Below the pieces are notes generated by a model, which was not told where the DNA came from, made no database searches, and worked only from the letters and a program-made list of their open reading frames with translations. A stretch of DNA of 64,000 nt from Phormidesmis sp. (GTDB lineage: Bacteria; Cyanobacteriota; Cyanobacteriia; Leptolyngbyales; Leptolyngbyaceae): contig CBDFJR010000002.1 of assembly GCA_965248535.1 (NCBI GenBank), forward strand, positions 736,001 to 800,000, in the 5' to 3' direction. Within the stretch, counting starts at the first letter, position 1. Every line of letters begins with the position of its first letter. This document shows, in pieces, positions 1 through 64,000 of this stretch. Made by a program: the position numbers and the translations under genes.

Positions 1-2
1 TT

Positions 3-158
3 GCGTTGAATCAAACTCTGCTAAAGGGGCAGTATGAAAGCCCGATCGGGGCCATTTCTTTCACCCCAGAAGGCGAGATTGTGCAAAAAGAGTTTTATGT
101 GGCCCAGATCAAAATGGATGCAAGTGGTAGCAATGGCAAATTTGCGTTTTTGAAATAG
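3..158 (+). CDS. C-terminal end of a branched-chain amino acid ABC transporter substrate-binding protein (truncated by window edge)
   Basis: Open frame ALNQTLLKGQYESPIGAISFTPEGEIVQKEFYVAQIKMD...FLK* resembles the LivJ/K-type C-terminus; lies upstream of livH/M/G/F-like genes. Confidence 0.8.
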   Translation, partial: ALNQTLLKGQYESPIGAISFTPEGEIVQKEFYVAQIKMDASGSNGKFAFLK

Positions 159-167
159 GTAAACTCG

Positions 168-1242
168 ATGCGATCGCTCTGCTCTTCTCTGATCGGAATT
201 TGGGCATTTTTGGCAGTCTTATTTTGGGCAGCACCTGGTTATGCGAATGCACCCGCACCCCCATCTTATGTCTGGCTTAGGTTTGAGGGTGCTCGGTCTG
301 CATTTCAGGGGGCCCAGTTAGCCGAGTGTCATACCCAAAAATGCACCCAACCGATTTTGCTGATGCAGAGTGGAACTTGCGCTGATGCAGATTGTCTGAA
401 GTCGTCTCCAATTCTCAGTGCGCCTCACCGGTTTGACTGTGCTGGCGATGCTTGTTTATTTGTAGAGCCGTCATTTAGTCCGCGATCGTCGGGCCCCTAC
501 TACAAATTGATCGCTCAGTTTAGCGATCGGGTTCGCACAAGTGAAGCAGTTGCTTTCAATATCAAGAATGATTTGGCAGGCTATGCGGCTCGAAATCTGC
601 GGGTGAAGGTTCAGGCGAATGATCTAGCGATCGTGCCTGACACAAATCCGATGAAACCCAGTCGATGGGAGGTGTTTGGCACTGCTTTGGCGCTGACGGA
701 GATCTCAGAGTTAGCGGTGGCGACCCTGTGGCTATGGCGCATGAACGTTGAAAAGCAGCAGGCTGGCAAAGGACTGGTCGCGATCGCGTTTGTCAATTTG
801 CTGACGTTTCCGGTGGTCTGGTTTTTCTTTCCGGCGTTGCAGCCTTTTCAATACAGCGCGTCGCGGGTGTTTGGGGTGATGATTCTCGGCGTTGCGGGTT
901 TGTTTGGGGTGACTGTTGGCGAGTCGCCCGATCGTCACTCTCAAAACGCTGCGAATCATGTTTATCGGCTGGCTGTTATCATTGCCTACAGCATTCGTAA
1001 TCGGAATCATTTTTGCGTTTATTTTGGGTTATGGTGAGTCTCTTCCGCCCGTGATTGGAGTTTCATCACTGATTACACTTCCTGCTTCAGAGATATTTGC
1101 GGTAGTGTTTGAGGCTTGGTTAATCTATCGTTCTAATCAAGAATCAATATCTCTTAGACAGGCAAGCTTATTAAGTCTAACAATGAATGTGATCAGTCTG
1201 ATTTTGGGTTTATGGTTACTTCCGACAACTCAATTATTTTAA
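168..1242 (+). pseudogene. Membrane protein with signal peptide and Cys-rich extracytoplasmic domain, split by a 1-nt frameshift near 912
   Basis: ORFs 168-1037 and 916-1242 join into continuous hydrophobic helices (GLFGV-LLASRPIVTLK) if the A at 912 is removed; may be a sequencing error. Confidence 0.65.
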
Positions 1243-1261
1243 TTTCTATTGAGAATATTTT

Positions 1262-2212
1262 ATGAATCTCACTCTATTCTTACAGAGTTTTCTCAACGGA
1301 CTCTCGATCGGCAGCATCTATGCAATTTTTGCATTAGGCTACACATTAGTCTTCTCGATTCTTGGAATTATTAATTTTGCTCATGGAGCCGTTTTCACCC
1401 TCGGAGCTTATTTCACTTATGCTCTAATGGGCAATGCGTTTGGATTTAATGGATTGTTAGCTAATGCAGCCTTGCCGATTCGCCTACCGTTTGCGTTGGC
1501 GCTAGTTTTTGGCAGTGTAATCGCGGGTTTAGTTGGAGTACTGATCGAACGATTGGCATTTCGTCCACTCCGCCGTCAAAAAGCCGATTCTCTGCTGACG
1601 GTGGTGTCTAGTCTGGGCGTTGCCGTTGTGATTGTCAATCTGATTCAATATTTGGTTGGCGCAGAGATTTACACCTTTCCTCCCGACACTTACGGCACGT
1701 TGCCGCCTGCAATCAACTTTGGCAGTGCAGAAAATCCGATTCCGATTCGCAGTGTGCAGGTTGTGATTTTCGTGGTGTCGGGCGTGATTCTCAGCTTATT
1801 AACCTATCTGATTAACGCCACAAAATATGGCAAAGCAATGCGGGCAGTGGCAGAAGATCCGACGACTGCGAGTTTGTTGGGCATCGACCCCGATCGCTTC
1901 ATTGTCCTGACGTTTTTTGTCAGTGGCTTTCTAGGCGGATTGGCTGGAACCCTTGTCGGCTCTAGCGTCAGCATCGCCGGCCCTTATTTTGGCATCGGCT
2001 TTGGACTGAAGGGATTAGCCGTGATCGTGCTGGGCGGATTGGGCAGCATTCCGGGGGCAGTCGTGGGAGGGTTAACGATCGGGCTGGTCGAAGCCTTTGT
2101 TCCCGGTGATTATTCCGCTTATAAAGATGCGGTTGCGTTTGGCATTCTATTTATCATGCTATTGGTGCGACCGCAGGGATTGTTAGGTCGATCGCTGGTT
2201 CAAAAAGTTTAA
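1262..2212 (+). CDS. livH: Branched-chain amino acid ABC transporter permease
   Basis: ALGYTLVFSILGIINFAHG, GKAMRAVAED and VLGGLGSIPGA motifs. Confidence 0.92.
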   Translation: MNLTLFLQSFLNGLSIGSIYAIFALGYTLVFSILGIINFAHGAVFTLGAYFTYALMGNAFGFNGLLANAALPIRLPFALALVFGSVIAGLVGVLIERLAFRPLRRQKADSLLTVVSSLGVAVVIVNLIQYLVGAEIYTFPPDTYGTLPPAINFGSAENPIPIRSVQVVIFVVSGVILSLLTYLINATKYGKAMRAVAEDPTTASLLGIDPDRFIVLTFFVSGFLGGLAGTLVGSSVSIAGPYFGIGFGLKGLAVIVLGGLGSIPGAVVGGLTIGLVEAFVPGDYSAYKDAVAFGILFIMLLVRPQGLLGRSLVQKV

Positions 2213-2225
2213 TCACATTAATGTT

Positions 2226-3143
2226 ATGACTGATTTTATTTCAACCTATGGGTTTCTATTCGTCTCAATGATTTTAGGTGCATTGCTAGGATTATCGCTT
2301 TATTTACCTCTCATGGCCGGGCAATTATCCTTAGCAAGTCCTGGGTTTTATGCGCTAGGTGGTTATATTGCAGCAATTCTCTCGACAAAAGTGTTTCAAG
2401 TCACAGAGGCTTTCCCAATTCCTCTGCTGTTGTTAGAAATGTTAATAGCAGGACTAGTCTGTGGCTTATTGGGCGTTGTGGTTGGTGTTCCGGCGCTGCG
2501 ACTGCGAGGAATCTATTTAGGGATCGCCACCATTGCTTTTGTCGAAATCCTGCGCGTTCTAGCGCTCAATCTCGATATCACAGGCGGAGCCGTTGGCATT
2601 TTTGGCATTCCGCAGCCGTTCCAGACTCCGATCGAGTATTTGTGGATTGTCCTACCACTGCTGCTGGTCAGCATGGCGTTTGTCTACCGATTAGAAAAGA
2701 TTCGCGTCGGGCGCGCTTTGATTGCGATTCGAGAAGATGAACTTGCTGCCGATGCGATGGGCATTAATCCCACTTATTACAAGGTGCTGGCCTTTACGAT
2801 CGGTGCAATTTTAGCGGGCGTAGTCGGTGCTATTAGTGCTCACTTTCTCAACACCTGGAATGCTCGTCAAGGCACCTTTGATGCCAGCATTATCTATCTT
2901 ACCTTCGTGCTGATTGGTGGCTCTAGAACGTTTCTAGGCCCCGTTTTGGGCGGAATGGTGTTTACGGCACTGCCAGAGGTTTTGCGGGCCGTTGCCGATA
3001 TTCCAGGTTTACCCGTTTGGTTGGCGCAATTTTTGCGGGATGGTCGCCTAATTATTTTTGGATTGTTGATTGTGGTGGGCACGATCTTCTTTCCTCAGGG
3101 ATTGGTCACTCCTCAGTTGTTGAAACGGCGATCGCTATCGTAG
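2226..3143 (+). CDS. livM: Branched-chain amino acid ABC transporter permease
   Basis: GQLSLA, LRLRGIYLGIAT and GRALIAIREDELAADAMGIN motifs. Confidence 0.92.
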   Translation: MTDFISTYGFLFVSMILGALLGLSLYLPLMAGQLSLASPGFYALGGYIAAILSTKVFQVTEAFPIPLLLLEMLIAGLVCGLLGVVVGVPALRLRGIYLGIATIAFVEILRVLALNLDITGGAVGIFGIPQPFQTPIEYLWIVLPLLLVSMAFVYRLEKIRVGRALIAIREDELAADAMGINPTYYKVLAFTIGAILAGVVGAISAHFLNTWNARQGTFDASIIYLTFVLIGGSRTFLGPVLGGMVFTALPEVLRAVADIPGLPVWLAQFLRDGRLIIFGLLIVVGTIFFPQGLVTPQLLKRRSLS

Positions 3144-3171
3144 CCCGATCCTGCAAAGACCCAGTAGAATT

Positions 3172-3819
3172 CTAACCTTGGGATTGCCACCACGATCGCA
3201 GCGATCGGACTGCCTCAATTTCATCCTCTTTCGCCTCTTCCAGGAATGTATAAAGACGCTCCTTTGGCACTTGAGGAAACGTAGGGCTAGCCTCAACTTC
3301 TACATAAACGTCTTCTTGAAGCTGGTAGATCCGCCAGATGTTTCCATTAAACCGCCACAACTCCGACACTCCAAGGCTAGAGTAAAATCGATTTTTAGCA
3401 ATATCTGTGGGGGTAATATCTACCTCCACCACCAAATCTGGCGGCGGATCTTGACTAAAATCGACCTCACGACCTTTGACTAAATCCTGATTTTGAATGT
3501 AGTAGGCGTTATCAGGCTCTGCACCTTTTTTAAGATTTGGGTAGTTCATCGTTGTTGAACCCATTGTCTTCATTCTCAAGTCCATTAATTCAATCAGCGT
3601 CGAGATGAATCGCTCAATCAAACGACCCGAAAATTCATGCAGTTCTGAAGGCACAGTAATTTCCAATATTCCATCGTCATAGGTCAATCGAGAGCCACGA
3701 GATTGAGGCAAGGCGTTCAAAATTTGCAGATAAGCCTCCCAAGACAAACCCCGCAGCGCAACCCGTTGTTCTCCTACGATAGGCAATTCGATTTTTGGTT
3801 CTGGTGCCGCAATGACCAT
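3172..3819 (-). CDS. Uma2 family (DUF820) PD-(D/E)xK endonuclease-like protein
   Basis: SWEAY, RLTYDDGILEI, EPDNAYY, PPPDLVVEVD and LGVSELWRF motifs. Confidence 0.92.
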   Translation of the reverse strand: MVIAAPEPKIELPIVGEQRVALRGLSWEAYLQILNALPQSRGSRLTYDDGILEITVPSELHEFSGRLIERFISTLIELMDLRMKTMGSTTMNYPNLKKGAEPDNAYYIQNQDLVKGREVDFSQDPPPDLVVEVDITPTDIAKNRFYSSLGVSELWRFNGNIWRIYQLQEDVYVEVEASPTFPQVPKERLYTFLEEAKEDEIEAVRSLRSWWQSQG

Positions 3820-3913
3820 CGATCGTTCTCCTAACTCTCAGCGCAAATGTGAACGTGGGCACTCCTATTGTAAATCGTGACAACTAGCTGGATTATAGGG
3901 GTAAGTTTCCTGA

Positions 3914-4717
3914 GTGACTGAATTGCAGTTGGCTGACTCTCAAAAAAACCTCGATCGCCCCCTTTTAGAAGCCAAAGCCTTGACCCGGCGCTTTGGTGGA
4001 TTGGTGGCGGTTAACAACGTCTCCTTTAGCGTTAACGAAGGCGAAATCTTTGGGCTAATCGGCCCCAATGGTGCCGGAAAAACCACCTTGTTTAACTTAG
4101 TCACCGGATTGATCTACCCATCTGACGGACAAATGCTTTATCGAGGCAACAAAATTTCTAACTTACGTCCCCATCAAATCGCTAAAAAAGGGATTGCCAG
4201 AACGTTTCAAAATATTCGCCTCTTCGCCGATCTTTCAGCCTTAGAAAATGTGATGATTGCTCAACATATTCACACCAAAAGTGGATTGTTTGCGGGGGTG
4301 TTGGGGTTGCCTCCTGCGCCTCGTGAAGAACAAAAAACCCGATCGCGGGCCTTTGAGCTACTAGAATTAGTCGGCTTAAGCGATCGCGCTGACGAAAAAG
4401 CCACTAACTTCCCCTATGGCGATCAGCGTCGCCTAGAAATCGCCCGTGCGCTGGCTCTCGAACCGCAGGTGCTCTTATTAGATGAACCTGCCGCCGGAAT
4501 GAATCCTAGCGAAAAGCAGCAGTTGAGTCACTTTATTCGTCAAATTCGTGACCAATTCAGTCTGACCATTTTGCTGATCGAGCATCATGTGCCCCTAGTG
4601 ATGGGATTGTGCGATCGCATCGCCGTTCTCAATTTTGGGCAGCTAATCGCGATCGGAAACCCCGCAGAGGTGAAGTCCGATCGGGCGGTGATAGAAGCCT
4701 ATTTGGGCACAGAGTAA
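3914..4717 (+). CDS. livG: Branched-chain amino acid ABC transporter ATP-binding protein
   Basis: Walker A GPNGAGKTT, GIARTFQN, LLLDEPAAG, C-terminal EAYLG. Confidence 0.93.
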   Translation: MTELQLADSQKNLDRPLLEAKALTRRFGGLVAVNNVSFSVNEGEIFGLIGPNGAGKTTLFNLVTGLIYPSDGQMLYRGNKISNLRPHQIAKKGIARTFQNIRLFADLSALENVMIAQHIHTKSGLFAGVLGLPPAPREEQKTRSRAFELLELVGLSDRADEKATNFPYGDQRRLEIARALALEPQVLLLDEPAAGMNPSEKQQLSHFIRQIRDQFSLTILLIEHHVPLVMGLCDRIAVLNFGQLIAIGNPAEVKSDRAVIEAYLGTE

Positions 4718-4721
4718 CCCC

Positions 4722-5435
4722 ATGCAAACCCCTTTACTTGACATTCAAAAACTCAGCGTTCACTATGGCGGCATTCAGGCGCTTCAGGCGATCGATTTGA
4801 TGATTTACCCTGGCGAAGTGGTGACGTTAATCGGCTCAAATGGGGCAGGAAAAAGCACAACACTCCGAGCCATTTCTCGCATCATCAATGCCCGTCAGGG
4901 CCAGATTTTTTACGGGGGTGAAAATATCACGCAGCGTCGTCCCCACGAAGTCGTGAAACTAGGGATTGCTCACAGTCCTGAAGGGCGCAAAGTGTTAGCT
5001 CGTCAGACCGTGTTAGATAATTTGGAACTAGGCGCTTATACCCGATCGTCGCGTCTCAGCATCAAGTCCGATATTGAACAACAATTTCTATTATTTCCCC
5101 GTTTAGCAGAGCGTAAAAATCAACTAGCAGGCACTCTCAGCGGTGGTGAACAGCAGATGTTAGCGATCGCTCGTGCGTTGATGAGTCGGCCTAAATTATT
5201 GCTGTTAGACGAGCCGAGTTTGGGGTTAGCTCCGACGATCGTGCGCGAGATTTTCACGATTATTCAAAATCTGCGCGAGACAGGAGTCACGATTCTCTTA
5301 GTCGAACAAAACGCGAATTTGGCTTTGCAGATCGCCGATCGGGGCTATGTTTTAGAAGCGGGTTGTATGATCCTAACCAATCAAGCTGCTGAATTGTTGC
5401 AGGACGATCGAGTTAGAAAAGCCTATTTAGGTTAA
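4722..5435 (+). CDS. livF: Branched-chain amino acid ABC transporter ATP-binding protein
   Basis: GSNGAGKST, LSGGEQQM, LDEPSLGLAP, LVEQN, KAYLG. Confidence 0.93.
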   Translation: MQTPLLDIQKLSVHYGGIQALQAIDLMIYPGEVVTLIGSNGAGKSTTLRAISRIINARQGQIFYGGENITQRRPHEVVKLGIAHSPEGRKVLARQTVLDNLELGAYTRSSRLSIKSDIEQQFLLFPRLAERKNQLAGTLSGGEQQMLAIARALMSRPKLLLLDEPSLGLAPTIVREIFTIIQNLRETGVTILLVEQNANLALQIADRGYVLEAGCMILTNQAAELLQDDRVRKAYLG

Positions 5436-5441
5436 TTGACA

Positions 5442-6038
5442 ATGAATCTAGATATTTTAGTTTCTAACTATCTGCAAATCGATGACTTTTTGACCAGAGA
5501 AGATAAAAGAAGATTGCTGAATTATGTGTTTGCAGAAGAGGCAAAGTTTGTGCCGACTAACACATCAACCGATGAAGTGAACTATCGACGATCGAGCGTT
5601 CTTTATTTCTTTCCTGACTTTGCAGAATTGATCCGCGATCGTATCCAATCCATCACCTCCGAGGTCTTCAAGAAATTAGACCTAGCTCCATTTTCTGTTT
5701 CTCAGATAGAGGTTCAGCTAACGGCTCACAATGATGGAAATTACTATAAGGTTCATAACGATAACGGCAGTCCTGAAACAGTAACTAGAGAACTCACCTA
5801 TGTCTATTATTTCTATCGAGAACCCAAGGCTTTTATGGGCGGAGAATTGGTGATTTACGACAGCAAAATTGAGAATGCTTATTTTGTTAAGGCAGACTCA
5901 TTTAAAACCGTCGAGCCTCGAAATAATAGCATTGTCTTTTTTCTCAGTCGCTCAATGCACGAAGTTTTACCCGTGCGGTGTCCGTCGCGATCGTTTCCCA
6001 ATAGCCGCTTCACCATCAACGGCTGGATTCATCGCTAA
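5442..6038 (+). CDS. 2OG-Fe(II) oxygenase (prolyl hydroxylase-like)
   Basis: HxD (VHND), GGEL, distal His (MHEVLPV) and RFTINGW; ATG at 5442 chosen as start. Confidence 0.88.
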   Translation: MNLDILVSNYLQIDDFLTREDKRRLLNYVFAEEAKFVPTNTSTDEVNYRRSSVLYFFPDFAELIRDRIQSITSEVFKKLDLAPFSVSQIEVQLTAHNDGNYYKVHNDNGSPETVTRELTYVYYFYREPKAFMGGELVIYDSKIENAYFVKADSFKTVEPRNNSIVFFLSRSMHEVLPVRCPSRSFPNSRFTINGWIHR

Positions 6039-6043
6039 TCAGT

Positions 6044-7180
6044 CTAAAATTTGCAGACCAGCAGTTGCCGAATCAATCGCGCTAACTGTTCGGCGCTGTC
6101 TACGATCGCTAAAGATGCCGTCTGCTTTGACATTTGCTGTAGGCGATCGGGCGATTTTAACAGCGCCAACACTTGCGTCTTGAGAATTTCTGGCGTGAGA
6201 TCGGCTTGTCGGTAAACCTCGGCGGCTCCTGCGTCAGCAAAGATAGCAGCATTAAACGCCTGGTGATCTTCAGCCGCAAAGGGATAAGGCACCAAGATCG
6301 AAGGCGTGTGGGTAATCGCCAACTCTGTCAGCGTGCCAGCCCCCGATCGGCTAATCGCCAACGTTGCCCGTTGAAAAAGAGCCGCCATATTGCCATAAAA
6401 CGGCAAAGCCACATACTGAGGATGCTGAAGGCTCTGGGCATCCGCATCACCCTCCCCCGTCAGATGCACCACCCAAGCGCCCACGCTAAACCAGTCTGGG
6501 GCAGCCTGTCGCACCAATTTGTTCAGGGCCACGGCTCCCTGACTGCCGCCTACCACCACAATGAGCGGCACGTCTTTAGGAATCGATAAATCCTCTAGAT
6601 CCGCGTCGTTTAGGGCCGATCGAAACTGCGATCGCACCGGAGTTCCGACACAAATCGTTTTGCTGCGCGGCAAATAGTGAGCAGCGGCTTGAAACCCGAT
6701 CGCGACCCCATTGCACCAAGGCGCAAACCAGCGCGTCACCTTGCCAGGTAGAGCATTGGACTCGTGCAAAATCACGGGCAAACCCAGCGATCGGGCCGCC
6801 AAAATAGCCGGAGCCGCAATATAGCCGCCCGTAGTGAACACGCCATCAAATTTGCCTTGTTTCAGCAGTCGTCTGACTTGCCAAATCGAGCCGATCAACC
6901 GCAGCAAAATCTTGAGCGTCCCTAGTCCTAATTTTTGTTGAAACCCTTCTACAGAAATCGTGTGCAGCGGATAGCCCTTTTCGGCACCCTCGCCCACAAG
7001 CTGCGTTTCTAAGCGATCGGGCACCCCTAACCACTCGATCTGATAGTCAGAAAGCTGCTCGGCGGTGGCGATCGCTGGGAAAACGTGCCCCCCCGTGCCG
7101 CTAGCAGCAATCAATAAACGAATCGGGTTTGAAGAAGACTGCACGGACTTTTCTAAACGAGGGTCAGATGCACTTTGCAC
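6044..7180 (-). CDS. murG: Undecaprenyldiphospho-muramoylpentapeptide beta-N-acetylglucosaminyltransferase
   Basis: GTGGHVFPA, HESNALPG, GTPVR, GGSQGA, SRSGAGT, HQAFNA. Confidence 0.97.
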   Translation of the reverse strand: MQSASDPRLEKSVQSSSNPIRLLIAASGTGGHVFPAIATAEQLSDYQIEWLGVPDRLETQLVGEGAEKGYPLHTISVEGFQQKLGLGTLKILLRLIGSIWQVRRLLKQGKFDGVFTTGGYIAAPAILAARSLGLPVILHESNALPGKVTRWFAPWCNGVAIGFQAAAHYLPRSKTICVGTPVRSQFRSALNDADLEDLSIPKDVPLIVVVGGSQGAVALNKLVRQAAPDWFSVGAWVVHLTGEGDADAQSLQHPQYVALPFYGNMAALFQRATLAISRSGAGTLTELAITHTPSILVPYPFAAEDHQAFNAAIFADAGAAEVYRQADLTPEILKTQVLALLKSPDRLQQMSKQTASLAIVDSAEQLARLIRQLLVCKF

Positions 7181-7326
7181 AGAGATTTTGCCAATAACAG
7201 AGTGATTTTACCGCTAATGTTGCCCTGTGGTCACCTCCCCAACCCACGCCAAATGACATAGAGTTGCTTAAATTGATTAATATCTTAAGTGGCTGACCTT
7301 TGCCCCAATAGTTTGAGCGATTTTCT

Positions 7327-8154
7327 ATGCGTCACTTTTTGCCCGATCGATCGACCCTCGCTTCTATGCCTCAAAATATTAGACAGCCGTGGCGATCGCT
7401 GTTTTTGCTGACGCTGGGGCTAATGGTCTCAGGCAATTGGAGTGGGCACGATCGGGTCATGGCAGCTACGCCAGAAACCGCGCCTGCCCCTCTCCGACAA
7501 GCGTTGACCCAGATTGATGCAGCGGCCAGCAAAAAAGATTTACAGGGCGTGCTTCAGTTTTATAGCCCTAATTTTGCTCACTCAGATGGGCTAAATCGGC
7601 GATCGCTCGAACAGGCATTAACTCAGCTTTGGCAACACTATCCCAATTTGACTTATCGCACTGAGCTAAAGTCTTGGCAACCCGATGGGCGCGGCATTCG
7701 GGCTGAGACGGTGACCCATATTTCAGGAATGCAGACGGTCAACGGGCAATCTTCAAAACTCGATTCAACCGTGCAGTCTCGGCAGCGATTTGAAGGTCAA
7801 ACTATCGTTCAGCAAGACGTTTTAGCAGAGAGCAGCAAAGTCACGTCGGGTGAAAATCCGCCTGATGTCAAAGTGAATTTGCCCGAACAGGTGCAAGTCG
7901 GACAAGACTTTAATTTTGATGCGATCGTGCAAGATCCCTTAGGCAGCGACTTGCTATTAGGGTCAGTCTTAGAAGAACCCGTTAAACCGAGCGGCTATTT
8001 GACCCCCACCACTGCCGATTTAGAGTTGCTCACTTCTGGGGGCATCTTTAAGGTAGGTCGCGTTTCTACGCCCGAAAATCGCTGGATCTCGGCAGTTTTG
8101 GTGCGCTATGGTGGCACGACAATGGTGACGCAGCGACTGCGAATCATCAAGTGA
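7327..8154 (+). CDS. Secreted NTF2/SnoaL-like fold protein
   Basis: Signal-like segment, then IDAAASKKDLQGVLQFYSPNF..DGL NTF2-like pattern; conserved cyanobacterial type. Confidence 0.7.
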   Translation: MRHFLPDRSTLASMPQNIRQPWRSLFLLTLGLMVSGNWSGHDRVMAATPETAPAPLRQALTQIDAAASKKDLQGVLQFYSPNFAHSDGLNRRSLEQALTQLWQHYPNLTYRTELKSWQPDGRGIRAETVTHISGMQTVNGQSSKLDSTVQSRQRFEGQTIVQQDVLAESSKVTSGENPPDVKVNLPEQVQVGQDFNFDAIVQDPLGSDLLLGSVLEEPVKPSGYLTPTTADLELLTSGGIFKVGRVSTPENRWISAVLVRYGGTTMVTQRLRIIK

Positions 8155-8363
8155 CTTGACGCGGGGTCGGCCTTTTTGGAGTTGTTTAGTCCACGATCGT
8201 GAGCAGATCAGAGAGTAGAGAAACAACTTCTTAAAGCTTATGTAATTTTACGGTAGAACATTATTTTGCTACCGTGAACTTCGATCGCAAAAATCAGTAG
8301 TGTGGGATCTTCTCATCTTTGATGAATACAAGAACTAGAGTTTTCCAGTCTTGTAGGAGTCTT

Positions 8364-11300
8364 ATGACCATTTCATCCACCTCTCCTGACTTGCTCAGAA
8401 GCCCGCTGCAAGTTTCTGCTGATCTACAGCAGCTAGATCAAAAAAGCGCCTCACCGTCTTTCACAACGCCGCCGTTTCTCTCTCAAACTCCTCGATCTGC
8501 AACGTCGCTGCTGTTTGTCGATCGGGGGGTTGATCATTACCAAGATTTAATTGCCGAGGTCAATCCTGACACAGAGGTGCATCTACTCGATTCAACGCAA
8601 GATGCTATTTCGCAAATCACCCAGACGCTGATCGGGCGCACGGGCGTTTCTAGCCTGCATATTCTCTCTCACGGGGCCGCAGGGCGCTTAGAGCTTGGCA
8701 CTCATTGGGTCGATCGCGGCGCTCTAGAGAATCATGGGGCTGAGGTCAAGTCTTGGAGCCTTGCTCTGACTGAGAATGCCGATATTTTGCTCTATGGCTG
8801 CGAGGTTGCCGACGGTGAAAGCGGCAGTGCCTTTGTACGATCGCTGAGTCAATTGACCGGGGCAGATGTTGCCGCCTCTAACAATTTGACGGGTAGCGCT
8901 GCGCTGGGTGGAGACTGGACTCTAGAGATCGCCACCGGAGGGATTGAATCGGCGATCGCGTTCCAGCCAGAGGTCATTGACTATCGCGGTGTGTTGGCTC
9001 CCGTCGTGACCCTGCCGAGTGAGTCTATTACCTACACCGAAAATGGAGTAGCGATCGCCGTGGGCGCTGGGGCAACGGTGACGGCCCCTGACAATTTTAA
9101 TGGGGGCAGTCTCACGGTGGGTCTAAGTGCGACGGTTAACTCTGATCGCACTGCCGATCGGCTCTCGATTCAAGCTGGGGGACTGATTAGTGTCGATGGA
9201 AAATCGATTCAGTATAGCGGGGTCACGATCGGAGAGTTCACGGGTGGTTATGGCGCTGAAAATTTAGTCGTTCAATTTACCAATCCGGCTGCTAGCGCGA
9301 TCGCAGTGCAGGCATTGCTGCAAACTATTACTTATAGAGACGCATCAGATAATATTCCGGCAACAGATACCCGCACGTTATCGATCACGCTGAATGATGG
9401 TATTGACAACAGTCAAACAGTCACTAAAACCATTAATTTAATAGGCGTTAATGACGCACCCGTTATTAATACTCTTTTATCGCTAGACAAAGATACTGGA
9501 TTGCCCAAAAACGGCACCTGGCTGGCTTATCAAGATTCTACTAGCGTGGCAGGTGGCACTGCAACCGTGACGGCGGGCGCTAACGGACTGACGCTTAATA
9601 GTGACGGAACGGCCTATGCAGGGTTTAGCAACTATGCCGTTAATTATTCGCTCAACCCGCTCAACCCCAGCATCACAATCAGTCTGCGAAATCCTAACTT
9701 TCCGGTGCTCGATCGCAGCAAAGGCTTTCTCTTAAGTTTTTCTGCTCAATTAAATAGTGAAACTTCTGGTTTGGTCGATCGCAATTTGGATGGTAAAACT
9801 GACCGATCGGGCTTTAGCGTTGTCCTTCTCAGCAACGACCTAAAAGGCATTGAACTGGGCTTTCGGAGCGATCGGATCTTTGCCCAAGAAGATGGCACAA
9901 CTCAGATCAATCCTGCCCTAGAGCCAGACGGCACTCAGGCAAACAAAACCCGCACCCTCTTCACTCAAGGAGAATTCACGACCCGTGTCACGACTACTTC
10001 GCCCACCCATTACAGCCTAGGAATTTTGGGAGATCTCTACACGCTTTATAGTGGTGGAGTGGCGATCTTGAGCGGTCAGTTGCGCGACTATAGCGCCTTT
10101 CAGCCTCAGACCATCACAGCAAATGTTCCCATTATTGGTGCGGTCAGTGTCGTTCCGCCTAGCCCTTATCGGCAAAAGAATCTGATCTTTTTGGGTGACA
10201 ACACCTCGTCAGCCGGGGCAAGTGTCACCTTATCTGGCATTGACATCGTGACTAATACGGCGCTGCCAACGCTGACTGTTAAACAAAATGCAGCGATCGT
10301 GATTCCCAATCTGCAAATTAATGACTTTGATGGGGGCACGAATGCTTTAACCGTGACTCTGACGGCTCTGAATGGAAGAATCACCGTCAAGAATAACTTA
10401 ATCAATGGCGTGACTGACATAGCAGGAAACGGTACTAACATCGTCAAGGTTAAAGGCACGGTTAGCCAAATTAATACCACTCTACTTAATTCAGGATTGA
10501 GCTATAAGAGCAACGTTACGTTTAGTGGCACTGATACGATCACAATTAATGCTGATGATGGCGCACCTGCAACTCCTTCTAAAACGCTGACGATGACGGT
10601 GACTCCTGATCCTACGGTGGCTCAGAGACACGATATCCTCTGGCACAATAATCAGTCTGGTGAGACGGCGATCTGGCAAATCAATGGCTTAAGTTTTACG
10701 GCTCCGGTGAGTCTGGCGACAGGGCCCGATCTGAGTTGGAAAATTGCCGCAACTGGAGACTTTGATCGCAATGGCACCACTGATCTGTTGTGGTTCAACG
10801 ATCGTAGTGGTGAAGTCGCTTTCTGGAAGATGAACGGCACCACCCTAGAAAAAGTGGTTTCTGTCGCAACAGTCGGTCTGGAATGGAAGATTCAAAGCAC
10901 GGGCGACTTTGATGGCGATGGTAAACTCGACGTTCTGTGGCGTAATTTTAATACCGGAGAGATCGCGTTTTGGAAAATGGACGATATGAGGCTCGATCAA
11001 GGAGTCTTTTTATCGCCGATCGTCAAAGATACCCAATGGCAGATTCAGGGCACGGGCGATTTTGATGGCGATGGCAAGCTCGATATTCTCTGGCGCAACT
11101 TTGGCACAAGTGGAGAAATTGGCTTCTGGAAGCTGAACGGGATGAGTTTTCAGTCGGCTACCATTTTGGCACCCGTGGTGCGCGATGCGTCGTGGGAGAT
11201 TAGCGGCATTGGCGATTTTGATGGCGATGGCAAGCTCGATATTCTCTGGCACAACCGTCAAACGGGTGATAATGCTTTCTGGAAGCTGAATCGGATGAGC

Positions 11301-11534
11301 TTTGATCAGGCGATCTTTACCTTAAAAACGGTTGGGTGGCAGATCGAGGGCACCTCAGACTTTGATGGCGATGGCAAACTCGATATTCTCTGGCGCAACC
11401 TTGGGAGCGGTGAGATCGCCCTGTGGAAGATGGACGGTATGACGTTGAAACAGGGGATTGTGCTGTCGCCCAATGTTAAAGACCCGGCTTGGACGATCGA
11501 GGGGATCGATCGTTTTGATCAAGTGATTTGGTAA
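8364..11534 (+). CDS. Large exoprotein: DUF4347 + cadherin-like repeats + probable choice-of-anchor Y domain + C-terminal FG-GAP/VCBS-like propeller
   Basis: LHILSHG, DILLYGC, GADVAAS..LTG..GGDW (DUF4347); VNDAPVI; GFSVVLLSNDLKGIELGF; six DxLWxN blades with GDFDGDGK; AGGAG RBS at 8355 supports ATG 8364. Confidence 0.85.
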   Translation: MTISSTSPDLLRSPLQVSADLQQLDQKSASPSFTTPPFLSQTPRSATSLLFVDRGVDHYQDLIAEVNPDTEVHLLDSTQDAISQITQTLIGRTGVSSLHILSHGAAGRLELGTHWVDRGALENHGAEVKSWSLALTENADILLYGCEVADGESGSAFVRSLSQLTGADVAASNNLTGSAALGGDWTLEIATGGIESAIAFQPEVIDYRGVLAPVVTLPSESITYTENGVAIAVGAGATVTAPDNFNGGSLTVGLSATVNSDRTADRLSIQAGGLISVDGKSIQYSGVTIGEFTGGYGAENLVVQFTNPAASAIAVQALLQTITYRDASDNIPATDTRTLSITLNDGIDNSQTVTKTINLIGVNDAPVINTLLSLDKDTGLPKNGTWLAYQDSTSVAGGTATVTAGANGLTLNSDGTAYAGFSNYAVNYSLNPLNPSITISLRNPNFPVLDRSKGFLLSFSAQLNSETSGLVDRNLDGKTDRSGFSVVLLSNDLKGIELGFRSDRIFAQEDGTTQINPALEPDGTQANKTRTLFTQGEFTTRVTTTSPTHYSLGILGDLYTLYSGGVAILSGQLRDYSAFQPQTITANVPIIGAVSVVPPSPYRQKNLIFLGDNTSSAGASVTLSGIDIVTNTALPTLTVKQNAAIVIPNLQINDFDGGTNALTVTLTALNGRITVKNNLINGVTDIAGNGTNIVKVKGTVSQINTTLLNSGLSYKSNVTFSGTDTITINADDGAPATPSKTLTMTVTPDPTVAQRHDILWHNNQSGETAIWQINGLSFTAPVSLATGPDLSWKIAATGDFDRNGTTDLLWFNDRSGEVAFWKMNGTTLEKVVSVATVGLEWKIQSTGDFDGDGKLDVLWRNFNTGEIAFWKMDDMRLDQGVFLSPIVKDTQWQIQGTGDFDGDGKLDILWRNFGTSGEIGFWKLNGMSFQSATILAPVVRDASWEISGIGDFDGDGKLDILWHNRQTGDNAFWKLNRMSFDQAIFTLKTVGWQIEGTSDFDGDGKLDILWRNLGSGEIALWKMDGMTLKQGIVLSPNVKDPAWTIEGIDRFDQVIW

Positions 11535-11563
11535 ACTTGGAAAACAAAACTCGGAGGGTTTTA

Positions 11564-11782
11564 ATCTGGCGATCGCTCTTGGGAGAGAGCCATCCCGATG
11601 TGGCAACCAGCCTCAACAATTTGGCAGTGCTTTACGCCAACCAAGGACGATTGACCGAGGCAGAACCCCTGTTGATGCAGGCGCTAGAACGATTTCAGCA
11701 AACTTTAGGAAATCAGCATCCCGATACGGTAGGAACGCAGCAGAGTGTGGTGTATTTGCGGCAAATGATTCAGGATGTTTAG
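11564..11782 (+). pseudogene. C-terminal remnant of a kinesin-light-chain-type TPR protein
   Basis: IWRSLLGESHPDVATSLNNLAVLYANQGRLTEAEPL...LGNQHPDT is about 1.5 TPR repeats with no credible start. Confidence 0.75.
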
Positions 11783-11789
11783 CAGAGCC

Positions 11790-11915
11790 GACCTTTGAGC
11801 TTAAAACTTCGACCTCTAACCTCGGAAGTTTGACTTCTGACCTCAAAACTTTGAGCTTTGAACACGAAACTTCGACCTTTGAGCACGAAACTTCGACCTT
11901 TGAGCACGAACGAAC
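11790..11915. repeat. Degenerate 21-bp (3x7) tandem repeat, about 6 units
   Basis: gacctttgagcttaaaacttc / gacctctaacctcggaagttt / gacttctgacctcaaaacttt / gagctttgaacacgaaacttc / gacctttgagcacgaaacttc / gacctttgagcacgaa. Confidence 0.88.
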
Positions 11916-11961
11916 ACGCCGTGAAGCAAAGCCATCGTGTTCTGAACCATTAAGCCGATCT

Positions 11962-12744
11962 CTAATCGTGAAGCAACGTCTCGATCGTGTCCCCCACTTG
12001 CAAACGTTTACCGACTTCAGACGGGGCAATGCGAGTGTTGACGGCGAGACGATAGAAGTGGTTAAAGCGCGAAACGGGGGCCCAAGCTGGCAATTCTGCT
12101 TTGCGATTGGCGACAAACGTTTTTTGAAACTGAGCCGTCTTTACTCCCGATCGGGCATCACGAGTCGGCACCAGACAGCGCTGACAGGGGTTGATTCCTG
12201 CAATCTGCACGTCACCTAGCTGAAACTCAACGGGCTGATCGTCAGAATATAAGCGATCTTCCCAAAAAGCAGGCACGTCTGCAATTTCTAAATTAGTCCG
12301 AAAGCGGTTTCGCACCCCCTCTACTGAGAGGTCAGGAAACCACGAAGCAACCTGCTCGATCGAGGCAGCACTGACGATCGTCGGCCCCGGTGAATCTGGA
12401 TCGTCAGGAAACCCAGTGACTAGATTTTGCTGAAGCTCAACCGCAAACCCAAAAAAATCACTCAACCAAGCCCCGATCGCCGATCGCCCATGATCTAAAT
12501 GAAAGCTCACCGGATTCTCACCCTGAACTGAAAGCGTCACCACTCTAGCGCTGAGATGAAACTGCGATCGTAGGTGATGAATCGCTGCGGTGCGTTTGCC
12601 GTTCACCCATTCTCCCTGGCGATCGACGATGGCAAATTCCCGATCGTGGGCCAAAGATCCGCCGGGCAAAATTTTGGTCTGCGTCACCGAAACGCCATCT
12701 AGAGATTTAATTGGGTAAACAAAAATCTGGCTCAAGCGAGGCAT
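11962..12744 (-). CDS. MOSC domain-containing protein
   Basis: IFVYPIKS, DREFA, RFRTNL, PCQRC; ATG 12744 gives the typical start. Confidence 0.9.
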   Translation of the reverse strand: MPRLSQIFVYPIKSLDGVSVTQTKILPGGSLAHDREFAIVDRQGEWVNGKRTAAIHHLRSQFHLSARVVTLSVQGENPVSFHLDHGRSAIGAWLSDFFGFAVELQQNLVTGFPDDPDSPGPTIVSAASIEQVASWFPDLSVEGVRNRFRTNLEIADVPAFWEDRLYSDDQPVEFQLGDVQIAGINPCQRCLVPTRDARSGVKTAQFQKTFVANRKAELPAWAPVSRFNHFYRLAVNTRIAPSEVGKRLQVGDTIETLLHD

Positions 12745-12833
12745 AGGGCGAGTGACTACTGAAGTGGGGTTGATTTTTGCCTGAGAATCGTAGCGTTCAG
12801 GAGTCCCGATCGCCGCGATTCTCCTAAACGCTT

Positions 12834-13883
12834 TTAGGCGGTTCTCGGCTTTTTGAGTTGGCGAGAAAGCACTTGAGATTTTAGACCGACCACGATCGCT
12901 TCGATCAATCGGGCCATGCCCGTCGTGTTGACATAAGTCGGAGTTTTGCCGCACTGCTTGGTGGCTTTGACAATCCCTTCAGTGTGTCGGTGCGAGGCAT
13001 ACCCCGTCAGCACTATGACTAGATCGGCATCCAAAATTTGCTGTTCTGCCTGGGCCCAAATCTGAGGGCCGGTTTGTGTAGTTGCCCAAATCAGTTCAAT
13101 ACCAGAGCCACGAAACCGATTGCGAATCGCAGTTTCGAGGCGATCGTGCCCACCCACAATCACCACTTTGCCGTCAAGGTCAGAATAGCTTTCGGGGCGG
13201 CTAGACGATTGAGTGCGCCGGGGCGTAAAAGACGTGGTTCGCCCTTCAAAGTTGAGTCGATTTCGCTGCGCCTGGTCTGCAATAAAGGTGAGGGTTTGTT
13301 CATAAGTGCCCCGCAGTCGGGCCGTGGGGAGCGCATTTTCACTGGCTTTACGATCGTAAGCATTGATCTGCGCCATCAGCGCATCTACGACTTCTGTTAA
13401 TGCACCAATGGCTTTGAGATCTTCGATAAAGCCTTTAATCGCAATAGCGGTATCGGTCGCATTGTAGAAATCAGTCTGGTCGTGAATCAGATCGAGTAAG
13501 TCAGCTTTTAATTGGGTTCGCCACCGAGTTAGGGCTTGCGTTTCTTGCTGAGAAATCAGTTGCTCTTCTTGGCGCAAAAATTCTGCGTCTACGAGCTTTT
13601 CGGCGTTGAGTTCTACGTCTTGAAGCTGTTGACGAAGGTTATCTGCCTGCTGCTCTAGCTTTTTGCGGTTTAGGCTGTCACTGATTTGATTGGTCTCATA
13701 ATCAGCGATTAAAGATTCTATTTGGGCCAGCAGGGGGGTGAGGCGACCAGTCAGCGCGTCTGCGGCTTCCTGAATCTTGCTATCGCGCTCTTTCTGAATT
13801 TGGTGTTCTTTGAGTTCTACTTGTCCGTTTTCTAAAAGTGATTGCGTTAACTGCTCAATTTCGTCAAGGTCTGAGAAATTCAT
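12834..13883 (-). CDS. Coiled-coil protein with C-terminal DUF2325-like domain
   Basis: Long heptad-rich N-half; VVIVGG...ADLVIVLTGYASH...K pattern. Confidence 0.75.
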   Translation of the reverse strand: MNFSDLDEIEQLTQSLLENGQVELKEHQIQKERDSKIQEAADALTGRLTPLLAQIESLIADYETNQISDSLNRKKLEQQADNLRQQLQDVELNAEKLVDAEFLRQEEQLISQQETQALTRWRTQLKADLLDLIHDQTDFYNATDTAIAIKGFIEDLKAIGALTEVVDALMAQINAYDRKASENALPTARLRGTYEQTLTFIADQAQRNRLNFEGRTTSFTPRRTQSSSRPESYSDLDGKVVIVGGHDRLETAIRNRFRGSGIELIWATTQTGPQIWAQAEQQILDADLVIVLTGYASHRHTEGIVKATKQCGKTPTYVNTTGMARLIEAIVVGLKSQVLSRQLKKPRTA

Positions 13884-14022
13884 AAATCACCGCTCATCCA
13901 AAAGGGTGACTTTATTTTACTAGATCGCCTCACGTCACCCCTTCAAAATGTCGATCGTTTCTGCCCGATCAAGGCAGTTGAGGGGCAAAACCTGAAACCA
14001 AGATGCACCTAATCTAGACCAA

Positions 14023-14107
14023 CGGAGAGGGGGGGATTCGAACCCCCGTTGAGTTGCCCCAAAGCGCATTTCGAGTGCGCCGCATTCAACCGCTCTGCCA
14101 CCTCTCC
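14023..14107 (-). tRNA. tRNA-Ser(CGA)
   Basis: GGAGAGG acceptor stem, GCGCA-CTCGAAA-TGCGC anticodon arm, long variable arm, GGTTCGAATCC T-loop. Confidence 0.96.
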
Positions 14108-14141
14108 AAGAGAGCTGATAACTCTCCGATTACCCATAATA

Positions 14142-16412
14142 CTATATGGATCGAGCATTGCTCTCAGAAGATTCTGAAGTCTTTTCAAACCCGGTTGCCG
14201 GAGTCCAGCGGATGGCTCCATCTTGCCCCAGAGCGAAGATCTGAGTTCCCCGATGCTGAAGTTGAGCCAGCGTCTCAGGATCGACTCGGTTTGAGTAAGC
14301 GATCGCCACAGTTGGTTTGAGCCGATCGAGCAGAAACGGCTGAAGCGCCTTCCCAGACCACCAAAGCACCTGATTATTGTTTAACGCTGGATTTGACAAC
14401 AGATCGGTTTGCTGATTTTTTGGGCTATCTTTGAGCCAAAGCCAGTTTTGGGCACCGACTTGAAACCGCACTATCTCAGGCTCTCTGCTGATTAGCTGCA
14501 CCGACGTTGAGTGCAGTTGCATTGACTGCCCGACTTCAAACGGCAGATAGCGCCCTTGGTGAGCCTGAACAGTTTGGGCGATCGTGGCCGTTTCGGCCGC
14601 CGTTAAACTCGCCAGTTGATAAAAAGATTTGGCGGGAGTTTGAGTCAGCAGGGCTGACCACCCAGCGCTGGTGGTGGGGGTCGCAAGGGTGGCGATCGCC
14701 CAGTCTAATTGATTAACGCCTTCTTTTTGCAAAAATGGCAACACCGTTGAACTAGCCGTTGATTCATCGCCACTGTTGACTAAGGCCGTTCGTCCATGAT
14801 CTTGAATCACCAGGATTGGATCGCGCAGCGTTGCGAGTAGTGTGATTTGAAGTGAGTTTGTTTTGAGATACCAGGCAGGCCCAAAGACTAAACTGATGGC
14901 GATGATTCCCAGCAGCCATGAATGAGGCTGCACGCTGGGTCGCAGCCAGGGCAAGCAAATCAACGCATATAAGATCACAGCCGAGAATGCTGAAATGGTG
15001 CCAACAGCGATCGAGTTACCAGGCAAATTGCAAAAGAAATCAATAATAATCAGCATTCCATAGGTCGGGTAATGCAGTAGCCAAGCGGATGCACTGCCCG
15101 TGATCGGCACGATCAACGCCAGCAGAGCGCTGACCACTCCTCCCAGACTAATCACAGAGATTAAAGGAGTCACGATCACATTAACGAGAATGCTGTAGGG
15201 AGAGAGAACGCCAAAGGCATATAGCTGGAGGGGTAATGTCCAAATATACGCCGCGATCGGGACGGCGATCACAGACGTAACCATAGTAGGCAGCCAGTCT
15301 AGCCACTTCACTAAGGGCGGGGCGGTGACTTGCAAGCCCATCGTTGCCAAAAAACTTAATTGAAATCCCAAATCCCAAATCCACATCGGGTTAATGATTA
15401 GAAGAATGATTGCTGCGAGTAACAGTCCTCCTAACGGTTTAACGCTGCGCTTCATTAACAGTCCTACTAACAAACCCATGCCCATAATCACCGCTCTTAA
15501 AACGGATGGCTCTAGGCCCGTTAACCCCAAAAATATCAGCAGGGCTGCCGCTCCGATCCCAGCCTGTAGGCGAGTTGAGCAATGCTTCATCAATGCTAAT
15601 ACCACACTCAAAATAAGCGATACTTGAAACCCTGACGCTGCCAGGGCATGAGACAGTCCAATCCGGGTGAATTGATCTTTGATATCAAAGGGCAGATCAA
15701 CGACTCGACTGCCTAACACCATTGAGCTAACGAGTTGCCCTTCTGGGCTGCCGAGCCAGTCGATCTGCGATCGGATAATTTTTTGGCGAATCATCCACCA
15801 GCCCCATGCCCGATCGCTGGGATGCAATATCTCGATCGTTTGTCCTCGCAGTCCTGCAAAACAGCCGTCTTGTGCCAAATAATCCTGAAAGTTAAATCCC
15901 CCTGGATTGGTCGCAGGTTTCGGTTTGTAGAGAATGCCCGCGATCGCGATCTCTTGACCGGGGGTGACTCCCGTGGCTTGCAGCAAAGGCACCGTGACAT
16001 AGAGCTTTCCGCGCACTTGGTCGGGCTGTAGGGTATCAGATCGAGTCGCTCCATCCACGCGACTGACAGACAGCCAAAGCTGTGATTTCCCACTGCGGTT
16101 GAGCCGAGGCAGTTCCATCACCTGTCCCGAAACGGTGACTTGTTGCAGTTGATTTGTGTTGGCTAATAGTCGGCTGATGTCGGTCACGCCGGGATGGGGC
16201 ACTCGCAGTTGAAAATATAAACTCGCGACTAAACCGACGACTCCTGCCCCGATCCAAATTCTAGAGCTAAACCGACCTTTCCAGAGTTTAGGTAGAGCGA
16301 TCGAGGCTCCACAACCCAGCCCCAAAACGACAAGTCCGCCCCAAACCACTCCGGTTGAGAGCAGCCCCAAAATATAAGCCAAGCTTAAGATCACGCCGCT
16401 GGTCAGATTCAC
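14142..16412 (-). CDS. comEC: Competence protein ComEC/Rec2 family
   Basis: NPGGFNFQDYL, GLSHALAASG, PSVLRA, GFQLSFLAT; start uncertain (GTG 16412 or upstream ATGs). Confidence 0.92.
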   Translation of the reverse strand: MNLTSGVILSLAYILGLLSTGVVWGGLVVLGLGCGASIALPKLWKGRFSSRIWIGAGVVGLVASLYFQLRVPHPGVTDISRLLANTNQLQQVTVSGQVMELPRLNRSGKSQLWLSVSRVDGATRSDTLQPDQVRGKLYVTVPLLQATGVTPGQEIAIAGILYKPKPATNPGGFNFQDYLAQDGCFAGLRGQTIEILHPSDRAWGWWMIRQKIIRSQIDWLGSPEGQLVSSMVLGSRVVDLPFDIKDQFTRIGLSHALAASGFQVSLILSVVLALMKHCSTRLQAGIGAAALLIFLGLTGLEPSVLRAVIMGMGLLVGLLMKRSVKPLGGLLLAAIILLIINPMWIWDLGFQLSFLATMGLQVTAPPLVKWLDWLPTMVTSVIAVPIAAYIWTLPLQLYAFGVLSPYSILVNVIVTPLISVISLGGVVSALLALIVPITGSASAWLLHYPTYGMLIIIDFFCNLPGNSIAVGTISAFSAVILYALICLPWLRPSVQPHSWLLGIIAISLVFGPAWYLKTNSLQITLLATLRDPILVIQDHGRTALVNSGDESTASSTVLPFLQKEGVNQLDWAIATLATPTTSAGWSALLTQTPAKSFYQLASLTAAETATIAQTVQAHQGRYLPFEVGQSMQLHSTSVQLISREPEIVRFQVGAQNWLWLKDSPKNQQTDLLSNPALNNNQVLWWSGKALQPFLLDRLKPTVAIAYSNRVDPETLAQLQHRGTQIFALGQDGAIRWTPATGFEKTSESSESNARSI

Positions 16413-16460
16413 GGTTACACCCATCTGCAAAGCTTCAGGGTGCCCATTCAACTCGCGATT

Positions 16461-16938
16461 CTAAATAGACAGACCCAGTTTTAACCCCAAAGCACCATGC
16501 AACAGAAGTAACCCGATCGCTGCCGTGCCCAGATAAGCGTGAACCATGCGGAATCCTGCCTTTCTCGCCGCCAAACCCGGAAGCGGCGATCGCGCCATTC
16601 AAAAACAGCAGCCCTAAAACCACATTCCCTGTCCAAAAATGCGGACTTTCTAGAATTGGTTTGTGCTGCATGACGAGGGACAACACGCCGCCTGTGTAGC
16701 CCAGTGTGATGAACAACGTCATTAACGGAGCAGCTTTTCTGTGATCAAGGCGATTTTTAATTGCAACTTCTTTGTCTGCTGCGAGTCTCCCCTGCCAGCC
16801 TGACCACGCGACATAGCTGCCCAGGATCAGCACCACAATGCCCATCATGGCTGGGTGCCCCCAATGCACGATCGGGGCTGGCACGCCCAACCCGCGAAAA
16901 AAAGCCGCGATCGGCTCTAGCGTCTCACTCAAATTCAT
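16461..16938 (-). pseudogene. DUF4079 family membrane protein with a 1-nt frameshift near 16560
   Basis: HWGHP, SPHFWTG; removing one base after GGEK gives AGFRMVHAYLGTAAIGLLLLHGALGLKLGLSI* ending at 16461. Confidence 0.75.
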
Positions 16939-17103
16939 TCTCGTGTGCTCCAAACTCAAGGGACAGATAGCGTTTTAGCAAATATTAAGAAAATATAACG
17001 TTCTTTCAGGCAAGTCAAATATATCGGACGCTACAAACCCTCAGCCCGATGGTCTTGATGATCCTGCGGCCTCTCAGTTGCAGTACGTTTTGTGTGGGAA
17101 TAT

Positions 17104-18204
17104 CTACGCGGCCCGGTTAATCTTAAACGTCACTTTGTATTTGTAGATCACGTATTTGCCTTTGTTATCCTCAGTCGGTTTCAAGGTGCCTTCTTTTTGA
17201 GCGATCGTGACTAATTTATTGACCTCGCTAGCCGCCAGATCATCCAAGATTCCATACCCTGTGTGCCCGGTGATCGTGAGTCCGCGAGTGACTAGAACAC
17301 CATCAGGAGCCACCAAAAGATTGATGTAGGCTGGCTCAGGTTTCTCAGATAAATTAAATGGCAAATTATAAGGAACGTCGGTTACTTCGATCGGTTTCTC
17401 AGCCAAACTCCCTTCAGGAACGCTGCGATCGGTGATATTTTTCTTAAACCACTCGCCATAGCTATTCAAGTTATTACCCGCCACTTCATTCGGGGTTGCA
17501 CCCGGAGATCGATAGGTAATTTTGTCTCGCAACCGCCGCATATCGTCTATCGCTTTTGCCCCAGGACGTGCTGTAGAGGGAGTAGCAGGCGGAGTCTGCG
17601 GAGTGATGGGCGATTTTGAAGGGTCGCCAGTAACGCCCGATTGAAGGTTGGCAATGCGCGGATCTGTCTGCCCGCTGGAGGGTGGGGGTGGCGTTGAGTT
17701 GGGGGATTGAGTGGGAGTCGGTTGTGCGGGCGATCGGGGAGCCGTCGATTCTGGAACAGGATTAAAGTTCTGGGGAATTTGATTCGGCTGAAAGAAAGTT
17801 GTGGGTCGAGAAGGACGGAAAGCAGGCGGATCAGGAGGCACGATCGGGCTTGAATAAGGCAAAATTGGATCTTGAAACTTATAGAGCGACGCATCTGGAG
17901 GAATCAGTGGATTGAGATCTTGCCCTAACGGAATTTTTACAGTGCTGTTCGGCGTTTTAGGAATCGGCGGCAACCCCACTTGCGAGGTGGCAGCTTGCGC
18001 TTGAGGCAGTGAATTGAGCAACCGCACCACTCGTTGGTTATCGGGCTTGGTCTCCTCAGTAGTAAACAGAGGCAGCCACAAAAAGAAAAATAAATGGGCC
18101 CCCACTGAGCCAATCACCGCCAGCGAAAACGGCTGACGCAAGGTATCCGGCAGGTTATGCAAAAACGCAGATAGGGCAGACTCAGAAGCGATCGGCTGAT
18201 TCAT
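17104..18204 (-). CDS. TonB-like protein (TM anchor, Pro-rich linker, divergent TonB C-terminal-like domain)
   Basis: TM helix with SxxxH (SVGAH), P/S/T/Q-rich linker, INLLVAPDG...TGYGILDDLA. Confidence 0.6.
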   Translation of the reverse strand: MNQPIASESALSAFLHNLPDTLRQPFSLAVIGSVGAHLFFFLWLPLFTTEETKPDNQRVVRLLNSLPQAQAATSQVGLPPIPKTPNSTVKIPLGQDLNPLIPPDASLYKFQDPILPYSSPIVPPDPPAFRPSRPTTFFQPNQIPQNFNPVPESTAPRSPAQPTPTQSPNSTPPPPSSGQTDPRIANLQSGVTGDPSKSPITPQTPPATPSTARPGAKAIDDMRRLRDKITYRSPGATPNEVAGNNLNSYGEWFKKNITDRSVPEGSLAEKPIEVTDVPYNLPFNLSEKPEPAYINLLVAPDGVLVTRGLTITGHTGYGILDDLAASEVNKLVTIAQKEGTLKPTEDNKGKYVIYKYKVTFKINRAA

Positions 18205-18358
18205 GGCATTCGTCGAGCGACGGTTTTAGGATCTCTACCGCTCAAATCTTAGCGCTAGACTTCTCTATTAGGCGCTGCAATCTTAGGTTTTCTCTGTGAC
18301 TTTGAGGCCCAGAAAAAGTTTCAGCCGTTTCTCTAGGGTGATTTGAGTAAGCTGGCAG

Positions 18359-18374
18359 TGCGATCGAGATCACA
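18359..18374. promoter_or_regulatory. Putative CRP-type binding site upstream of cyaC
   Basis: TGCGA-tcgaga-TCACA versus consensus TGTGA-N6-TCACA. Confidence 0.5.
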
Positions 18375-18614
18375 CAACCTTTATATAAGCAGCGTTAGAA
18401 CCCCCGCCCCTAGGGGCAATTTTAGTAAAGACGTGCTTGGTGGATTATCTTGAATCTGGTAACAACGGCTCTAGCGTCGATAGATCAGTGGGCGATCGGC
18501 TTCGCTCACCTCCGAAAGATCGGTTCAAATCTCAAGTTGAGGTGGGTGCAGATAAATCTTCGGCTGTTGCTGTTATCAGTGATCGCCAACCCGATCTTGG
18601 GCAAACTAATCACT

Positions 18615-18731
18615 ATGTTGGCAATTGAGACTCTCACAATTCATCGCATCACGACGCAGCGCCCCATCCCGGTCAAAGACGAGGTGGCTGCGATCGTGAG
18701 TCTTTTCCGGCAGCAGGAGCGTGGTGCATGA
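18615..18731 (+). CDS. Putative 38-aa upstream ORF coupled to cyaC
   Basis: MLAIETLTIHRITTQRPIPVKDEVAAIVSLFRQQERGA*; its TGA overlaps the cyaC ATG (ATGA). Confidence 0.4.
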   Translation: MLAIETLTIHRITTQRPIPVKDEVAAIVSLFRQQERGA

Positions 18732-21700
18732 AACCTCGTGACGTAAACAAGCAAAAACTTCTGGTTGTCGATGACGAGCCTGATAACTTAGACCTCCTCT
18801 ACCGCACGTTTCATCGAGAGTTTAAAGTTCTGCGGGCAGAAAACGGCCCTGCAGCGCTTGAAATTCTCTCAAAAGAAGGCGACGTGGCGGTGATCATCTC
18901 CGACCAGCGAATGCCGATGATGAGCGGCACCGAGTTTCTCAGTCTGACCGCAACACAATATCCCGACATTATTCGGATCATTCTCACCGGGTACACCGAC
19001 GTTGAAGATCTTGTCGAAGCGATTAACGCGGGCAAAGTTTTCAAATACGTCACAAAACCGTGGGATGACGAAGAGCTAAAGCGCGTCGTGCGTCAGGCAG
19101 CCGACACCCACAATGTGCTCAAAGCGAGAACTCAAGAGCTACGGCGCACCCTGCGGCGCGAGTCGCTGCTGAACGCGGTCACCAACACAATTCGCAGTGC
19201 CCTGAGCTATCGGCAAATTTTGCAAACGATCGTCGAAACTGTCGGCAGCATGTTTGAGGTGAGTTGCGGCATTCTGCGACCCTTTCAAGACGGGCAATTA
19301 GACACGGAAGGATTTGTCTATTGGCAAACCCCAAAAATGGCTGAGTTCGGCGCTCAAGATCTGCTCTTTCAAACGATTTGGAAGACTCATCAAGTTGAGG
19401 TGATTCAAGACGCAGCGATCGATGAGCTGATTCAGTCTCAAGGCTTGCCGCGTCAGCAGGCTTATCAAGCGGCCGACATTCGATCAAGTCTGATTGTGCC
19501 GCTAATTTGTCAACAAGAATTAATGGCGGTGCTGGCGCTGCATCAGTGCGGTGAGTCTCGTCAGTGGCAGCAAGATGAAGTCGAACTGATTAGCATGGTG
19601 GCCGATCAGGCGGCGCTGGCGCTGTCTCAGTCCTATGCCTATGAGCAGGTTCGCGCTTTGGCAAAACGGGAAGCGTTGATTAACACCATTACTACCGCCA
19701 TTCGATCGAGCCTTGACCCGCAGGAAATTTTTGCCGCTATCACTCAGCAGTTAGGACAAGCCCTTCACGTCGATGGCTGTGCGCTATCTTTGTGGACGGA
19801 GAACGATGAATTTGTGCAACTGGTGGGCTTACACGATTCCAACTGGCAGCCTAGCGAGGCAGTCGCCCCAAAAATCAGCGGGTTATTGCCTTTAGAGCGA
19901 TCGCTGCCCCGATCGGAGTCTCCGATCGAGGGCAACCCAGTGCTCAAGCAATTGCTGGCTTCTCAGCAGCCCGTGGTGCTTGAAGACTTATCTCAACACC
20001 CAGACATGCAGAGTGGCGACACGACGGTTCACGTCCCGGCTCGTGCGCTGCTGGTGGTGCCCCTGATCTCAGATGGCAAAATTATCGGCAGCATTTCTCT
20101 GCGCCAAAATCATCAGATTCGCCTCTGGAAGACCTCAGAGATTCAACTCGCGCAGTCTGTCGCTGCCCAGGCCGCGATCGCCGTTCAACAATCTCGTCTC
20201 TACCAAAAAACTCGCCACCAGGCCGAGCAACTTTTGGAACTCGATCGTCAAAAAACTGAGTTTTTCCAAAATATTTCCCACGAGTTTAGAACGCCGCTGA
20301 CGCTGATGGTTGGGCCGCTAGAGTCGGCAACGGCGCAACAAGAGGGGTTGACTTATGAGGAAGCCGCGATCGCGCTGCGAAACTCTCGGCGATTGCTGCG
20401 GCTGGTCAATCAGATTCTCGACCTGCAACGGCTCGATGCTGGACGGATGCAGCCTAGTTTTCGCCCTTGCAATCTCGAAGGGGTGATCAGCCAAGTGGTT
20501 GATTCCTTCCGTCCCTACTGCGAGAAAAAGGGGCTGACCTTGCTGACTCAACTCAGTTCCTGCCCTCTGACTTATTTGGATCTAGAAAAATTTGACAAGG
20601 TTCTCTACAACCTGTTGTCTAATGCGATGAAGTTTACGGCAGCAGGCAAGCAAATCACGATCGTGGCCCGGTCAGAAGGCGACCACTGTCTGCTGCAAGT
20701 TATTGATACCGGAATCGGCATTCTGCCTGACCAAATTCCCTATTTATTTGAGCGCTTTAGGCAGGCTGAGGGGTCAGCTAATCGCAGCTATGAAGGCACC
20801 GGGTTAGGACTCTCCCTCGTCAAAGAACTTGTCGAACTGCACAAAGGGCAAATCACCGTCGAGTCAGTTTATGGCGAAGGCACAACTTTTAGCATCTGGC
20901 TGCAAAGCGGTAGAGCGCATCTACCGTTAGAACAGGTGACTGAAGATCAGGCAGAACTGCAATCAAGCCGTGCGGCAGTTGAGCTAGCAGGTTTAGAAAT
21001 ATCCCTTCAAGAAGATTCAGACTCTGCAAATCTGACGGCTGGTTTAGAAGACTCAATTCAAAATTCAAAATTCAAAATTCAGGAGTCTGACGCATCTCCG
21101 ATTCTCGTGGTGGATGATAATGCTGACCTGCGATCGTATGTGTCGGGCATTTTGCGAAAGCAGGGCTATCAAGTCTGGACTGCCCGCAATGGGGCTGAAG
21201 GCTTTCAGGTGGCGCAAAATCGTCGCCCTCATTTGATCGTGACTGATTTGATGATGCCGATCGTGTCAGGGCTTGACCTGATCCAAATGATTCGTCAAGA
21301 TGAGGATCTCAAGGGCATTCCGGTAGTTTTGCTGACGGCCAAAGCCGATGAAGAGACTCGCATCGAAGGGGCTGAACTGGGGGCCGATGCCTATTTGTCA
21401 AAGCCGTTTAACGATCGTGAGCTTTTGGCAGAAGTGCGGAATCTGCTGGCGCTCAAAGCCAATGAGCAGCGAGTGGCGCAACTCAACACCTATTTAACCG
21501 AGTCGGTGCTGAAGCGATTTTTGCCGCCCGCTCTGGTGCAACGAGCCGCCAAAGGTGAACTGCTGCTCGATCTCCGCCCAGAACCTCGGATGATCACGGT
21601 TTTATTTAGCGATATTGTCGGGTTTACTCAGCTTTCTAACACCTTGCGATCGCGCCGCGTCGCGGAGTTGCTCAACGAATATCTGGCCAGCATGACCCGC

Positions 21701-22165
21701 GCTGTGTTTGAGAACGGCGGCACGGTGGACAAGTTTATGGGCGATGCGATTTTGGCCATCTTTGGGGCACCCGAAGAATTGACTCCCAATGAGCAAGTCA
21801 GACGGGCGATCGCGGCTGCCCGTCAGATGTATCGATCGCTGGATGAACTAAACGATCGCTGGCAGGCTCAAGGCATTAGTCGGGTGCAGTTTCGCTGCGG
21901 CATTCATCAAGGAACGGCCGTCGTGGGGATGTTTGGCGGCGAAGAACGAGCTGACTACACGGCGATCGGCCCCAGTGTGAATATTGCCTCTCGCATTCAG
22001 GCGGCCGCAGAGCCAAACTGCATTCTCGTGTCTGCGGCGGTTGCTGACTATCTCGACGAAGATGTGATTACCAAAGTCAGCCCGCTAGAACTCAAAGGCG
22101 TAGATGAGACAGTCTTGACGTTTTCAGTCAATCCTTATTTAGAGGTGCCTTGCAAGCGACCATAG
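18728..22165 (+). CDS. cyaC: Hybrid histidine kinase-adenylate cyclase (REC-GAF-GAF-HisKA-HATPase-REC-class III cyclase)
   Basis: VVDDE, IISDQRMP, ISHEFRTPL, NLLSNAMKF, GTGLGL, TDLMMP, FSDIVGFT, DKFMGDA, DYTAIGPSVNIASR; matches the CyaC domain order. Confidence 0.95.
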   Translation: MKPRDVNKQKLLVVDDEPDNLDLLYRTFHREFKVLRAENGPAALEILSKEGDVAVIISDQRMPMMSGTEFLSLTATQYPDIIRIILTGYTDVEDLVEAINAGKVFKYVTKPWDDEELKRVVRQAADTHNVLKARTQELRRTLRRESLLNAVTNTIRSALSYRQILQTIVETVGSMFEVSCGILRPFQDGQLDTEGFVYWQTPKMAEFGAQDLLFQTIWKTHQVEVIQDAAIDELIQSQGLPRQQAYQAADIRSSLIVPLICQQELMAVLALHQCGESRQWQQDEVELISMVADQAALALSQSYAYEQVRALAKREALINTITTAIRSSLDPQEIFAAITQQLGQALHVDGCALSLWTENDEFVQLVGLHDSNWQPSEAVAPKISGLLPLERSLPRSESPIEGNPVLKQLLASQQPVVLEDLSQHPDMQSGDTTVHVPARALLVVPLISDGKIIGSISLRQNHQIRLWKTSEIQLAQSVAAQAAIAVQQSRLYQKTRHQAEQLLELDRQKTEFFQNISHEFRTPLTLMVGPLESATAQQEGLTYEEAAIALRNSRRLLRLVNQILDLQRLDAGRMQPSFRPCNLEGVISQVVDSFRPYCEKKGLTLLTQLSSCPLTYLDLEKFDKVLYNLLSNAMKFTAAGKQITIVARSEGDHCLLQVIDTGIGILPDQIPYLFERFRQAEGSANRSYEGTGLGLSLVKELVELHKGQITVESVYGEGTTFSIWLQSGRAHLPLEQVTEDQAELQSSRAAVELAGLEISLQEDSDSANLTAGLEDSIQNSKFKIQESDASPILVVDDNADLRSYVSGILRKQGYQVWTARNGAEGFQVAQNRRPHLIVTDLMMPIVSGLDLIQMIRQDEDLKGIPVVLLTAKADEETRIEGAELGADAYLSKPFNDRELLAEVRNLLALKANEQRVAQLNTYLTESVLKRFLPPALVQRAAKGELLLDLRPEPRMITVLFSDIVGFTQLSNTLRSRRVAELLNEYLASMTRAVFENGGTVDKFMGDAILAIFGAPEELTPNEQVRRAIAAARQMYRSLDELNDRWQAQGISRVQFRCGIHQGTAVVGMFGGEERADYTAIGPSVNIASRIQAAAEPNCILVSAAVADYLDEDVITKVSPLELKGVDETVLTFSVNPYLEVPCKRP
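21055..21082 (+). repeat. Heptamer tandem repeat (AATTCAA x4) inside the cyaC linker
   Basis: aattcaa aattcaa aattcaa aattcag, encoding (S)IQNSKFKIQ(E). Confidence 0.9.
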
Positions 22166-22274
22166 TTTGGGGATCGCCAGCAACCTGACCCTGTTTCTCA
22201 AATCGTTACGACCCTTCAGAAATGTCAACCAGCGACTAAGATGAGGTTGACGCTAAGTTTCTAAGTGGTGGACG

Positions 22275-23351
22275 ATGAACCCGGCGACTGATTTTCGGTC
22301 TGGGAGCGATCGGCGACACAGCGATCCCCCCAATCTCTGGCTTGCGGTGTTGGCAGGCTCACTGATAGTGCATTTGTTGCTGTTGCTGTCAGGACGCTTG
22401 TTTTTAGTTCGCACCCCTAATCAAAAATCTGCGGGGGTAGCGGCCCCGATCGAGCTAGTCGATATTCCTGCAAAGTCTTCTAGTCAAGCGACGCAAACCA
22501 CTCGGTCAGCCGCTCCTAAGGTGATCACAGAGTCTACAGCTTCTCAAGGTGCCGTCAGTTCTGAAACGACCTCTCAAAGCAGTGCGCCGATTCAGCCTGC
22601 GGTCATCCCCAAAACCACCCAAAATCCGGTGCGATCGGCTCCCCAAACGCCTCAGGCACCGCCCAAGCCCGATCCTATAAAACAACCTGCGCCTAAACCC
22701 ATTCGTGAGCAGAAGCCAAACCCTCAGGCTACAGTTACGCCTAGTCCCCTAGCTTCGTCTCAACCCAGCCCCTCGCCGATCGCTACACCTAGTCCCCTAG
22801 CTTCGTCTCAGCCCAATCCCTCTCAGCCTGCGACTCCTGACCCTTCGGAGTCGGAAAAACCCCCGGTTTCGTCAGGGAATCCTCTATCAAAACCGTCGGT
22901 TCCGGGTGGGGCAGGGTCTGACTCAAGCGCACCAAATTCTAAGCCTCAAGCGCCTGATCAGCCCTTGGGATCTGTTGCAGTAGGTGAGCAACGAGGCAGC
23001 GGTAGCGGCGTGCAAGTGGCTTTGTCAAATCCTCAGTTAGGAGATGATAGCAGAACGGTGCCTGATCAGCCTGCTCGACCGACGGCGTTGAGGCAGTCAA
23101 TGCCTGAGGCGAACTATCCATCAGCGATCGGGCTAAATTTTGGGCAGAGTGTTCGCCTGAGGGTGTTGGTGAAAAACACGGGTAAGCTCGACCCATTGGC
23201 GATCACGGTGTTAGAAGGCAGTCGCTCGATCGAGTATGACAATCTAGCGATCGAGTTAGTCAAGCAGTGGGCATTTGATCCGGCGCTGCAAGCTGGGAAG
23301 CCCGTTAACTCGCTTCTAGATATTTCTGTGCGGCTAGATGCTCTGCGGTAG
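22275..23351 (+). CDS. TonB family protein
   Basis: TM with SLIVH, PIELV, Pro-rich linker with duplicated TPSPLASSQP, C-terminal YP...VRLRVLV...YDNLAIELVKQWAFDPA...GKPV. Confidence 0.82.
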   Translation: MNPATDFRSGSDRRHSDPPNLWLAVLAGSLIVHLLLLLSGRLFLVRTPNQKSAGVAAPIELVDIPAKSSSQATQTTRSAAPKVITESTASQGAVSSETTSQSSAPIQPAVIPKTTQNPVRSAPQTPQAPPKPDPIKQPAPKPIREQKPNPQATVTPSPLASSQPSPSPIATPSPLASSQPNPSQPATPDPSESEKPPVSSGNPLSKPSVPGGAGSDSSAPNSKPQAPDQPLGSVAVGEQRGSGSGVQVALSNPQLGDDSRTVPDQPARPTALRQSMPEANYPSAIGLNFGQSVRLRVLVKNTGKLDPLAITVLEGSRSIEYDNLAIELVKQWAFDPALQAGKPVNSLLDISVRLDALR

Positions 23352-23442
23352 GGCACATTGACCTCTAGAAATTTGTGGGCAAACGGTGCAAAGATTGTGT
23401 TATTGTTAAGAGCGCTTGAACCAAGTCAAGCTATCTAGAAAT

Positions 23443-23513
23443 GCGGGTGTAGTTTAGTGGTAAAACCTTAGCCTTCCAAGCTAATGATGCGAGTTCGATT
23501 CTCGCCACCCGCT
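23443..23513 (+). tRNA. tRNA-Gly(TCC)
   Basis: GCGGGTG/CACCCGC acceptor stem, TTAGC-CTTCCAA-GCTAA anticodon arm, GTTCGATTC T-loop. Confidence 0.96.
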
Positions 23514-23722
23514 TTTTATATTTTTTAAGCCTATGTGTTTAAATTCTCTGCTGTGAACAATGTGATGAGTTGAGGAATTGCAATCTCAATCACAGGTTTT
23601 CTATAAGTCGTTAATTTTTTGTTTAAAGCACTGCTCAAGAATGATTAGAGCCAATGTTATCACTGTTAATGCGTTTAGTATAAATAATCTCTATCGCTAG
23701 CAATCAATAACTGACTAAAAAT

Positions 23723-24136
23723 TCATTCTAAAACTGGTTTTCTTAGAGACTTGATCTCTCCTCGCTTGGTTTTACGATCGAGCCGTCGTTTTTGAGAACC
23801 TCGACTGGGTTTAGTTGGTCTGCGAAGGCGGGGCACCACCACGGACTGTCTAATTAACGCTTGCAGTCGGCTTAACGCTTCCTCGCGGTTTTGCTCTTGG
23901 CTGCGGTGTTCTTGGGCTTTGATCACAATGACCCCATCTTGAGTAATGCGGTGATCGCTCAGGTTGAGCAGCGCTTGCTTATAGCGATCGGGCAGCGAAG
24001 ACTCCTGAATATCAAACCGTAAGTGAATCGCAGTAGAAACCTTATTGACGTTTTGACCGCCTGCACCCTGCGATCGGATTGCGGTCATCTCAATCTCGCT
24101 GAAAGGAATGGTGACGTGATTAGAAATTTGTAGCAT
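23723..24136 (-). CDS. arfB: Alternative ribosome rescue peptidyl-tRNA hydrolase
   Basis: RSQGAGGQNVNKV, RSQEQNREEAL and basic tail RRPTKPSRGSQKRRL. Confidence 0.95.
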   Translation of the reverse strand: MLQISNHVTIPFSEIEMTAIRSQGAGGQNVNKVSTAIHLRFDIQESSLPDRYKQALLNLSDHRITQDGVIVIKAQEHRSQEQNREEALSRLQALIRQSVVVPRLRRPTKPSRGSQKRRLDRKTKRGEIKSLRKPVLE

Positions 24137-24686
24137 ATCTTAATCATACAAAAAAGGAAACCGAACTCTAAATAGATGGCTGCGGGTTAGCGTTGATACT
24201 TTGCTGCATGGTTTCCTTCATAAATATCTAGAGTAAGCGGCTTGAGTCACTCCAGCGCTTATGTAAAAAAACTTATAATTTTGACAAAGGGTAATGCAGT
24301 AGGCTAGCTTTGTTAAGTGTTTTTCCGGTATGCAATTAGACTTTAAGCAAGATGAGTTAACTTCTTGAAGCTTAGATGCCTCCCAACGCTCCGACAACTT
24401 CCCTGCCCGACGCTTGAGTTTCTTTGATAAAGCAGTCTTAGTTTCTGTCAAAGTCACTATTTAAGTGTGTGCTTCGTGCTCTTCTATACAAGAGAGTGAA
24501 AGTAGCCGATCGGGTAATAGTTTCGCTGGTTTAGGTCGAGTTAATTTAACCGTTAATCACCCATTAGGCATCGCCTCGTCTTGCTTTGAGATAAGGCGAA
24601 CGTAGTCCGATGGCTTATTTTGTTGCCTCTAACGCCCCCTAGAGGTGGTTTCGTTGCCCGTGCTCTTCGCGTAAGGATAGAGAATC

Positions 24687-27600
24687 ATGGAATCCGCTCA
24701 ACTGAATTCTGACTTGTCACGATCGCCCCTACAACCCGCTTTTCCAACTCTTCAGTCAGATCTTGAACGTGCGGTTGGAAGCATCGGAGCAAATAAGGGG
24801 GCACCTCAGTCGCAGGAAACCCCCTTATTGGTCAGTCAGATTGCAGCGACTCCGGCGAGTGTCCAGCTTTTTGATTTAACCAGCAATACGGTGACATTCA
24901 CGGGCAGCAACGCCGCAAATGAACTGTACTTAAAGATTGATACCAGTCAACTTTTAGAGTTCAGTATTGATGGAAAAAATTTCTCCAAGCTCGAAGGACT
25001 GCATCTGTCAGCCTCCACAAAAATCACGGTTGATCTGGGTGCAGGCAATGATTCTCTGTTCTTAGATGCTTCTCTAACCAATGCCCTCAAGGGTTTGGGC
25101 GGTAAGCTGATCTTTGCAGGCGGCGATGGAAATGACACCCTGTTTGGGTCGAGTGCAGACACAGTTTGGAACATTACAGGCAACAATGCTGGGAATATTG
25201 ACAACGCGATCGAGTTCAGCGGCGTTGAAAATCTCACAGGGGCAGCCAACAACAAAGACACGTTTGTATTAGCTCCAGGAGGCAGCTTAAGCGGTTTAGT
25301 CGATGGTGGAGCCGGGGGGTTTGATAGCTTTGTAGCGCAGGGAGGCCAATACAATTCGCTGACCCTTGTCTGGACGGGTTCTGATTCAGGAAAGATTGTC
25401 CTTGATAATAACTCGATTCGCTATGCCGGGCTTGAGCCTATCAACATCAGTCCGGGAAGCACGCTACAAAATGTCACGATCGATCTAAGTCTTCTCGATG
25501 TGCAGAGCGTTGATCAAAGTGGAACTTCGGTTCTGTTTCCGTCGGTCGATCGGGCCATTCTTGAGGCAGACACGGCGGGCAAACTCAGGTTTTCAGGAAC
25601 GCACACCGTTTCAAATCTGATTGTCGATCAACCGTTTGAAGCCGCAATCTTCAACAATCCTAGCCAATCTCTAACGATTAAACTTGGGTTTGGGAATGAC
25701 CAACTCGATATTAAATCTCTAGATCCGGCTTTTGCTGCGGCTCTCAATATTCAAGGCGGCGATGGCAACGACACGGTGAACCTCACAGGCACCATCAATT
25801 TTGCTGCCCCCCTCACAATTGATGGCGAGAAGGGGAACGATACCGTCAATATTACGGGCAGTGTCACCCTACCCGGTCAAACTGCCAACATCACAGCGGA
25901 AACCATCAAGCTCGGCGGCACTCTGTCAACAAGTGCCACGACGAAGGCAGGCGATATTAAACTCAATGGCTATAACATCACCTTAGATGCGGGTGCCCAG
26001 CTTTTGGCAAAGGGCGCAACTGCCGGAAAAATTGATATTTCAGCGATCGACACCACCGCAATCTTTACACCTTTAATCAATTACGATAGCTCTAGCGTTG
26101 ACTTTACGATTAATAGCGGGGCCAAGATTGAGGGCGGAGATGTCACGATTCTAGCGACTGCTAATAGTCAACACATTCTCGACTCACAAACCATTGTTGA
26201 ACAAGGCCTCGACACCGTTGCCAAAGTCATTGAAGGACTGACCCAAATCGGTGCGGGTGCCTCGATTGCTAAGGCAACGGCCCATATCAACATCAATGCG
26301 GGTTCACAGATTAGTGCTAACAATTTCATTGCCTACGCCAGCACGATCGCTTATGCTTCGACGGCACCGATTACCTTCATGGTTGGCCCAGCGTTAGGCA
26401 TTGCGATCACTGACTCGACTGTTACAGTCGCGGGGACGGTGACTGCAACTGGAGATGCCACGATTCGATCGACCGCCGATCACACCTTGGATGTCGTATC
26501 TGACACGAGTGGACTTGCCGGAATTGCAGGTTCAATAGCGGTGAGCGTCGTCGATTCTAAAGCGATCGCTAACGTGACTGACCAAGCGAACTTAACGATC
26601 GGGGGCAATCTCTTTGTTCAGGGAGATACGGTCGATCGCAATCGCACCCTAGCCCGCTCAACGGCTGGCAAAGATGGCAACGTCGGTGTCGCGATTTCAG
26701 TCAACGTCGAGAACGGTGAAACTAGTGCTTTCTTAGATGGCACCGCTGCTGTAGCGGGCAATATTGTCGTCAATGCTACTCAGAAAAAAGAGTCACTTCC
26801 GGTCAAAAAACTCTTTATCTTGCCAGCGTTTGGCGACGGCATCTCCGCTAGCGCCGGGGTTGGCAGCAATTCAAAGGGCGACTTTTTAGACGACCAAAAA
26901 GCGGCGGCGATTTCTAAAGTCATCACTCCAATCAAAAACTATGCGACCAAGAAGTGGACTGAGTTTCGCAACAAGACCCCAGAGACGGCAGGCAACACCA
27001 ATGACCCCGGCATCGATGTAGCGGCAGCTTTTGCGATCGTGGTAGACAACAACACTGCAACCGCCCGCATTGGCGATGGCAACCCAACCGATCATGGGGG
27101 CAAAAAAGCTATTGTCACGGCTGACGGCACCATTAGCGTCACCGCCAAGATTGAGAATGTCCCCAACATTTCCGCCAGTTCCGCCGCTAAAAAGAACCCA
27201 GAGGCGACAGCCGAGAGCGGTGCCAATAAATTTGCAGGGTCGCTAGCGGTAGCGATCGGGGTTTATAACAATAATGCCCAAGCCTACATCAACTCTGATG
27301 CCGAAGTGGATGCCAAGAAAGCGCTCACTGTTCAAGCGCAGGCGCTCAATGACTATCAGCTAAAGTTTGGTGTCAATTTAGTCAGTCCTTTCTTGCAGCA
27401 GGCGACTTTTAGCACCGATGATGGCGCAAAACTGGTCAAAAATGGTGACATTGTTGAAGTGCGGGGCGGCCACGTTGGCAATGGCGACACAGGCACCTGG
27501 TATAAATACATCGGCGCGGTTCCTCAGAGGACGATCGACCTCAAAAATGAAGACTTTAGCAGCACAAACAACTGGGAAAGTCTCGGAAATGCGGTGGCCT

Positions 27601-30600
27601 ATATTAGTAAAAACTTTGTCGGCAATCTAACGGGTTATTTGAACAGTAACCTTGGCACTAAGAGCCTCGCTAACTCTTGGAGTCAAGCCACTGCTGAGGG
27701 CGATAAGCTATCCGTGGCGGGCGCTGTGACATTTTTAGATCTCCAGCACACTGCTGAAGCAACTATTAAAAATGGGGCCCGGATCAATCAAAATCGCACG
27801 GACTATTACACGGCTGGCACTCAAGCAGTGGTGGTTGACGCTAAAAGCATCAATGAAGGCGTTCATCTAGGCGGCAACCTCAAGCTACCGGGCATTAAGG
27901 GCGATATCACAGACTTCAAGTTCGATCCGCAGACTTCTTTTGCCCTCGGCTCAACAACAGCAGACGGAAAAGGAGGAAGCGGCGTTGGGTTCACCTTCTT
28001 GATGACTAGCTACAGCAACACGGTGACGGCGAAGATCGAAAACGGAGTTCGGCTCAAGGCAGACAGCCTCACGGTGAATGCAGAAACCTTGGGCATGAGC
28101 ATCACCGTCGGGGCATCAGGCGGAGAGTCTGATAACATCGCCTTTAATGGTGCGTTCTTGGTCAACCTCACGAACAATAAGACTCGCGCTCAAATTGACC
28201 AAGGCGCAATCATTAATGTGGGTGCTCTTGCCCTAACTAATCCCAATGCCCAAGGCAGTTCTGTGTGGGTCAACGCAACAGACACCACCTATGTGATTGA
28301 TGTTGCGGGCGGCGTTGCGCTCTCTGATCACGTTGGCATTGGTGCCACAGCCGCCATTAATATTATCAATCGTCAGACAGAGGCTGTGATTGGCAGCCAG
28401 GTTGGCGATAACTCTTTGGGGGTGCGTGGCTCGTTTACGGCGGGGGGCGCTGTTCTCGTCAATGCTAAAAATGATGGCTTTGTGGGTGCCTTTGCGGTGT
28501 CAGGGTCAAAAACCTCCAGCAATTCGGCAACCGCTCCCCAAGGGGCAACAGGGCTAAGAAAAAGTGATGGCAGCGGCTCGGTGGATGACCCTGGTAAGTT
28601 GCCCAACAACCAGAAGAACTTTGATTCTGTGATTGCAGAACTGAAGAACAATCCTAAGTTTCAGCAAGCCGCCAACGATACAAACGCGGTGGGTGCTAAC
28701 AAAGGCAAGGCAGGAATTTCGATTTCTGGTGCAGTTGCCCTGAATATTCTGGATGACAACGCTCGTGCCTATGTTCGGAACAGTGGCATTCTAACCGTCA
28801 ACGCTGGATCACTCGTTCTCTCTTCTGCCAACACTACTTCAGTCGGATCGCTGGCAGGTGCGGTAGCGATCGCGCTAGGCAACGGCAAAAATACGGCGGC
28901 TGGAATTGCTGGAGCAGTAGGTCTTAACTTTGTCACGGGCACCACAGATGCGTTTGTAGACGGTGCCACCTCCCTGAACACAAAGGGATTGACCCTAGAT
29001 GCGAAGCGGGCAGGCTATATCGTCTCACTGACCGCAGGTGTAGCAGGGGCAACGGGTAAAACGGGCATCGCCATTGGTGGCTCAGTCGGGGTAACGCGAA
29101 CTACCAACACGACTGAAACGGGACTGCGGAACACAACGGGTGTGGTCAGCGGTGCGGTTAGCCTGAATGCCAGTGACGACACAAATATCATTCTGGTTGC
29201 GGGTTCTGGAGCTTTTGGCGGCAAGGCAGGGGTTGGGGCGGCGGTTTCGTTTAGCAGTATTGAGAACAATGTCTTCTCAACCGTTTCAGGAGTGGCTAAC
29301 TTTAAACACACGGGCAACTTTGATGTCAAGGCGACTGCGGATGGGGACATCATTGCTGTGACGGGGGGAGCGGCGGTGTCTACAGGAGGCGGTGGAGATG
29401 GCGGGTTTGGGGCAGCCGGGACGCTTTCGGTTAACCTGATCAGCAGCACCGTTGAAGCCAAGATTCTCAATAGCACCACAACGATCGACTCGACGGGCAA
29501 TTTGACGCTGCTGGCAAAAGATAATTCTGCGATCTTTTCCTTTGCGGGTGCTTTTGGCGCAGGTAAAACGGCTGGAATCGGGGCGGCTCTGGCGCTAAAC
29601 TTCCTCAACAACAAAACCCGCGCCGTGATTGAAGCTTCGACGTTAAGAACAACGGGTGCCTTGAGCGCGATCGCGACCGAGACTGGCAAGGTGGTCACGG
29701 TTTCAGTCGGCGGTGCCGGGGCAGATAAATTTGCGGTGGCGGGGGGCATTGCCGTCAACAAATTGACCAACACGATCGAGGCTCGCGTTTCAGCAGGCAG
29801 TGACATTTTGGTAGGGGGCGCTGTTCTCTTGTCTGCCAAAGATGATGAGACCAGTGTGGCGATCGCTGGAGGCGGAGCAGGGTCTGGAAAAGCTGCCTTG
29901 GGCGCAAGTGTAGGTGCCAACCTGATCGAAAACACGACTATTGCTCAGATTGATGACGCTAAACTGATTTCCACAGGCTCCACGCTGGATGTGCTGGCTC
30001 AGGCAGATCAAGTTCTAGTAAGTGTGGGCATCGGCGGTGCGGGAGCCGGAAACTACGCTTTGGGCGGTTCGATTTCGGTGAATGAGATCAAAAATACCGT
30101 GCAGGCTTCTATCTCAGACAACAATGGGGCAGCCGGAGTTGCCACAACTGTTAGCGCAGCAGGGAATGTTAACCTGCGCGCCAGCGATAACTCGACCCTA
30201 GTTGTGGTAGCGGGGGCCGGGGCTGGAGCTGGTACGGCGGCAGTAGGGGCAGCGATCGCCACCGCCCAAGTGCAAAACACAGTCAAAGCGTTTATTGACG
30301 GCTCAAAGGTGACTTCAACCAATGGCGGCATCAATGTGCTGGCTGGGTTTGAACCACCACAAACGGCGGCTGATCTGACCGCGATCGGCATCGGCACTAG
30401 CGATGTGCCCTTACCGAAAACCAATGGTAAGCAGATTGTCAATGTCACCGTCGGTGGGGCGGGGGCGCAGACCTTTGCGGCGGGGGCAGCCATCTCGCTG
30501 AATTGGATTCGCAACGATGTAGAGGTTTACATCCGCAACGCAGACGTTAACGCGAACAGTGACGTGACGGTTGCGGCTAGCGATAACCCTGAAATTGACA

Positions 30601-33600
30601 GCGCAGCCGCCGGAGGTGCCGGGTCTGGAAATGTCGCCGTGGGTGCTGCCATTTCTTATAACTACATTGGTGGCGACCCTGGCAATCCGTCTCGCAGTGT
30701 TCCTAGGAATCCGGCGGCGGCGGATGTGGGCAAAGTCTTGGCCTTTATTGACAACTCAAACGTGGTTTCAGGCATCGGAAACGTCAATGTCCTGGCTACG
30801 TCTAATCCGCGCATTATTAACGCGACGGTAGGGGGTGCAGGGGCAGGCAGCGTTGCCGTGGGCGGCTCGATTTCGATTAACTTTATGCGAACGATCGTCG
30901 ATGCCGCGATTACAAACGTTAACGCTGGCAAATCAGTCAGAGCGAATGGTAGCGTTAACCTCAATGCTACAGCTACGCCACTGATGATCATTGTCGCAGG
31001 CAACGGAGCCGGAGCCGGAACCGTCGCCGCTACGATCGCGTCTGCTACTAACGATATGCGGAGCGACATCAAGGCGAGAATCGAAGGCTCAACGGTGGTC
31101 GCTACGAATGGGGGGGTGTTGGTCAACGCCGAGGTGAAGCGTCCCAGCACTCTGCCGGGTATCAATGTCAAACAAGCCTTAGATGCTCAAATTTGGGCGT
31201 TTAGCGTCAGTGGTGCCGGGGCGGGTACTGCCTCGATCGCGGGTTCCCTGTCCCTAAACTGGATTCGTAACTCAATCGATGCTCATATTTCTGGGGGGTC
31301 TATTGTTCAAGCCAACAATGGTGCGGTGACGGTGACGGCTGCCGATCGCTCAACCATTAACGCGATCGCCGGGACGGGCAGTGGATCGGGCAGCTTTTCC
31401 TTCGGCGGGTCGGTGGCTTATAACTATGTGGGTGGCGACCCAGACAGTCCGAGTTCTGCAACCAAAAACTTGATTCAAGCCTATGTGGATGCCTCTACGG
31501 TGACTGCAAAATCAGTGAAAGTGGACGCGGCTTCCACGTCGAACATTAACAATTTAGTGTTTGCAGGGTCGGGGGCCGGAGACTTTGCCTTAGCGGGGTC
31601 GATCGGACTCAACTTTATTCGCAAGACGGTAGATGCCCACATCAGTGGGGCTGGGGCTGTGACTGCTAGCGGTGATATTAATCTCAACGCGGCTGATAGC
31701 TCAACCATCAGCGTGCTTTCTGTGCAGGGGGCAGGGGCTGGCTATGTGGCGGGCGGGGTTGCCCTGGCTTACAACGATATCAGCAACACTGTCCAGTCCT
31801 ATATAGATGGGGGTCGGGTTACTTCTAGTGCAGGCAGCATTTTCTCGAATGCGACTTCTGCATCAACGATTAATTCCCTGGCGGCTGGCATTGCGGTAGC
31901 TGGGATTGCAGGTGTAGCGGGTTCTGCGGCGGCTAACCTAATCGCAAATACGGTTCAAAGCAGTATCAATAATGCTACCGTCACTGCTAACAACAATCTC
32001 TTCTTGCTGGCTGACTCTCGCAATACGATCTCTTCCATAGGCGGCACTTTGGCGGCGGGTGGTGTGGTCGGCATTGGGGGCACGGCTGTTGTCAACAAAA
32101 CAGACAACGTTACTAAAGCCTTCATCAGTGGCAACTCCAATGTGACGGCTAAGGGCAACGGAGCAGCGGCAGCGATTAAGACTTGGCTAGACAATCCAGA
32201 CGGCACTGAATCTACAGAAACAATTCAAGGTTTGGCGGTGATTGCCAACACTACCGAAACGATTAATGCAACGGCTGCAACTGCGGGTGTCGCTCCGCCC
32301 ACGGGAGTGGGAACCGTCGGCATTGGTGCCAATGTGGTCGTTAATTTGGTGAATGACACGACTGAAGCCACGATCGATAATTCCAACATCAACAGCGCGA
32401 TCGAGCTAGGCAAATTTGTCAAAGTCAAGGCCCATCAAGATACCAACATTGTTAACGCGGGTGGAGTGTTGGCAGTGGGTGATGTGGGTGTGGGGGCTGA
32501 TGTTCACACCGATGTGGTCACCAACAAAACCAGAGCTTACATTACTGACACAGTGCCTGGTAGCGATGCGACTACCCGCACGGCTGTCTATGGGGCTAGC
32601 GGAGTCGAGGTGAACGCTTTAACGCGAGAAAAAGTGCAAGCGATCGCGGTGGGCGCAGGCATCGGCACTTATGTAGGAGCGGCGGGGGCTGGCTCTGGGG
32701 TCAAGTTTGGCTCCACGACCGAGGCGTTTGTGAAAGAGTCGGCGATTACCACGGGTGGGGATCTAAAAGTCTTAGCCAACAATCGGGTCGGTCTAGACTT
32801 CTTTGTGGGGGCATTAGGCGGCAGCCTCGCCGTAGGGGCAGGTGGCTCCGTTGCTGTGGGTCTACTCAATAACACGACCAAAGCCTATCTAGAAGGTGCA
32901 GTGACCACGGCTGGCGGCTCTACTCAAGTTAAAGCCGATTCGGTTGAGAAAGTCACTACTCTGGTGGCGACAGCCGGGATAGGCGGCATTGTTGGAGTTG
33001 CAGGGGCTGTGGCTGTGGTTTCGACAGGTTCGACCACAACTGCTTACATTGGGTCAGCCTTTAAGGACGATAACAAACAAGTCTTCTCTCGCAACTCGAT
33101 CGTCGCGACAACCAGTGGCGATGTGCTTGTCCAAGCAAACAACACGACCAACATCAGCGATGGAGTCGGCAATGCCTCTATTGGAGGGGGTGTTGGCGTT
33201 AGCGCTTCGGTTGACGTGATCACCGTGAAGAACACCGTCGATGCTCATATTGGGGCAGGTTCACAGGTGACGGCAGGCGGCAGCGTTAAAGTGGAAGCGA
33301 TCGCCAATAGACAGATTGATTCCACCGTCGTCGCGTTTGGGCTGGGCGGCGGCGCGGCCATTACAGGAGCCGTCTCTGTGATCAATGTGGGTACGGGTCT
33401 TAGTAGTCAAGCTTCTTCCCAGGTTAGCGGTCTACAGTCTGCCTTAAATGGGGTGACTTCACCCAACGGCGGCATCAATGGTCTGAACACAAATTCGGGT
33501 GATACCACAGCCGCCAAACTCAAGGGGTCGGTTAACGATCCTAAGAGCAATGTTTACTTTACGGTCAGCACAGCAGCCGATCCCGTGACCACCAATACGA

Positions 33601-36600
33601 CTGCCTTTATCGGCAATGGCGCTAGCGTTACTGCCAATGGCGGCGTAACGGTTCGGGCTGATGAAACCCTCACCGTCAGCGATAAAGATGGTGGACTCGG
33701 ACAACTAGTAGGCGGGGTCTCGATCGGGTTTTTTGGTGCCAGCGCAGGCGGGTCAGTCGGCATTGTGAATGTTGGAACAACCAGTCAGGCTTACATCGAT
33801 ACGAATGCAACGGTTTCGGCAGGGGGCGACATTGCGGTTAACGCTAAGTTTACGAGTGACCTTCAAAGCCGAGCCTACGGAGGTTCAGCGTCTTTGGGTG
33901 TGGGGTTGGGTGCCCAAGTTGCGCTCATTACCGATAACAGTACACAACTGGCTTATACCGCCAACGGCAGCAGTCTTGGCAACGGCACCAAGATTCTCAA
34001 AGCGAAGACGCTAACCATCAGCGCTGACACCACTCGAACTCTGGCAACCGAGGCTAAAGGTGCTTCTATTGCGGGAGGACTGGCGGTAGGGGCTGCGATC
34101 GCGCGCTCCACGATCGGCGGTTCGACCCAGGCGTTCTTAGGAGACTATACGCAGGTTGGTTCAGGAACGCGATCGGTCAATGCAGTTTCTCTTTCTGCTA
34201 CGGCTACCAAAACAGCCCAAGCCAACGCGCTGGCAGTAGCAGGAGCACTGCTAGGCAGCGGGGTTGCTGCCCAGGGAGATGCCTTAATTGGCACAACGAC
34301 CTCGGCTTCTACAGGCATCGGGTCACAAATCTCTACAGCCGGGGATGTGAGTTTATCGGCTCAGTCTACTAACAATGCTAATGCTCAAATTAACGGACTG
34401 GCAGGCGCGATCGTTGCCGCAGGATTGCTGAATGCCAATGCGATCGTTACTCCTGCCACCACAACTGCATCAACAGGAACACAATCCACAGTGGATGCGG
34501 GGGGCAATGTTAAGTTAAACAGCAGCGCTAACAACACCTTGTTTACTCAAGCTAGAGGCGGCGCAGGAGGATTGTTAACCGTGAGCGGACAAACAGCCAC
34601 CTCTCGTCTAGAACCCGCCAAAACGCAATCTGTGATTGGCGCAGGGGGCAACGTGATTGCTCAGGGCACCCTAGAAATTAAATCGAATAGCAGTGCTGAT
34701 GTGCAATCTGACACAAGCATTCAGTCGATCGCGGGAGTGGCTATTAACCAGGTGAAATCGGTTGCTAAAATCAGTTCTGCTACCGAAGCCAGAATTGATA
34801 GTGGGGCAACAGTTCAGGCGAATAAGCTGGATCTTAAAGCCAGCGACGATCGCATCTTTGCCAGTGCCCACAGCAGTTCTGAACTCACCTTTGGCGGCGG
34901 AACCAATTCTGATGCTGAGTCGGTGGCCGATGTGAATGCTAGGGCCTTTGCTTTCCTGGGTGCCAATGCCAAAGTCACCGCACCGGAGTTAATCAGCATT
35001 GTTACCTTCCAGAACAGTGTCAAAACGGATGCAACCGCAAAAACGGCGGCTACGGCAGTGCAGGCGGCGCTGAAGTCAACGGCTAACAACAACTTGATTT
35101 CTAATGCCGATGTTGTCACCGAAAAGGGATCAACGTTAGAAACCAAGTCTCTGTTTGTGCAGGCTATTGCACCCCAATTTATTCCCGATGGCTATATCAA
35201 GAATGCAGAAACTAGAGCCACTACAGTAACTGAACTGATTACTCAAATAGTGGGTGAAACCTGTAGCGTCGTGGTCACAGTCCTTACCTTGGGATTTGTA
35301 GATGGGGATGAGGTCTGCGAACCTGTTTATGAGACAGTCCGAAAAATTTTATCTAGCCCTGTAGATTCAATCTTTTTGGGCGACAAGAAGATTGCTAACT
35401 CAGTCACCTTTAATTCAGATGTCAAAATTATTGGCGGCGGCACTCGCACCCTGACCATTGATAATCAAGGCAATGTTACCAAAGCAGATGGCGTTACGTT
35501 TACTAATAATCCTGACGAGGTGATTGTCAACGACATTCTCAATCAGGGGGTTGGAAATATTAATATTCAATCGCCCTCAGGAATCGTTACCGGACAATCT
35601 ACCTTCACGATTAACAATGCGCTTGATAGCGTTAATATCATCAATGATTCTAACAAGCGCCTAACGCTGAATAACATTGAGGTTATCAACAAAAATCAGA
35701 CGACTCCTCCAGTAGTTATTAACGCAGCAACTAATACTTTTAAGTACAAGATTGTAATGAATGCGAATGACTCGATCGTCAATGTCAGAAACAACAATCC
35801 TGCGAATGCAGATATCACCCTAAGAGGACATATTGAGAACACGCTAGGGGTCACGAAGATCTACAACAAAGGCGGTAATGTTAGTTCTTTTGGCACTCTA
35901 GCTTACCTGGAAACCAGAGAACTCGAACTGAGGGCAGATACTGGCTCTGTGGGTTCGCTAAACAATCGCATTGTCACGCGCTTGCTGGTCACGGGCAACG
36001 ATCGTAAAACTCGTATCAGCGACTTGTTTGGCAATCAAGGTGTGTTTCTCGATCTCACTGCCTTTACTCGCAGCAATGCGCCTCTGGCGGTGGAACTCAG
36101 TCAAATTGGCTCAGGCAGCGATGTTGACCTGAAGATCAATGACAGCTTGACCACCAAGATTCTGCCTGTGTCTGCGGTCACATTAAACGATGGCAGAGTG
36201 GTGTTTGGGCTGATCGAAAAACTCACCAATGTTGGGTTCGATTTGCGAGATGGCAACACGGTGACGACGATTAATCGATCGGACGTTCAGAAATTTGAGA
36301 TTCAAAATCGAATTACCAATGTCCAGTCAGACAGCGCTTACACCTTTAAGTCTGCTACGGCTGCGGGCAACATCAACATCAACGCCGGAACGGGAGGCGT
36401 GGTCAAAACTAACCTGGTTTTTGCAGGTAAGACGACGAGTTCAGCCAAAGATGTGACGATCGCGACTCTCGCGGGCAACCTGATTAGCGGCACATCCGAT
36501 CAGTTGATTGCAGGACGCACCATCAATCTGACGGCAACGAATGGCACGATCGGGGCAAGCGACAATGACCTCAAAATAGATTCGTCCAATTCGGCTCTGG

Positions 36601-39600
36601 GCTTCTTAAATGCTCTCGCCAGTCAAGATATTTTTGTAGCTGAAGCGATCGCAGCCCTGAACGTTAATCAAGTCAAATCCAACTCTGGCAAGATTCGCCT
36701 GACGGTTAAAGATTCTCAGTCCACAGGCGAAGACCTAATCCTAAACGATACTGCCAAGATTACCGCCAGCGCTGGTTCGGTGACGCTGTTGGTGGGTGAC
36801 AATGTGCAAATGGCGCAGGGTGCCACGATCGAGGCAGCGCAGTCTGTCAGCATTCGAGGTGACTACACCAATGCAGATCTGGGTGTGGGCAGCGTGATCG
36901 ATCTGAGAGGCACGATCAAAGGCAGTTCGGCTGAAGTGATTGGGGAAGCAGACAATGATACGGTCATCATTACCAATGTCACAACAGGTACTCCAACTAC
37001 AGTGCAGACTCTGGGCGGTAATGACACCATTTATATTGGTAGCAATGCTACACCCACTGCAAATGTGAATGGTAACGTTAACCGGATTAATGCCCTCCTG
37101 CAAATTGACGGCGGTGCTGGCAATGACCAACTCAAGGTTGATGATTCAGGAGATGCTCAAGACAATACGGGCATCTTGACGAGCAATAAACTCATTGGTC
37201 TGGGCATGGGCAGTCCCAATCAAACGGATGTGAATTCAAGTTTGGGCATCGGCTACAGCAATTTAGAAACTCTGGATGTTGAGTTGGGATCTGGAAACGA
37301 CACCTTCACGATCGCCAGCACCCACACCGCAGCCACGATTGTCAACACAGCAGCCGGACGAGACACCGTAACTGTGCAAACGATCGCCGGAGCTACGTTA
37401 GTCAACACGGGCAGCGAGAACGACACGATTAATGTGGGCGGCATCGGTCAAACCGTCAATGGCATCTCGGCACTGCTGACCCTCCAAGGTGGAGCGGGCA
37501 GCGACATCATTAATGTGAACGACACCGGAGACACCCAAGCCAACACAGGGGTGTTAACCAATCGCCGTATTACAGGATTGGGCATGGGCAGCCCTGACCA
37601 AAAAGTTGTCAACGCTAGCTCAGGCATTGATTACGACGGTGCAGAAGTCTTGAACATTTCCCTGGGTTCGGCGGGCGACACGTTTACCGTGCAGAGCACT
37701 CACAGCGGCGCAACCACACTGAACAGCAATGCTGGATCAGACACGATCGCGGTGCAGTCAATTTCTGGGGCAACCACGGTCAATGCTGGGGCAGATGCCG
37801 ATAGCGTTACGGTTTCGATCACGACTCCTTCTCAAGGAACGCTAGTCGTAAATGGCGGCACAGGGGACGATACTCTCAATGCTTCGGCAGCCACCCTAGG
37901 AGTTGTGCTGAATGGGGATGACGGCAATGATAGAATTTCCGGCGGGTCAGGCAACGACCTGATCGGGGGCGGCACAGGCGACGATTTTATAGACGGCAAA
38001 GCTGGCAACGACGAAATCTATGGAGATTCGACCTTCCCATCGGAGGCAATCAACCCTGCCTATAGCGGCTTTACCTTCTCAGGTGACATTCTCACTGCCC
38101 CAGCCGGGTCTCGACCCAAAGCCACGCAGCAAGTTCTGCAAGGCAACGACACGATCGCGGGCGGCGCGGGTCGAGATGTTGTTTACGGCGAAGGTGGCAA
38201 CGACAACATTGTGGGCGGCAGCTTTACAGCCGGGGTGGCTGACGGCACTGACTTTATCTTTGGGGGAGCCGGAGACGATGTAATCGCGGGAGATAATGCC
38301 AGCATCGATCCGGTGAGTCGCACGATCGTTAATCTTGACACCACAAACGGGGGCGACGACTATATCTTTGGCGACACCGGAACGTTGACGTTCTCAGCCA
38401 CGGGTGAGGTGATTCGGGCTGCCAACAGTTCTGCGGTGGGGGATGGAAACGACACGATCGCGGGCGGCATTGGGAATGATGCGCTGTTTGGTGGCTCTGG
38501 CAATGACACCCTTTCTGGAAACCTGGGTAACGATACTATCCTCGGTGACAACGGGTTCATGACCTTTGCAGCCGGAAACCTGATTCACATTGAGACGACT
38601 GAGCCAGGGGTCGGGGGCAATGACACGATCGCAGGTGATGAAGGCAATGACTTGATTTTGGGTGGCTTTGGCAATGACAGCATTTCTGGTAATGCTGGGG
38701 ATGACATTGTGTTAGGCGATAACGGTTTGATTAACAATGTCATTAGCGGCAATAGTGTCGCGCTGGATGTAATTGTTACCACTAATCCCGCGATCGGGGG
38801 TGACGATACGATTTCAGGGGGCGCAGGCAATGACATTGTTCTAGGGGGCGCAGGCAATGACACGATCGCGGGCGGCTTGGGCGATGATGTGTTGATCGGG
38901 GATGGTGGACGCATCACGTTTACAGGCGGCAAGGTCAAACTGATTGAGACGATCGATCCGGGGATTGGGGGCGACGACACGATCGACGGCAATCAAAACA
39001 ACGATGTGATTTTAGGCGGCTTTGGTAATGACTTGTTGAATGGCGGAGAAGGCGACGATAAAATCTTGGGAGACAACGGTAAACTTGACTATGGGTTTGC
39101 AGGGGACAACACAGTTGGAGTCGCTAGCGATAATGATTTATCAACCCTAGACTTCATCACCACGACGAATCCTACGTTAGGCGGAAATGATGAGATCTTT
39201 GGTGGGTTGGGGAATGACCAGATTCTAGGCGGAACCGGGGCTGACACGATCTACGGAGATAACGGTCTGCAAGAGCTTGATGCCAATTGGAGTGTTGCCG
39301 GAAAAGGTGATTTCAACGGCGACGGCAAAACCGATATTTTCTGGCGCAACTCGGCGGATGGCAGCCTCCTTCTATGGCTGATGGATGGCGTGACCGTGCT
39401 AAAAAGTGCGCTGCTGCCCTATACGATCGGGGCAGACTGGACAGCCCAGTTGGGTGATTTGAACGGCGATGGCAAAACCGATTTGTTCTGGCGCAACACG
39501 AGTGGAGCGACGGCGGTTTGGCTCTTTAACGGCACCAAATTACTAGATTCAGCCATACTGCCGTTCAATGTCGGGGCAGACTGGACAGCCCAGTTGGGTG

Positions 39601-42600
39601 ATTTGAACGGCGATGGCAAAACCGATTTGTTCTGGCGCAACACGAGTGGAGCGACAGCGGTTTGGCTCTTTAACGGCACCAAATTACTAGATTCAGCCAT
39701 ACTGCCGTTCAATGTCGGCGCGGACTGGACAGCCCAGTTGGGTGATTTGAATGGCGATGGCAAAACCGATTTGTTCTGGCGCAACACGAGTGGAGCGACG
39801 GCGGTCTGGCTCTTTAACGGCACCAAATTACTGGACTCGGCCCTGCTGCCGTTCAATGTCGGCACGGACTGGACAGCCCAGTTGGGTGATTTGAATGGCG
39901 ATGGCAAAACCGATTTGTTCTGGCGCAACACGAGTGGAGCGACGGCGGTCTGGCTCTTTAACGGCACCAAATTACTGGACTCGGCCCTGCTGCCGTTCAA
40001 TGTCGGCACGGACTGGACAGCCCAGTTGGGTGATTTGAATGGCGATGGCAAAACCGATTTGTTCTGGCGCAACACGAGTGGAGCGACGGCGGTCTGGCTC
40101 TTTAACGGCACCAAATTACTGGACTCGGCCCTGCTGCCGTTCAATGTCGGCACGGACTGGACAGCCCAGTTGGGTGATTTGAATGGCGATGGCAAAACCG
40201 ATTTGTTCTGGCATCGTCGATCGGGCGAGTCAGCCGCCTGGTTACTAGATGGCAAGACGATAGTCCAAGCCGATTCTGTGCCCGGCAGTCGTGATTTGAC
40301 CAGTCCAGCCAATGACCTGATCTTGGGCGATCACGGCAAAATTTACGAAGCCCTGCCCAGCGATCGTAACTACTTCTCGATCGACACTGCCGCAACCGAT
40401 GGCGGCGGCAACGATATCATCTACGGCGATCAGGGTGACGACATCATTCTGGGACAACAGGGCGACGATCGCATCTACGGCGGCGCTGGTGAAGATGACA
40501 TCATCGGCGGTCACAACGTGATTGGAGGCGCTGACGGAAATGACTTTATAGACGGCGGCGATCAGGCAGACGTGATTCTCGGTGATAACGGATTGATCAC
40601 CCGTCGAGCGGCGGCAACTGGCGGCTGGCAGCACTACGCGGCTCCCTTTGGCGACACGATTCGCGATGTTGTGCGCTTTGACGATATTGACGGCATCGGC
40701 GGCAACGATACGCTTTTGGGCGGCGCAGGCGACGACATTCTGCACGGACAGCGGGGTAATGACACGATCGACGGCGGCGCTGGCGACGACGAACTCTATG
40801 GAGAACTCGGCAACGACACCCTGCGCGGCGGCGACGGACAAGACACCCTGCTCGGAGATGTGGGCATCGTCACTCGTGAGTTAAACCCCAATGGCAGCCC
40901 ACGACTGAATCAAAATGGCTCCTGGCATCGCAATGTCTTGTTGACCGATGTCGGACGGCTCACAGGCACCCTCAACAGCACCACGCCTCAAGCCGGGTTC
41001 CAGACTCCCGATCTGCTGCTGATCACCGGAGCCTATAACCCCGACGGCAGCAAAGTCACTACCGCTAACGGCTGGAACACGCCAACCTATCAGGTGACCC
41101 TGTTTGCTGACGGCAATGACACCCTCGATGGCGGCGCGGGTGATGATGCGCTGTTTGGTCAACGCGGCAATGACACCCTTCAAGGCGGCAGCGGCAATGA
41201 CTATCTCGAAGGCAACACGGGCAACGATCGCATTGATGGCGGCACAGGCGACGACTGGATCGTGGGCGACGATAGTCATAATCCAGTTCCCTTTAATACT
41301 GAATCGCCGATCGTCACGCGGGGCATTCACCTGATTCAGCAAGACCCCAGCCTCAATCTCAATCTAGGGACGTATGGCACGATCGTGATTCCCAGTTTGA
41401 CGATCGCGCCTCAAATCGTCTCTGATCTGTTGCCCTCGCTAACGCTGACGCAGACCCTCAATGCCAATACTTTACCGATCGTGCCCCTAGTCGGATCGCT
41501 GCGCGGTCGCGATGGCACCGAGTTTAGACCGTTTGCCTCGGTGATTCCTGATATTGTCAATCATTTATCTCTGCTGGCAGGCAATGACCAAATTGATGGC
41601 GGCGCAGGTCAAGACACGATTATTGGCGATAACTACATCAGCGCGGTGCCGCTGCGATCGGGCATTGCCTCTCTTGATCAATCCCTCGACTCCCTAACGC
41701 TCTCGCTCAATCAGCTAAATTATGATCTCCACGATCTAGAGCTTGCCCAAGCCAGCCGCAGCGGAGCCGCACCGCAAGAACTGACGATCGGCAGTGACAC
41801 GATCAACGGCGGTGATGATAACGACTTGATCATGGGCGACAACGGACAGTTTTTAGGCCCATTAACGGTTAAATCTCCTGCTAATGCGGCGGCGGTGAAT
41901 GCGAACTTGATAGATTTGCAGCAGATTATTAGCAACTTTAGCACCACTGTAAATAACGCGCTTGCGCCATTTATTGCAACGGGAGCAGGTGCCCAGCCTT
42001 ACACCCTAGCGATCGGGAACGACACAATTAACGGCAACGGCGGCGACGACAAAATTTTAGCCGACGATGTGCTGATCTTAAATCCTGTGCTGAAGACGCT
42101 GAACTATGAGCGCGGTAGCTTCTGGAACTACAATTTTGCTCAAACTCCCACCAAAGCAGGTCGCACCAACTTCCGCAACTTTGATTTAAAACTGGGGAAC
42201 GATGTTGTTAACGGAGGAGATGGTAACGATACGATCGTCGGTGACTATAGTAATCTGATTATGCCGATCGTGGCTCAGTCGCCTCAAACTTCTAGCGATC
42301 GCACTCAACTGCAACGCAGCTTAAACCTGCTTTCTGAAGACGCTAAGACCTTTCTGCGCGATCTCTATAATGCTCGCTATGGCATTGACTACAGCAAAGA
42401 TAATCAGTCCAACACGCTGATCGCAGGCAATGACACTCTCAACGGCGACGCGGGGGCAGACTTGATATCAGGCGACAACAGCACCTTTATGTTGCCGATC
42501 GTCAATCGTCAAATCGACACCAGTTTTGACCTGACTAAGGGTTATCTCGACAACAGCAACGACTCATATAACTTCTTTCACGCCTTGCCTCATCAAGCCG

Positions 42601-42959
42601 ATGTGATCTACCGCAAACCCGAACTCGGCTTAACGCGCCTAGCCGAAGACACGATCACGGGCGGAGAGAGCAACGACATTCTCTTTGGCAGTCGCAGCAG
42701 CGATCAACTGTCAGGTGGCGGCGGCGACGATTTCTTGTTTGGCGGCGGCGATGCAGACACCCTCGACGGCGGCACGGGCACAAACACGGTGCGCCGCAGC
42801 ACCAATCCTAGCCCGGCTGATTTGAGAGCGATCGAGGCTCCGATTCGGGCGGCGGTCAATCTGCTGACTCCTGGCTTGCAGCGCTATCTGGTGGAGATTG
42901 ACCAGGTGCGAGACACGCTTTCTCTAGACGGCCAACTCGATATTCGTTTTTCAGAATAA
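24687..42959 (+). CDS. Giant (6090 aa) extracellular adhesin/toxin-like protein: leukotoxin/haemagglutinin-like Gly/Ala beta-repeat stalk, RTX Ca-binding repeats, FG-GAP propeller
   Basis: Uninterrupted 18.3-kb ORF with AAGGA RBS; many GAG-xx-A-x-G-x-(S/A)-x-x-x-N repeats; many GGxGxDxL nonapeptides; GDLNGDGKTDLFWRN blades. Confidence 0.9.
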   Translation: MESAQLNSDLSRSPLQPAFPTLQSDLERAVGSIGANKGAPQSQETPLLVSQIAATPASVQLFDLTSNTVTFTGSNAANELYLKIDTSQLLEFSIDGKNFSKLEGLHLSASTKITVDLGAGNDSLFLDASLTNALKGLGGKLIFAGGDGNDTLFGSSADTVWNITGNNAGNIDNAIEFSGVENLTGAANNKDTFVLAPGGSLSGLVDGGAGGFDSFVAQGGQYNSLTLVWTGSDSGKIVLDNNSIRYAGLEPINISPGSTLQNVTIDLSLLDVQSVDQSGTSVLFPSVDRAILEADTAGKLRFSGTHTVSNLIVDQPFEAAIFNNPSQSLTIKLGFGNDQLDIKSLDPAFAAALNIQGGDGNDTVNLTGTINFAAPLTIDGEKGNDTVNITGSVTLPGQTANITAETIKLGGTLSTSATTKAGDIKLNGYNITLDAGAQLLAKGATAGKIDISAIDTTAIFTPLINYDSSSVDFTINSGAKIEGGDVTILATANSQHILDSQTIVEQGLDTVAKVIEGLTQIGAGASIAKATAHININAGSQISANNFIAYASTIAYASTAPITFMVGPALGIAITDSTVTVAGTVTATGDATIRSTADHTLDVVSDTSGLAGIAGSIAVSVVDSKAIANVTDQANLTIGGNLFVQGDTVDRNRTLARSTAGKDGNVGVAISVNVENGETSAFLDGTAAVAGNIVVNATQKKESLPVKKLFILPAFGDGISASAGVGSNSKGDFLDDQKAAAISKVITPIKNYATKKWTEFRNKTPETAGNTNDPGIDVAAAFAIVVDNNTATARIGDGNPTDHGGKKAIVTADGTISVTAKIENVPNISASSAAKKNPEATAESGANKFAGSLAVAIGVYNNNAQAYINSDAEVDAKKALTVQAQALNDYQLKFGVNLVSPFLQQATFSTDDGAKLVKNGDIVEVRGGHVGNGDTGTWYKYIGAVPQRTIDLKNEDFSSTNNWESLGNAVAYISKNFVGNLTGYLNSNLGTKSLANSWSQATAEGDKLSVAGAVTFLDLQHTAEATIKNGARINQNRTDYYTAGTQAVVVDAKSINEGVHLGGNLKLPGIKGDITDFKFDPQTSFALGSTTADGKGGSGVGFTFLMTSYSNTVTAKIENGVRLKADSLTVNAETLGMSITVGASGGESDNIAFNGAFLVNLTNNKTRAQIDQGAIINVGALALTNPNAQGSSVWVNATDTTYVIDVAGGVALSDHVGIGATAAINIINRQTEAVIGSQVGDNSLGVRGSFTAGGAVLVNAKNDGFVGAFAVSGSKTSSNSATAPQGATGLRKSDGSGSVDDPGKLPNNQKNFDSVIAELKNNPKFQQAANDTNAVGANKGKAGISISGAVALNILDDNARAYVRNSGILTVNAGSLVLSSANTTSVGSLAGAVAIALGNGKNTAAGIAGAVGLNFVTGTTDAFVDGATSLNTKGLTLDAKRAGYIVSLTAGVAGATGKTGIAIGGSVGVTRTTNTTETGLRNTTGVVSGAVSLNASDDTNIILVAGSGAFGGKAGVGAAVSFSSIENNVFSTVSGVANFKHTGNFDVKATADGDIIAVTGGAAVSTGGGGDGGFGAAGTLSVNLISSTVEAKILNSTTTIDSTGNLTLLAKDNSAIFSFAGAFGAGKTAGIGAALALNFLNNKTRAVIEASTLRTTGALSAIATETGKVVTVSVGGAGADKFAVAGGIAVNKLTNTIEARVSAGSDILVGGAVLLSAKDDETSVAIAGGGAGSGKAALGASVGANLIENTTIAQIDDAKLISTGSTLDVLAQADQVLVSVGIGGAGAGNYALGGSISVNEIKNTVQASISDNNGAAGVATTVSAAGNVNLRASDNSTLVVVAGAGAGAGTAAVGAAIATAQVQNTVKAFIDGSKVTSTNGGINVLAGFEPPQTAADLTAIGIGTSDVPLPKTNGKQIVNVTVGGAGAQTFAAGAAISLNWIRNDVEVYIRNADVNANSDVTVAASDNPEIDSAAAGGAGSGNVAVGAAISYNYIGGDPGNPSRSVPRNPAAADVGKVLAFIDNSNVVSGIGNVNVLATSNPRIINATVGGAGAGSVAVGGSISINFMRTIVDAAITNVNAGKSVRANGSVNLNATATPLMIIVAGNGAGAGTVAATIASATNDMRSDIKARIEGSTVVATNGGVLVNAEVKRPSTLPGINVKQALDAQIWAFSVSGAGAGTASIAGSLSLNWIRNSIDAHISGGSIVQANNGAVTVTAADRSTINAIAGTGSGSGSFSFGGSVAYNYVGGDPDSPSSATKNLIQAYVDASTVTAKSVKVDAASTSNINNLVFAGSGAGDFALAGSIGLNFIRKTVDAHISGAGAVTASGDINLNAADSSTISVLSVQGAGAGYVAGGVALAYNDISNTVQSYIDGGRVTSSAGSIFSNATSASTINSLAAGIAVAGIAGVAGSAAANLIANTVQSSINNATVTANNNLFLLADSRNTISSIGGTLAAGGVVGIGGTAVVNKTDNVTKAFISGNSNVTAKGNGAAAAIKTWLDNPDGTESTETIQGLAVIANTTETINATAATAGVAPPTGVGTVGIGANVVVNLVNDTTEATIDNSNINSAIELGKFVKVKAHQDTNIVNAGGVLAVGDVGVGADVHTDVVTNKTRAYITDTVPGSDATTRTAVYGASGVEVNALTREKVQAIAVGAGIGTYVGAAGAGSGVKFGSTTEAFVKESAITTGGDLKVLANNRVGLDFFVGALGGSLAVGAGGSVAVGLLNNTTKAYLEGAVTTAGGSTQVKADSVEKVTTLVATAGIGGIVGVAGAVAVVSTGSTTTAYIGSAFKDDNKQVFSRNSIVATTSGDVLVQANNTTNISDGVGNASIGGGVGVSASVDVITVKNTVDAHIGAGSQVTAGGSVKVEAIANRQIDSTVVAFGLGGGAAITGAVSVINVGTGLSSQASSQVSGLQSALNGVTSPNGGINGLNTNSGDTTAAKLKGSVNDPKSNVYFTVSTAADPVTTNTTAFIGNGASVTANGGVTVRADETLTVSDKDGGLGQLVGGVSIGFFGASAGGSVGIVNVGTTSQAYIDTNATVSAGGDIAVNAKFTSDLQSRAYGGSASLGVGLGAQVALITDNSTQLAYTANGSSLGNGTKILKAKTLTISADTTRTLATEAKGASIAGGLAVGAAIARSTIGGSTQAFLGDYTQVGSGTRSVNAVSLSATATKTAQANALAVAGALLGSGVAAQGDALIGTTTSASTGIGSQISTAGDVSLSAQSTNNANAQINGLAGAIVAAGLLNANAIVTPATTTASTGTQSTVDAGGNVKLNSSANNTLFTQARGGAGGLLTVSGQTATSRLEPAKTQSVIGAGGNVIAQGTLEIKSNSSADVQSDTSIQSIAGVAINQVKSVAKISSATEARIDSGATVQANKLDLKASDDRIFASAHSSSELTFGGGTNSDAESVADVNARAFAFLGANAKVTAPELISIVTFQNSVKTDATAKTAATAVQAALKSTANNNLISNADVVTEKGSTLETKSLFVQAIAPQFIPDGYIKNAETRATTVTELITQIVGETCSVVVTVLTLGFVDGDEVCEPVYETVRKILSSPVDSIFLGDKKIANSVTFNSDVKIIGGGTRTLTIDNQGNVTKADGVTFTNNPDEVIVNDILNQGVGNINIQSPSGIVTGQSTFTINNALDSVNIINDSNKRLTLNNIEVINKNQTTPPVVINAATNTFKYKIVMNANDSIVNVRNNNPANADITLRGHIENTLGVTKIYNKGGNVSSFGTLAYLETRELELRADTGSVGSLNNRIVTRLLVTGNDRKTRISDLFGNQGVFLDLTAFTRSNAPLAVELSQIGSGSDVDLKINDSLTTKILPVSAVTLNDGRVVFGLIEKLTNVGFDLRDGNTVTTINRSDVQKFEIQNRITNVQSDSAYTFKSATAAGNININAGTGGVVKTNLVFAGKTTSSAKDVTIATLAGNLISGTSDQLIAGRTINLTATNGTIGASDNDLKIDSSNSALGFLNALASQDIFVAEAIAALNVNQVKSNSGKIRLTVKDSQSTGEDLILNDTAKITASAGSVTLLVGDNVQMAQGATIEAAQSVSIRGDYTNADLGVGSVIDLRGTIKGSSAEVIGEADNDTVIITNVTTGTPTTVQTLGGNDTIYIGSNATPTANVNGNVNRINALLQIDGGAGNDQLKVDDSGDAQDNTGILTSNKLIGLGMGSPNQTDVNSSLGIGYSNLETLDVELGSGNDTFTIASTHTAATIVNTAAGRDTVTVQTIAGATLVNTGSENDTINVGGIGQTVNGISALLTLQGGAGSDIINVNDTGDTQANTGVLTNRRITGLGMGSPDQKVVNASSGIDYDGAEVLNISLGSAGDTFTVQSTHSGATTLNSNAGSDTIAVQSISGATTVNAGADADSVTVSITTPSQGTLVVNGGTGDDTLNASAATLGVVLNGDDGNDRISGGSGNDLIGGGTGDDFIDGKAGNDEIYGDSTFPSEAINPAYSGFTFSGDILTAPAGSRPKATQQVLQGNDTIAGGAGRDVVYGEGGNDNIVGGSFTAGVADGTDFIFGGAGDDVIAGDNASIDPVSRTIVNLDTTNGGDDYIFGDTGTLTFSATGEVIRAANSSAVGDGNDTIAGGIGNDALFGGSGNDTLSGNLGNDTILGDNGFMTFAAGNLIHIETTEPGVGGNDTIAGDEGNDLILGGFGNDSISGNAGDDIVLGDNGLINNVISGNSVALDVIVTTNPAIGGDDTISGGAGNDIVLGGAGNDTIAGGLGDDVLIGDGGRITFTGGKVKLIETIDPGIGGDDTIDGNQNNDVILGGFGNDLLNGGEGDDKILGDNGKLDYGFAGDNTVGVASDNDLSTLDFITTTNPTLGGNDEIFGGLGNDQILGGTGADTIYGDNGLQELDANWSVAGKGDFNGDGKTDIFWRNSADGSLLLWLMDGVTVLKSALLPYTIGADWTAQLGDLNGDGKTDLFWRNTSGATAVWLFNGTKLLDSAILPFNVGADWTAQLGDLNGDGKTDLFWRNTSGATAVWLFNGTKLLDSAILPFNVGADWTAQLGDLNGDGKTDLFWRNTSGATAVWLFNGTKLLDSALLPFNVGTDWTAQLGDLNGDGKTDLFWRNTSGATAVWLFNGTKLLDSALLPFNVGTDWTAQLGDLNGDGKTDLFWRNTSGATAVWLFNGTKLLDSALLPFNVGTDWTAQLGDLNGDGKTDLFWHRRSGESAAWLLDGKTIVQADSVPGSRDLTSPANDLILGDHGKIYEALPSDRNYFSIDTAATDGGGNDIIYGDQGDDIILGQQGDDRIYGGAGEDDIIGGHNVIGGADGNDFIDGGDQADVILGDNGLITRRAAATGGWQHYAAPFGDTIRDVVRFDDIDGIGGNDTLLGGAGDDILHGQRGNDTIDGGAGDDELYGELGNDTLRGGDGQDTLLGDVGIVTRELNPNGSPRLNQNGSWHRNVLLTDVGRLTGTLNSTTPQAGFQTPDLLLITGAYNPDGSKVTTANGWNTPTYQVTLFADGNDTLDGGAGDDALFGQRGNDTLQGGSGNDYLEGNTGNDRIDGGTGDDWIVGDDSHNPVPFNTESPIVTRGIHLIQQDPSLNLNLGTYGTIVIPSLTIAPQIVSDLLPSLTLTQTLNANTLPIVPLVGSLRGRDGTEFRPFASVIPDIVNHLSLLAGNDQIDGGAGQDTIIGDNYISAVPLRSGIASLDQSLDSLTLSLNQLNYDLHDLELAQASRSGAAPQELTIGSDTINGGDDNDLIMGDNGQFLGPLTVKSPANAAAVNANLIDLQQIISNFSTTVNNALAPFIATGAGAQPYTLAIGNDTINGNGGDDKILADDVLILNPVLKTLNYERGSFWNYNFAQTPTKAGRTNFRNFDLKLGNDVVNGGDGNDTIVGDYSNLIMPIVAQSPQTSSDRTQLQRSLNLLSEDAKTFLRDLYNARYGIDYSKDNQSNTLIAGNDTLNGDAGADLISGDNSTFMLPIVNRQIDTSFDLTKGYLDNSNDSYNFFHALPHQADVIYRKPELGLTRLAEDTITGGESNDILFGSRSSDQLSGGGGDDFLFGGGDADTLDGGTGTNTVRRSTNPSPADLRAIEAPIRAAVNLLTPGLQRYLVEIDQVRDTLSLDGQLDIRFSE
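39428..40212 (+). repeat. 144-bp (48-aa) near-identical tandem repeat, 5 full + 1 partial copy
   Basis: gactggacagcccagttgggtgatttg recurs at 39435, 39579, 39723, 39867, 40011 and 40155. Confidence 0.97.
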
Positions 42960-43013
42960 ACTGATTCCTTGAGTGCTCTATTGTCCCCATCTACTACCTG
43001 TGAGGAGTCTACT

Positions 43014-44198
43014 TTGAAACCCTATTGTCTTGGCTTAGTTATCGCATTGACCACAGTGGTGAGTTCTGATTTGGCGATCGCGGCTGAAAAACCGCAGGAC
43101 TCAGCGCCTAAAACCATTGCTCAAGTCACAGTGCAGGCTGCGCCATCCAGTGAACAAATTCTTCAACAAAAACTTCAGCAGTTAGAACAAAAACAACATC
43201 AGCTTGAGCAAGAAATTGAAGGATTGCGGCAGCAAATCACCGCGCCTAAACCCGTTCCGCCTGGCGTAGTTGTGCCTGTCGTGGTCGTGCCCGAAGACCG
43301 CCCCCAAAGCTGGGAAATCTCCACTCAAGTGCTGTTTCTCAAGCCCACCACCAGCAACCTGATGGATTTTGCGATCGTCGATCCAGGCACAGCGTTGGCT
43401 GTGAGCGGAGACTTAGCTAAAGTCGGCTACGATCGGGCCGCTGCCTTGCGCGTAGGGGTAACCTACCATCCGCCTCAAACCGCTTGGGCGATCTCAGCTA
43501 GCCACACTTTTTTAGACACCGACGGCAGCAACAGTGCAGTCAGACCGACCAACGGCGCGTTGTTTGCGACCTTTACCCATCCGTTTCAAAATGACTCGGC
43601 TGACACGGCATCGGCGCGATCGACGCTAGGCTATAACGCCACAGATATTGAGTTAGCCTACAATTTTCAAGTTGGCAAAAGCCTGGATATGCGAGTGTTT
43701 GGGGGGCTGCGGTTTTCAGATGTCAATCAAGAAATGACGGTCGATTATAACGGTCGCGACTTTAATCAGGGTCGAGCCATTGTTGAAAGCAGCTTTAGTG
43801 GCTTTGGGCCGCGACTGGGGGCTGAGGCAAAAATCAGGCTAGCCAGCGATTTGAGCCTGTTTGGTCGCGGAGCCGGAACCCTGCTGTTGGGGAGTTTATC
43901 GACTCGCTATGACGAAACCGATAATGCGGGTGCAGATGTCGTGGCTAGCCTTCGTCAAGACCGCAATCAGCAGATTGTACCGGGCATGGATCTAGCGATC
44001 GGGCTAAATTGGCAGCCCAAAGTCAGCCAGAGCACCAGTCTCAATTTCAGCATTGGCTATGAATATCAGCATTTGTTTAACGTGGCTGACTCGATTCGAT
44101 TTGTGAGTGCGGGCAGTCCGGGGGTGTTTACTGAGTCGCAAAACGATTTAAGCTTGCAGGGCTTTTTCCTGCGGCTTGGGTTATCGTCTCAGTTTTGA
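43014..44198 (+). CDS. Outer-membrane beta-barrel protein (Lpg1974/Legionella MOMP-like) with signal peptide and periplasmic coiled coil
   Basis: GAGGAG RBS before TTG 43014; signal peptide ending AIA; QKLQQLEQKQHQLEQEIEGLRQQI; LFLKP, FGGLRF, FSGFGPRLG, GYEYQ; ends QGFFLRLGLSSQF (terminal Phe). Confidence 0.75.
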   Translation: MKPYCLGLVIALTTVVSSDLAIAAEKPQDSAPKTIAQVTVQAAPSSEQILQQKLQQLEQKQHQLEQEIEGLRQQITAPKPVPPGVVVPVVVVPEDRPQSWEISTQVLFLKPTTSNLMDFAIVDPGTALAVSGDLAKVGYDRAAALRVGVTYHPPQTAWAISASHTFLDTDGSNSAVRPTNGALFATFTHPFQNDSADTASARSTLGYNATDIELAYNFQVGKSLDMRVFGGLRFSDVNQEMTVDYNGRDFNQGRAIVESSFSGFGPRLGAEAKIRLASDLSLFGRGAGTLLLGSLSTRYDETDNAGADVVASLRQDRNQQIVPGMDLAIGLNWQPKVSQSTSLNFSIGYEYQHLFNVADSIRFVSAGSPGVFTESQNDLSLQGFFLRLGLSSQF

Positions 44199-44239
44199 TG
44201 CCTCAGTTCTGGTGGCTGAGAACGGGTCTGCGATCGCGT

Positions 44240-44800
44240 CTACGAGGTGAAGCGAAACTTGCCGATAATGGATTGAAAGTCCCAGCGAATCGGATCGGAT
44301 GGGTAGTCATAAAACACAGTCAGCACCATGATCGTCTGGCGATCGCGACTCGGAAACACCACGTCATCTCCACAGATCTTGGCGCACCACGGGTAAGCGA
44401 TCGCGGGCTGCCCCGCAAAGCTATAGCTTTTGAGGCTATCTTGACGATCGCTGAAATGAGAGGCGGTCTGTTGGCTGACCCACTCTGAGGCAGAGAGTTT
44501 TTGAGGGTTGCTAAACGCCTCAATCGCAATGCTGCCAGCCTGATCGGGTGCCTTGGGCTGAAGCCGCACCCCGCGACTATCTCCGGTCGCATCTAACCGA
44601 TAGCTAGACGGATAGTCAATTTTGAATTTATAACGCTGGCTCTGATAGGTTTGATAGCCGTTTGGCGCGGGTTGCGTCGCTCGTGCAGAACGGGTTGCGG
44701 TGCGGGCGATCGCCGCCCCACTGAAAGATAAAAGACTTAATAAAATCAAAGCTCCGGTCAAAAAACTGACTTGTCTAAACGGCAAAAATGAGGTTGTCAT
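44240..44800 (-). CDS. Secreted protein, PsbP/Mog1-like fold
   Basis: Signal peptide; YQTYQSQRYKFKIDYP start and FQSIIGKFRF end typical of PsbP-related domains. Confidence 0.55.
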   Translation of the reverse strand: MTTSFLPFRQVSFLTGALILLSLLSFSGAAIARTATRSARATQPAPNGYQTYQSQRYKFKIDYPSSYRLDATGDSRGVRLQPKAPDQAGSIAIEAFSNPQKLSASEWVSQQTASHFSDRQDSLKSYSFAGQPAIAYPWCAKICGDDVVFPSRDRQTIMVLTVFYDYPSDPIRWDFQSIIGKFRFTS

Positions 44801-44913
44801 CAGAATTAATCAACAGATCTAATCATGATGATCACAACGAACTGTGATCAATCAGGGAAATTCCTCAAATAATAACCATTCCCTTAAAACGATCGTCCAT
44901 CTTGGGTCTGAAG

Positions 44914-45735
44914 TTAAGCAACTCCCCAAATTTTGACGGTTTGATCGTCGCTGCCACTGACCAATAGAGGACGATCGCGACTCACGGCCACGGCGGTCAC
45001 TAAGCGGGAATGTCCTTGGAGCAAGCAGACTTCTCGCGCAGCGTGCAAATCCCAAATCTTGATCGTTTGGCGGCTGCCGCTTACTAAATGTCTACCGTCG
45101 TTGACCGTGACTGACGCGATCGTTTTGGGTCGTTTTTGAGAAGTTGAGATGGGTTGCTCAGTTCTCAGACTCCAGGTTTTGATCACCTGCTGTCTGGTTC
45201 TAATCGTGAAACTGTCTTCGTCAGGGTCGATCGAAATTGCGAATACGATCGCCCAGACATTCACACTAAACACCAGTTCTTTTGCCTCTAAGTCCCAGAC
45301 GTTCACCACCCCATCTCGACTGGCACTGATCACAATCTCTTGATCAGGGCGGTAGACAAAATGACGAGTAGCGACGGCGATCGCGGTGATCCCGGCGGCG
45401 TGTCCGGTCAAGGTGGCGAGACACTCAAACAGCCCATAGGGGCTATAGTCGTCTAGTGCTTTTTTTGCCTTGAGGTCGCCCCGGTTTTGCAGCAGCAGAT
45501 AGGCCACTTTTTGCACCGCCAACGACGAATCTTGCAGCCCTTGAATTAACAGATCCAGTCCGACGCTCCCACGATCGGCTTCTCTAAGTGCAGCAATGCG
45601 CTGGTCTGGACGATCGCTGGCAAACCGTCGTTTGATGCCGTCTAGCCCGCCAAGCACCACACTACCCGCCGGGACTGTCACCTGACCGCCCAGCACTGCG
45701 TCATCTCGTTTGGGTTGATTCAAAGGACTGATCAC
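44914..45735 (-). CDS. HEAT-like N-terminal module + WD40 repeat protein
   Basis: DAVLGG...RIAAL...GLDLLIQGLQD; GH...SASRDGVVNVWD and GH...SGSDDQTVKIW. Confidence 0.85.
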   Translation of the reverse strand: MISPLNQPKRDDAVLGGQVTVPAGSVVLGGLDGIKRRFASDRPDQRIAALREADRGSVGLDLLIQGLQDSSLAVQKVAYLLLQNRGDLKAKKALDDYSPYGLFECLATLTGHAAGITAIAVATRHFVYRPDQEIVISASRDGVVNVWDLEAKELVFSVNVWAIVFAISIDPDEDSFTIRTRQQVIKTWSLRTEQPISTSQKRPKTIASVTVNDGRHLVSGSRQTIKIWDLHAAREVCLLQGHSRLVTAVAVSRDRPLLVSGSDDQTVKIWGVA

Positions 45736-45888
45736 ACCCTTTATTCTAGTATTTAGGGCTTGCAGAATCGATAGGCTGGGGCAGCCGTTAATTTTTCTAC
45801 CTTTCTCGATCCTAATCCTGCTACGCTCAATAAAAGCTCCTTTGATGCCGACAAAGGAGATTTTTTACATCCCGAAACCCTTCAACCT

Positions 45889-47079
45889 ATGAGTCACCCA
45901 GACAGCATTGCTCCTCACGGTGGGCAACTGATTAATCGCATCGCTAGCCCTGCTCAACATGAAGAGTTTCTCTCAAAAGCAGACCACTTGCCCAGAGTGC
46001 AGCTTGACGATCGGGCAGCTTCTGACCTAGCTCTGATCGCCATCGGTGGCTTTAGCCCGCTCACAGGCTTTCTCGAAAAAGCAGACTACGATCGGGTGGT
46101 CAGTGAGATGCACCTAGCCAATGGGTTGCCTTGGTCGATTCCCGTGACGCTGCCCGTGAGTGAGGCTGTGGCCGAGCCGCTCAAAGAAGGCAGTCTAGTG
46201 CGTCTAGATGACAGTCGAGGGCGGTTTATTGGGGTGCTAGAACTGACGCAGAAATATGCTTATGACAAGGTGCACGAGGCGCTTCACGTCTATCGCACCA
46301 ACGAAGAAAAGCATCCCGGTGTGGCAGTGGTCTATCAGCAGGGTGCGATCAATCTTGCAGGCCCGGTGTGGATGCTCAAGCGCGAGGCTCATCCTCAGTT
46401 TCCGACCTATCAGATTGACCCGATCGCGTCTCGTGCGCTCTTTAGAGAAAAAGGGTGGAAGACGATCGTGGCGTTTCAGACTCGCAACCCGATTCACCGC
46501 GCTCACGAATACATTCAAAAATGTGCGCTTGAAACCGTGGATGGGTTGTTTCTGCATCCGCTCGTAGGAGTCACCAAGGGCGATGACATTTCGGCTGATA
46601 TTCGGATGCGCTGCTACGAAATCATGCTGGAGCATTACTTCCCCAAAGATCGCGTTATTTTGGCCATCAACCCTGCGGCCATGCGCTATGCCGGGCCGCG
46701 TGAAGCGATCTTTCATGCGCTGCTGCGCAAAAACTACGGCTGCACTCACTTCATCGTCGGACGTGATCATGCGGGGGTCGGCGACTATTATGGCACCTAC
46801 GACGCTCAACACATTTTTGATGAGTTTGATCCCGATGCGTTGGGAATCAAGCCGATGAAGTTTGAGCACGCCTTCTACTGCAAGCGCACGGAAGGCATGG
46901 CCACCACCAAAACCAGCCCCAGCACTCCTGAAGAGCGCATTCATCTCTCCGGCACCAAAGTTCGTGAGATGCTGCGTCGAGGTGAATTGCCGCCGCCTGA
47001 GTTTTCTCGCCCCGAAGTGGCTGCCGAACTCGCCAAAGCAATGAAGATTCCTGCACCCGTTTGGGGAGATGGGATTTAG
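45889..47079 (+). CDS. sat: Sulfate adenylyltransferase
   Basis: [36 protein letters not shown]. Confidence 0.97.
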
Positions 47080-47088
47080 ATTTCACGC

Positions 47089-48432
47089 TCAACGCATTGA
47101 GAAAATCTCTTCAGCCGAAGAGGGATGAATACCGATCGTGCGATCGAGATCCTGTTTAGTGATTCCTTTTTTCATGGCTAGCGCAAATCCTTGCAGCATC
47201 TCGGCAGCATGATCGCTCACGATGTGAATGCCAATCACTTGATCGGTTGCACGATTGACCACCAGCTTGATCAAGGCTCTGTCAGTCTGACCACTTAAGC
47301 TGTAGAACAACGGCTGAAACTCACTTTCATAGCAGCGCACGGCCGCCTCGCCCAAATGCGCTTTTGCCTGTGGCTCAGTCATGCCCACCGATGCCGCTTC
47401 GGGGCGACAGCACACGGCCGACGGCACACTTTCATAATCCACCGTCCAAGCCTGATCACCAAAAATAGTGTCAGCAAAAGCGCGACCCTCTGACAGTGCA
47501 ACGGGGGTGAGTTGCTTGCGATTAGTGCAGTCTCCAACCGCGAAAATGTTGGGCTGACTGGTGCGACTGTGGGCATCAACGGCGATCGCGCCCCGATCGA
47601 TTTCAATGCCCACCTGCTCTAAGCCTAGGTTGCTTAAATTAGCGCTGCGCCCGATCGCGCACAAAACCAGATCGGCGGTGATTGGGTTCGGGTGGTCTGA
47701 CAGCATTAGCTGCAAGGTGCGATCGTGGGCAACAATTTCTTTAATCGTAGTGTTGCAGGCAATCTCAATGCCTCGCTGAGTCAACCCCTGATGAATGGCA
47801 GCGCTAACGGCCGGATCAAATCCATTCAGAAGGCAGTGTTCATGGTTCATTAAAAACACCTCTGCTCCAAATCCGCGCAGGGCGCTAGCAAACTCAACGC
47901 CGATATAGCCGCCGCCAACAATGGCAATTTTCTGCGGCAACTGCGGCAGGTTAAACATCTGCTCAGACGTAATCGCGTGTTCAGCACCCGGAATAGTGAG
48001 CCGATTAGGGTGACTGCCAACCGCCAAGAGAATTTTATCGGCAGTGATTTTTTGTCCAGCAACTTCGACGGTGTGAGCATCGATCAACATGGCCCGATCG
48101 GGGATCAATCGAATCCCTTTTTGAGTCAGCGATCGCGTGTGGGCTTGCCGAAATTTATCGATCGCCTGATCTCGCGCTTTGACAAATTTTGCCCAGTCAA
48201 ACTGCGGGCGATCGCCGCTCCAGCCATAGCCTTTAGACGCATCTGCATAGTGGGCAAAGTCAGCCGCATAGACCATCAGCTTTTTAGGAACACATCCCAT
48301 GTTGGCACAGGTGCCGCCAAGCTGACGAGCTTCAGCGATCGCGACTCGTGCGCCATGATGGGCTGCTTGCTTTGCCGCCCCCAGCCCTCCGGGGCCAGCC
48401 CCAATCACAAACAGATCATAATTTTCAATCAT
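47089..48432 (-). CDS. gor: Glutathione-disulfide reductase family flavoprotein
   Basis: GAGPGG, GGTCANMGCVPKK, GGGYIGVEFA, LTPVA, IGIHPSSAEE. Confidence 0.9.
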   Translation of the reverse strand: MIENYDLFVIGAGPGGLGAAKQAAHHGARVAIAEARQLGGTCANMGCVPKKLMVYAADFAHYADASKGYGWSGDRPQFDWAKFVKARDQAIDKFRQAHTRSLTQKGIRLIPDRAMLIDAHTVEVAGQKITADKILLAVGSHPNRLTIPGAEHAITSEQMFNLPQLPQKIAIVGGGYIGVEFASALRGFGAEVFLMNHEHCLLNGFDPAVSAAIHQGLTQRGIEIACNTTIKEIVAHDRTLQLMLSDHPNPITADLVLCAIGRSANLSNLGLEQVGIEIDRGAIAVDAHSRTSQPNIFAVGDCTNRKQLTPVALSEGRAFADTIFGDQAWTVDYESVPSAVCCRPEAASVGMTEPQAKAHLGEAAVRCYESEFQPLFYSLSGQTDRALIKLVVNRATDQVIGIHIVSDHAAEMLQGFALAMKKGITKQDLDRTIGIHPSSAEEIFSMR

Positions 48433-48614
48433 ATTTAAACAGTTTATAAAACGCTCACCTATCGCGACTCTAGAGAGTGAGCATCGGGTGTGACAACTAC
48501 CTATAGAAAGAGAAAAATCGCTAAGTGAAATGAAAATTTAGGCTCAAAAGAGAGACGGCCACGATCGTCGCGATGAATATTGTTAAGAATGCAAAAATAA
48601 TGGACTTACTAGCA

Positions 48615-48830
48615 ATGGTTGAAACGTTTAAGCAGGGCGATCAGGTTGAGTGGAACAGTTCTGGTCAGGTGATCGAAGGCACCATTGAGAGAAAAATTAC
48701 TGGGCCGACTGACTTTAAAGGACACCACTTTGAGGCTTCAGAAGAGCATCCTGAATATCTGGTCAAGAGCGACAAGACAGGAAAAGAAGCCATTCACAAA
48801 CCCGACTCACTCAAGAAAATCGGAAAGTAA
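48615..48830 (+). CDS. Hva1/DUF2945 Tudor-like small protein
   Basis: FKQGDQVEWNS...ASEEHPEYLVKSDKTGKEAIHKPDSL; ATG 48615 is the likely start. Confidence 0.85.
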   Translation: MVETFKQGDQVEWNSSGQVIEGTIERKITGPTDFKGHHFEASEEHPEYLVKSDKTGKEAIHKPDSLKKIGK

Positions 48831-48856
48831 CAGCAGATTGCTCTTTCACCAGCATC

Positions 48857-48883
48857 AAAAAACAAGGGGCCTAAGCCCCTTGT
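48857..48883 (-). terminator. Intrinsic terminator hairpin between convergent genes
   Basis: acaaggggc-ctaa-gccccttgt perfect 9-bp stem followed by a T-run on the minus strand. Confidence 0.7.
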
Positions 48884-48905
48884 CTGAGAGTCGAAATGCG
48901 ATCGC

Positions 48906-49916
48906 TTAGAACCCGTTGAAGTTATAGCCAACCCCAATCAAGATACCGACGGCCGCTTCTCCGGTCACGGTCGCGTTGACCGCAGCCGTTGCCGTAAACT
49001 GTGAGCTAATAGGTACGTCAATTCCACCCGTTAGCAGCAGGGCCACATCGGCCCCATCTCCGGTCGAAATCGCGGCTCCGAGACCGACATAAGGAGCAGC
49101 GTTAAAGCCTAGCGCTCCCGTTGGGCCTGCCCCAACCGAGAAATCGTAGGTGATCGGCAGCAAAATCGTTACGTTATCGCTAAACAGCACCGAAGGACGC
49201 ACCGAGAAAGACGGCAGTAAGCCCACTTTGCTGATCACCGCAAAACTGCCCTGACCCAACGACGTGTCACCGCTGCCAAGTCCAATGTTTCCACCGACTC
49301 CTACATAGCTAGACCCCGATCGGGTTGCGCGTCCTGGTGAAACCTGATTCAGAATTGGGGTCGGGCTTGTGGGGGTGGTCTCAGTCGGAGTGGTAGGAGT
49401 CGTGGGAGTGGTCTCAGTCGGAACGGTCGGCTGAATCTGAGGCATAGACTGGGCCGGAGTCGTTGGCGCACTCTGAGTTTGAATCGGGGTCTGCACGGGC
49501 TGAGGAGTGGTTTGAGTCTGGGTAGGCGTTCCTTTTAAGTCAGGCTGCGAAGTCCCAGAAGGGCTGGTGCTCTGGGCCATGACGGTTCTCGGTGAAATAG
49601 AAGATTGTGTAGAGTTGACTTGAGCAGAAGTCTCAGCACCCGGCGATCGTAGACTCGACAGCCCGATCGCAGACTGAGCGACTTTGCCCGGCGTTGGCTT
49701 GACCACACGAGTAGTCTGCACCACAGCAGGCTGAGATGGAGCGCTCACAGAGCTTTCTGCAAGTGGCGCATCGTCGCTGCTGGGGCTTTCTGCCTGAGCC
49801 TGCGAGGTGCCTGCAAAAACGGCTAGACAAACCAAACTTAGGGGCAAGGCAGCATAACTAAACCGAAACAGATTGAATTTCATAATTGCTCTAATACACT
49901 CAAGGCGTAGGTTCAC
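48906..49916 (-). CDS. Secreted protein with Thr/Pro-rich linker and C-terminal small outer-membrane beta-barrel
   Basis: Signal peptide (AQA), TETTPTTP repeats, SYVGVGGNIG, APYVGLG, ends IGVGYNFNGF. Confidence 0.72.
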   Translation of the reverse strand: MNLRLECIRAIMKFNLFRFSYAALPLSLVCLAVFAGTSQAQAESPSSDDAPLAESSVSAPSQPAVVQTTRVVKPTPGKVAQSAIGLSSLRSPGAETSAQVNSTQSSISPRTVMAQSTSPSGTSQPDLKGTPTQTQTTPQPVQTPIQTQSAPTTPAQSMPQIQPTVPTETTPTTPTTPTETTPTSPTPILNQVSPGRATRSGSSYVGVGGNIGLGSGDTSLGQGSFAVISKVGLLPSFSVRPSVLFSDNVTILLPITYDFSVGAGPTGALGFNAAPYVGLGAAISTGDGADVALLLTGGIDVPISSQFTATAAVNATVTGEAAVGILIGVGYNFNGF

Positions 49917-50038
49917 AACGATCGGACTAAAGTCACCACAACTTTTCAGCTTGCCCTTAGAGCGTAAGAACGATCGCCGTTTGCACCCTCTCTCTAAAGA
50001 AGGAATATTGGCACCTTGAGCGAGTCAAGAAAATCTGT

Positions 50039-51403
50039 CTAGCGCCTTATGTGAGTGGCAAAGTTTTGCGATCGGGTCGGCGACAGCGTGCGCGCTTTTA
50101 GAATAGCCGCCCCTAAAAAGGCATACGACAAGATGCCAACGAGGGCCAACACAAACGGACTCACCGATCCCATTGCATTCCACAGCGCATGTAAGCTAGC
50201 CGACGAGAAATAACCGATTCCTAAAATAATCGCACTCTGTCTAGGGTTCAAAACGCTCAGCCCTACAAAATAGCCTAAATAACCGCTATAGGCCATGTGT
50301 CCTGAGATGGAGCCTAGCAGACGAGGAATCAGCAGTTGCAGTCCCATTAGCTGCCTAGGTCCATCGCCCAACTGCAACGTCGTGTTTTGAATCATGTCGG
50401 GCACATATTGCCCCAACGTCTCCAGCAACGTAAAGCCCACCGCAGAGGCGGCTCCTAGCAAAATGCCATCAAGGGGTTCTGAGATGCCAATGCGCTCTTT
50501 CCAAGGAGTCGGCAGCAGTCGCCCCACCAGATAAAATCCCAGCAGCGGCAGGGCTTTGAGTAGCTCTTCCATCAACCCTGCGCCAAAAAACATCCGAATC
50601 AGCAGCACCACAAAATTGATCGGTTCCCCGGCTTCTGGCACTTGCCCCGGCAAGAGGTGTCGAAACAGCACAATAAACAGCGGCAACACCGGACTTCTCA
50701 ACAGCAGCACCGTCGTCAGCCCCGCCAACAGCAGCACCCACCAGGGTTTGTGCTTCCCGCACAGTCGATAGACAAAATAGTAGGCAGCTAGAGCAATATA
50801 AGTCGCTAACAAAAGATTAAACGGCACTGCGTTGCCGACAGCGACAAACAGGCTGACCACAAAGCCCACCGTGATCACGCCAGGAGCGAGGTAGGCTTTT
50901 TGACGCAGATCGCCCCCCGTCGAAGCGATCGGGAAAAGCTGCGTAAAGGTGACAGAATTTCTAGGCACTCTTGACGATCGCGACAGCGGCTTAATCTCGT
51001 CGATCGTCTGCATGACAGCGGGCAAAGGACTGGGAGGAGAGCAATAGTCAAACACAAACTCTGGCCCGTTTTGACCCAACGAGATGCGATCGCCTGCCTT
51101 TAAGACTCGGCACCCTCTCAATCGTCTGCCGTTTAGGTAGGTGCCATTTGAGCTATTGAGGTCACACACCCACCAAGTCGGTCGCCCATGAGCGGTGGTG
51201 TCTGTGGGGCGAATCTCAACGTGGCGACGTGAAACAGAGCCATAGATAGTCGAATCGAGAACAATTTGACAGCGAGGGTCACGCCCGATCGCCATAATTT
51301 GTTCTGTAGACAGAGAATAAGCTGGCTGTTTCTGCTCAGAGAGGGTGCCACTGGGCAGTTGCCGCAGTGAAGCGATCGCAAGGGGTTCGCCCGTCATGTT
51401 CAC
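50039..51403 (-). CDS. FHA domain + PrsW family intramembrane glutamic protease
   Basis: IGRD, VSRRH, DLNSSNGTYLNG (FHA); EELLK, GFTLLE, H and LHALWN (PrsW). Confidence 0.92.
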   Translation of the reverse strand: MNMTGEPLAIASLRQLPSGTLSEQKQPAYSLSTEQIMAIGRDPRCQIVLDSTIYGSVSRRHVEIRPTDTTAHGRPTWWVCDLNSSNGTYLNGRRLRGCRVLKAGDRISLGQNGPEFVFDYCSPPSPLPAVMQTIDEIKPLSRSSRVPRNSVTFTQLFPIASTGGDLRQKAYLAPGVITVGFVVSLFVAVGNAVPFNLLLATYIALAAYYFVYRLCGKHKPWWVLLLAGLTTVLLLRSPVLPLFIVLFRHLLPGQVPEAGEPINFVVLLIRMFFGAGLMEELLKALPLLGFYLVGRLLPTPWKERIGISEPLDGILLGAASAVGFTLLETLGQYVPDMIQNTTLQLGDGPRQLMGLQLLIPRLLGSISGHMAYSGYLGYFVGLSVLNPRQSAIILGIGYFSSASLHALWNAMGSVSPFVLALVGILSYAFLGAAILKARTLSPTRSQNFATHIRR

Positions 51404-51556
51404 AGATTTCAGCAGACGGCATGGGTCTGAGATATCGGTAGGCTATCTCAGACTATGGGTAGTATAGGAAACATTTCATACATAATTCTCAGTCCCCCTG
51501 ATTAAATCATAAAGTTTGAATGAAGAAACAGTCACTCAAACGCCGTGATTTGAGAT

Positions 51557-51754
51557 TTATTTTTGATTGGCTCTGGTGTCTAACACAGCCGTATAAAAGA
51601 AAATTGCTGTGAGCGGCACACTGAGCGCGAGAATCACCCCGGTAACTAGCCCACCTAGCTGAGGGCTACCCGACGAGAGTTCAAAGACAGAACCGACAGC
51701 GGCGATCGCGGCAATGCACGATCCACCTAAAAACACACCACTTTTTGGAGTCAC
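51557..51754 (-). CDS. Small two-TM hypothetical protein
   Basis: 65-aa ORF with two hydrophobic helices, co-oriented with def. Confidence 0.65.
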   Translation of the reverse strand: MTPKSGVFLGGSCIAAIAAVGSVFELSSGSPQLGGLVTGVILALSVPLTAIFFYTAVLDTRANQK

Positions 51755-51780
51755 GGAATTTTGCCCCTAATGTCTAATCA

Positions 51781-51904
51781 TTCTAACGGGCGCGGTGTAT
51801 CGTGCCCCCACGCAAATCTCGATTTAACCGTTCTGACGGGCGCGGCGTACCGTGCCCCTACGGTCTGACGGGCGCGGCGTACCGTGCACCTACGCAAATC
51901 TCGA
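51781..51904 (-). repeat. Three GTAG-type REP-like palindromes in direct tandem
   Basis: Minus strand reads GTAG-GGGCACGG-TACG-CCGCGCCC-GTCAGA; copies at 51781, 51831 and 51863. Confidence 0.85.
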
Positions 51905-51919
51905 CCTGAAATTCCAATC

Positions 51920-52480
51920 CTAGATCGGTTTGACTGCGTGAGACGAAAAGCCCCGCTTGGTGAGTTCTTGAGTCAGTGCCAGCTTATTTTCGACCCGATC
52001 GACAAATAACACCCCGTTTAAGTGATCGATTTCGTGCTGAATGGCGCGGGCGAGTAACCCCGTGGCGCTGATCAGTTGAGGACGGCCGTGCTCATCTTTA
52101 AAAGCAACGTCGATCGCTTCGGGGCGCGTCACATCTAGATAAACGCCTGGAATGCTCAAGCAGCCTTCTTGCCCAACTTCAAGATCAAGGCTTGATTTTT
52201 TGATCATCGGATTGATCAAAATCAGGGGAGGCGTGGCCGCGTTGTCAGGGTCACAGTCCACCACAATTAGCTGCTTGTTGATCGCCACTTGTGGAGCCGC
52301 TAACCCGATGCCATCTTCGCTATACATGGTTTGCAGCATCTCTCGCACCATCTGACGAATCTCAGCATCAATTTTTGAGATGCGCTTGGCGGGCTGACGC
52401 AACACGCGATCGCCCAATTGATGAACCTCTAGGGGTGGCTTCGCTAACTTTTTCTTCTCAACCAAAACTTCAGAAGTCAT
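51920..52480 (-). CDS. def: Peptide deformylase
   Basis: GIGLAAPQ, EGCLS, QHEIDH. Confidence 0.97.
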   Translation of the reverse strand: MTSEVLVEKKKLAKPPLEVHQLGDRVLRQPAKRISKIDAEIRQMVREMLQTMYSEDGIGLAAPQVAINKQLIVVDCDPDNAATPPLILINPMIKKSSLDLEVGQEGCLSIPGVYLDVTRPEAIDVAFKDEHGRPQLISATGLLARAIQHEIDHLNGVLFVDRVENKLALTQELTKRGFSSHAVKPI

Positions 52481-52619
52481 GGACTTAATTTCTCAACAAT
52501 AATGACAAAGGTCGAACTGATTCCGCTTTAGATCTATCTTAACCAATTCTGGCGACTCCCTCAAATGTTGGAAATTTTCTTGTTGCAAATCCATCGCCAT
52601 CGCCACCGTTTTTGCAAGA

Positions 52620-52643
52620 GGGCATGGCGTGCCATGCTCCTAC
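52620..52643 (-). repeat. Single GTAG-type REP-like palindrome
   Basis: Minus strand GTAG-GAGCATGGC-AC-GCCATGCCC. Confidence 0.65.
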
Positions 52644-52791
52644 GGGGTTGCGCGATCGTGGGGATGGGTGGGGCAATATCGGGATTGATCCCGTTCACAA
52701 ACCAAATCACGATCGCGTCCCAAATTTCTGAGAAGCTTTGCCAACTTGGTGATAAAAGATAACGGAGACGACCAAAATTTGGGGATGATGC

Positions 52792-53694
52792 GTGTTTCGT
52801 TTTTTGACAAAGCTAGATTATTTGGGGCGAGAAACGCTGCTCGGTCTACGTCGCGGCGGTTGGATGAACTGGGCAGCCATTAGCACGGTGACGGTGCTGC
52901 TGTTTTTGTTTGGCATGGGCTTACAGGCTTCTTGGCAGCTAGAGGGCTTGCTAAATCAGGTGGGCAGTCAGCTAGAAGTTTCGGTCTATTTAGAAACCGG
53001 GGTCGATGGCGCAACGCTAAAACCCGTGGTGACCAAGTTTCCAGAGGCCGAGGCGGTGAAGAGCATTTCCAAAGAAGAGGCGTGGGCAACCTTGGTCAAA
53101 GAGTTGGGTGTGTCTGATCTCAAAGATGCCGATCGTCAGCTTGAGGGCAATCCATTAGTAGACGAACTCAAAGTCAGGGCTAAATCTTCGCAAGCGGTGC
53201 CCAGTTTGGCTAAAAAGCTAAAAGGCTTAGCCGGAGTAGAAGACGTGCAGTATGTAGACGAAGCGGTCAAGCGCATCGCTCAACTCAATCGCGGCTTAAG
53301 TTGGCTGAGTTTGATGATTACTGGATTGTTGACGCTGACAGCGATCGCCGTAATCAGCACCACTATCCGCTTAATTGTGATGGCTCGTCGTCACGAGATC
53401 GAGGTCATGCAGCTAGTCGGGGCTACCTCAAGCTGGATCTATCTGCCGTTTATCATCCAAGGTGTGGTGTTTGGGGTGGTGGGGGCCACGATCGCGTGGG
53501 GATTGATTCGAGCGGTCGAACAGTTTTTGAGAAACTTGCTGGCACAGCAGCCAGATTTTGTGCAATTGTTAGCAACGGATCTGTCTGTGCGCCCGATCGA
53601 TGCGCTAGCGCTGCCCCTGATCCTGTTGGGATTTGGTGGCTCTGTGGGTCTGCTGGGCAGTCTCTTCGCCGTTCGTCGCTTTGCAACTCGTTAA
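52792..53694 (+). CDS. ftsX: Cell division permease-like protein FtsX
   Basis: TM, EVSVYL, ISKEEA, GNPL, TTIRL..ARRHEIEVMQLVGAT..WIYLPF. Confidence 0.92.
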   Translation: MFRFLTKLDYLGRETLLGLRRGGWMNWAAISTVTVLLFLFGMGLQASWQLEGLLNQVGSQLEVSVYLETGVDGATLKPVVTKFPEAEAVKSISKEEAWATLVKELGVSDLKDADRQLEGNPLVDELKVRAKSSQAVPSLAKKLKGLAGVEDVQYVDEAVKRIAQLNRGLSWLSLMITGLLTLTAIAVISTTIRLIVMARRHEIEVMQLVGATSSWIYLPFIIQGVVFGVVGATIAWGLIRAVEQFLRNLLAQQPDFVQLLATDLSVRPIDALALPLILLGFGGSVGLLGSLFAVRRFATR

Positions 53695-53716
53695 TCTGCC
53701 ATTCACCCAATTCATC

Positions 53717-54526
53717 ATGACAAAATCCCAATGGGACTGTTTTTTAGAAAACTTAGGCGAGTGGCAAGGTTCGTTTACCCAATTCTCGCCGCGAGGAGAG
53801 CTTCTCAGCGATACGCCGTCTCTGTTATCGCTAGAAGGGATAGACAACAACCAGAACGTGCGTTTGACGCTGCGCCGTGAGGGAAAACCGGATCTAGTCA
53901 GTGAGTATTCGACGATCGGGGGCGGGCTAAGGTTTTTTGAAAATGGGGCGTTTTCTCAAGGGGCGATGCAGTTTGCGCCCTATACCCAGTTTGGGGCAGA
54001 GTTAGCTTTGCTGCATAGCGATCGTCGCCTACGTCTAGTGCAGTTGTTTGACAGACGGAGTCAGCTTGAGCAGTTAACCCTGATTAGAGAGCAGAGAGTC
54101 GGAACCAGTGCGCCAGAGCGGCCACCCTTGACGGTGGAGGATTTGATCGGTGAGTGGAGCGGCGAAGCAGTGACGATTTACCCTGACTGGCGATCGCCCG
54201 ACTCCTATCTAACCTCCTTAAAGCTGCACCGTGAAGGACACGATCGTCTGGTGCAAACGTTGACGATCGGGGCAGAAAAACCCTTCACTTCGACCGCAAC
54301 GATCCAGGGTTCGGTGCTGTGGTTTGAGGGCGTGCAGGTGCTGTTGTTGCCCGATGGGGGTTCTTCGACGTGCCCGGTGAAAATTAAATTGGGTCAGCCA
54401 TTGTTTTTAGAAGTGGGCTGGTTGCTTCGGCCCGATCTGCGTCAGCGCTTGATTCGTCGCTATAACGCTAAAGGAGAATGGGTGAGTTTAACGATCGTGA
54501 CCGAACGGAAAACTGCGTTCGATTAA
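53717..54526 (+). CDS. DUF3598 family protein
   Basis: SQWDCFLENLGEWQGSFT, FFENGAFSQG, LLLPDGGSS, RQRLIRRY. Confidence 0.85.
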   Translation: MTKSQWDCFLENLGEWQGSFTQFSPRGELLSDTPSLLSLEGIDNNQNVRLTLRREGKPDLVSEYSTIGGGLRFFENGAFSQGAMQFAPYTQFGAELALLHSDRRLRLVQLFDRRSQLEQLTLIREQRVGTSAPERPPLTVEDLIGEWSGEAVTIYPDWRSPDSYLTSLKLHREGHDRLVQTLTIGAEKPFTSTATIQGSVLWFEGVQVLLLPDGGSSTCPVKIKLGQPLFLEVGWLLRPDLRQRLIRRYNAKGEWVSLTIVTERKTAFD

Positions 54527-54679
54527 ATTCACCTACACGAATGTCGTTATTTCATCATCGGTGAATCTCTGGCTCAACGGTTGTTGCTAGTGGTTTATTT
54601 AAAACGAAGTGCAAGAACCCGCATTAATTCTGCCCGTCCTGCAACCCGTGCTGAGAGAAAACTCTATGAGCAACCCTGA
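54527..54679 (+). pseudogene. N-terminally truncated BrnT (DUF497) toxin remnant
   Basis: Reads ECRYFIIGESLAQRLLLVVYLKRSARTRINSARPATRAERKLYEQP*; no start codon and no N-terminal half. Confidence 0.75.
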
Positions 54680-54962
54680 ACAAAATCTCAACTCGCGTCT
54701 TCATCCCCGTCAGACAGAAGCCGTTTCGATACAAGTTCCAGTTGACACTTTAGAATCTCTCAAAAAAATTGCAGATAGTCGAGAGATGACTCTAGAAGTG
54801 CTATTGAGCCTCTATATTGGGCGAGGGCTGCGGCAAGATTTGTCTAAACTTTTTTCTGAGCGGGTGTTAGAAACAACGGCTCAGGTATTAGTAAGACATC
54901 TGCAATCGGAAGAAGAAATCTCAAAAATTTTACAAGAGATTCAGGCTGAGACAACTCGGTGA
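54666..54962 (+). CDS. Putative antitoxin, ribbon-helix-helix-like, partner of the BrnT remnant
   Basis: Overlaps the BrnT remnant stop; VSIQVPVDTLESLKKIADSREMT RHH-like pattern. Confidence 0.65.
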   Translation: MSNPEQNLNSRLHPRQTEAVSIQVPVDTLESLKKIADSREMTLEVLLSLYIGRGLRQDLSKLFSERVLETTAQVLVRHLQSEEEISKILQEIQAETTR

Positions 54963-54995
54963 ATTATCTAGTGTTGTCTATAGATTTAAGGATTT

Positions 54996-55018
54996 GTAAG
55001 GGCAGAAAACGCCCCTAC
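54996..55018. repeat. Degenerate REP-like palindrome / possible bidirectional terminator
   Basis: gtaagggc-agaaaac-gcccctac between convergent genes. Confidence 0.5.
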
Positions 55019-55027
55019 TTCTACGCT

Positions 55028-55405
55028 TTAACGAATCGCGCCATTATAGAGAACGATCGTCTTAAAATCGGCTTTGTCTACTCGCACGTCGCTCTCCACA
55101 AAGGGAACATCAGAGCCAGGAGCGCTGCCTTTAAAGGTAAACAGCCAAAAATCACCTTTGTCTACATAGGGAGATTGAGCCGCAAACCCGTGCATCGATC
55201 GCTCGGCTCGATAAACGCCAAGCCCACCATTTGCCGCCTCACCCGCTTGACGCGCTAGATTTTTAGCACGGCTGAGAGCCTCAATTTCTTTGACTTTTGT
55301 CTGAACGATGGGATCGGTAAATTGAGCACGAGCGATCGGGCTGATCACAAACGGAAACACCAGCAGCGTTAGCACTATGAGATATCGCATGATCAAAAGC
55401 TCCAC
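55028..55405 (-). CDS. Secreted hypothetical protein
   Basis: Signal peptide (ARA); RAKNLARQAGEAANGGL..YRAE..MHG motif. Confidence 0.7.
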   Translation of the reverse strand: MELLIMRYLIVLTLLVFPFVISPIARAQFTDPIVQTKVKEIEALSRAKNLARQAGEAANGGLGVYRAERSMHGFAAQSPYVDKGDFWLFTFKGSAPGSDVPFVESDVRVDKADFKTIVLYNGAIR

Positions 55406-55463
55406 AGAATTGTTCTAATTTTATTTCTCGAATTGTTAAAAGATGAATCGTTGCCATTTTTGT

Positions 55464-56234
55464 CTAGACGCAATCGAGTCGGGGCAAGTTGCCAAAACTT
55501 ATCGATTGAATTTGATCATAACGATCGACGATCACATCCGCATTCGCCAATTGATGAGGCTGGGTGCCTCCCCAAGTCACCCCGACGCTGGCGATCGCGC
55601 CGCCTCTGTGCGCCAGTTCAATATCTGCGCCCGAATCTCCGATCACTAGAGTGGTCGCCGGAGCCACGTTTAAAGCTTGGCACGCCAAATGCAGCAGTCG
55701 GGGGTCGGGTTTGCTCAACCCATCTGGGCAGCCCATCTGCAACTGAAAATAAGCACCGAGATCGTAGTGCCCGACAAACTCCTGCACGTTTTCTGGAGTG
55801 TCAGCCGAGAGAATACCGACCTTGAGATCAGCATCCGCTAAGGATTGGAGCAATGGCAACGCCTCGACAAAAAGCGGAGTCAGTTTGGCTTTTTGGGAAA
55901 GGGCACGATCGGCGTTGAGCAACGCGGTGTGCGCGATCGCTTTTGCCTCGATCCAGTCTCGCCCGGTAGCGGCAATGCAGGCGGCCGTTGCGATTTCATC
56001 TTCTTGACGAGTCGAGACAGCAATGAGTCCCACGGGGTTGACTCGCCCGTCTACTAGCCCAAAGGTTCTTAAAAGCGAGTCTCTCACGCCGGGCACTTGA
56101 GCCTCGACAAAGCCCGATCGTTGCAGTGCCAGAGCCACCAAAAAGTCATGAACATCGGCTAACGTTCCGTCTTTGTCGAAGAGAATTGCCTCGACGTTAT
56201 AGAACGTCTTGATACCACACTGAATCGTTGCCAT
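55464..56234 (-). CDS. HAD family hydrolase
   Basis: FDKDGTL, ILSAD, KPDP, IGDS..D. Confidence 0.92.
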   Translation of the reverse strand: MATIQCGIKTFYNVEAILFDKDGTLADVHDFLVALALQRSGFVEAQVPGVRDSLLRTFGLVDGRVNPVGLIAVSTRQEDEIATAACIAATGRDWIEAKAIAHTALLNADRALSQKAKLTPLFVEALPLLQSLADADLKVGILSADTPENVQEFVGHYDLGAYFQLQMGCPDGLSKPDPRLLHLACQALNVAPATTLVIGDSGADIELAHRGGAIASVGVTWGGTQPHQLANADVIVDRYDQIQSISFGNLPRLDCV

Positions 56235-56270
56235 GGGAGTTTCTAAAAGCCAATAAGAAATCTAAAAGCC

Positions 56271-56298
56271 AAAAAAAAAGAGGGATGTGACTCCCTCT
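56271..56298 (-). terminator. Intrinsic terminator of rpsA
   Basis: agaggga-tgtgac-tccctct stem followed by a T9 run on the minus strand. Confidence 0.75.
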
Positions 56299-56324
56299 CT
56301 GGTGACTTAAAAATGGTGCGGCAG

Positions 56325-57428
56325 TTAGTCGTCGATCGCCGGAACCAAGTCTTCAATGGCTTCAGCCTCCGCCTCAACCGGATCAAGAACTTCAACAAGA
56401 TCAGACGCTTCAACAAGATCAGGCACTTCAACAAGATCAGGAGGAATTTCTGCCTCTTCTTGAGCCGAAGGAATGTCTTCTTCAGCCACAGCCACCTCTT
56501 CAGCGACGGCCGCCGGAGCGCCACCCTGCTGATTGATCTGCATTTGTTCACGATATTTAGCTGCCATTTCCTCAGCTTTTTCGTAAACCACGTCAGGGTT
56601 TTTCACCATGTCGCCGGGTTCTGGCTCTAGCTGCTTAGTAGACAGCGAGATTCGACCGCGCTCGGCATCAAGGTCAATGATCATCACCTTCACTTCGTCA
56701 TTGACGTTAAAGACGCTGTGAGGCGTGTCAATATGATCGTGAGAAATTTCTGAAATGTGCAGCAGACCGCTCACGCCGCCGATGTCGATAAACGCGCCAT
56801 AGGGCTTGATGCCGCGCACTGTGCCGATGACAACTTCGCCCACTTCGAGACGGTTCATCTTGCGCTCAACCAAGGCACGACGATGACTGAGCACCAGACG
56901 GTTCCGCTCTTCGTCTACTTCTAAAAACTTGAGAGGCAACTCTTCGCCCACCAATTCTTCTTTGGGCTTGCGAGTGCTGATGTGAGAGCCGGGAATAAAC
57001 CCGCGTAGTCCTTCGATTCGCACCAGGGCACCGCCTCGGTTGGTGGCAAACACCAGCGATCGCACCGTGGCATCTTCGGCTTGAAGTTGCCGAACTCGCT
57101 CCCAGGCGCGCATATACTCAATGCGGCGGATAGAAAGGGTTAACTGCCCGTCTTCATTTTCATCTGCCAAAATGAAGAATTCGCGAGTTTCGTTAGACTG
57201 CAACACTTCTTCGGGGCTGTCAATGCGGTTGATTGACATTTCCTGAATGGGAATGTAGGCAGCAGTTTTGGCACCGATGTCAATCAGTGCACCTCTTGGC
57301 TCTAGACTAAATACGGTTCCGGCGACGACATCACCAGGGCTGAAGTGATAATCGTATTTGTCGAGCAGCGCTGCAAAATCTTCGTGAGTAAAGCCGACAT
57401 CAATAGTTAAAGTGTTCTGATTGACCAT
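56325..57428 (-). CDS. rpsA: 30S ribosomal protein S1 (three S1 domains, cyanobacterial type)
   Basis: GALIDIGAKT, GFIPGSHIS, YGAFIDIGGVSGLLHISEIS, RISLSTKQL. Confidence 0.97.
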   Translation of the reverse strand: MVNQNTLTIDVGFTHEDFAALLDKYDYHFSPGDVVAGTVFSLEPRGALIDIGAKTAAYIPIQEMSINRIDSPEEVLQSNETREFFILADENEDGQLTLSIRRIEYMRAWERVRQLQAEDATVRSLVFATNRGGALVRIEGLRGFIPGSHISTRKPKEELVGEELPLKFLEVDEERNRLVLSHRRALVERKMNRLEVGEVVIGTVRGIKPYGAFIDIGGVSGLLHISEISHDHIDTPHSVFNVNDEVKVMIIDLDAERGRISLSTKQLEPEPGDMVKNPDVVYEKAEEMAAKYREQMQINQQGGAPAAVAEEVAVAEEDIPSAQEEAEIPPDLVEVPDLVEASDLVEVLDPVEAEAEAIEDLVPAIDD

Positions 57429-57670
57429 GCTGATAGTTTCCCAGTGGTATCTCCGTAAGGGTTCGCCTCCTGTCGATGCGTATGCACAGAATGTTTGTGT
57501 GCAGCCTACACCTTCACCTCTTTCCTATTGTAAGAGATTTGCTTTGGACAGACTAAGAGTTTAGAAGCATTATCATAACGCAACCCGGCTCCCTCTTCAC
57601 ACTTGAATATTTCTGAAGGAGGCTACTTTTTGGCAGACTTTTTGGGCTAGCCCTCAGTGAGACAGGCGAT

Positions 57671-58699
57671 TTACGCTGAATTGGGGCGGGCCGGATCGGG
57701 GGATCGATCGGAAAAGCGATCGAGATAGCGTCTCAGCTCAAAAAATTTCAGCAGGGATGCTAATGGCGTGGTCTCAGCCGTGGGGGTGGTCGTGGCGATC
57801 GTGTCAACCGTCGCTGGAGTTAGATAGCGAAACACCTCATGGGTCAGGGTTGAGCGCACCGCTTCGGGCAGCCCTTGAAGCTCAATCTTGAGTCTGGCAA
57901 GCCGACTTTTGGCGAAGGCTACCTGAAAGCGAGACCGCTTGAGGAGGCGCTGTTGAATCGCATGGTAGAGGGGATCGTCCGATGTAAGTTGATCGAGGCT
58001 GCCGTCTAAAAGATGGGGAATCACGTCTAGATTTTCTTCCAAAAATAACAGACTGCCCTCCTGGTTATAGCTATCGAGTCCGTCAATGCCTAAGGCCCCA
58101 ATATCCGCCAAGGCTAGAATTTGCGCGACGATCGCGACAGGCGGCTTAGAGTGGTATAAATTAGCCTGATAGATGGCTTGCTCGGTTGGATCGTAGGTGC
58201 AGATCGTGGACTCGATCGCAGCTTGAATGGTAGCAATATCGTCATCGGTGACGATGGCCAGACTGTTAGGGTCACGGGTTCGCAATTGCTGATTTAAAGC
58301 GTGAACATAACTGAGCAGTCGATCGAGGGTTGCCCGCTCGCTCACCCCTGATTCTCGCCGCCGCGAGGCAGACTGGTTAGGTTGATCCACAAATATCTGA
58401 ATCATGTCATGAGCCGCCACACACAGATCAAGCAGCAACTCGGTTCGAGGCAGGTCAAAGGCTGGCCCCGATCGCCCCTCTAAATAGGGATAGACGACCT
58501 GAGAAATCTGGGTAGCTCGCCGTCTGACTGTTTTTAAATGATCACGGGTGTGATAATAAAGCTGCTTTTCCACAACTTCGCGATCAAATTCCTGCAATGC
58601 AAACGCTTTAATCTGAGCAATGCTCTCGTCAATGCTTTGAGGAATCTCTAACCAACAGTCTGGAGAATAAACAGACGATCGTAAAGAATTTTGATTCAT
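57671..58699 (-). CDS. HD-superfamily metal-dependent phosphohydrolase-like protein
   Basis: LYYHTRDH...AAHDM...LALADIG motif spacing. Confidence 0.6.
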   Translation of the reverse strand: MNQNSLRSSVYSPDCWLEIPQSIDESIAQIKAFALQEFDREVVEKQLYYHTRDHLKTVRRRATQISQVVYPYLEGRSGPAFDLPRTELLLDLCVAAHDMIQIFVDQPNQSASRRRESGVSERATLDRLLSYVHALNQQLRTRDPNSLAIVTDDDIATIQAAIESTICTYDPTEQAIYQANLYHSKPPVAIVAQILALADIGALGIDGLDSYNQEGSLLFLEENLDVIPHLLDGSLDQLTSDDPLYHAIQQRLLKRSRFQVAFAKSRLARLKIELQGLPEAVRSTLTHEVFRYLTPATVDTIATTTPTAETTPLASLLKFFELRRYLDRFSDRSPDPARPNSA

Positions 58700-58856
58700 G
58701 AACGCGTATGCTGCTGATGGCAGGCGAGAAGTGCTGCTATCAGACTGACATCCTCAATTGTCTCCTGAGGAATGGAAGAGATTGCCTACCTTGAGACAGA
58801 ATTCGTGGCGATCGATCGGGCTTAGGAAGCTTTTCAAGACTGGGGCAAGCCGTCGG

Positions 58857-60182
58857 TTAGTTACGATCGACCCTATCTAAACGCGCTAGCGCCTGGACTG
58901 TCTCAAGCTCAGAGTCAGAACCCCGTTGGCGCACAGAATAAAAATTGTCGAGATCCAAAAGCGTGTGAAGCAGTGTGTTTGCCCCCTGGGTGCACTGTTC
59001 TGGCGAGGTGTATTCTGCTTCTGAATGGCTCACTCCTGCCCGACTCGGCACAAAAATCATCCCCATATCGGTGATCCGGCCAATTTCTAGAGCGTCGTGA
59101 CCTGCTCGACTGGGCAGATGATGGTAGCTCAACCCCAAACGCTGACAGACAGATGCGATCGTGGTTTGCAGGTGATCTGCGGCAGGGGTTGGCTCGACGC
59201 ACAAGAGCGGTGCCATCTTGATCTGAGTGTGGGTGTCAGCCGCAATAAACTTCAAGTCTTCTTTGAGTTGCTCTACCATGTCATCTAGACACGCTTTTGA
59301 GAGGTCGCGCATATCTACAGTCAGGTCTACGTTGCCCGCCACACTGTTGACTGAGTTAGGTGAAACGGTTAGATATCCCACCGTTGCGACGGGATTGCTG
59401 GGCATTCTTCGAGCCAGATTTCGCACCGTGAGAATCACTTGAGCCGCCGCTACTAGGGCATCTTGCCGCCCGTCCATGGGGGTTGTTCCAGCATGGTTCT
59501 CTTGTCCAACAATGGTGATCACTTTACGTCGAATTCCAACAACCCCTTGAACAATGCCAATCTGATTTGCAGTTTTTTCTAAGACGGCCCCTTGCTCTAC
59601 GTGAAGCTCGATAAATGCAGCTAGGTCTGAGGAGTTTCGTTTTGCCGTTGCTAGTTCGTCCCAGTTTCCTCCAATGATTTCCAGGCAGTCTTGAATCGAG
59701 TCTCCGGGTTTGGGCTGGTAGCGATCGGGCGAGTTGAGGAGCGCTGTGCCTGCGATCGCTTGACTGCCAATCATGGTGCTTTCTTCATCGGTGAACACGA
59801 TCACCTCGATCGGATGGTTGAGTCGCAGATTGTTTTCTCGCAGGGTTCTCACGACTTCAATGCCTGCTACGACTCCCAGGGCCCCATCAAACCGCCCCCC
59901 AGTTGGAACAGTGTCAAGATGCGATCCGGTGGCTAAGGCTGGCGCGCCTGCAATGGTTCCGGCATAGGTGCCCATCAAGTTTCCGGCTGCATCCGTGCGG
60001 ACTGTCATGCCTGATTCTGCCATCCACTGCTGCACCAGATAGCGAGCTTGCAAATCTTCGGGTGTGAAGGCAAGGCGGCGAATGCAGCCAGAGGGTTGGT
60101 GGCCTATTTTGGCGAGGCGGTTGATGTGATGGTTGAGGCGATCGCCATTCACCGTCAAGATCGAAGTCACTGTCATTGTCAT
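58857..60182 (-). CDS. Zn-dependent hydantoinase/carbamoylase family amidohydrolase (M20, allantoate amidohydrolase-like)
   Basis: GSHLDTVPTGGRFDG, TDEE, ELHVEQG, NHAGTTPM, AGHDA, GVSHSEAE. Confidence 0.92.
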   Translation of the reverse strand: MTMTVTSILTVNGDRLNHHINRLAKIGHQPSGCIRRLAFTPEDLQARYLVQQWMAESGMTVRTDAAGNLMGTYAGTIAGAPALATGSHLDTVPTGGRFDGALGVVAGIEVVRTLRENNLRLNHPIEVIVFTDEESTMIGSQAIAGTALLNSPDRYQPKPGDSIQDCLEIIGGNWDELATAKRNSSDLAAFIELHVEQGAVLEKTANQIGIVQGVVGIRRKVITIVGQENHAGTTPMDGRQDALVAAAQVILTVRNLARRMPSNPVATVGYLTVSPNSVNSVAGNVDLTVDMRDLSKACLDDMVEQLKEDLKFIAADTHTQIKMAPLLCVEPTPAADHLQTTIASVCQRLGLSYHHLPSRAGHDALEIGRITDMGMIFVPSRAGVSHSEAEYTSPEQCTQGANTLLHTLLDLDNFYSVRQRGSDSELETVQALARLDRVDRN

Positions 60183-60204
60183 GTCCTTGATTTAATTCCT
60201 GTAA

Positions 60205-60945
60205 TTAATGAAAGAGAACTGAATGAGATTGCGAAGTTGGATAGGCTAAATCACCTACTTTGCTGGTTCCAAGTCTTAGCCCTACTAGGGCCTCTACGAA
60301 TTTGACGGCGGCGCTGACTCCATCAATCACCGGAATTCCCAATTCTTGACTTAGTTGGGAGGGTAGATCTGCCATGCCGCCACAGCCCAGCACGATCGCG
60401 CCACAGTGATCTTCTTTGAGCGCCAGACGGCATTCTTGTAAAATTGCAGTTCTCGCCTGGGGCGTTTCTAAACTCAAAACGGGTAGGTCGATCGCTCGCA
60501 CCTTGTGACAAAATCGCGTCATTCCATAGGTGTCAACCAGATGTTGAGCCATGACCCGTGTGCGCCCTAGCGTGGTGACAATCGAGAACCCAGTGGCGAT
60601 AAAACTGGCAGCGTGCATAGCGGCTTCGGCAATGCCTAACACGGGGCCCTTGGCCAACTCCCGCGCTGCTAGCAGCCCCGGATCGCCAAAGCAGGCAATC
60701 ACATATCCATCGATTGCCTCGGCTTCTCCTTTGCGAATCTCTTCTAAAACCCCAACGACACTTAACGCTTCGTCATAATGTCCCTCGATCGCGGCAGGGC
60801 CCGAGACTGGATTGCAGGCCACGATCGCCGTTCCAGGGCTGGCAGCCAATTTTGCGGCAGCCCCGATTTTCTCAGTCATGCGGGCAGTGGTGTTGGGGTT
60901 GATGACTTTGATTTTCATAGAAATGGGTGAACTCTCAAGCAGCAA
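60205..60945 (-). CDS. Asp/Glu/hydantoin racemase family (allantoin racemase-like)
   Basis: VINPNTT..MT, IACFGDPG, VLGCGGM, PVIDGV; start may be the ATG near 60918. Confidence 0.92.
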   Translation of the reverse strand: MLLESSPISMKIKVINPNTTARMTEKIGAAAKLAASPGTAIVACNPVSGPAAIEGHYDEALSVVGVLEEIRKGEAEAIDGYVIACFGDPGLLAARELAKGPVLGIAEAAMHAASFIATGFSIVTTLGRTRVMAQHLVDTYGMTRFCHKVRAIDLPVLSLETPQARTAILQECRLALKEDHCGAIVLGCGGMADLPSQLSQELGIPVIDGVSAAVKFVEALVGLRLGTSKVGDLAYPTSQSHSVLFH

Positions 60946-61001
60946 TCACTGACGATGATCTCTGCGATCGAGGGCTGGGAGTGCCTGACTTTTATTTGTG
61001 T

Positions 61002-61037
61002 ATGTATACATTTATAGCATACAAATTTTGTATACAA
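61002..61037. promoter_or_regulatory. Tandem GntR-type operator palindromes upstream of the racemase operon
   Basis: ATGTATACAT (61002-61011) and TTGTATACAA (61028-61037). Confidence 0.7.
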
Positions 61038-61150
61038 TCCTCAAGCAATCGAACCACGACTCAACCTACGAGGCACTAGAGGGTTAGGGTCGGACTAACG
61101 GCGGATCACTATTTCTCGATTTGGAGTGCTATTTTGATCATCACTCCGAC

Positions 61151-61888
61151 TTACGAGAGAGAGGGAATTCTCGCGTTTAGGAGATCCACCAAACTGGTGG
61201 GCTTTTTAAGGGAAGCACGAGCGTTTAAGGCTTTCTCGATGCCATCTAAATGGCGCATCGCGGCGGCAACTGCGGCTTCTTCATTGCCCGATGCAATGTA
61301 GTCTAAGATTTCACTGTGTTCATCTTTGGTGCAGATGGGCATATTGCTGACTTCATAGAAAAATGCCAGGGACGTTTGGGGCACTAATTCTTTTAAAAAC
61401 CTGCCGAGAAATTTATTCCGACCCAGATCGGCAAGCTGCATGTGGAATTGAGCCGATAGCCGCGTCAACCGAGGCATATCTTGCGCTTCACAGGCTTGGC
61501 GTTCTTCGGTAACCAGTTTTCTGAGCGCAGCAATTTGTTTGCGGGTGATGGTTTTGGTAACATCTCGAACGATCGCCGCTTCGGTTAACCGCCACGCCTC
61601 ATAAATTTGCTTAGACTCTTCTAGCGAAAGGCTAGACACAAAAGCTCCCCGATTGGGTTCTAGCTTGACTAAGCGATCGTGAGACAACCGTTGCAGCACC
61701 TGCCGAACAATGGTGCGGCTCACGCCATAGTGCTCTGCCAAAAGACTCTCGCCTAGCTTTGTTTCTGGCGGCAGTCTGCGCTCTAAGATCGAGCTATAAA
61801 GCTCTGCGTAAATAACCTCTTCGGTCGGCTTTGACTTGGGTTGAGTCGGCAACTGTGCATCGGGCATAGATGAGTTGAGCTTTGGCAA
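61151..61888 (-). CDS. GntR family (FCD) transcriptional regulator
   Basis: KLGESLLAEHYGVSRTIVRQVL...PNRGAFV; FH..LA, EH..I, HL. Confidence 0.93.
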   Translation of the reverse strand: MPKLNSSMPDAQLPTQPKSKPTEEVIYAELYSSILERRLPPETKLGESLLAEHYGVSRTIVRQVLQRLSHDRLVKLEPNRGAFVSSLSLEESKQIYEAWRLTEAAIVRDVTKTITRKQIAALRKLVTEERQACEAQDMPRLTRLSAQFHMQLADLGRNKFLGRFLKELVPQTSLAFFYEVSNMPICTKDEHSEILDYIASGNEEAAVAAAMRHLDGIEKALNARASLKKPTSLVDLLNARIPSLS

Positions 61889-62164
61889 AGAGTTTATAAA
61901 TCACAGAACGAATTAGCAGAAGATGATCACCCATCTTTGCTCCCCATCGCTATATTAACTGTCGAAACCGCCCAAGGGTGATCCTCCCGTTTTGGAGTTG
62001 CCCGATCGCGTTCTAAGGTTGCAATCAATGGCTAATCGCCTGAGAAGATTTTGCGGAGAGCGATCGCATCTAGCTCGATCGCCTTCAGAATCTCCACGCC
62101 CTTGAGCAAAATTGCTGAATGTATCGCAAAACACTTTTTTGAACTTGAAAATCGCGTACAAAAT

Positions 62165-62174
62165 TTGTATACAA
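62165..62174. promoter_or_regulatory. GntR-type operator palindrome in the divergent gntR/ABC promoter region
   Basis: TTGTATACAA identical to the site at 61028, with flanking TACAA half-sites. Confidence 0.7.
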
Positions 62175-62415
62175 TCTTCGTCTACAATTCAGTTTGCAAA
62201 GATTGTATCGAGAATGCCAGTTTTACAACTTCATTGGGTCTAATAGTTGACTAGTCATTGACGAAAAATTCTCCAGACGTTCGCTGCCTCCCTCAGCAGC
62301 AGTTCTTTAACAGACCCTGATCAGGGGTTCTCACCCTAGAGCATCCCTTGTCCAGATCTTCACTGAGTTCATCAGGTTTCATCACGACATCCATTTTTTC
62401 TATGTAGGAGCAATT

Positions 62416-63615
62416 ATGACGATTGACACCGGAAGAAAAACCCTTGGAGTCAACAAAACTACCTCATCTTCTACCACCGATATTCAGCAAGCTTTGGCGC
62501 AAGCGGCTGCTGGGGTCTCTCTACGATCGATTACCAAAAAATATGGGTCTGTGACCGCCGTTGAAAACATCACCCTCGACATTCCGGCTGGCAAATACTG
62601 TTGTCTGCTGGGGCCGAGCGGCTGTGGTAAAACAACTGTTTTGAGAATGATTGCCGGACACGAAGAGATTAGCAGTGGAGACATCCTCATCGGCGATCAG
62701 CGGGTCAACAATCTGCCAGCCGCCAAACGCAACACCTCAATGATGTTTCAAAGCTATGCTCTGTTTCCTCACAAAACTATTTGGGAAAACATTGAGTTTG
62801 GGTTGAAAATGCGGAACGTGCCGGACTCAGAGCGCCGCGCCCGCGTCGGAGAGATTTTAGAAATGATTGGTCTGAGTCACACCGCCGATCGCCGACCCAC
62901 CCAACTCAGCGGCGGGCAACAACAGCGCATTGCTCTAGCGCGGGCCCTCGTCACCCGCCCTCAAGTGTTGATGCTAGACGAACCCCTCAGCGCCCTAGAT
63001 GAAAATCTGCGGGTGCGGATGCGAACTGAACTTCGCAAGATCCAAAAGCAATTTGGTTTGACCTTTATTCAGGTCACGCACCACGTTGAAGAAGCCTTTT
63101 CTCTGTCTGACATGGTGGTCGTGATGACCCACGGGCGGCTCGATCAAGTGGCCACACCCGATGAATTGTACGATCGCCCCGGTTCTCAGTTTGTTGCCAA
63201 GTTCATGGGCGACAACAATATCTTCAGCGGCAAAGTGAACACCGTCGTCACTGATGCTGAACTAGAAGTCATTCAGCTAGAAACAGAGGGGTTGGGGCCC
63301 CTATACTGTCGCGGCTACTCTAGCCCAGTCGGGACAGAAGCCGCTTGCTCGGTGCGTCCTGATCTCCTTCACGTTGAGGCTTACAACCCAGAGATTCCGG
63401 TTAAGTCAACCCTAGCAGGCAATCAGGTGGTGGCTCGCATTACCGCCGTCGAAATGACTGGGTATGTGACGCGAGTTTCGCTCATGGCTGAGGCAACCGG
63501 ACAAGAACTGCTCTATAAAGCCCGCACCAATGACTGGAACTGTAATGCCCTGGGTGAGGGACAGTTAGTGGTTCTCAGTTGGTCAAAAGATGATTGCGTT
63601 TTTCTGCCCTACTAG
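62416..63615 (+). CDS. ABC transporter ATP-binding protein (PotA/CysA-like, with TOBE domain)
   Basis: GPSGCGKTT, FQSYALFPH, LSGGQQQR, LDEPLSALD; AGGAG RBS. Confidence 0.93.
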   Translation: MTIDTGRKTLGVNKTTSSSTTDIQQALAQAAAGVSLRSITKKYGSVTAVENITLDIPAGKYCCLLGPSGCGKTTVLRMIAGHEEISSGDILIGDQRVNNLPAAKRNTSMMFQSYALFPHKTIWENIEFGLKMRNVPDSERRARVGEILEMIGLSHTADRRPTQLSGGQQQRIALARALVTRPQVLMLDEPLSALDENLRVRMRTELRKIQKQFGLTFIQVTHHVEEAFSLSDMVVVMTHGRLDQVATPDELYDRPGSQFVAKFMGDNNIFSGKVNTVVTDAELEVIQLETEGLGPLYCRGYSSPVGTEAACSVRPDLLHVEAYNPEIPVKSTLAGNQVVARITAVEMTGYVTRVSLMAEATGQELLYKARTNDWNCNALGEGQLVVLSWSKDDCVFLPY

Positions 63616-63727
63616 CTGCTAGCAGCGCATTTTGTGAAAGTCTTCTCACAGGAGTTATTCATCTTCTTTGTGAGATTGCTGTGCAAATTTTTTTCATGGT
63701 CTCTATCGTGTGTGAGCCTTAATCGCA

Positions 63728-64000
63728 ATGTCAAAAATCAGTCGTCGTCAAGTGATTAGAACCGGGCTAGCTGCTGGGGCAATGGTCGCCGCCGCAAGCT
63801 GTAGCCCCAAAAAAGAAGCCGCGATCGGAGGCGGCTCACCGGGAGTGATCACCAATTCTTATAAAGATGTCACCCTGCGGTTTATTGGCACCGGGGCCGC
63901 CCAAAGCAAAGAAATTAAGGCCCAAGCCGAAAAAGATTTGGGCTTCAAGATTCAACTCCGGGCGCTAGGCACCGAAGAAAACAATCAGATCGCCATTACT
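63728..64000 (+). CDS. ABC substrate-binding lipoprotein with Tat signal (truncated by window edge)
   Basis: MSKISRRQVIRTGLAAGAMVAAASC: twin-arginine motif plus lipobox; open to the window end. Confidence 0.75.
   Translation, partial: MSKISRRQVIRTGLAAGAMVAAASCSPKKEAAIGGGSPGVITNSYKDVTLRFIGTGAAQSKEIKAQAEKDLGFKIQLRALGTEENNQIAIT

Follow-up and report, generated by a model that had tools for sequence, protein, structure and literature searches.

Giant adhesins of the RTX class (LapA, SiiE and MpIBP type) leave the cell by type I secretion. In other phyla, giant proteins without a classical signal peptide carry an N-terminal LEPR-XLL leader (NCBIfam NF012209; Planc_extracel, Pfam PF07595), located before a DUF4347 domain or before another type of first domain that is also found at the locus described here, and LEPRxLL has been proposed as an export signal of planctomycete surface proteins (PMC8567305). 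A secondary SecA_DEAD/M50-HlyD/GAF-HlyD module has been described by Kamneva, Poudel and Ward (2015, PMC4452313), in the main text of which cyanobacteria are unmentioned. DUF4347 (PF14252) itself is a clan-CD-like putative cysteine protease, with Tce1/PA0256 (PDB 9QPE) as its solved member. Among cyanobacteria, some exoproteins such as HesF are well secreted without a recognised signal (PMC4390845).

Two proteins with a matching N-terminal octapeptide

The window (the whole stretch of 64,000 nucleotides analysed, from Phormidesmis sp.) encodes on its forward strand two proteins, hereafter p1 and p2. The 1,056-aa p1 (8364..11534) consists of an N-terminal tail (residues 1-48, 8364..8507), a DUF4347 domain (residues 49-210, 8508..8993; 197 bits to PF14252 vs a cut-off of 24.6), a choice-of-anchor Y domain and a C-terminal FG-GAP/W-rich propeller (repeats at 10614..11531). 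The 6,090-aa p2 (24687..42959) comprises a tail (residues 1-60, 24687..24866), a first domain common to other cyanobacterial giants, LktA_tand_53 repeats, RTX repeats, an FG-GAP propeller and a conserved C-terminus. The FG-GAP repeats of p1 are 34-38% identical to those of p2 and are also kin to repeats of five more proteins of the same genome, which bears out the first-pass annotation in assigning such repeats to both proteins. Its description of the two as otherwise different is correct only in part, given these shared repeats and the DUF4347 present in p2 orthologues; p2 itself lacks DUF4347. The reported absence of a classical signal peptide was also confirmed, since neither protein has a hydrophobic signal-like stretch (best 11-residue hydropathy of 0.66 in p1 and 1.15 in p2, vs 2.59 in the neighbouring barrel protein).

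Both genes start with ATG (8364 and 24687); the frame of p1 is also open upstream (TTG 8319, ATG 8322), and its 1,056-aa form from 8364 is present in a public protein collection. Asp is residue 9 from both starts, and residues 9-16 read DLLRSPLQ in p1 (8388..8411) and DLSRSPLQ in p2 (24711..24734), an identity of 7/8 residues that matches in position exactly as first noticed. A second 19-aa block noted alongside it is present at residues 35-53 of p1 (8466..8522) and 45-63 of p2 (24819..24875), but with only 6/19 identities; in p1, the final five residues of the block form the first predicted strand of DUF4347 (model strand 48-53).

Throughout the genome, L.RSPLQ occurs only in p1 and p2 (among 24,665 stop-to-stop segments of at least 60 aa). 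Shuffling of the p1 leader against the p2 leader (100,000 shuffles) gave chance frequencies for a 7/8 match of 2e-5 in register and 1.1e-3 at any offset. No such match at any offset was found in 1,462 pairs of a DUF4347 tail and a giant tail, placing p1/p2 above the background of their class, and the best match of the p2 tail among 88 tails is that of p1. The global alignment of the two tails is better than shuffles (P 5e-5) and, with the motif removed, still weakly so (P 0.01 global, 0.04 local). Within residues 2-40 of 4,132 crudely called genes, in-register 7/8 matches connect 21 pairs that are unrelated over their first 600 residues, namely p1/p2 and 20 others, and RSPL is 1.7-2.0 times over-represented in this genome. 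The difference in codons between the two sites, previously taken as a sign of a match at protein level, is a weak argument because RSP, p2's included, is often encoded on the core of an over-represented octamer: CGATCGC, the core of the 65-fold over-represented GCGATCGC, underlies 228/384 RSP tripeptides in the genome, and the p2 site, ACGATCGC (24719-24726), differs by one base from that octamer.

Conservation of the motif and nature of the tails

Analysis of relatives revealed that the motif is kept neither in p1 orthologues nor in p2 orthologues, and the proposed leader thus fails the test by which the first-pass annotation would refute it. The closest relative of p1 has DLLRSLLP at the motif site and a tail that is 31/47 identical (66%), vs 155/162 (96%) for DUF4347, while in the next relative these values are 14/43 and 112/159, the tail being the fastest-changing part of p1. 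The motif is missing from the syntenic p1 orthologue in genome G004 and, across orthologues, is conserved no better than the residues flanking it. Loci of other genomes gave 106 DUF4347 hits and from these 97 leaders, none of which contains DL.RSP; the pattern was also found in 0/15 readable p2 orthologues, and its sole occurrences among 349 comparison proteins are three copies of the p1 start itself. A scan of other protein starts likewise showed DLxRSPL heading no further protein examined. A search of 89 other family genomes with the first 65 residues of p2 returned E 0.02 at best, and close relatives of its N-terminus were found in 0/7 genus genomes, in neither of two collection scans and not among 299-2,000-aa proteins, while the Atlas gave no usable match; the evidence on conservation of p2's own copy is therefore indirect. 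At the DNA level, a degenerate pattern for ATG plus motif, searched without enforcing the frame and with 162 matches beyond those listed, matched in 86/90 family genomes with counts like those of the reversed control, which shows only that there is no gross excess. None of the variants listed from the sequencing runs lies within the two tails, which is uninformative given 3,294 further rows beyond the listing.

In cyanobacterial relatives, DUF4347 is preceded by Ser/Thr/Pro/Leu-rich tails of about 30-70 residues (just 10-25 in many DUF4347 proteins), which differ strongly even among orthologues and have no invariant motif. The p1 tail, with 47% Ser/Thr/Pro over residues 2-46, is predicted to have no secondary structure (pLDDT about 60); that of p2 belongs to the compositional class of DUF4347 tails, and its MESAQ start recurs on one DUF4347 tail from the WNR subfamily. 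When 4,132 gene starts were scored with a tail composition model trained on DUF4347 tails from other organisms, 9/13 exoprotein candidates defined by pattern ranked among the first 175 (p 1e-6), and a profile of 86 DUF4347 tails ranked neither p1 nor p2 in the top 40 of 4,088 frame starts. The p2 orthologues (41-52% identity over 1,000-2,050 C-terminal residues) start with a tail and DUF4347 in 15/15 readable cases; in p2 the tail is joined to a first domain other than DUF4347. Other cyanobacterial giants likewise join a tail straight to a p2-type first domain, and one of them (L105) has a tail, DUF4347 and p2's first domain in series. In a tree of the first domain, the position of p2 is not firmly fixed (support 90/79).

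Given that relatives of p1 and p2 do not keep the stretch, the DLxRSPLQ match is probably a chance peak on a shared background of fast-changing, Ser/Thr/Pro/Leu-rich, predicted-disordered tails, rather than a signal read by a machinery. The idea of a shared leader is thus supported as far as the same kind of tail on both proteins goes. It is not supported for a motif or signal, since the stretch is not kept in orthologues, heads no further protein examined and, in a looser form, failed on a held-out set. The tail may serve as a loose spacer or as a pro-segment that can be discarded, and p2 could have lost or swapped its DUF4347 module, with the tail kept or received from the same gene kit. On this reading the DUF4347 of p1 would be a self-processing cysteine protease.

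Alternative explanations

It is unlikely that the tails instead bear a recognition element that is degenerate in sequence (roughly D-L-x(1-3)-[SA]-[PL]-L), confined to this lineage and read by a factor for export or processing. That factor could be the DUF4347 protease, which would then cut its own protein and, in trans, also p2, where the domain is lacking. Consistent with such an element are the in-register match despite diverged DNA, the DL.RS.L retained by one p1 relative (P0040) and a third FG-GAP family of the genus with DLL[TS]A[SA][PL]L near residue 5-13 in 6/6 orthologues; however, the rest of the tail is conserved in that family too, so that the element does not clearly stand out. 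L-x(1-4)-[SNDAT]-PL, an L-x-PL element chosen from 13 patterns, was enriched in two discovery sets (9/36 vs 3.1 and 7/15 vs 1.5 expected), and xPL enrichment was absent from 302 Ser/Thr/Pro-rich control starts. Nevertheless, looser patterns fixed beforehand failed on 39 held-out tails, whose start sites were assigned by rule and are in some cases probably wrong (3/39 vs 2.0 and 8/39 vs 5.5 expected). The full D[LV].{1,3}[SNA]PL form is present in only 1/36 and 0/15 non-redundant tails, no element lies near the start of p1's syntenic orthologue, and the shortness of many DUF4347 tails also argues against it. DPLTG, another string present in several giant tails, was rejected as not general; it occurs at 1 gene start in the genome, apparently of no exoprotein.

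The predicted protease is a further point in favor of a recognition element. Modelling suggests that the DUF4347 of p1 adopts a caspase/legumain-type fold with His-Gly and Gly-Cys motifs (invariant His103-Gly104, codons 8670-8675, and Gly145-Cys146, codons 8796-8801), and the His and Cys are kept in 119/120 proteins and 15/15 giants. The domain is thus a putative cysteine protease and may cleave p1 itself. Unlike Tce1/PA0256, which is an injected effector, it heads a predicted surface protein.

Direct descent without signal function, by copying of the p2 tail from p1 or a near paralogue through recombination within the lineage that reached as far as the first strand of DUF4347, is quite improbable. 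The genes are 13 kb apart, the alignment is collinear between residue 9 and the SLLFVD/VQLFD strand, and the p2 start ranks 2/4,132 on a WNR tail-subfamily matrix that was chosen after the likeness had been seen by eye, but it ranks just 129 on the full-tail profile. In addition, the 5' regions are without DNA likeness (local score of 19 vs a shuffle mean of 19.4), with the first 17 codons matching at just 22/51 bases, and 7/8 residues should not survive the loss of DNA likeness in a tail of which a third differs between close strains. The P0040 tail aligns locally to p2 at family background, and the direct junction of a tail to the same first domain in other cyanobacterial giants also speaks against copying.

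The tails of p1 and p2 sit where relatives in other phyla carry the Arg-rich LEPRxLL leader, so the positional analogy drawn in the first-pass annotation is supported. LEPRxLL, which is preceded by an Arg-rich run, is conserved across phyla, whereas tails of the p1/p2 type are near neutral or acidic, Ser/Thr/Pro-rich and without an invariant residue (Lys+Arg of 6.7% in p1 and 5.2% in p2, vs 23.9% in 71 LEPR leaders); also unlike LEPRxLL, the DLxRSPLQ stretch differs between proteins whose following domain is 96% identical. NF012209 matched neither p1, p2, their isolated leaders nor the genome, although the model is weak, as a known LEPR protein (P0015) scores just 18.8 bits vs a cut-off of 17. 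A scan of 251 class genomes, weak for lack of a positive-control genome, gave 1 partial LEPR-XLL match. In the 99.76% complete genome, no M50 match is in frame with an HlyD_3 match, a 950-aa SecA is the only one found, and the module of Kamneva, Poudel and Ward was not found. Cyanobacterial DUF4347 and RTX giants appear to be without the LEPR tag of other phyla. There is a slim chance that in these cyanobacteria the tag and its SecA2/M50 exporter have been replaced, with the DUF4347 protease cleaving a degenerate D-L-x(1-3)-[SA]-[PL]-L site in the disordered tail (in trans where a giant, like p2, lost the domain) and a dedicated Lpg1974-type barrel retaining the giant at the outer membrane or letting it through. 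Derivation of the second block (in p2, ETPLLVS) from a LEPRxLL export tag of non-cyanobacterial giants that has since decayed is largely refuted already and extremely improbable: the p2 body has LEPRxLL-headed relatives and the block stands just before the first domain, but the Arg-rich run is absent (Lys+Arg 5% vs 24%), neither a profile match nor the exporter components were found (as above), and in the tree the ten LEPR-headed rows form a clade that does not include the first domain of p2.

Export of p2 and the adjoining barrel gene

Export of p2 by a type I system is likely because of its RTX repeats and conserved C-terminus. RTX nonapeptide repeats (PF00353) form 13 stretches near the C-terminus, and the last RTX-like repeats together with the C-terminal segment (42684..42956), a candidate type I secretion signal, are kept in 11/11 aligned orthologues; p2 would exit the cell via this RTX-preceded C-terminus. 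The protein resembles the LapA, SiiE and MpIBP adhesins in its very large size, the lack of a Sec signal, the RTX repeats ahead of a conserved C-terminal segment and the presence of type I adaptors in the genome, where two proteins score above the TIGR01843 cut-off and C39-domain proteins adjoin HlyD-like genes. It differs from them in that no exporter gene adjoins it, an Lpg1974-type barrel gene being found instead. No RTX repeats were found in p1, which sets it apart from these adhesins, and its tail is predicted to be unstructured, whereas the N-terminal retention module of the adhesins (LapG site) is folded.

The barrel gene (42969..44198, forward strand), of the Legionella_OMP/Lpg1974 outer-membrane family (PF05150), encodes a signal-like N-terminus and lies directly 3' of p2. 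Genes of this type directly adjoin the giants in 16/17 relatives examined. A barrel query had no match in 5 genomes holding relatives of p2's first domain, a model built from the barrel sequence alone reached a pLDDT of just 41 and was of no use, and a promoter scan upstream of p2 was at shuffle level. In the main texts of the open-access literature no paper was found on the tails or on the pair of giant and barrel genes. The adjacency is a sturdier side finding than the octapeptide.

A tail acting as a signal, if true, would bear on signal-less secretion in cyanobacteria, where new signals are wanted for engineering; on present evidence the octapeptide is not that signal, and the corresponding experiment can be spared or reshaped. 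DUF4347 offers cyanobacterial giants a predicted self-processing step that is open to testing, and the pairing of giant and barrel genes makes the barrel a candidate partner for surface display.

The N-terminal match and its rarity

The two exoproteins are encoded in a genome of 5.0 Mb that is 99.76% complete. Protein p1 (8364-11534; 1,056 aa) carries DUF4347 at residues 49-210 together with a choice-of-anchor Y domain and, at its C-terminus, FG-GAP/W-rich repeats, and its named close relatives belong to Phormidesmis, Stenomitos, Myxacorys and Leptolyngbya. In the giant p2 (24687-42959; 6,090 aa), the first half holds 32 LktA_tand_53 stretches, and RTX repeats and an FG-GAP propeller are also present. 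No hydrophobic signal was found in either protein, in agreement with the first-pass annotation, which had described both as FG-GAP proteins lacking a classical signal peptide. A repeated element, probably an interspersed repeat, lies 3' of the p1 stop codon (about 11560-11950), with many short matches across all genomes of the genus, frequently in tandem arrays that repeat about every 126 bases.

The match at residues 9-16 (DLLRSPLQ in p1, DLSRSPLQ in p2) is real, and L.RSPLQ occurs in these two proteins only among the 24,665 open segments of the genome. When the p1 tail (the N-terminal stretch before the first domain) is shuffled, seven identities out of eight have a probability of 2e-5 in register and 1.1e-3 at any offset, and the global alignment of both tails is better than shuffles (P 5e-5), weakly so once the motif is removed (P 0.01), all figures for a pair chosen by eye out of a very large scan. 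Given these tests, the tails resemble each other beyond two random starts. Twenty further unrelated pairs in the genome have an in-register 7/8 match, some being shared nucleotide-binding motifs. The difference in codons, previously taken as a sign of a match at protein level, says little, because the octamer GCGATCGC, known as HIP1, is 65-fold over-represented in the genome, 228 of 384 RSP tripeptides fall on its core and the RSP of p2 falls on ACGATCGC; that of p1 does not.

Conservation of the motif

The motif had been proposed as a shared leader for export, retention or processing, a role as signal that finds no support, since it is not kept in relatives and a looser form failed on new tails. 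In P0040, the closest relative of p1 (tail 31/47 identical, DUF4347 155/162), the site reads DLLRSLLP, and no trace occurs in the relative P0041 (14/43 and 112/159) or in the syntenic orthologue of p1 in genome G004. DL.RSP is absent from all 97 tails recovered from 106 DUF4347 matches at loci of other genomes (nine with short or open starts were left out) and from the 15 p2-type giants with a readable start; among 349 collected proteins it appears in only three records, all with p1's own start. Part of these counts derives from 120 DUF4347 proteins, the best 120 of 1,379 matches. A search of 89 further genomes of the family with the first 65 residues of p2 gave no match with an E-value under 0.02. 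On the best reading, the likeness of p1 and p2 probably reflects chance on top of a shared class of tail.

A degenerate, lineage-restricted functional element in the tails is an unlikely alternative, argued for by the pattern L-x(1-4)-[SNDAT]-PL, which is enriched in non-redundant DUF4347 tails (9/36, 3.1 expected) and giant tails (7/15, 1.5 expected) and not in 302 control starts. Also, a third FG-GAP family (FG-GAP/PPC/M8-like protease; L120-L125, including G000:C5:1353352-1355505 in the genome of the window) has DLL[TS]A[SA][PL]L near the start in 6/6 genus orthologues, the nearest thing to a third motif copy. However, looser patterns fixed in writing beforehand failed on 39 new, dissimilar tails (3/39 against 2.0 expected, and 8/39 against 5.5), a result qualified by the use of rule-assigned starts.

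Kinship of p2

The view of p1 and p2 as otherwise different holds only in part: p2 is not unrelated, since all 15 p2-type giants with a readable start, its C-terminal orthologues, begin with a tail followed by DUF4347. These giants share 41-52% identity with the C-terminal 1,000-2,050 residues of p2; in two of them the likeness extends to some 3,250 residues of the p2 repeat region (34-35%). A search for the first domain of p2 gave matches in 7 of 400 other genomes of the class (E below 1e-20) and none in 39 genomes of the family. An 8,268-aa cyanobacterial giant (L105/L117, G200:C1:3580200 onward) combines a tail, DUF4347 and then this domain, an arrangement that could be the source of p2's front end. 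From such comparisons, p2 would be a family giant with its front module lost or exchanged.

The p2 tail starts MESAQ, as does that of P0129, and p2 ranks second among 4,132 starts on a post-hoc matrix of P0129's tail subfamily, but no higher than 129th on the full tail profile. Direct copying of the tail between p1 and p2 is quite improbable, and a recent copy is disfavoured because their 5' ends have no DNA likeness.

Export and processing

In type I secretion the substrate is exported C-terminus first. By analogy, p2 probably leaves the cell in this way, and its N-terminal tail would then be under little constraint. Its RTX repeats and C-terminal segment are kept in 11/11 orthologues; the segment (42684-42956, after the last RTX repeats) is shared around PS[PA] and a later SP-x-LQ-x-Y, and neither Pfam nor NCBIfam yielded a separate family for it. 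The genome encodes two type I adaptors over the cut-off, with no LEPR-XLL match, M50-HlyD fusion or second SecA. The secA gene and its neighbours appear on two contigs (G000:C2:2492-11000 and C5:987000-995745), the two copies scoring identically and pointing in opposite directions; this suggests assembly overlap or recent duplication.

DUF4347 (8508-8993) has a predicted caspase/legumain-type fold with conserved His103 and Cys146, kept in 119/120 proteins (the best 120 of 1,379 matches). Y207 and L211, at its C-terminal end, are invariant in 27 sequences (alignment A1), possibly pointing to a region of self-cleavage. Tce1, the member with a solved structure, has been called a putative cysteine protease (PMC13323088, excerpt). 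In p1, the predicted protease may trim the tail or release a passenger. Elsewhere in the genome (L112, G000:C5:749295-760524, minus strand), an 892-aa DUF4347 gene overlaps a 2,868-aa FG-GAP frame end to start in different frames, whereas in three genomes of the genus similar genes each form one frame (3,746-3,793 aa); the split is probably a frameshift or sequencing error.

The tail class and the barrel gene

Cyanobacterial-type DUF4347 tails average about 42 residues, with 37% Ser/Thr/Pro and 5% Lys+Arg, against 24% Lys+Arg in LEPR leaders (n=71). In the p1 structure model the tail lacks secondary structure (pLDDT near 60; DUF4347 95-98). LEPRxLL has been proposed as an export signal (PMC8567305, excerpt). 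The tails stand where other phyla carry it, which bears out the positional analogy drawn earlier, yet they fail every feature of LEPR-XLL membership tested, and a decayed LEPR tag is barely credible. Relatives of p2's first domain divide as DUF4347 proteins do: those named as cyanobacterial (seven of ten looked up) have acidic low-complexity tails and others LEPRxLL, a LEPR-like word occurring in the first 200 residues of 58 of 145 matches.

A plain composition model trained on DUF4347 tails of other organisms placed 9 of 13 pattern-defined exoprotein candidates within the top 175 of 4,132 starts, the top six including a PA14 protein and two phosphatases that carry RTX repeats; therefore, the class is present on signal-less exoproteins of this genome. 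Part of this signal may simply reflect how extracellular proteins are composed in general. The word DP[LVF]TG ends several cyanobacterial exoprotein tails shortly before the first domain (P0187, P0216, P0224, P0127; L113) and is not general in the genome of the window; [DN]PL occurs in 10/15 giant tails (1.4 expected). Excerpts of PMC13723633, PMC8262886, PMC10952558, PMC13715827, PMC4390845 and bioRxiv 10.1101/2023.11.21.568195 describe no such cyanobacterial tail.

Nine bases 3' of p2 lies an Lpg1974-type outer-membrane barrel gene (PF05150; 42969-44198, plus strand); a search of 89 further genomes of the family found homologues in 18. Among 17 loci fetched, 11 are directly behind a giant, four about 1 kb in front, one divergent and one about 10 kb away, so that 16/17 family genomes have the barrel beside a DUF4347/FG-GAP/RTX giant (L321-L337, L338-L345), although the 17 are kin and not independent events. 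No published account of the pair was found in the open-access literature searched. In Legionella, barrels of the family are reported to be peptidoglycan-tethered porins (PMC11841132, excerpt). From the gene neighbourhood, the barrel may be an anchor or outlet for the giant. The main interest lies in a LEPR-less class of tails and in the giant-plus-barrel pair.

Follow-up and report, generated by a model that had tools for sequence, protein, structure and literature searches.

A giant RTX protein and a small outer-membrane barrel of the PF05150 (Legionella MOMP/Lpg1974) family are inherited together as a pair in cyanobacteria. Both genes were analysed in a 64,000-nucleotide window of a Phormidesmis genome (labelled G000 here, with C2 and C5 among its contigs; Table 1). 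RTX proteins are abundant in cyanobacteria and their function is mostly elusive (PMC3034196, partial text); for the attachment of the giant ones to the cell, the locus supplies a candidate dedicated anchor that consists of two genes and can be tested directly. We give an even chance to the reading that the giant is exported by a type I system and that the barrel acts as a dedicated surface dock gripping the conserved C-terminal region, comparable to the PorP/SprF barrels for type IX cargo. A literature search confined largely to open-access articles, without their supplements, returned no description of an RTX protein partnered by a PF05150 barrel.

The giant ORF is the longest reading frame of the whole 5.03-Mb genome. 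An artefactual ORF was considered and rejected: the frame stays open for all 6,090 codons and is covered by contigs of two public runs that belong to a single study; they span 30 of the 30 bins of 24000-39200 and list a compensating pair near 31940 as the sole indels; these contigs possibly derive from the source sample and are hence not independent. The N-terminus bears no hydrophobic stretch, as judged by hydropathy; the best 11-residue value is 1.37 over the first 60 residues, versus 2.59 over the first 30 residues of the barrel protein. NF012206 matches 23 stretches within residues 1-3000 and one more at 3017-3069, and among the giant frames compared this LktA-repeat half was common only to those of G437, G443 and the 7,612-aa giant of G464. 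Thirty strict GGxGxD motifs occur over the whole protein, and the Pfam search found RTX nonapeptide repeats in its C-terminal part (PF00353, 282 bits, 14 stretches). The FG-GAP repeats likely form a β-propeller.

The barrel gene was assigned a TTG start at 43014, where its homologues begin with MK.Y.L; a longer start at 42969 given by the ORF finder finds no support among the homologues. A consensus scan of the spacer found no terminator-like site. The first-pass annotation had described an 18.3-kb ORF lacking a Sec signal, followed closely on the same strand and with no terminator by a barrel gene with a signal peptide and a periplasmic coiled coil, and was borne out on each of these points. 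In the barrel, PF05150 is matched at 163.9 bits (cut-off 25.4) over profile positions 5-278 of 281. The predicted model has ten long strands (pLDDT 82.7), and its best structural match is 9NH1 (Z 28.8; 254 aa aligned at rmsd 2.0), the trimer of Legionella MOMP, to which it is also similar in sequence (E 9e-15); further fold matches include OmpT (Z 18.4) and OpcA (Z 17.5). The model predicts a narrow ten-stranded fold of the OmpT/OpcA class, and by analogy with the solved Legionella homologue the barrel may form a trimer. The likeness to the Legionella family (Lpg2961 'porin I', which is PDB 9NH1, and Lpg1974) extends over HMM, fold and strand number, whereas the present barrel adds an N-terminal coiled coil and the genetic tie to a giant RTX protein. 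Omptins such as OmpT and Pla use conserved His-Asp and Asp-Asp catalytic residues; the fold is OmpT-like at a sequence identity of 8%, and a look through the columns of the barrel alignment showed no histidine in an invariant or 90%-conserved one.

Table 1. Features of the giant-barrel locus (positions within the window).
Feature	Coordinates	Strand	Remarks
Giant exoprotein gene	24687..42959	+	6,090 aa, uninterrupted frame
Variable N-terminal half	24687..33893	+	Gly/Ala/Val/Ser-rich, LktA_tand_53 repeats (NF012206)
Main RTX (GGxGxD) block	37110..39251	+	aa 4142-4855
Seven FG-GAP repeats	39306..40304	+	aa 4874-5206, about 48 aa each
Conserved C-terminal 570 aa	41247..42956	+	RTX β-roll with long amphipathic helical inserts
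Conserved segment	41283..41549	+	aa 5533-5621, monomer model pLDDT mostly <50
Last 60 aa, past final RTX repeat	42777..42956	+	two helices and a tail; type I secretion signal predicted from its position
Giant-barrel spacer	42960..43013	+	54 bp; ribosome-binding-site-like GAGGAG at 43002-43007, six bases 5' of barrel start
PF05150 (Legionella MOMP/Lpg1974 family) outer-membrane protein	43014..44198	+	394 aa, single genome copy
Conserved coiled-coil helix	43149..43241	+	aa 46-76, predicted periplasmic; heptad leucines, variable linker on each side
Predicted 10-stranded β-barrel	43308..44195	+	aa 99-394; five conserved predicted-extracellular loops, terminal Phe

The first-pass annotation had named a lack of enrichment of barrel homologues beside giant exoproteins as grounds for its refutation, and in cyanobacteria this test did not refute it. 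Among the barrel-bearing cyanobacterial genomes, 20 of 21 encode a giant RTX protein that shares the 570-residue C-terminal region, either next to the barrel gene or within about 10 kb of it. A family sample of 90 genomes contained 18 with both, 1 with the barrel only, 2 with the C-terminal region only and 69 with neither; in a class sample of 401 genomes the barrel was found in 15, among them every one of the 14 that have the C-terminal region. Scoring took in the 15 best candidates per genome for the family and the best 3-4 for the class, so that weak copies may be missed in these counts. The two family genomes with the C-terminal region only carry it on short contigs. The co-occurrence pattern stands within six genera that mix carriers and non-carriers. 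Trees of the two proteins largely agree (r = 0.92, 19 genomes); the sampled genomes are kin, so that both the co-occurrence and the tree match overstate independence, and matching trees are what co-inheritance by itself would yield.

Gene order varies across 20 genomes: the giant precedes the barrel in 14, a barrel-PpiC-giant order is found in 4, and the genes are divergent in 1 and about 10 kb apart in 1, the closed genome G427. No third gene is kept near the pair in more than 8 genomes, and the flanking genes turn over completely. Two unrelated genes transferred and lost as one block would produce a patchy distribution, as adjacent genes are co-transferred and co-deleted. We consider such hitch-hiking very unlikely, since both genes survive order reversal, divergence and the 10-kb gap of G427 at 40-60% identity with their flanks fully replaced.

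The giant has the canonical layout of an RTX protein by hydropathy, sequence and model, namely no signal peptide and a C-terminal tail of about 60 residues past the last repeat, and is likely exported by an ordinary HlyB-HlyD-TolC type I system encoded elsewhere. Matches over cut-off in G000 were found for HlyB (C2:396240, TIGR01846), HlyD (C5:1677681 and C2:828361, TIGR01843) and TolC (C5:1620992, PF02321), and an HlyB match above cut-off was likewise obtained in each of five other genomes. No HlyB, HlyD, TolC or TpsB is found among the scanned or read ORFs of the window, as the first-pass annotation had noted, and the genome-wide matches to these families all map outside it; since type I genes are present elsewhere in the genome, their absence from the window is uninformative about the export route. 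A PpiC-like gene adjoins the giant at 7 of 20 loci and shares 37-41% identity with the gene that lies immediately upstream of the G000 hlyB. The G000 giant itself has neither such a neighbour nor the DUF4347 domain, both of which occur in relatives, a point against the docking reading. A remnant in G447 adjoins HlyD/PpiC/HlyB-like genes.

The LktA_tand_53 repeats, like those of Fusobacterium, and the large cargo gene beside an outer-membrane barrel gene recall two-partner secretion, which leukotoxin-like repeats had been taken to imply. This implication is not binding: the LktA half recurs in only three of the compared giants, and Chlorobium has a giant with LktA-type repeats whose gene neighbours are type I genes (bioRxiv 10.64898/2026.03.19.712371, partial text). 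Two-partner secretion was rejected, as the cargo has neither a signal peptide nor a TPS domain (PF05860; no Pfam family at all matched residues 1-3000 at E 0.01, or residues 1-500) and the partner hits PF05150 and not Omp85/POTRA. The two TpsB genes of G000 (PF03865 matches) sit on C5, another contig.

It is scarcely probable that the giant crosses the outer membrane through the barrel itself, in a new secretion route. The one-to-one linkage is tight and co-transcription is likely in 14 of 20 genomes, and the coiled coil ahead of the barrel recalls the amyloid exporter FapF, which combines an N-terminal periplasmic coiled coil with a 12-stranded gated barrel and takes Sec-exported cargo. However, the giant has no Sec signal for reaching the periplasm, its C-terminus is that of a canonical RTX protein, the genome encodes type I genes, and the barrel has ten predicted strands and no POTRA. 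Membership of the FapF family was rejected on the strand number of the model and on the match to 5O65 (Z 9.0, rank 30). Of the dedicated translocation or anchoring pair put forward in the first-pass annotation, translocation finds no support, in view of the type I set, the RTX layout, the missing TPS domain and the OmpT-class barrel, and a dedicated pair with surface anchoring is supported indirectly by the linkage in 20 of 21 genomes.

What tracks the barrel is the C-terminal 570 residues of the giant, which are 40-55% identical across 20 loci and stay constant while the N-terminal halves are swapped. Sequence searches with this region returned RTX repeats only, and its helical inserts have no match in Pfam or NCBIfam apart from the RTX repeats. 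A fold search with its model gave generic β-solenoids only (best Z 12.2, rmsd 8.8), which does not prove a new fold. Within it, residues 5533-5621 are a candidate partner-binding segment.

On the barrel side, the 9NH1 trimer docks on a secretion machine as an accessory part (PMC12501162, partial text), and the extracellular segments are the acting parts of OmpT-class barrels (PMC13254160, partial text). Conservation in partnered barrels is 0.51-0.61 for the loops versus 0.41-0.60 for the strands; in the partnerless G412-type barrel the strands still reach 0.38-0.57 and the loops drop to 0.25-0.31, a contrast that comes from one orphan lineage and from segments picked after viewing the alignment. 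By consensus, planctomycete barrels without an RTX neighbour share similar loop motifs, so the loop conservation may be ancestral and not partner-specific. Of 151 planctomycete genomes, 32 gave a total of 35 matches, and 1 of the 20 neighbourhoods retrieved for these has an RTX protein; an RTX linkage hinted at by one planctomycete locus, L013, did not generalise.

The barrel might also aid the giant without binding it, as a peptidoglycan-tethered envelope brace or as an accessory ring round the TolC exit, in the manner of MOMP trimers round Dot/Icm. The coiled coil has a per-column conservation of 0.68; peptidoglycan tethering is documented for members of the family in Legionella (PMC11841132, partial text), which also array around a secretion machine (PMC12501162). 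This reading is unlikely, as the barrel follows one specific C-terminal region, other RTX proteins of these cyanobacteria occur without it, and its predicted outer loops are the best-conserved parts.

Instead of anchoring the giant on its producer, the barrel might be its receptor on neighbouring cells, in self or kin recognition or in filament bundling, or might form a small pore for something that the giant binds or sets free. A patchy distribution in close relatives would suit this, and 1 of 8 genomes of the Phormidesmis genus has the pair. DUF4347, a putative peptidase-like domain by which the giants could be released, stands at the N-terminus of most homologues. In the G000 giant, however, Pfam and NCBIfam scans found no enzyme domain. 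Lpg1974 makes pores in bilayers (PMC10967727, partial text, citing Younas 2018), but the chlamydial MOMP, a solved ten-stranded trimer, is reported to be non-permeable (PMC13254160). We regard such a receptor or pore as quite improbable.

PorP-like barrels are 14-stranded, and neither the giant nor the barrel gave a Pfam or NCBIfam match to a type B CTD or a PorP-like barrel. The closest working analogy to the proposed dock is nevertheless with SprF-SprB and PorP-PG1035, in which a cognate barrel binds a secreted giant adhesin as its proposed surface anchor (PMC9143113, partial text). Those systems differ in phylum, cargo signal and barrel family, and use the T9SS after Sec instead of type I secretion. 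Among RTX proteins, NCBIfam includes a retention-module model, and in contrast to LapA-type adhesins no such module is matched at the giant's N-terminus, where residues 1-3000 match NF012206 only. Known anchoring of RTX proteins includes retention in TolC. The giant resembles type I adhesins and surface proteins (LapA/RtxA type; SwmA, oscillin, Sll1951) in its RTX repeats, uncleaved tail of about 60 aa, missing signal peptide and giant repeat stalk, and SwmA is anchored by calcium bridging (PMC3034196). Neither TolC retention nor calcium bridging uses a dedicated barrel.

In the proposed docking, the giant would leave the cell C-terminus first via HlyB-HlyD-TolC, and its RTX rolls would fold with calcium outside. 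The barrel loops would then capture the helix-bearing C-terminal roll on the same cell, and possibly on sibling cells too, leaving the variable N-terminal stalk displayed as an adhesin or as a sheath or mat fibril. A wider version, to which we give slightly less than an even chance, is a portable two-gene 'socket and plug', in which each carrier has its own cognate ten-stranded MOMP-family barrel, the helix-studded RTX C-terminal domain is caught by this barrel once exported, and different stalks of 3,000-7,600 aa are grafted onto the module. Such a previously undescribed display mode would be a cyanobacterial counterpart of SprF-SprB, with self-recognition between filaments possible. If true, PF05150 barrels would gain a first role specific to a partner outside Legionella. 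Should binding hold, the 570-aa region and the barrel would make a modular surface-display tool for cyanobacteria.

The barrel searches used a clade alignment (A1), which is far more sensitive than the Pfam model; a Pfam-model scan of 401 phylum genomes returned G000 and two weak matches only, G247 and G046, which were dropped as they gave no match to A1. G440 (E 5e-4) was left out of the barrel count because the coiled-coil stretch alone matched. Pattern scans gave five loci in genome contigs, among them L012 (G475) and L014 (G412), and two in metagenomes.

The 6,090-aa giant RTX protein and the 394-aa outer-membrane barrel encoded behind it are a real, specific gene pair. As the first-pass annotation had described, the giant has no hydrophobic Sec leader and the signal-bearing barrel gene follows closely, starting with TTG at 43014, 54 bp past the giant, with GAGGAG upstream and no terminator-like site found in a scan of the spacer. 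The genes are cyanobacterial (57 GCGATCGC (HIP1) sites in the window), and named barrel homologues come from Leptolyngbya, Plectolyngbya, Romeriopsis and Thainema. The Phormidesmis genome carrying the window at C2:736001-800000 (G000; 5.03 Mb, completeness 99.8%) contains one copy of the barrel gene and just one further frame with at least three RTX motifs; the adjacency is therefore not due to RTX abundance.

Positions of features in the window and on contigs C2 and C5 of G000
Feature	Position	Strand	Remarks
Giant gene	window 24687-42959	+	open frame without stop, 6,090 aa
Helical inserts of the giant's C-terminal region	residues 141-170, 214-244, 349-375, 523-557 of the last 570 aa		predicted model
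Signal-peptide-like hypothetical gene	window 44240-44800	-	convergent on barrel; not recurring in related loci
Small outer-membrane-barrel-like gene	window 48906-49916	-	weak PF24653; not recurring in related loci
DUF4347 + choice-of-anchor Y + FG-GAP protein	window 8319-11534	+	1,071 aa, without RTX repeats
Second giant	C5:749298-760554	-	DUF4347 start, FG-GAP-like end; apparently split, overlapping 902- and 2,893-aa frames
HlyB	C2:396240		outside window
HlyD	C5:1677681, C2:828361		outside window
TolC	C5:1620992		outside window
Small RTX protein, PpiC-like, HlyB-like, HlyD	C2:822591-829698		~23-30 kb past window end; HlyB-like gene apparently split, two overlapping frames

The first reading as a dedicated pair, for translocation or anchoring, held as to the pairing. 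An alignment of the cyanobacterial-clade barrel matched strongly in 19/90 genomes of the family sample and 15/401 of the class sample, 21 distinct genomes together; G440, which would be the 20th family genome, was left out because its match is restricted to the coiled coil. Flanks were examined in all 20 barrel genomes besides G000, and a giant RTX frame with the G000-type C-terminal region (last 570 aa) was present in 20 of the 21. The giant precedes the barrel in 14 of these 20, G000 and G422 among them; four have the order barrel-PpiC-giant, one is divergent (G428) and one has the genes ~10 kb apart (G427, closed chromosome). A reciprocal search with the C-terminal region matched 20/90 family and 14/401 class genomes, all 14 of the latter having the barrel; both alignments were built partly from the very loci counted, and 15-18 (family) or 3-4 (class) candidates were scored per genome. 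Family genomes (n=90) had both in 18 cases, the barrel alone in 1, the C-terminus alone in 2 and neither in 69 (Fisher p 9e-16, overstated because kin genomes are not independent). The two C-terminus-only cases come from fragmented assemblies, where their contigs measure 4.7 and 7.5 kb; one of them is a 331-aa remnant. Barrel and C-terminal trees agree (patristic distance r = 0.92; 19 genomes, G422 left out), which shows co-descent only, the trees having no species-tree control; two genes hitch-hiking together would look similar. Within six genera having carriers and non-carriers the two stay together, and no flanking gene bar the PpiC-like one recurs beyond a few related genomes. Hitch-hiking is regarded as quite improbable. 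G000 itself is the one carrier among eight genomes of its genus. Each partner falls within a known family. Their pairing, of a PF05150 barrel with one particular RTX C-terminal domain, looks obligate, and searches of an open-access library returned no description of it.

Several loci deviate in detail. In G464 (L080/L081/L047) two giants, of 7,612 and 4,922 aa, stand in tandem, both ending in the G000-type C-terminal region; a PpiC-like gene lies between them and they share one barrel gene. Giant and barrel are both frameshifted into several frames in G422 (L057), by pseudogenisation or assembly error. G247 (L059/L073) has a weak PF05150 match, not matched by the clade alignment, flanked on one side by a 773-aa protein that bears RTX repeats and on the other by a filamentous-haemagglutinin-like gene run with a TpsB-like gene.

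Complete giant frames range from 3,364 to 7,612 aa across related loci. In G000, NF012206 (LktA_tand_53) was the sole match in residues 1-3,000 (23 stretches), with no Pfam family matching there; the second half matches RTX repeats (PF00353) and seven FG-GAP units of ~48 aa each. N-terminal halves vary, the LktA-repeat half being shared only with G437, G443 and the larger G464 giant. A DUF4347-type motif opens 16 of the 17 homologous giants whose N-terminus was covered, and Pfam found DUF4347 in 4/4 homologues tested, including one missed by the motif. DUF4347 is absent from the G000 giant, though its N-terminus has a short DL.RSPLQ motif in common with the leader of the 1,071-aa DUF4347 protein. 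The C-terminal 570 aa are conserved (mean column identity 57%) and are predicted to fold as an RTX beta-roll (pLDDT 73.5) interrupted by long helices, which are amphipathic, not transmembrane; residues 13-101 are a conserved stretch, unmodelled in the prediction. Fold and sequence searches with this region returned generic solenoids and RTX repeats only.

The Lpg1974/MOMP-like character first noticed in the barrel was confirmed by HMM and structure prediction. It matches PF05150 (164 bits), and an AlphaFold2 model from a 31-sequence alignment (mean pLDDT 82.7) shows a helix (46-76) and ten long strands spanning 99-393. Against 48,161 PDB representatives the top match was Legionella 'porin I' 9NH1 (Z 28.8, rmsd 2.0, 254 aligned), followed by OmpT (Z 18.4) and OpcA (Z 17.5), with FapF at Z 9.0; 9NH1 was also the sole clear sequence match (E 9e-15, three chains). 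PMC12501162 describes 9NH1 as a MOMP with 10 strands, probably Lpg2961; its trimers encircle the Dot/Icm machine and touch Dis1 helices. Ten-stranded barrels are classed as OmpT-like adhesins and proteases with specificity from extracellular segments, and a chlamydial 10-stranded trimer is reported as non-permeable (PMC13254160). Such an anatomy would suit a scaffold, a receptor or a small pore better than the translocation of a protein. An indirect brace or accessory is unlikely but the foremost alternative; Legionella MOMPs are reported to be peptidoglycan-tethered (PMC11841132). A receptor in trans or small pore is more doubtful still; PMC10967727 cites pore formation by Lpg1974. Among 19 partnered barrels, conservation in the five predicted outer loops (0.51-0.61) equals that in the strands (0.41-0.60). 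P0052, an orphan-type barrel with 95-97% identity to the G412 barrel, matches them in the strands (0.38-0.57) but not in the loops (0.25-0.31). This contrast is not to be over-read: it comes from one orphan lineage, the segments were picked post hoc, and planctomycete barrels without RTX partners retain related loop motifs.

No HlyB, HlyD, TolC or TpsB gene lies within the window, as first noticed; all G000 copies, including two TpsB genes, map elsewhere. RTX proteins carry an uncleaved C-terminal signal of ~60 residues for type I secretion, and rtx and secretion genes mostly share one locus (PMC3034196). The giant carries a C-terminal tail of this kind, but differs in that secretion genes are not at its locus. 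HlyB was above cut-off in 5/5 further genomes checked. In 7/20 paired loci (G437, G438, G439, G446, G448, G464, G589) the giant has a PpiC-like gene as its direct neighbour; the four tested are 37-41% identical to another PpiC-like gene, the one just upstream of G000 hlyB. In G447, genes resembling HlyD, PpiC and HlyB come after a remnant. A Chlorobium giant with LktA-type repeats has flanking type I components (bioRxiv 10.64898/2026.03.19.712371). With type I genes present and the barrel a 10-stranded OmpT-like one, the translocation half of the first reading was not supported, and a barrel translocating the giant is the least probable explanation. Most likely, at about an even chance, the giant would be exported by a type I system, fold with calcium outside the cell and dock on its cognate barrel through the conserved C-terminal region (putative binding), thereby displaying the variable stalk. 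PorP/SprF, which are proposed to anchor type B CTD cargo, SprB among it, offer a likeness in barrel anchoring of secreted cargo (PMC9143113), although giant and barrel are not members of that system.

A planctomycete-type barrel alignment matched 32/151 genomes of the class of a planctomycete carrier, and an RTX protein lay within ~10 kb in 1/20 neighbourhoods; RTX linkage therefore holds for the cyanobacterial clade and not for PF05150 overall. Proteins with many CxxCH motifs occurred in 7/20 neighbourhoods (L087, L088, L089, L092, L094, L101, L102), as frames of 1,070-1,550 aa with nine such motifs near PF05150-type barrels; one scanned had LVIVD repeats, and some loci add other multi-CxxCH proteins. 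These loci are possibly a porin-multiheme cytochrome module. Six other proteins (P0053-P0057, P0061; ~760-1,100 aa) each match the profile in three stretches, apparently as PF05150-type barrels in tandem within a single chain.
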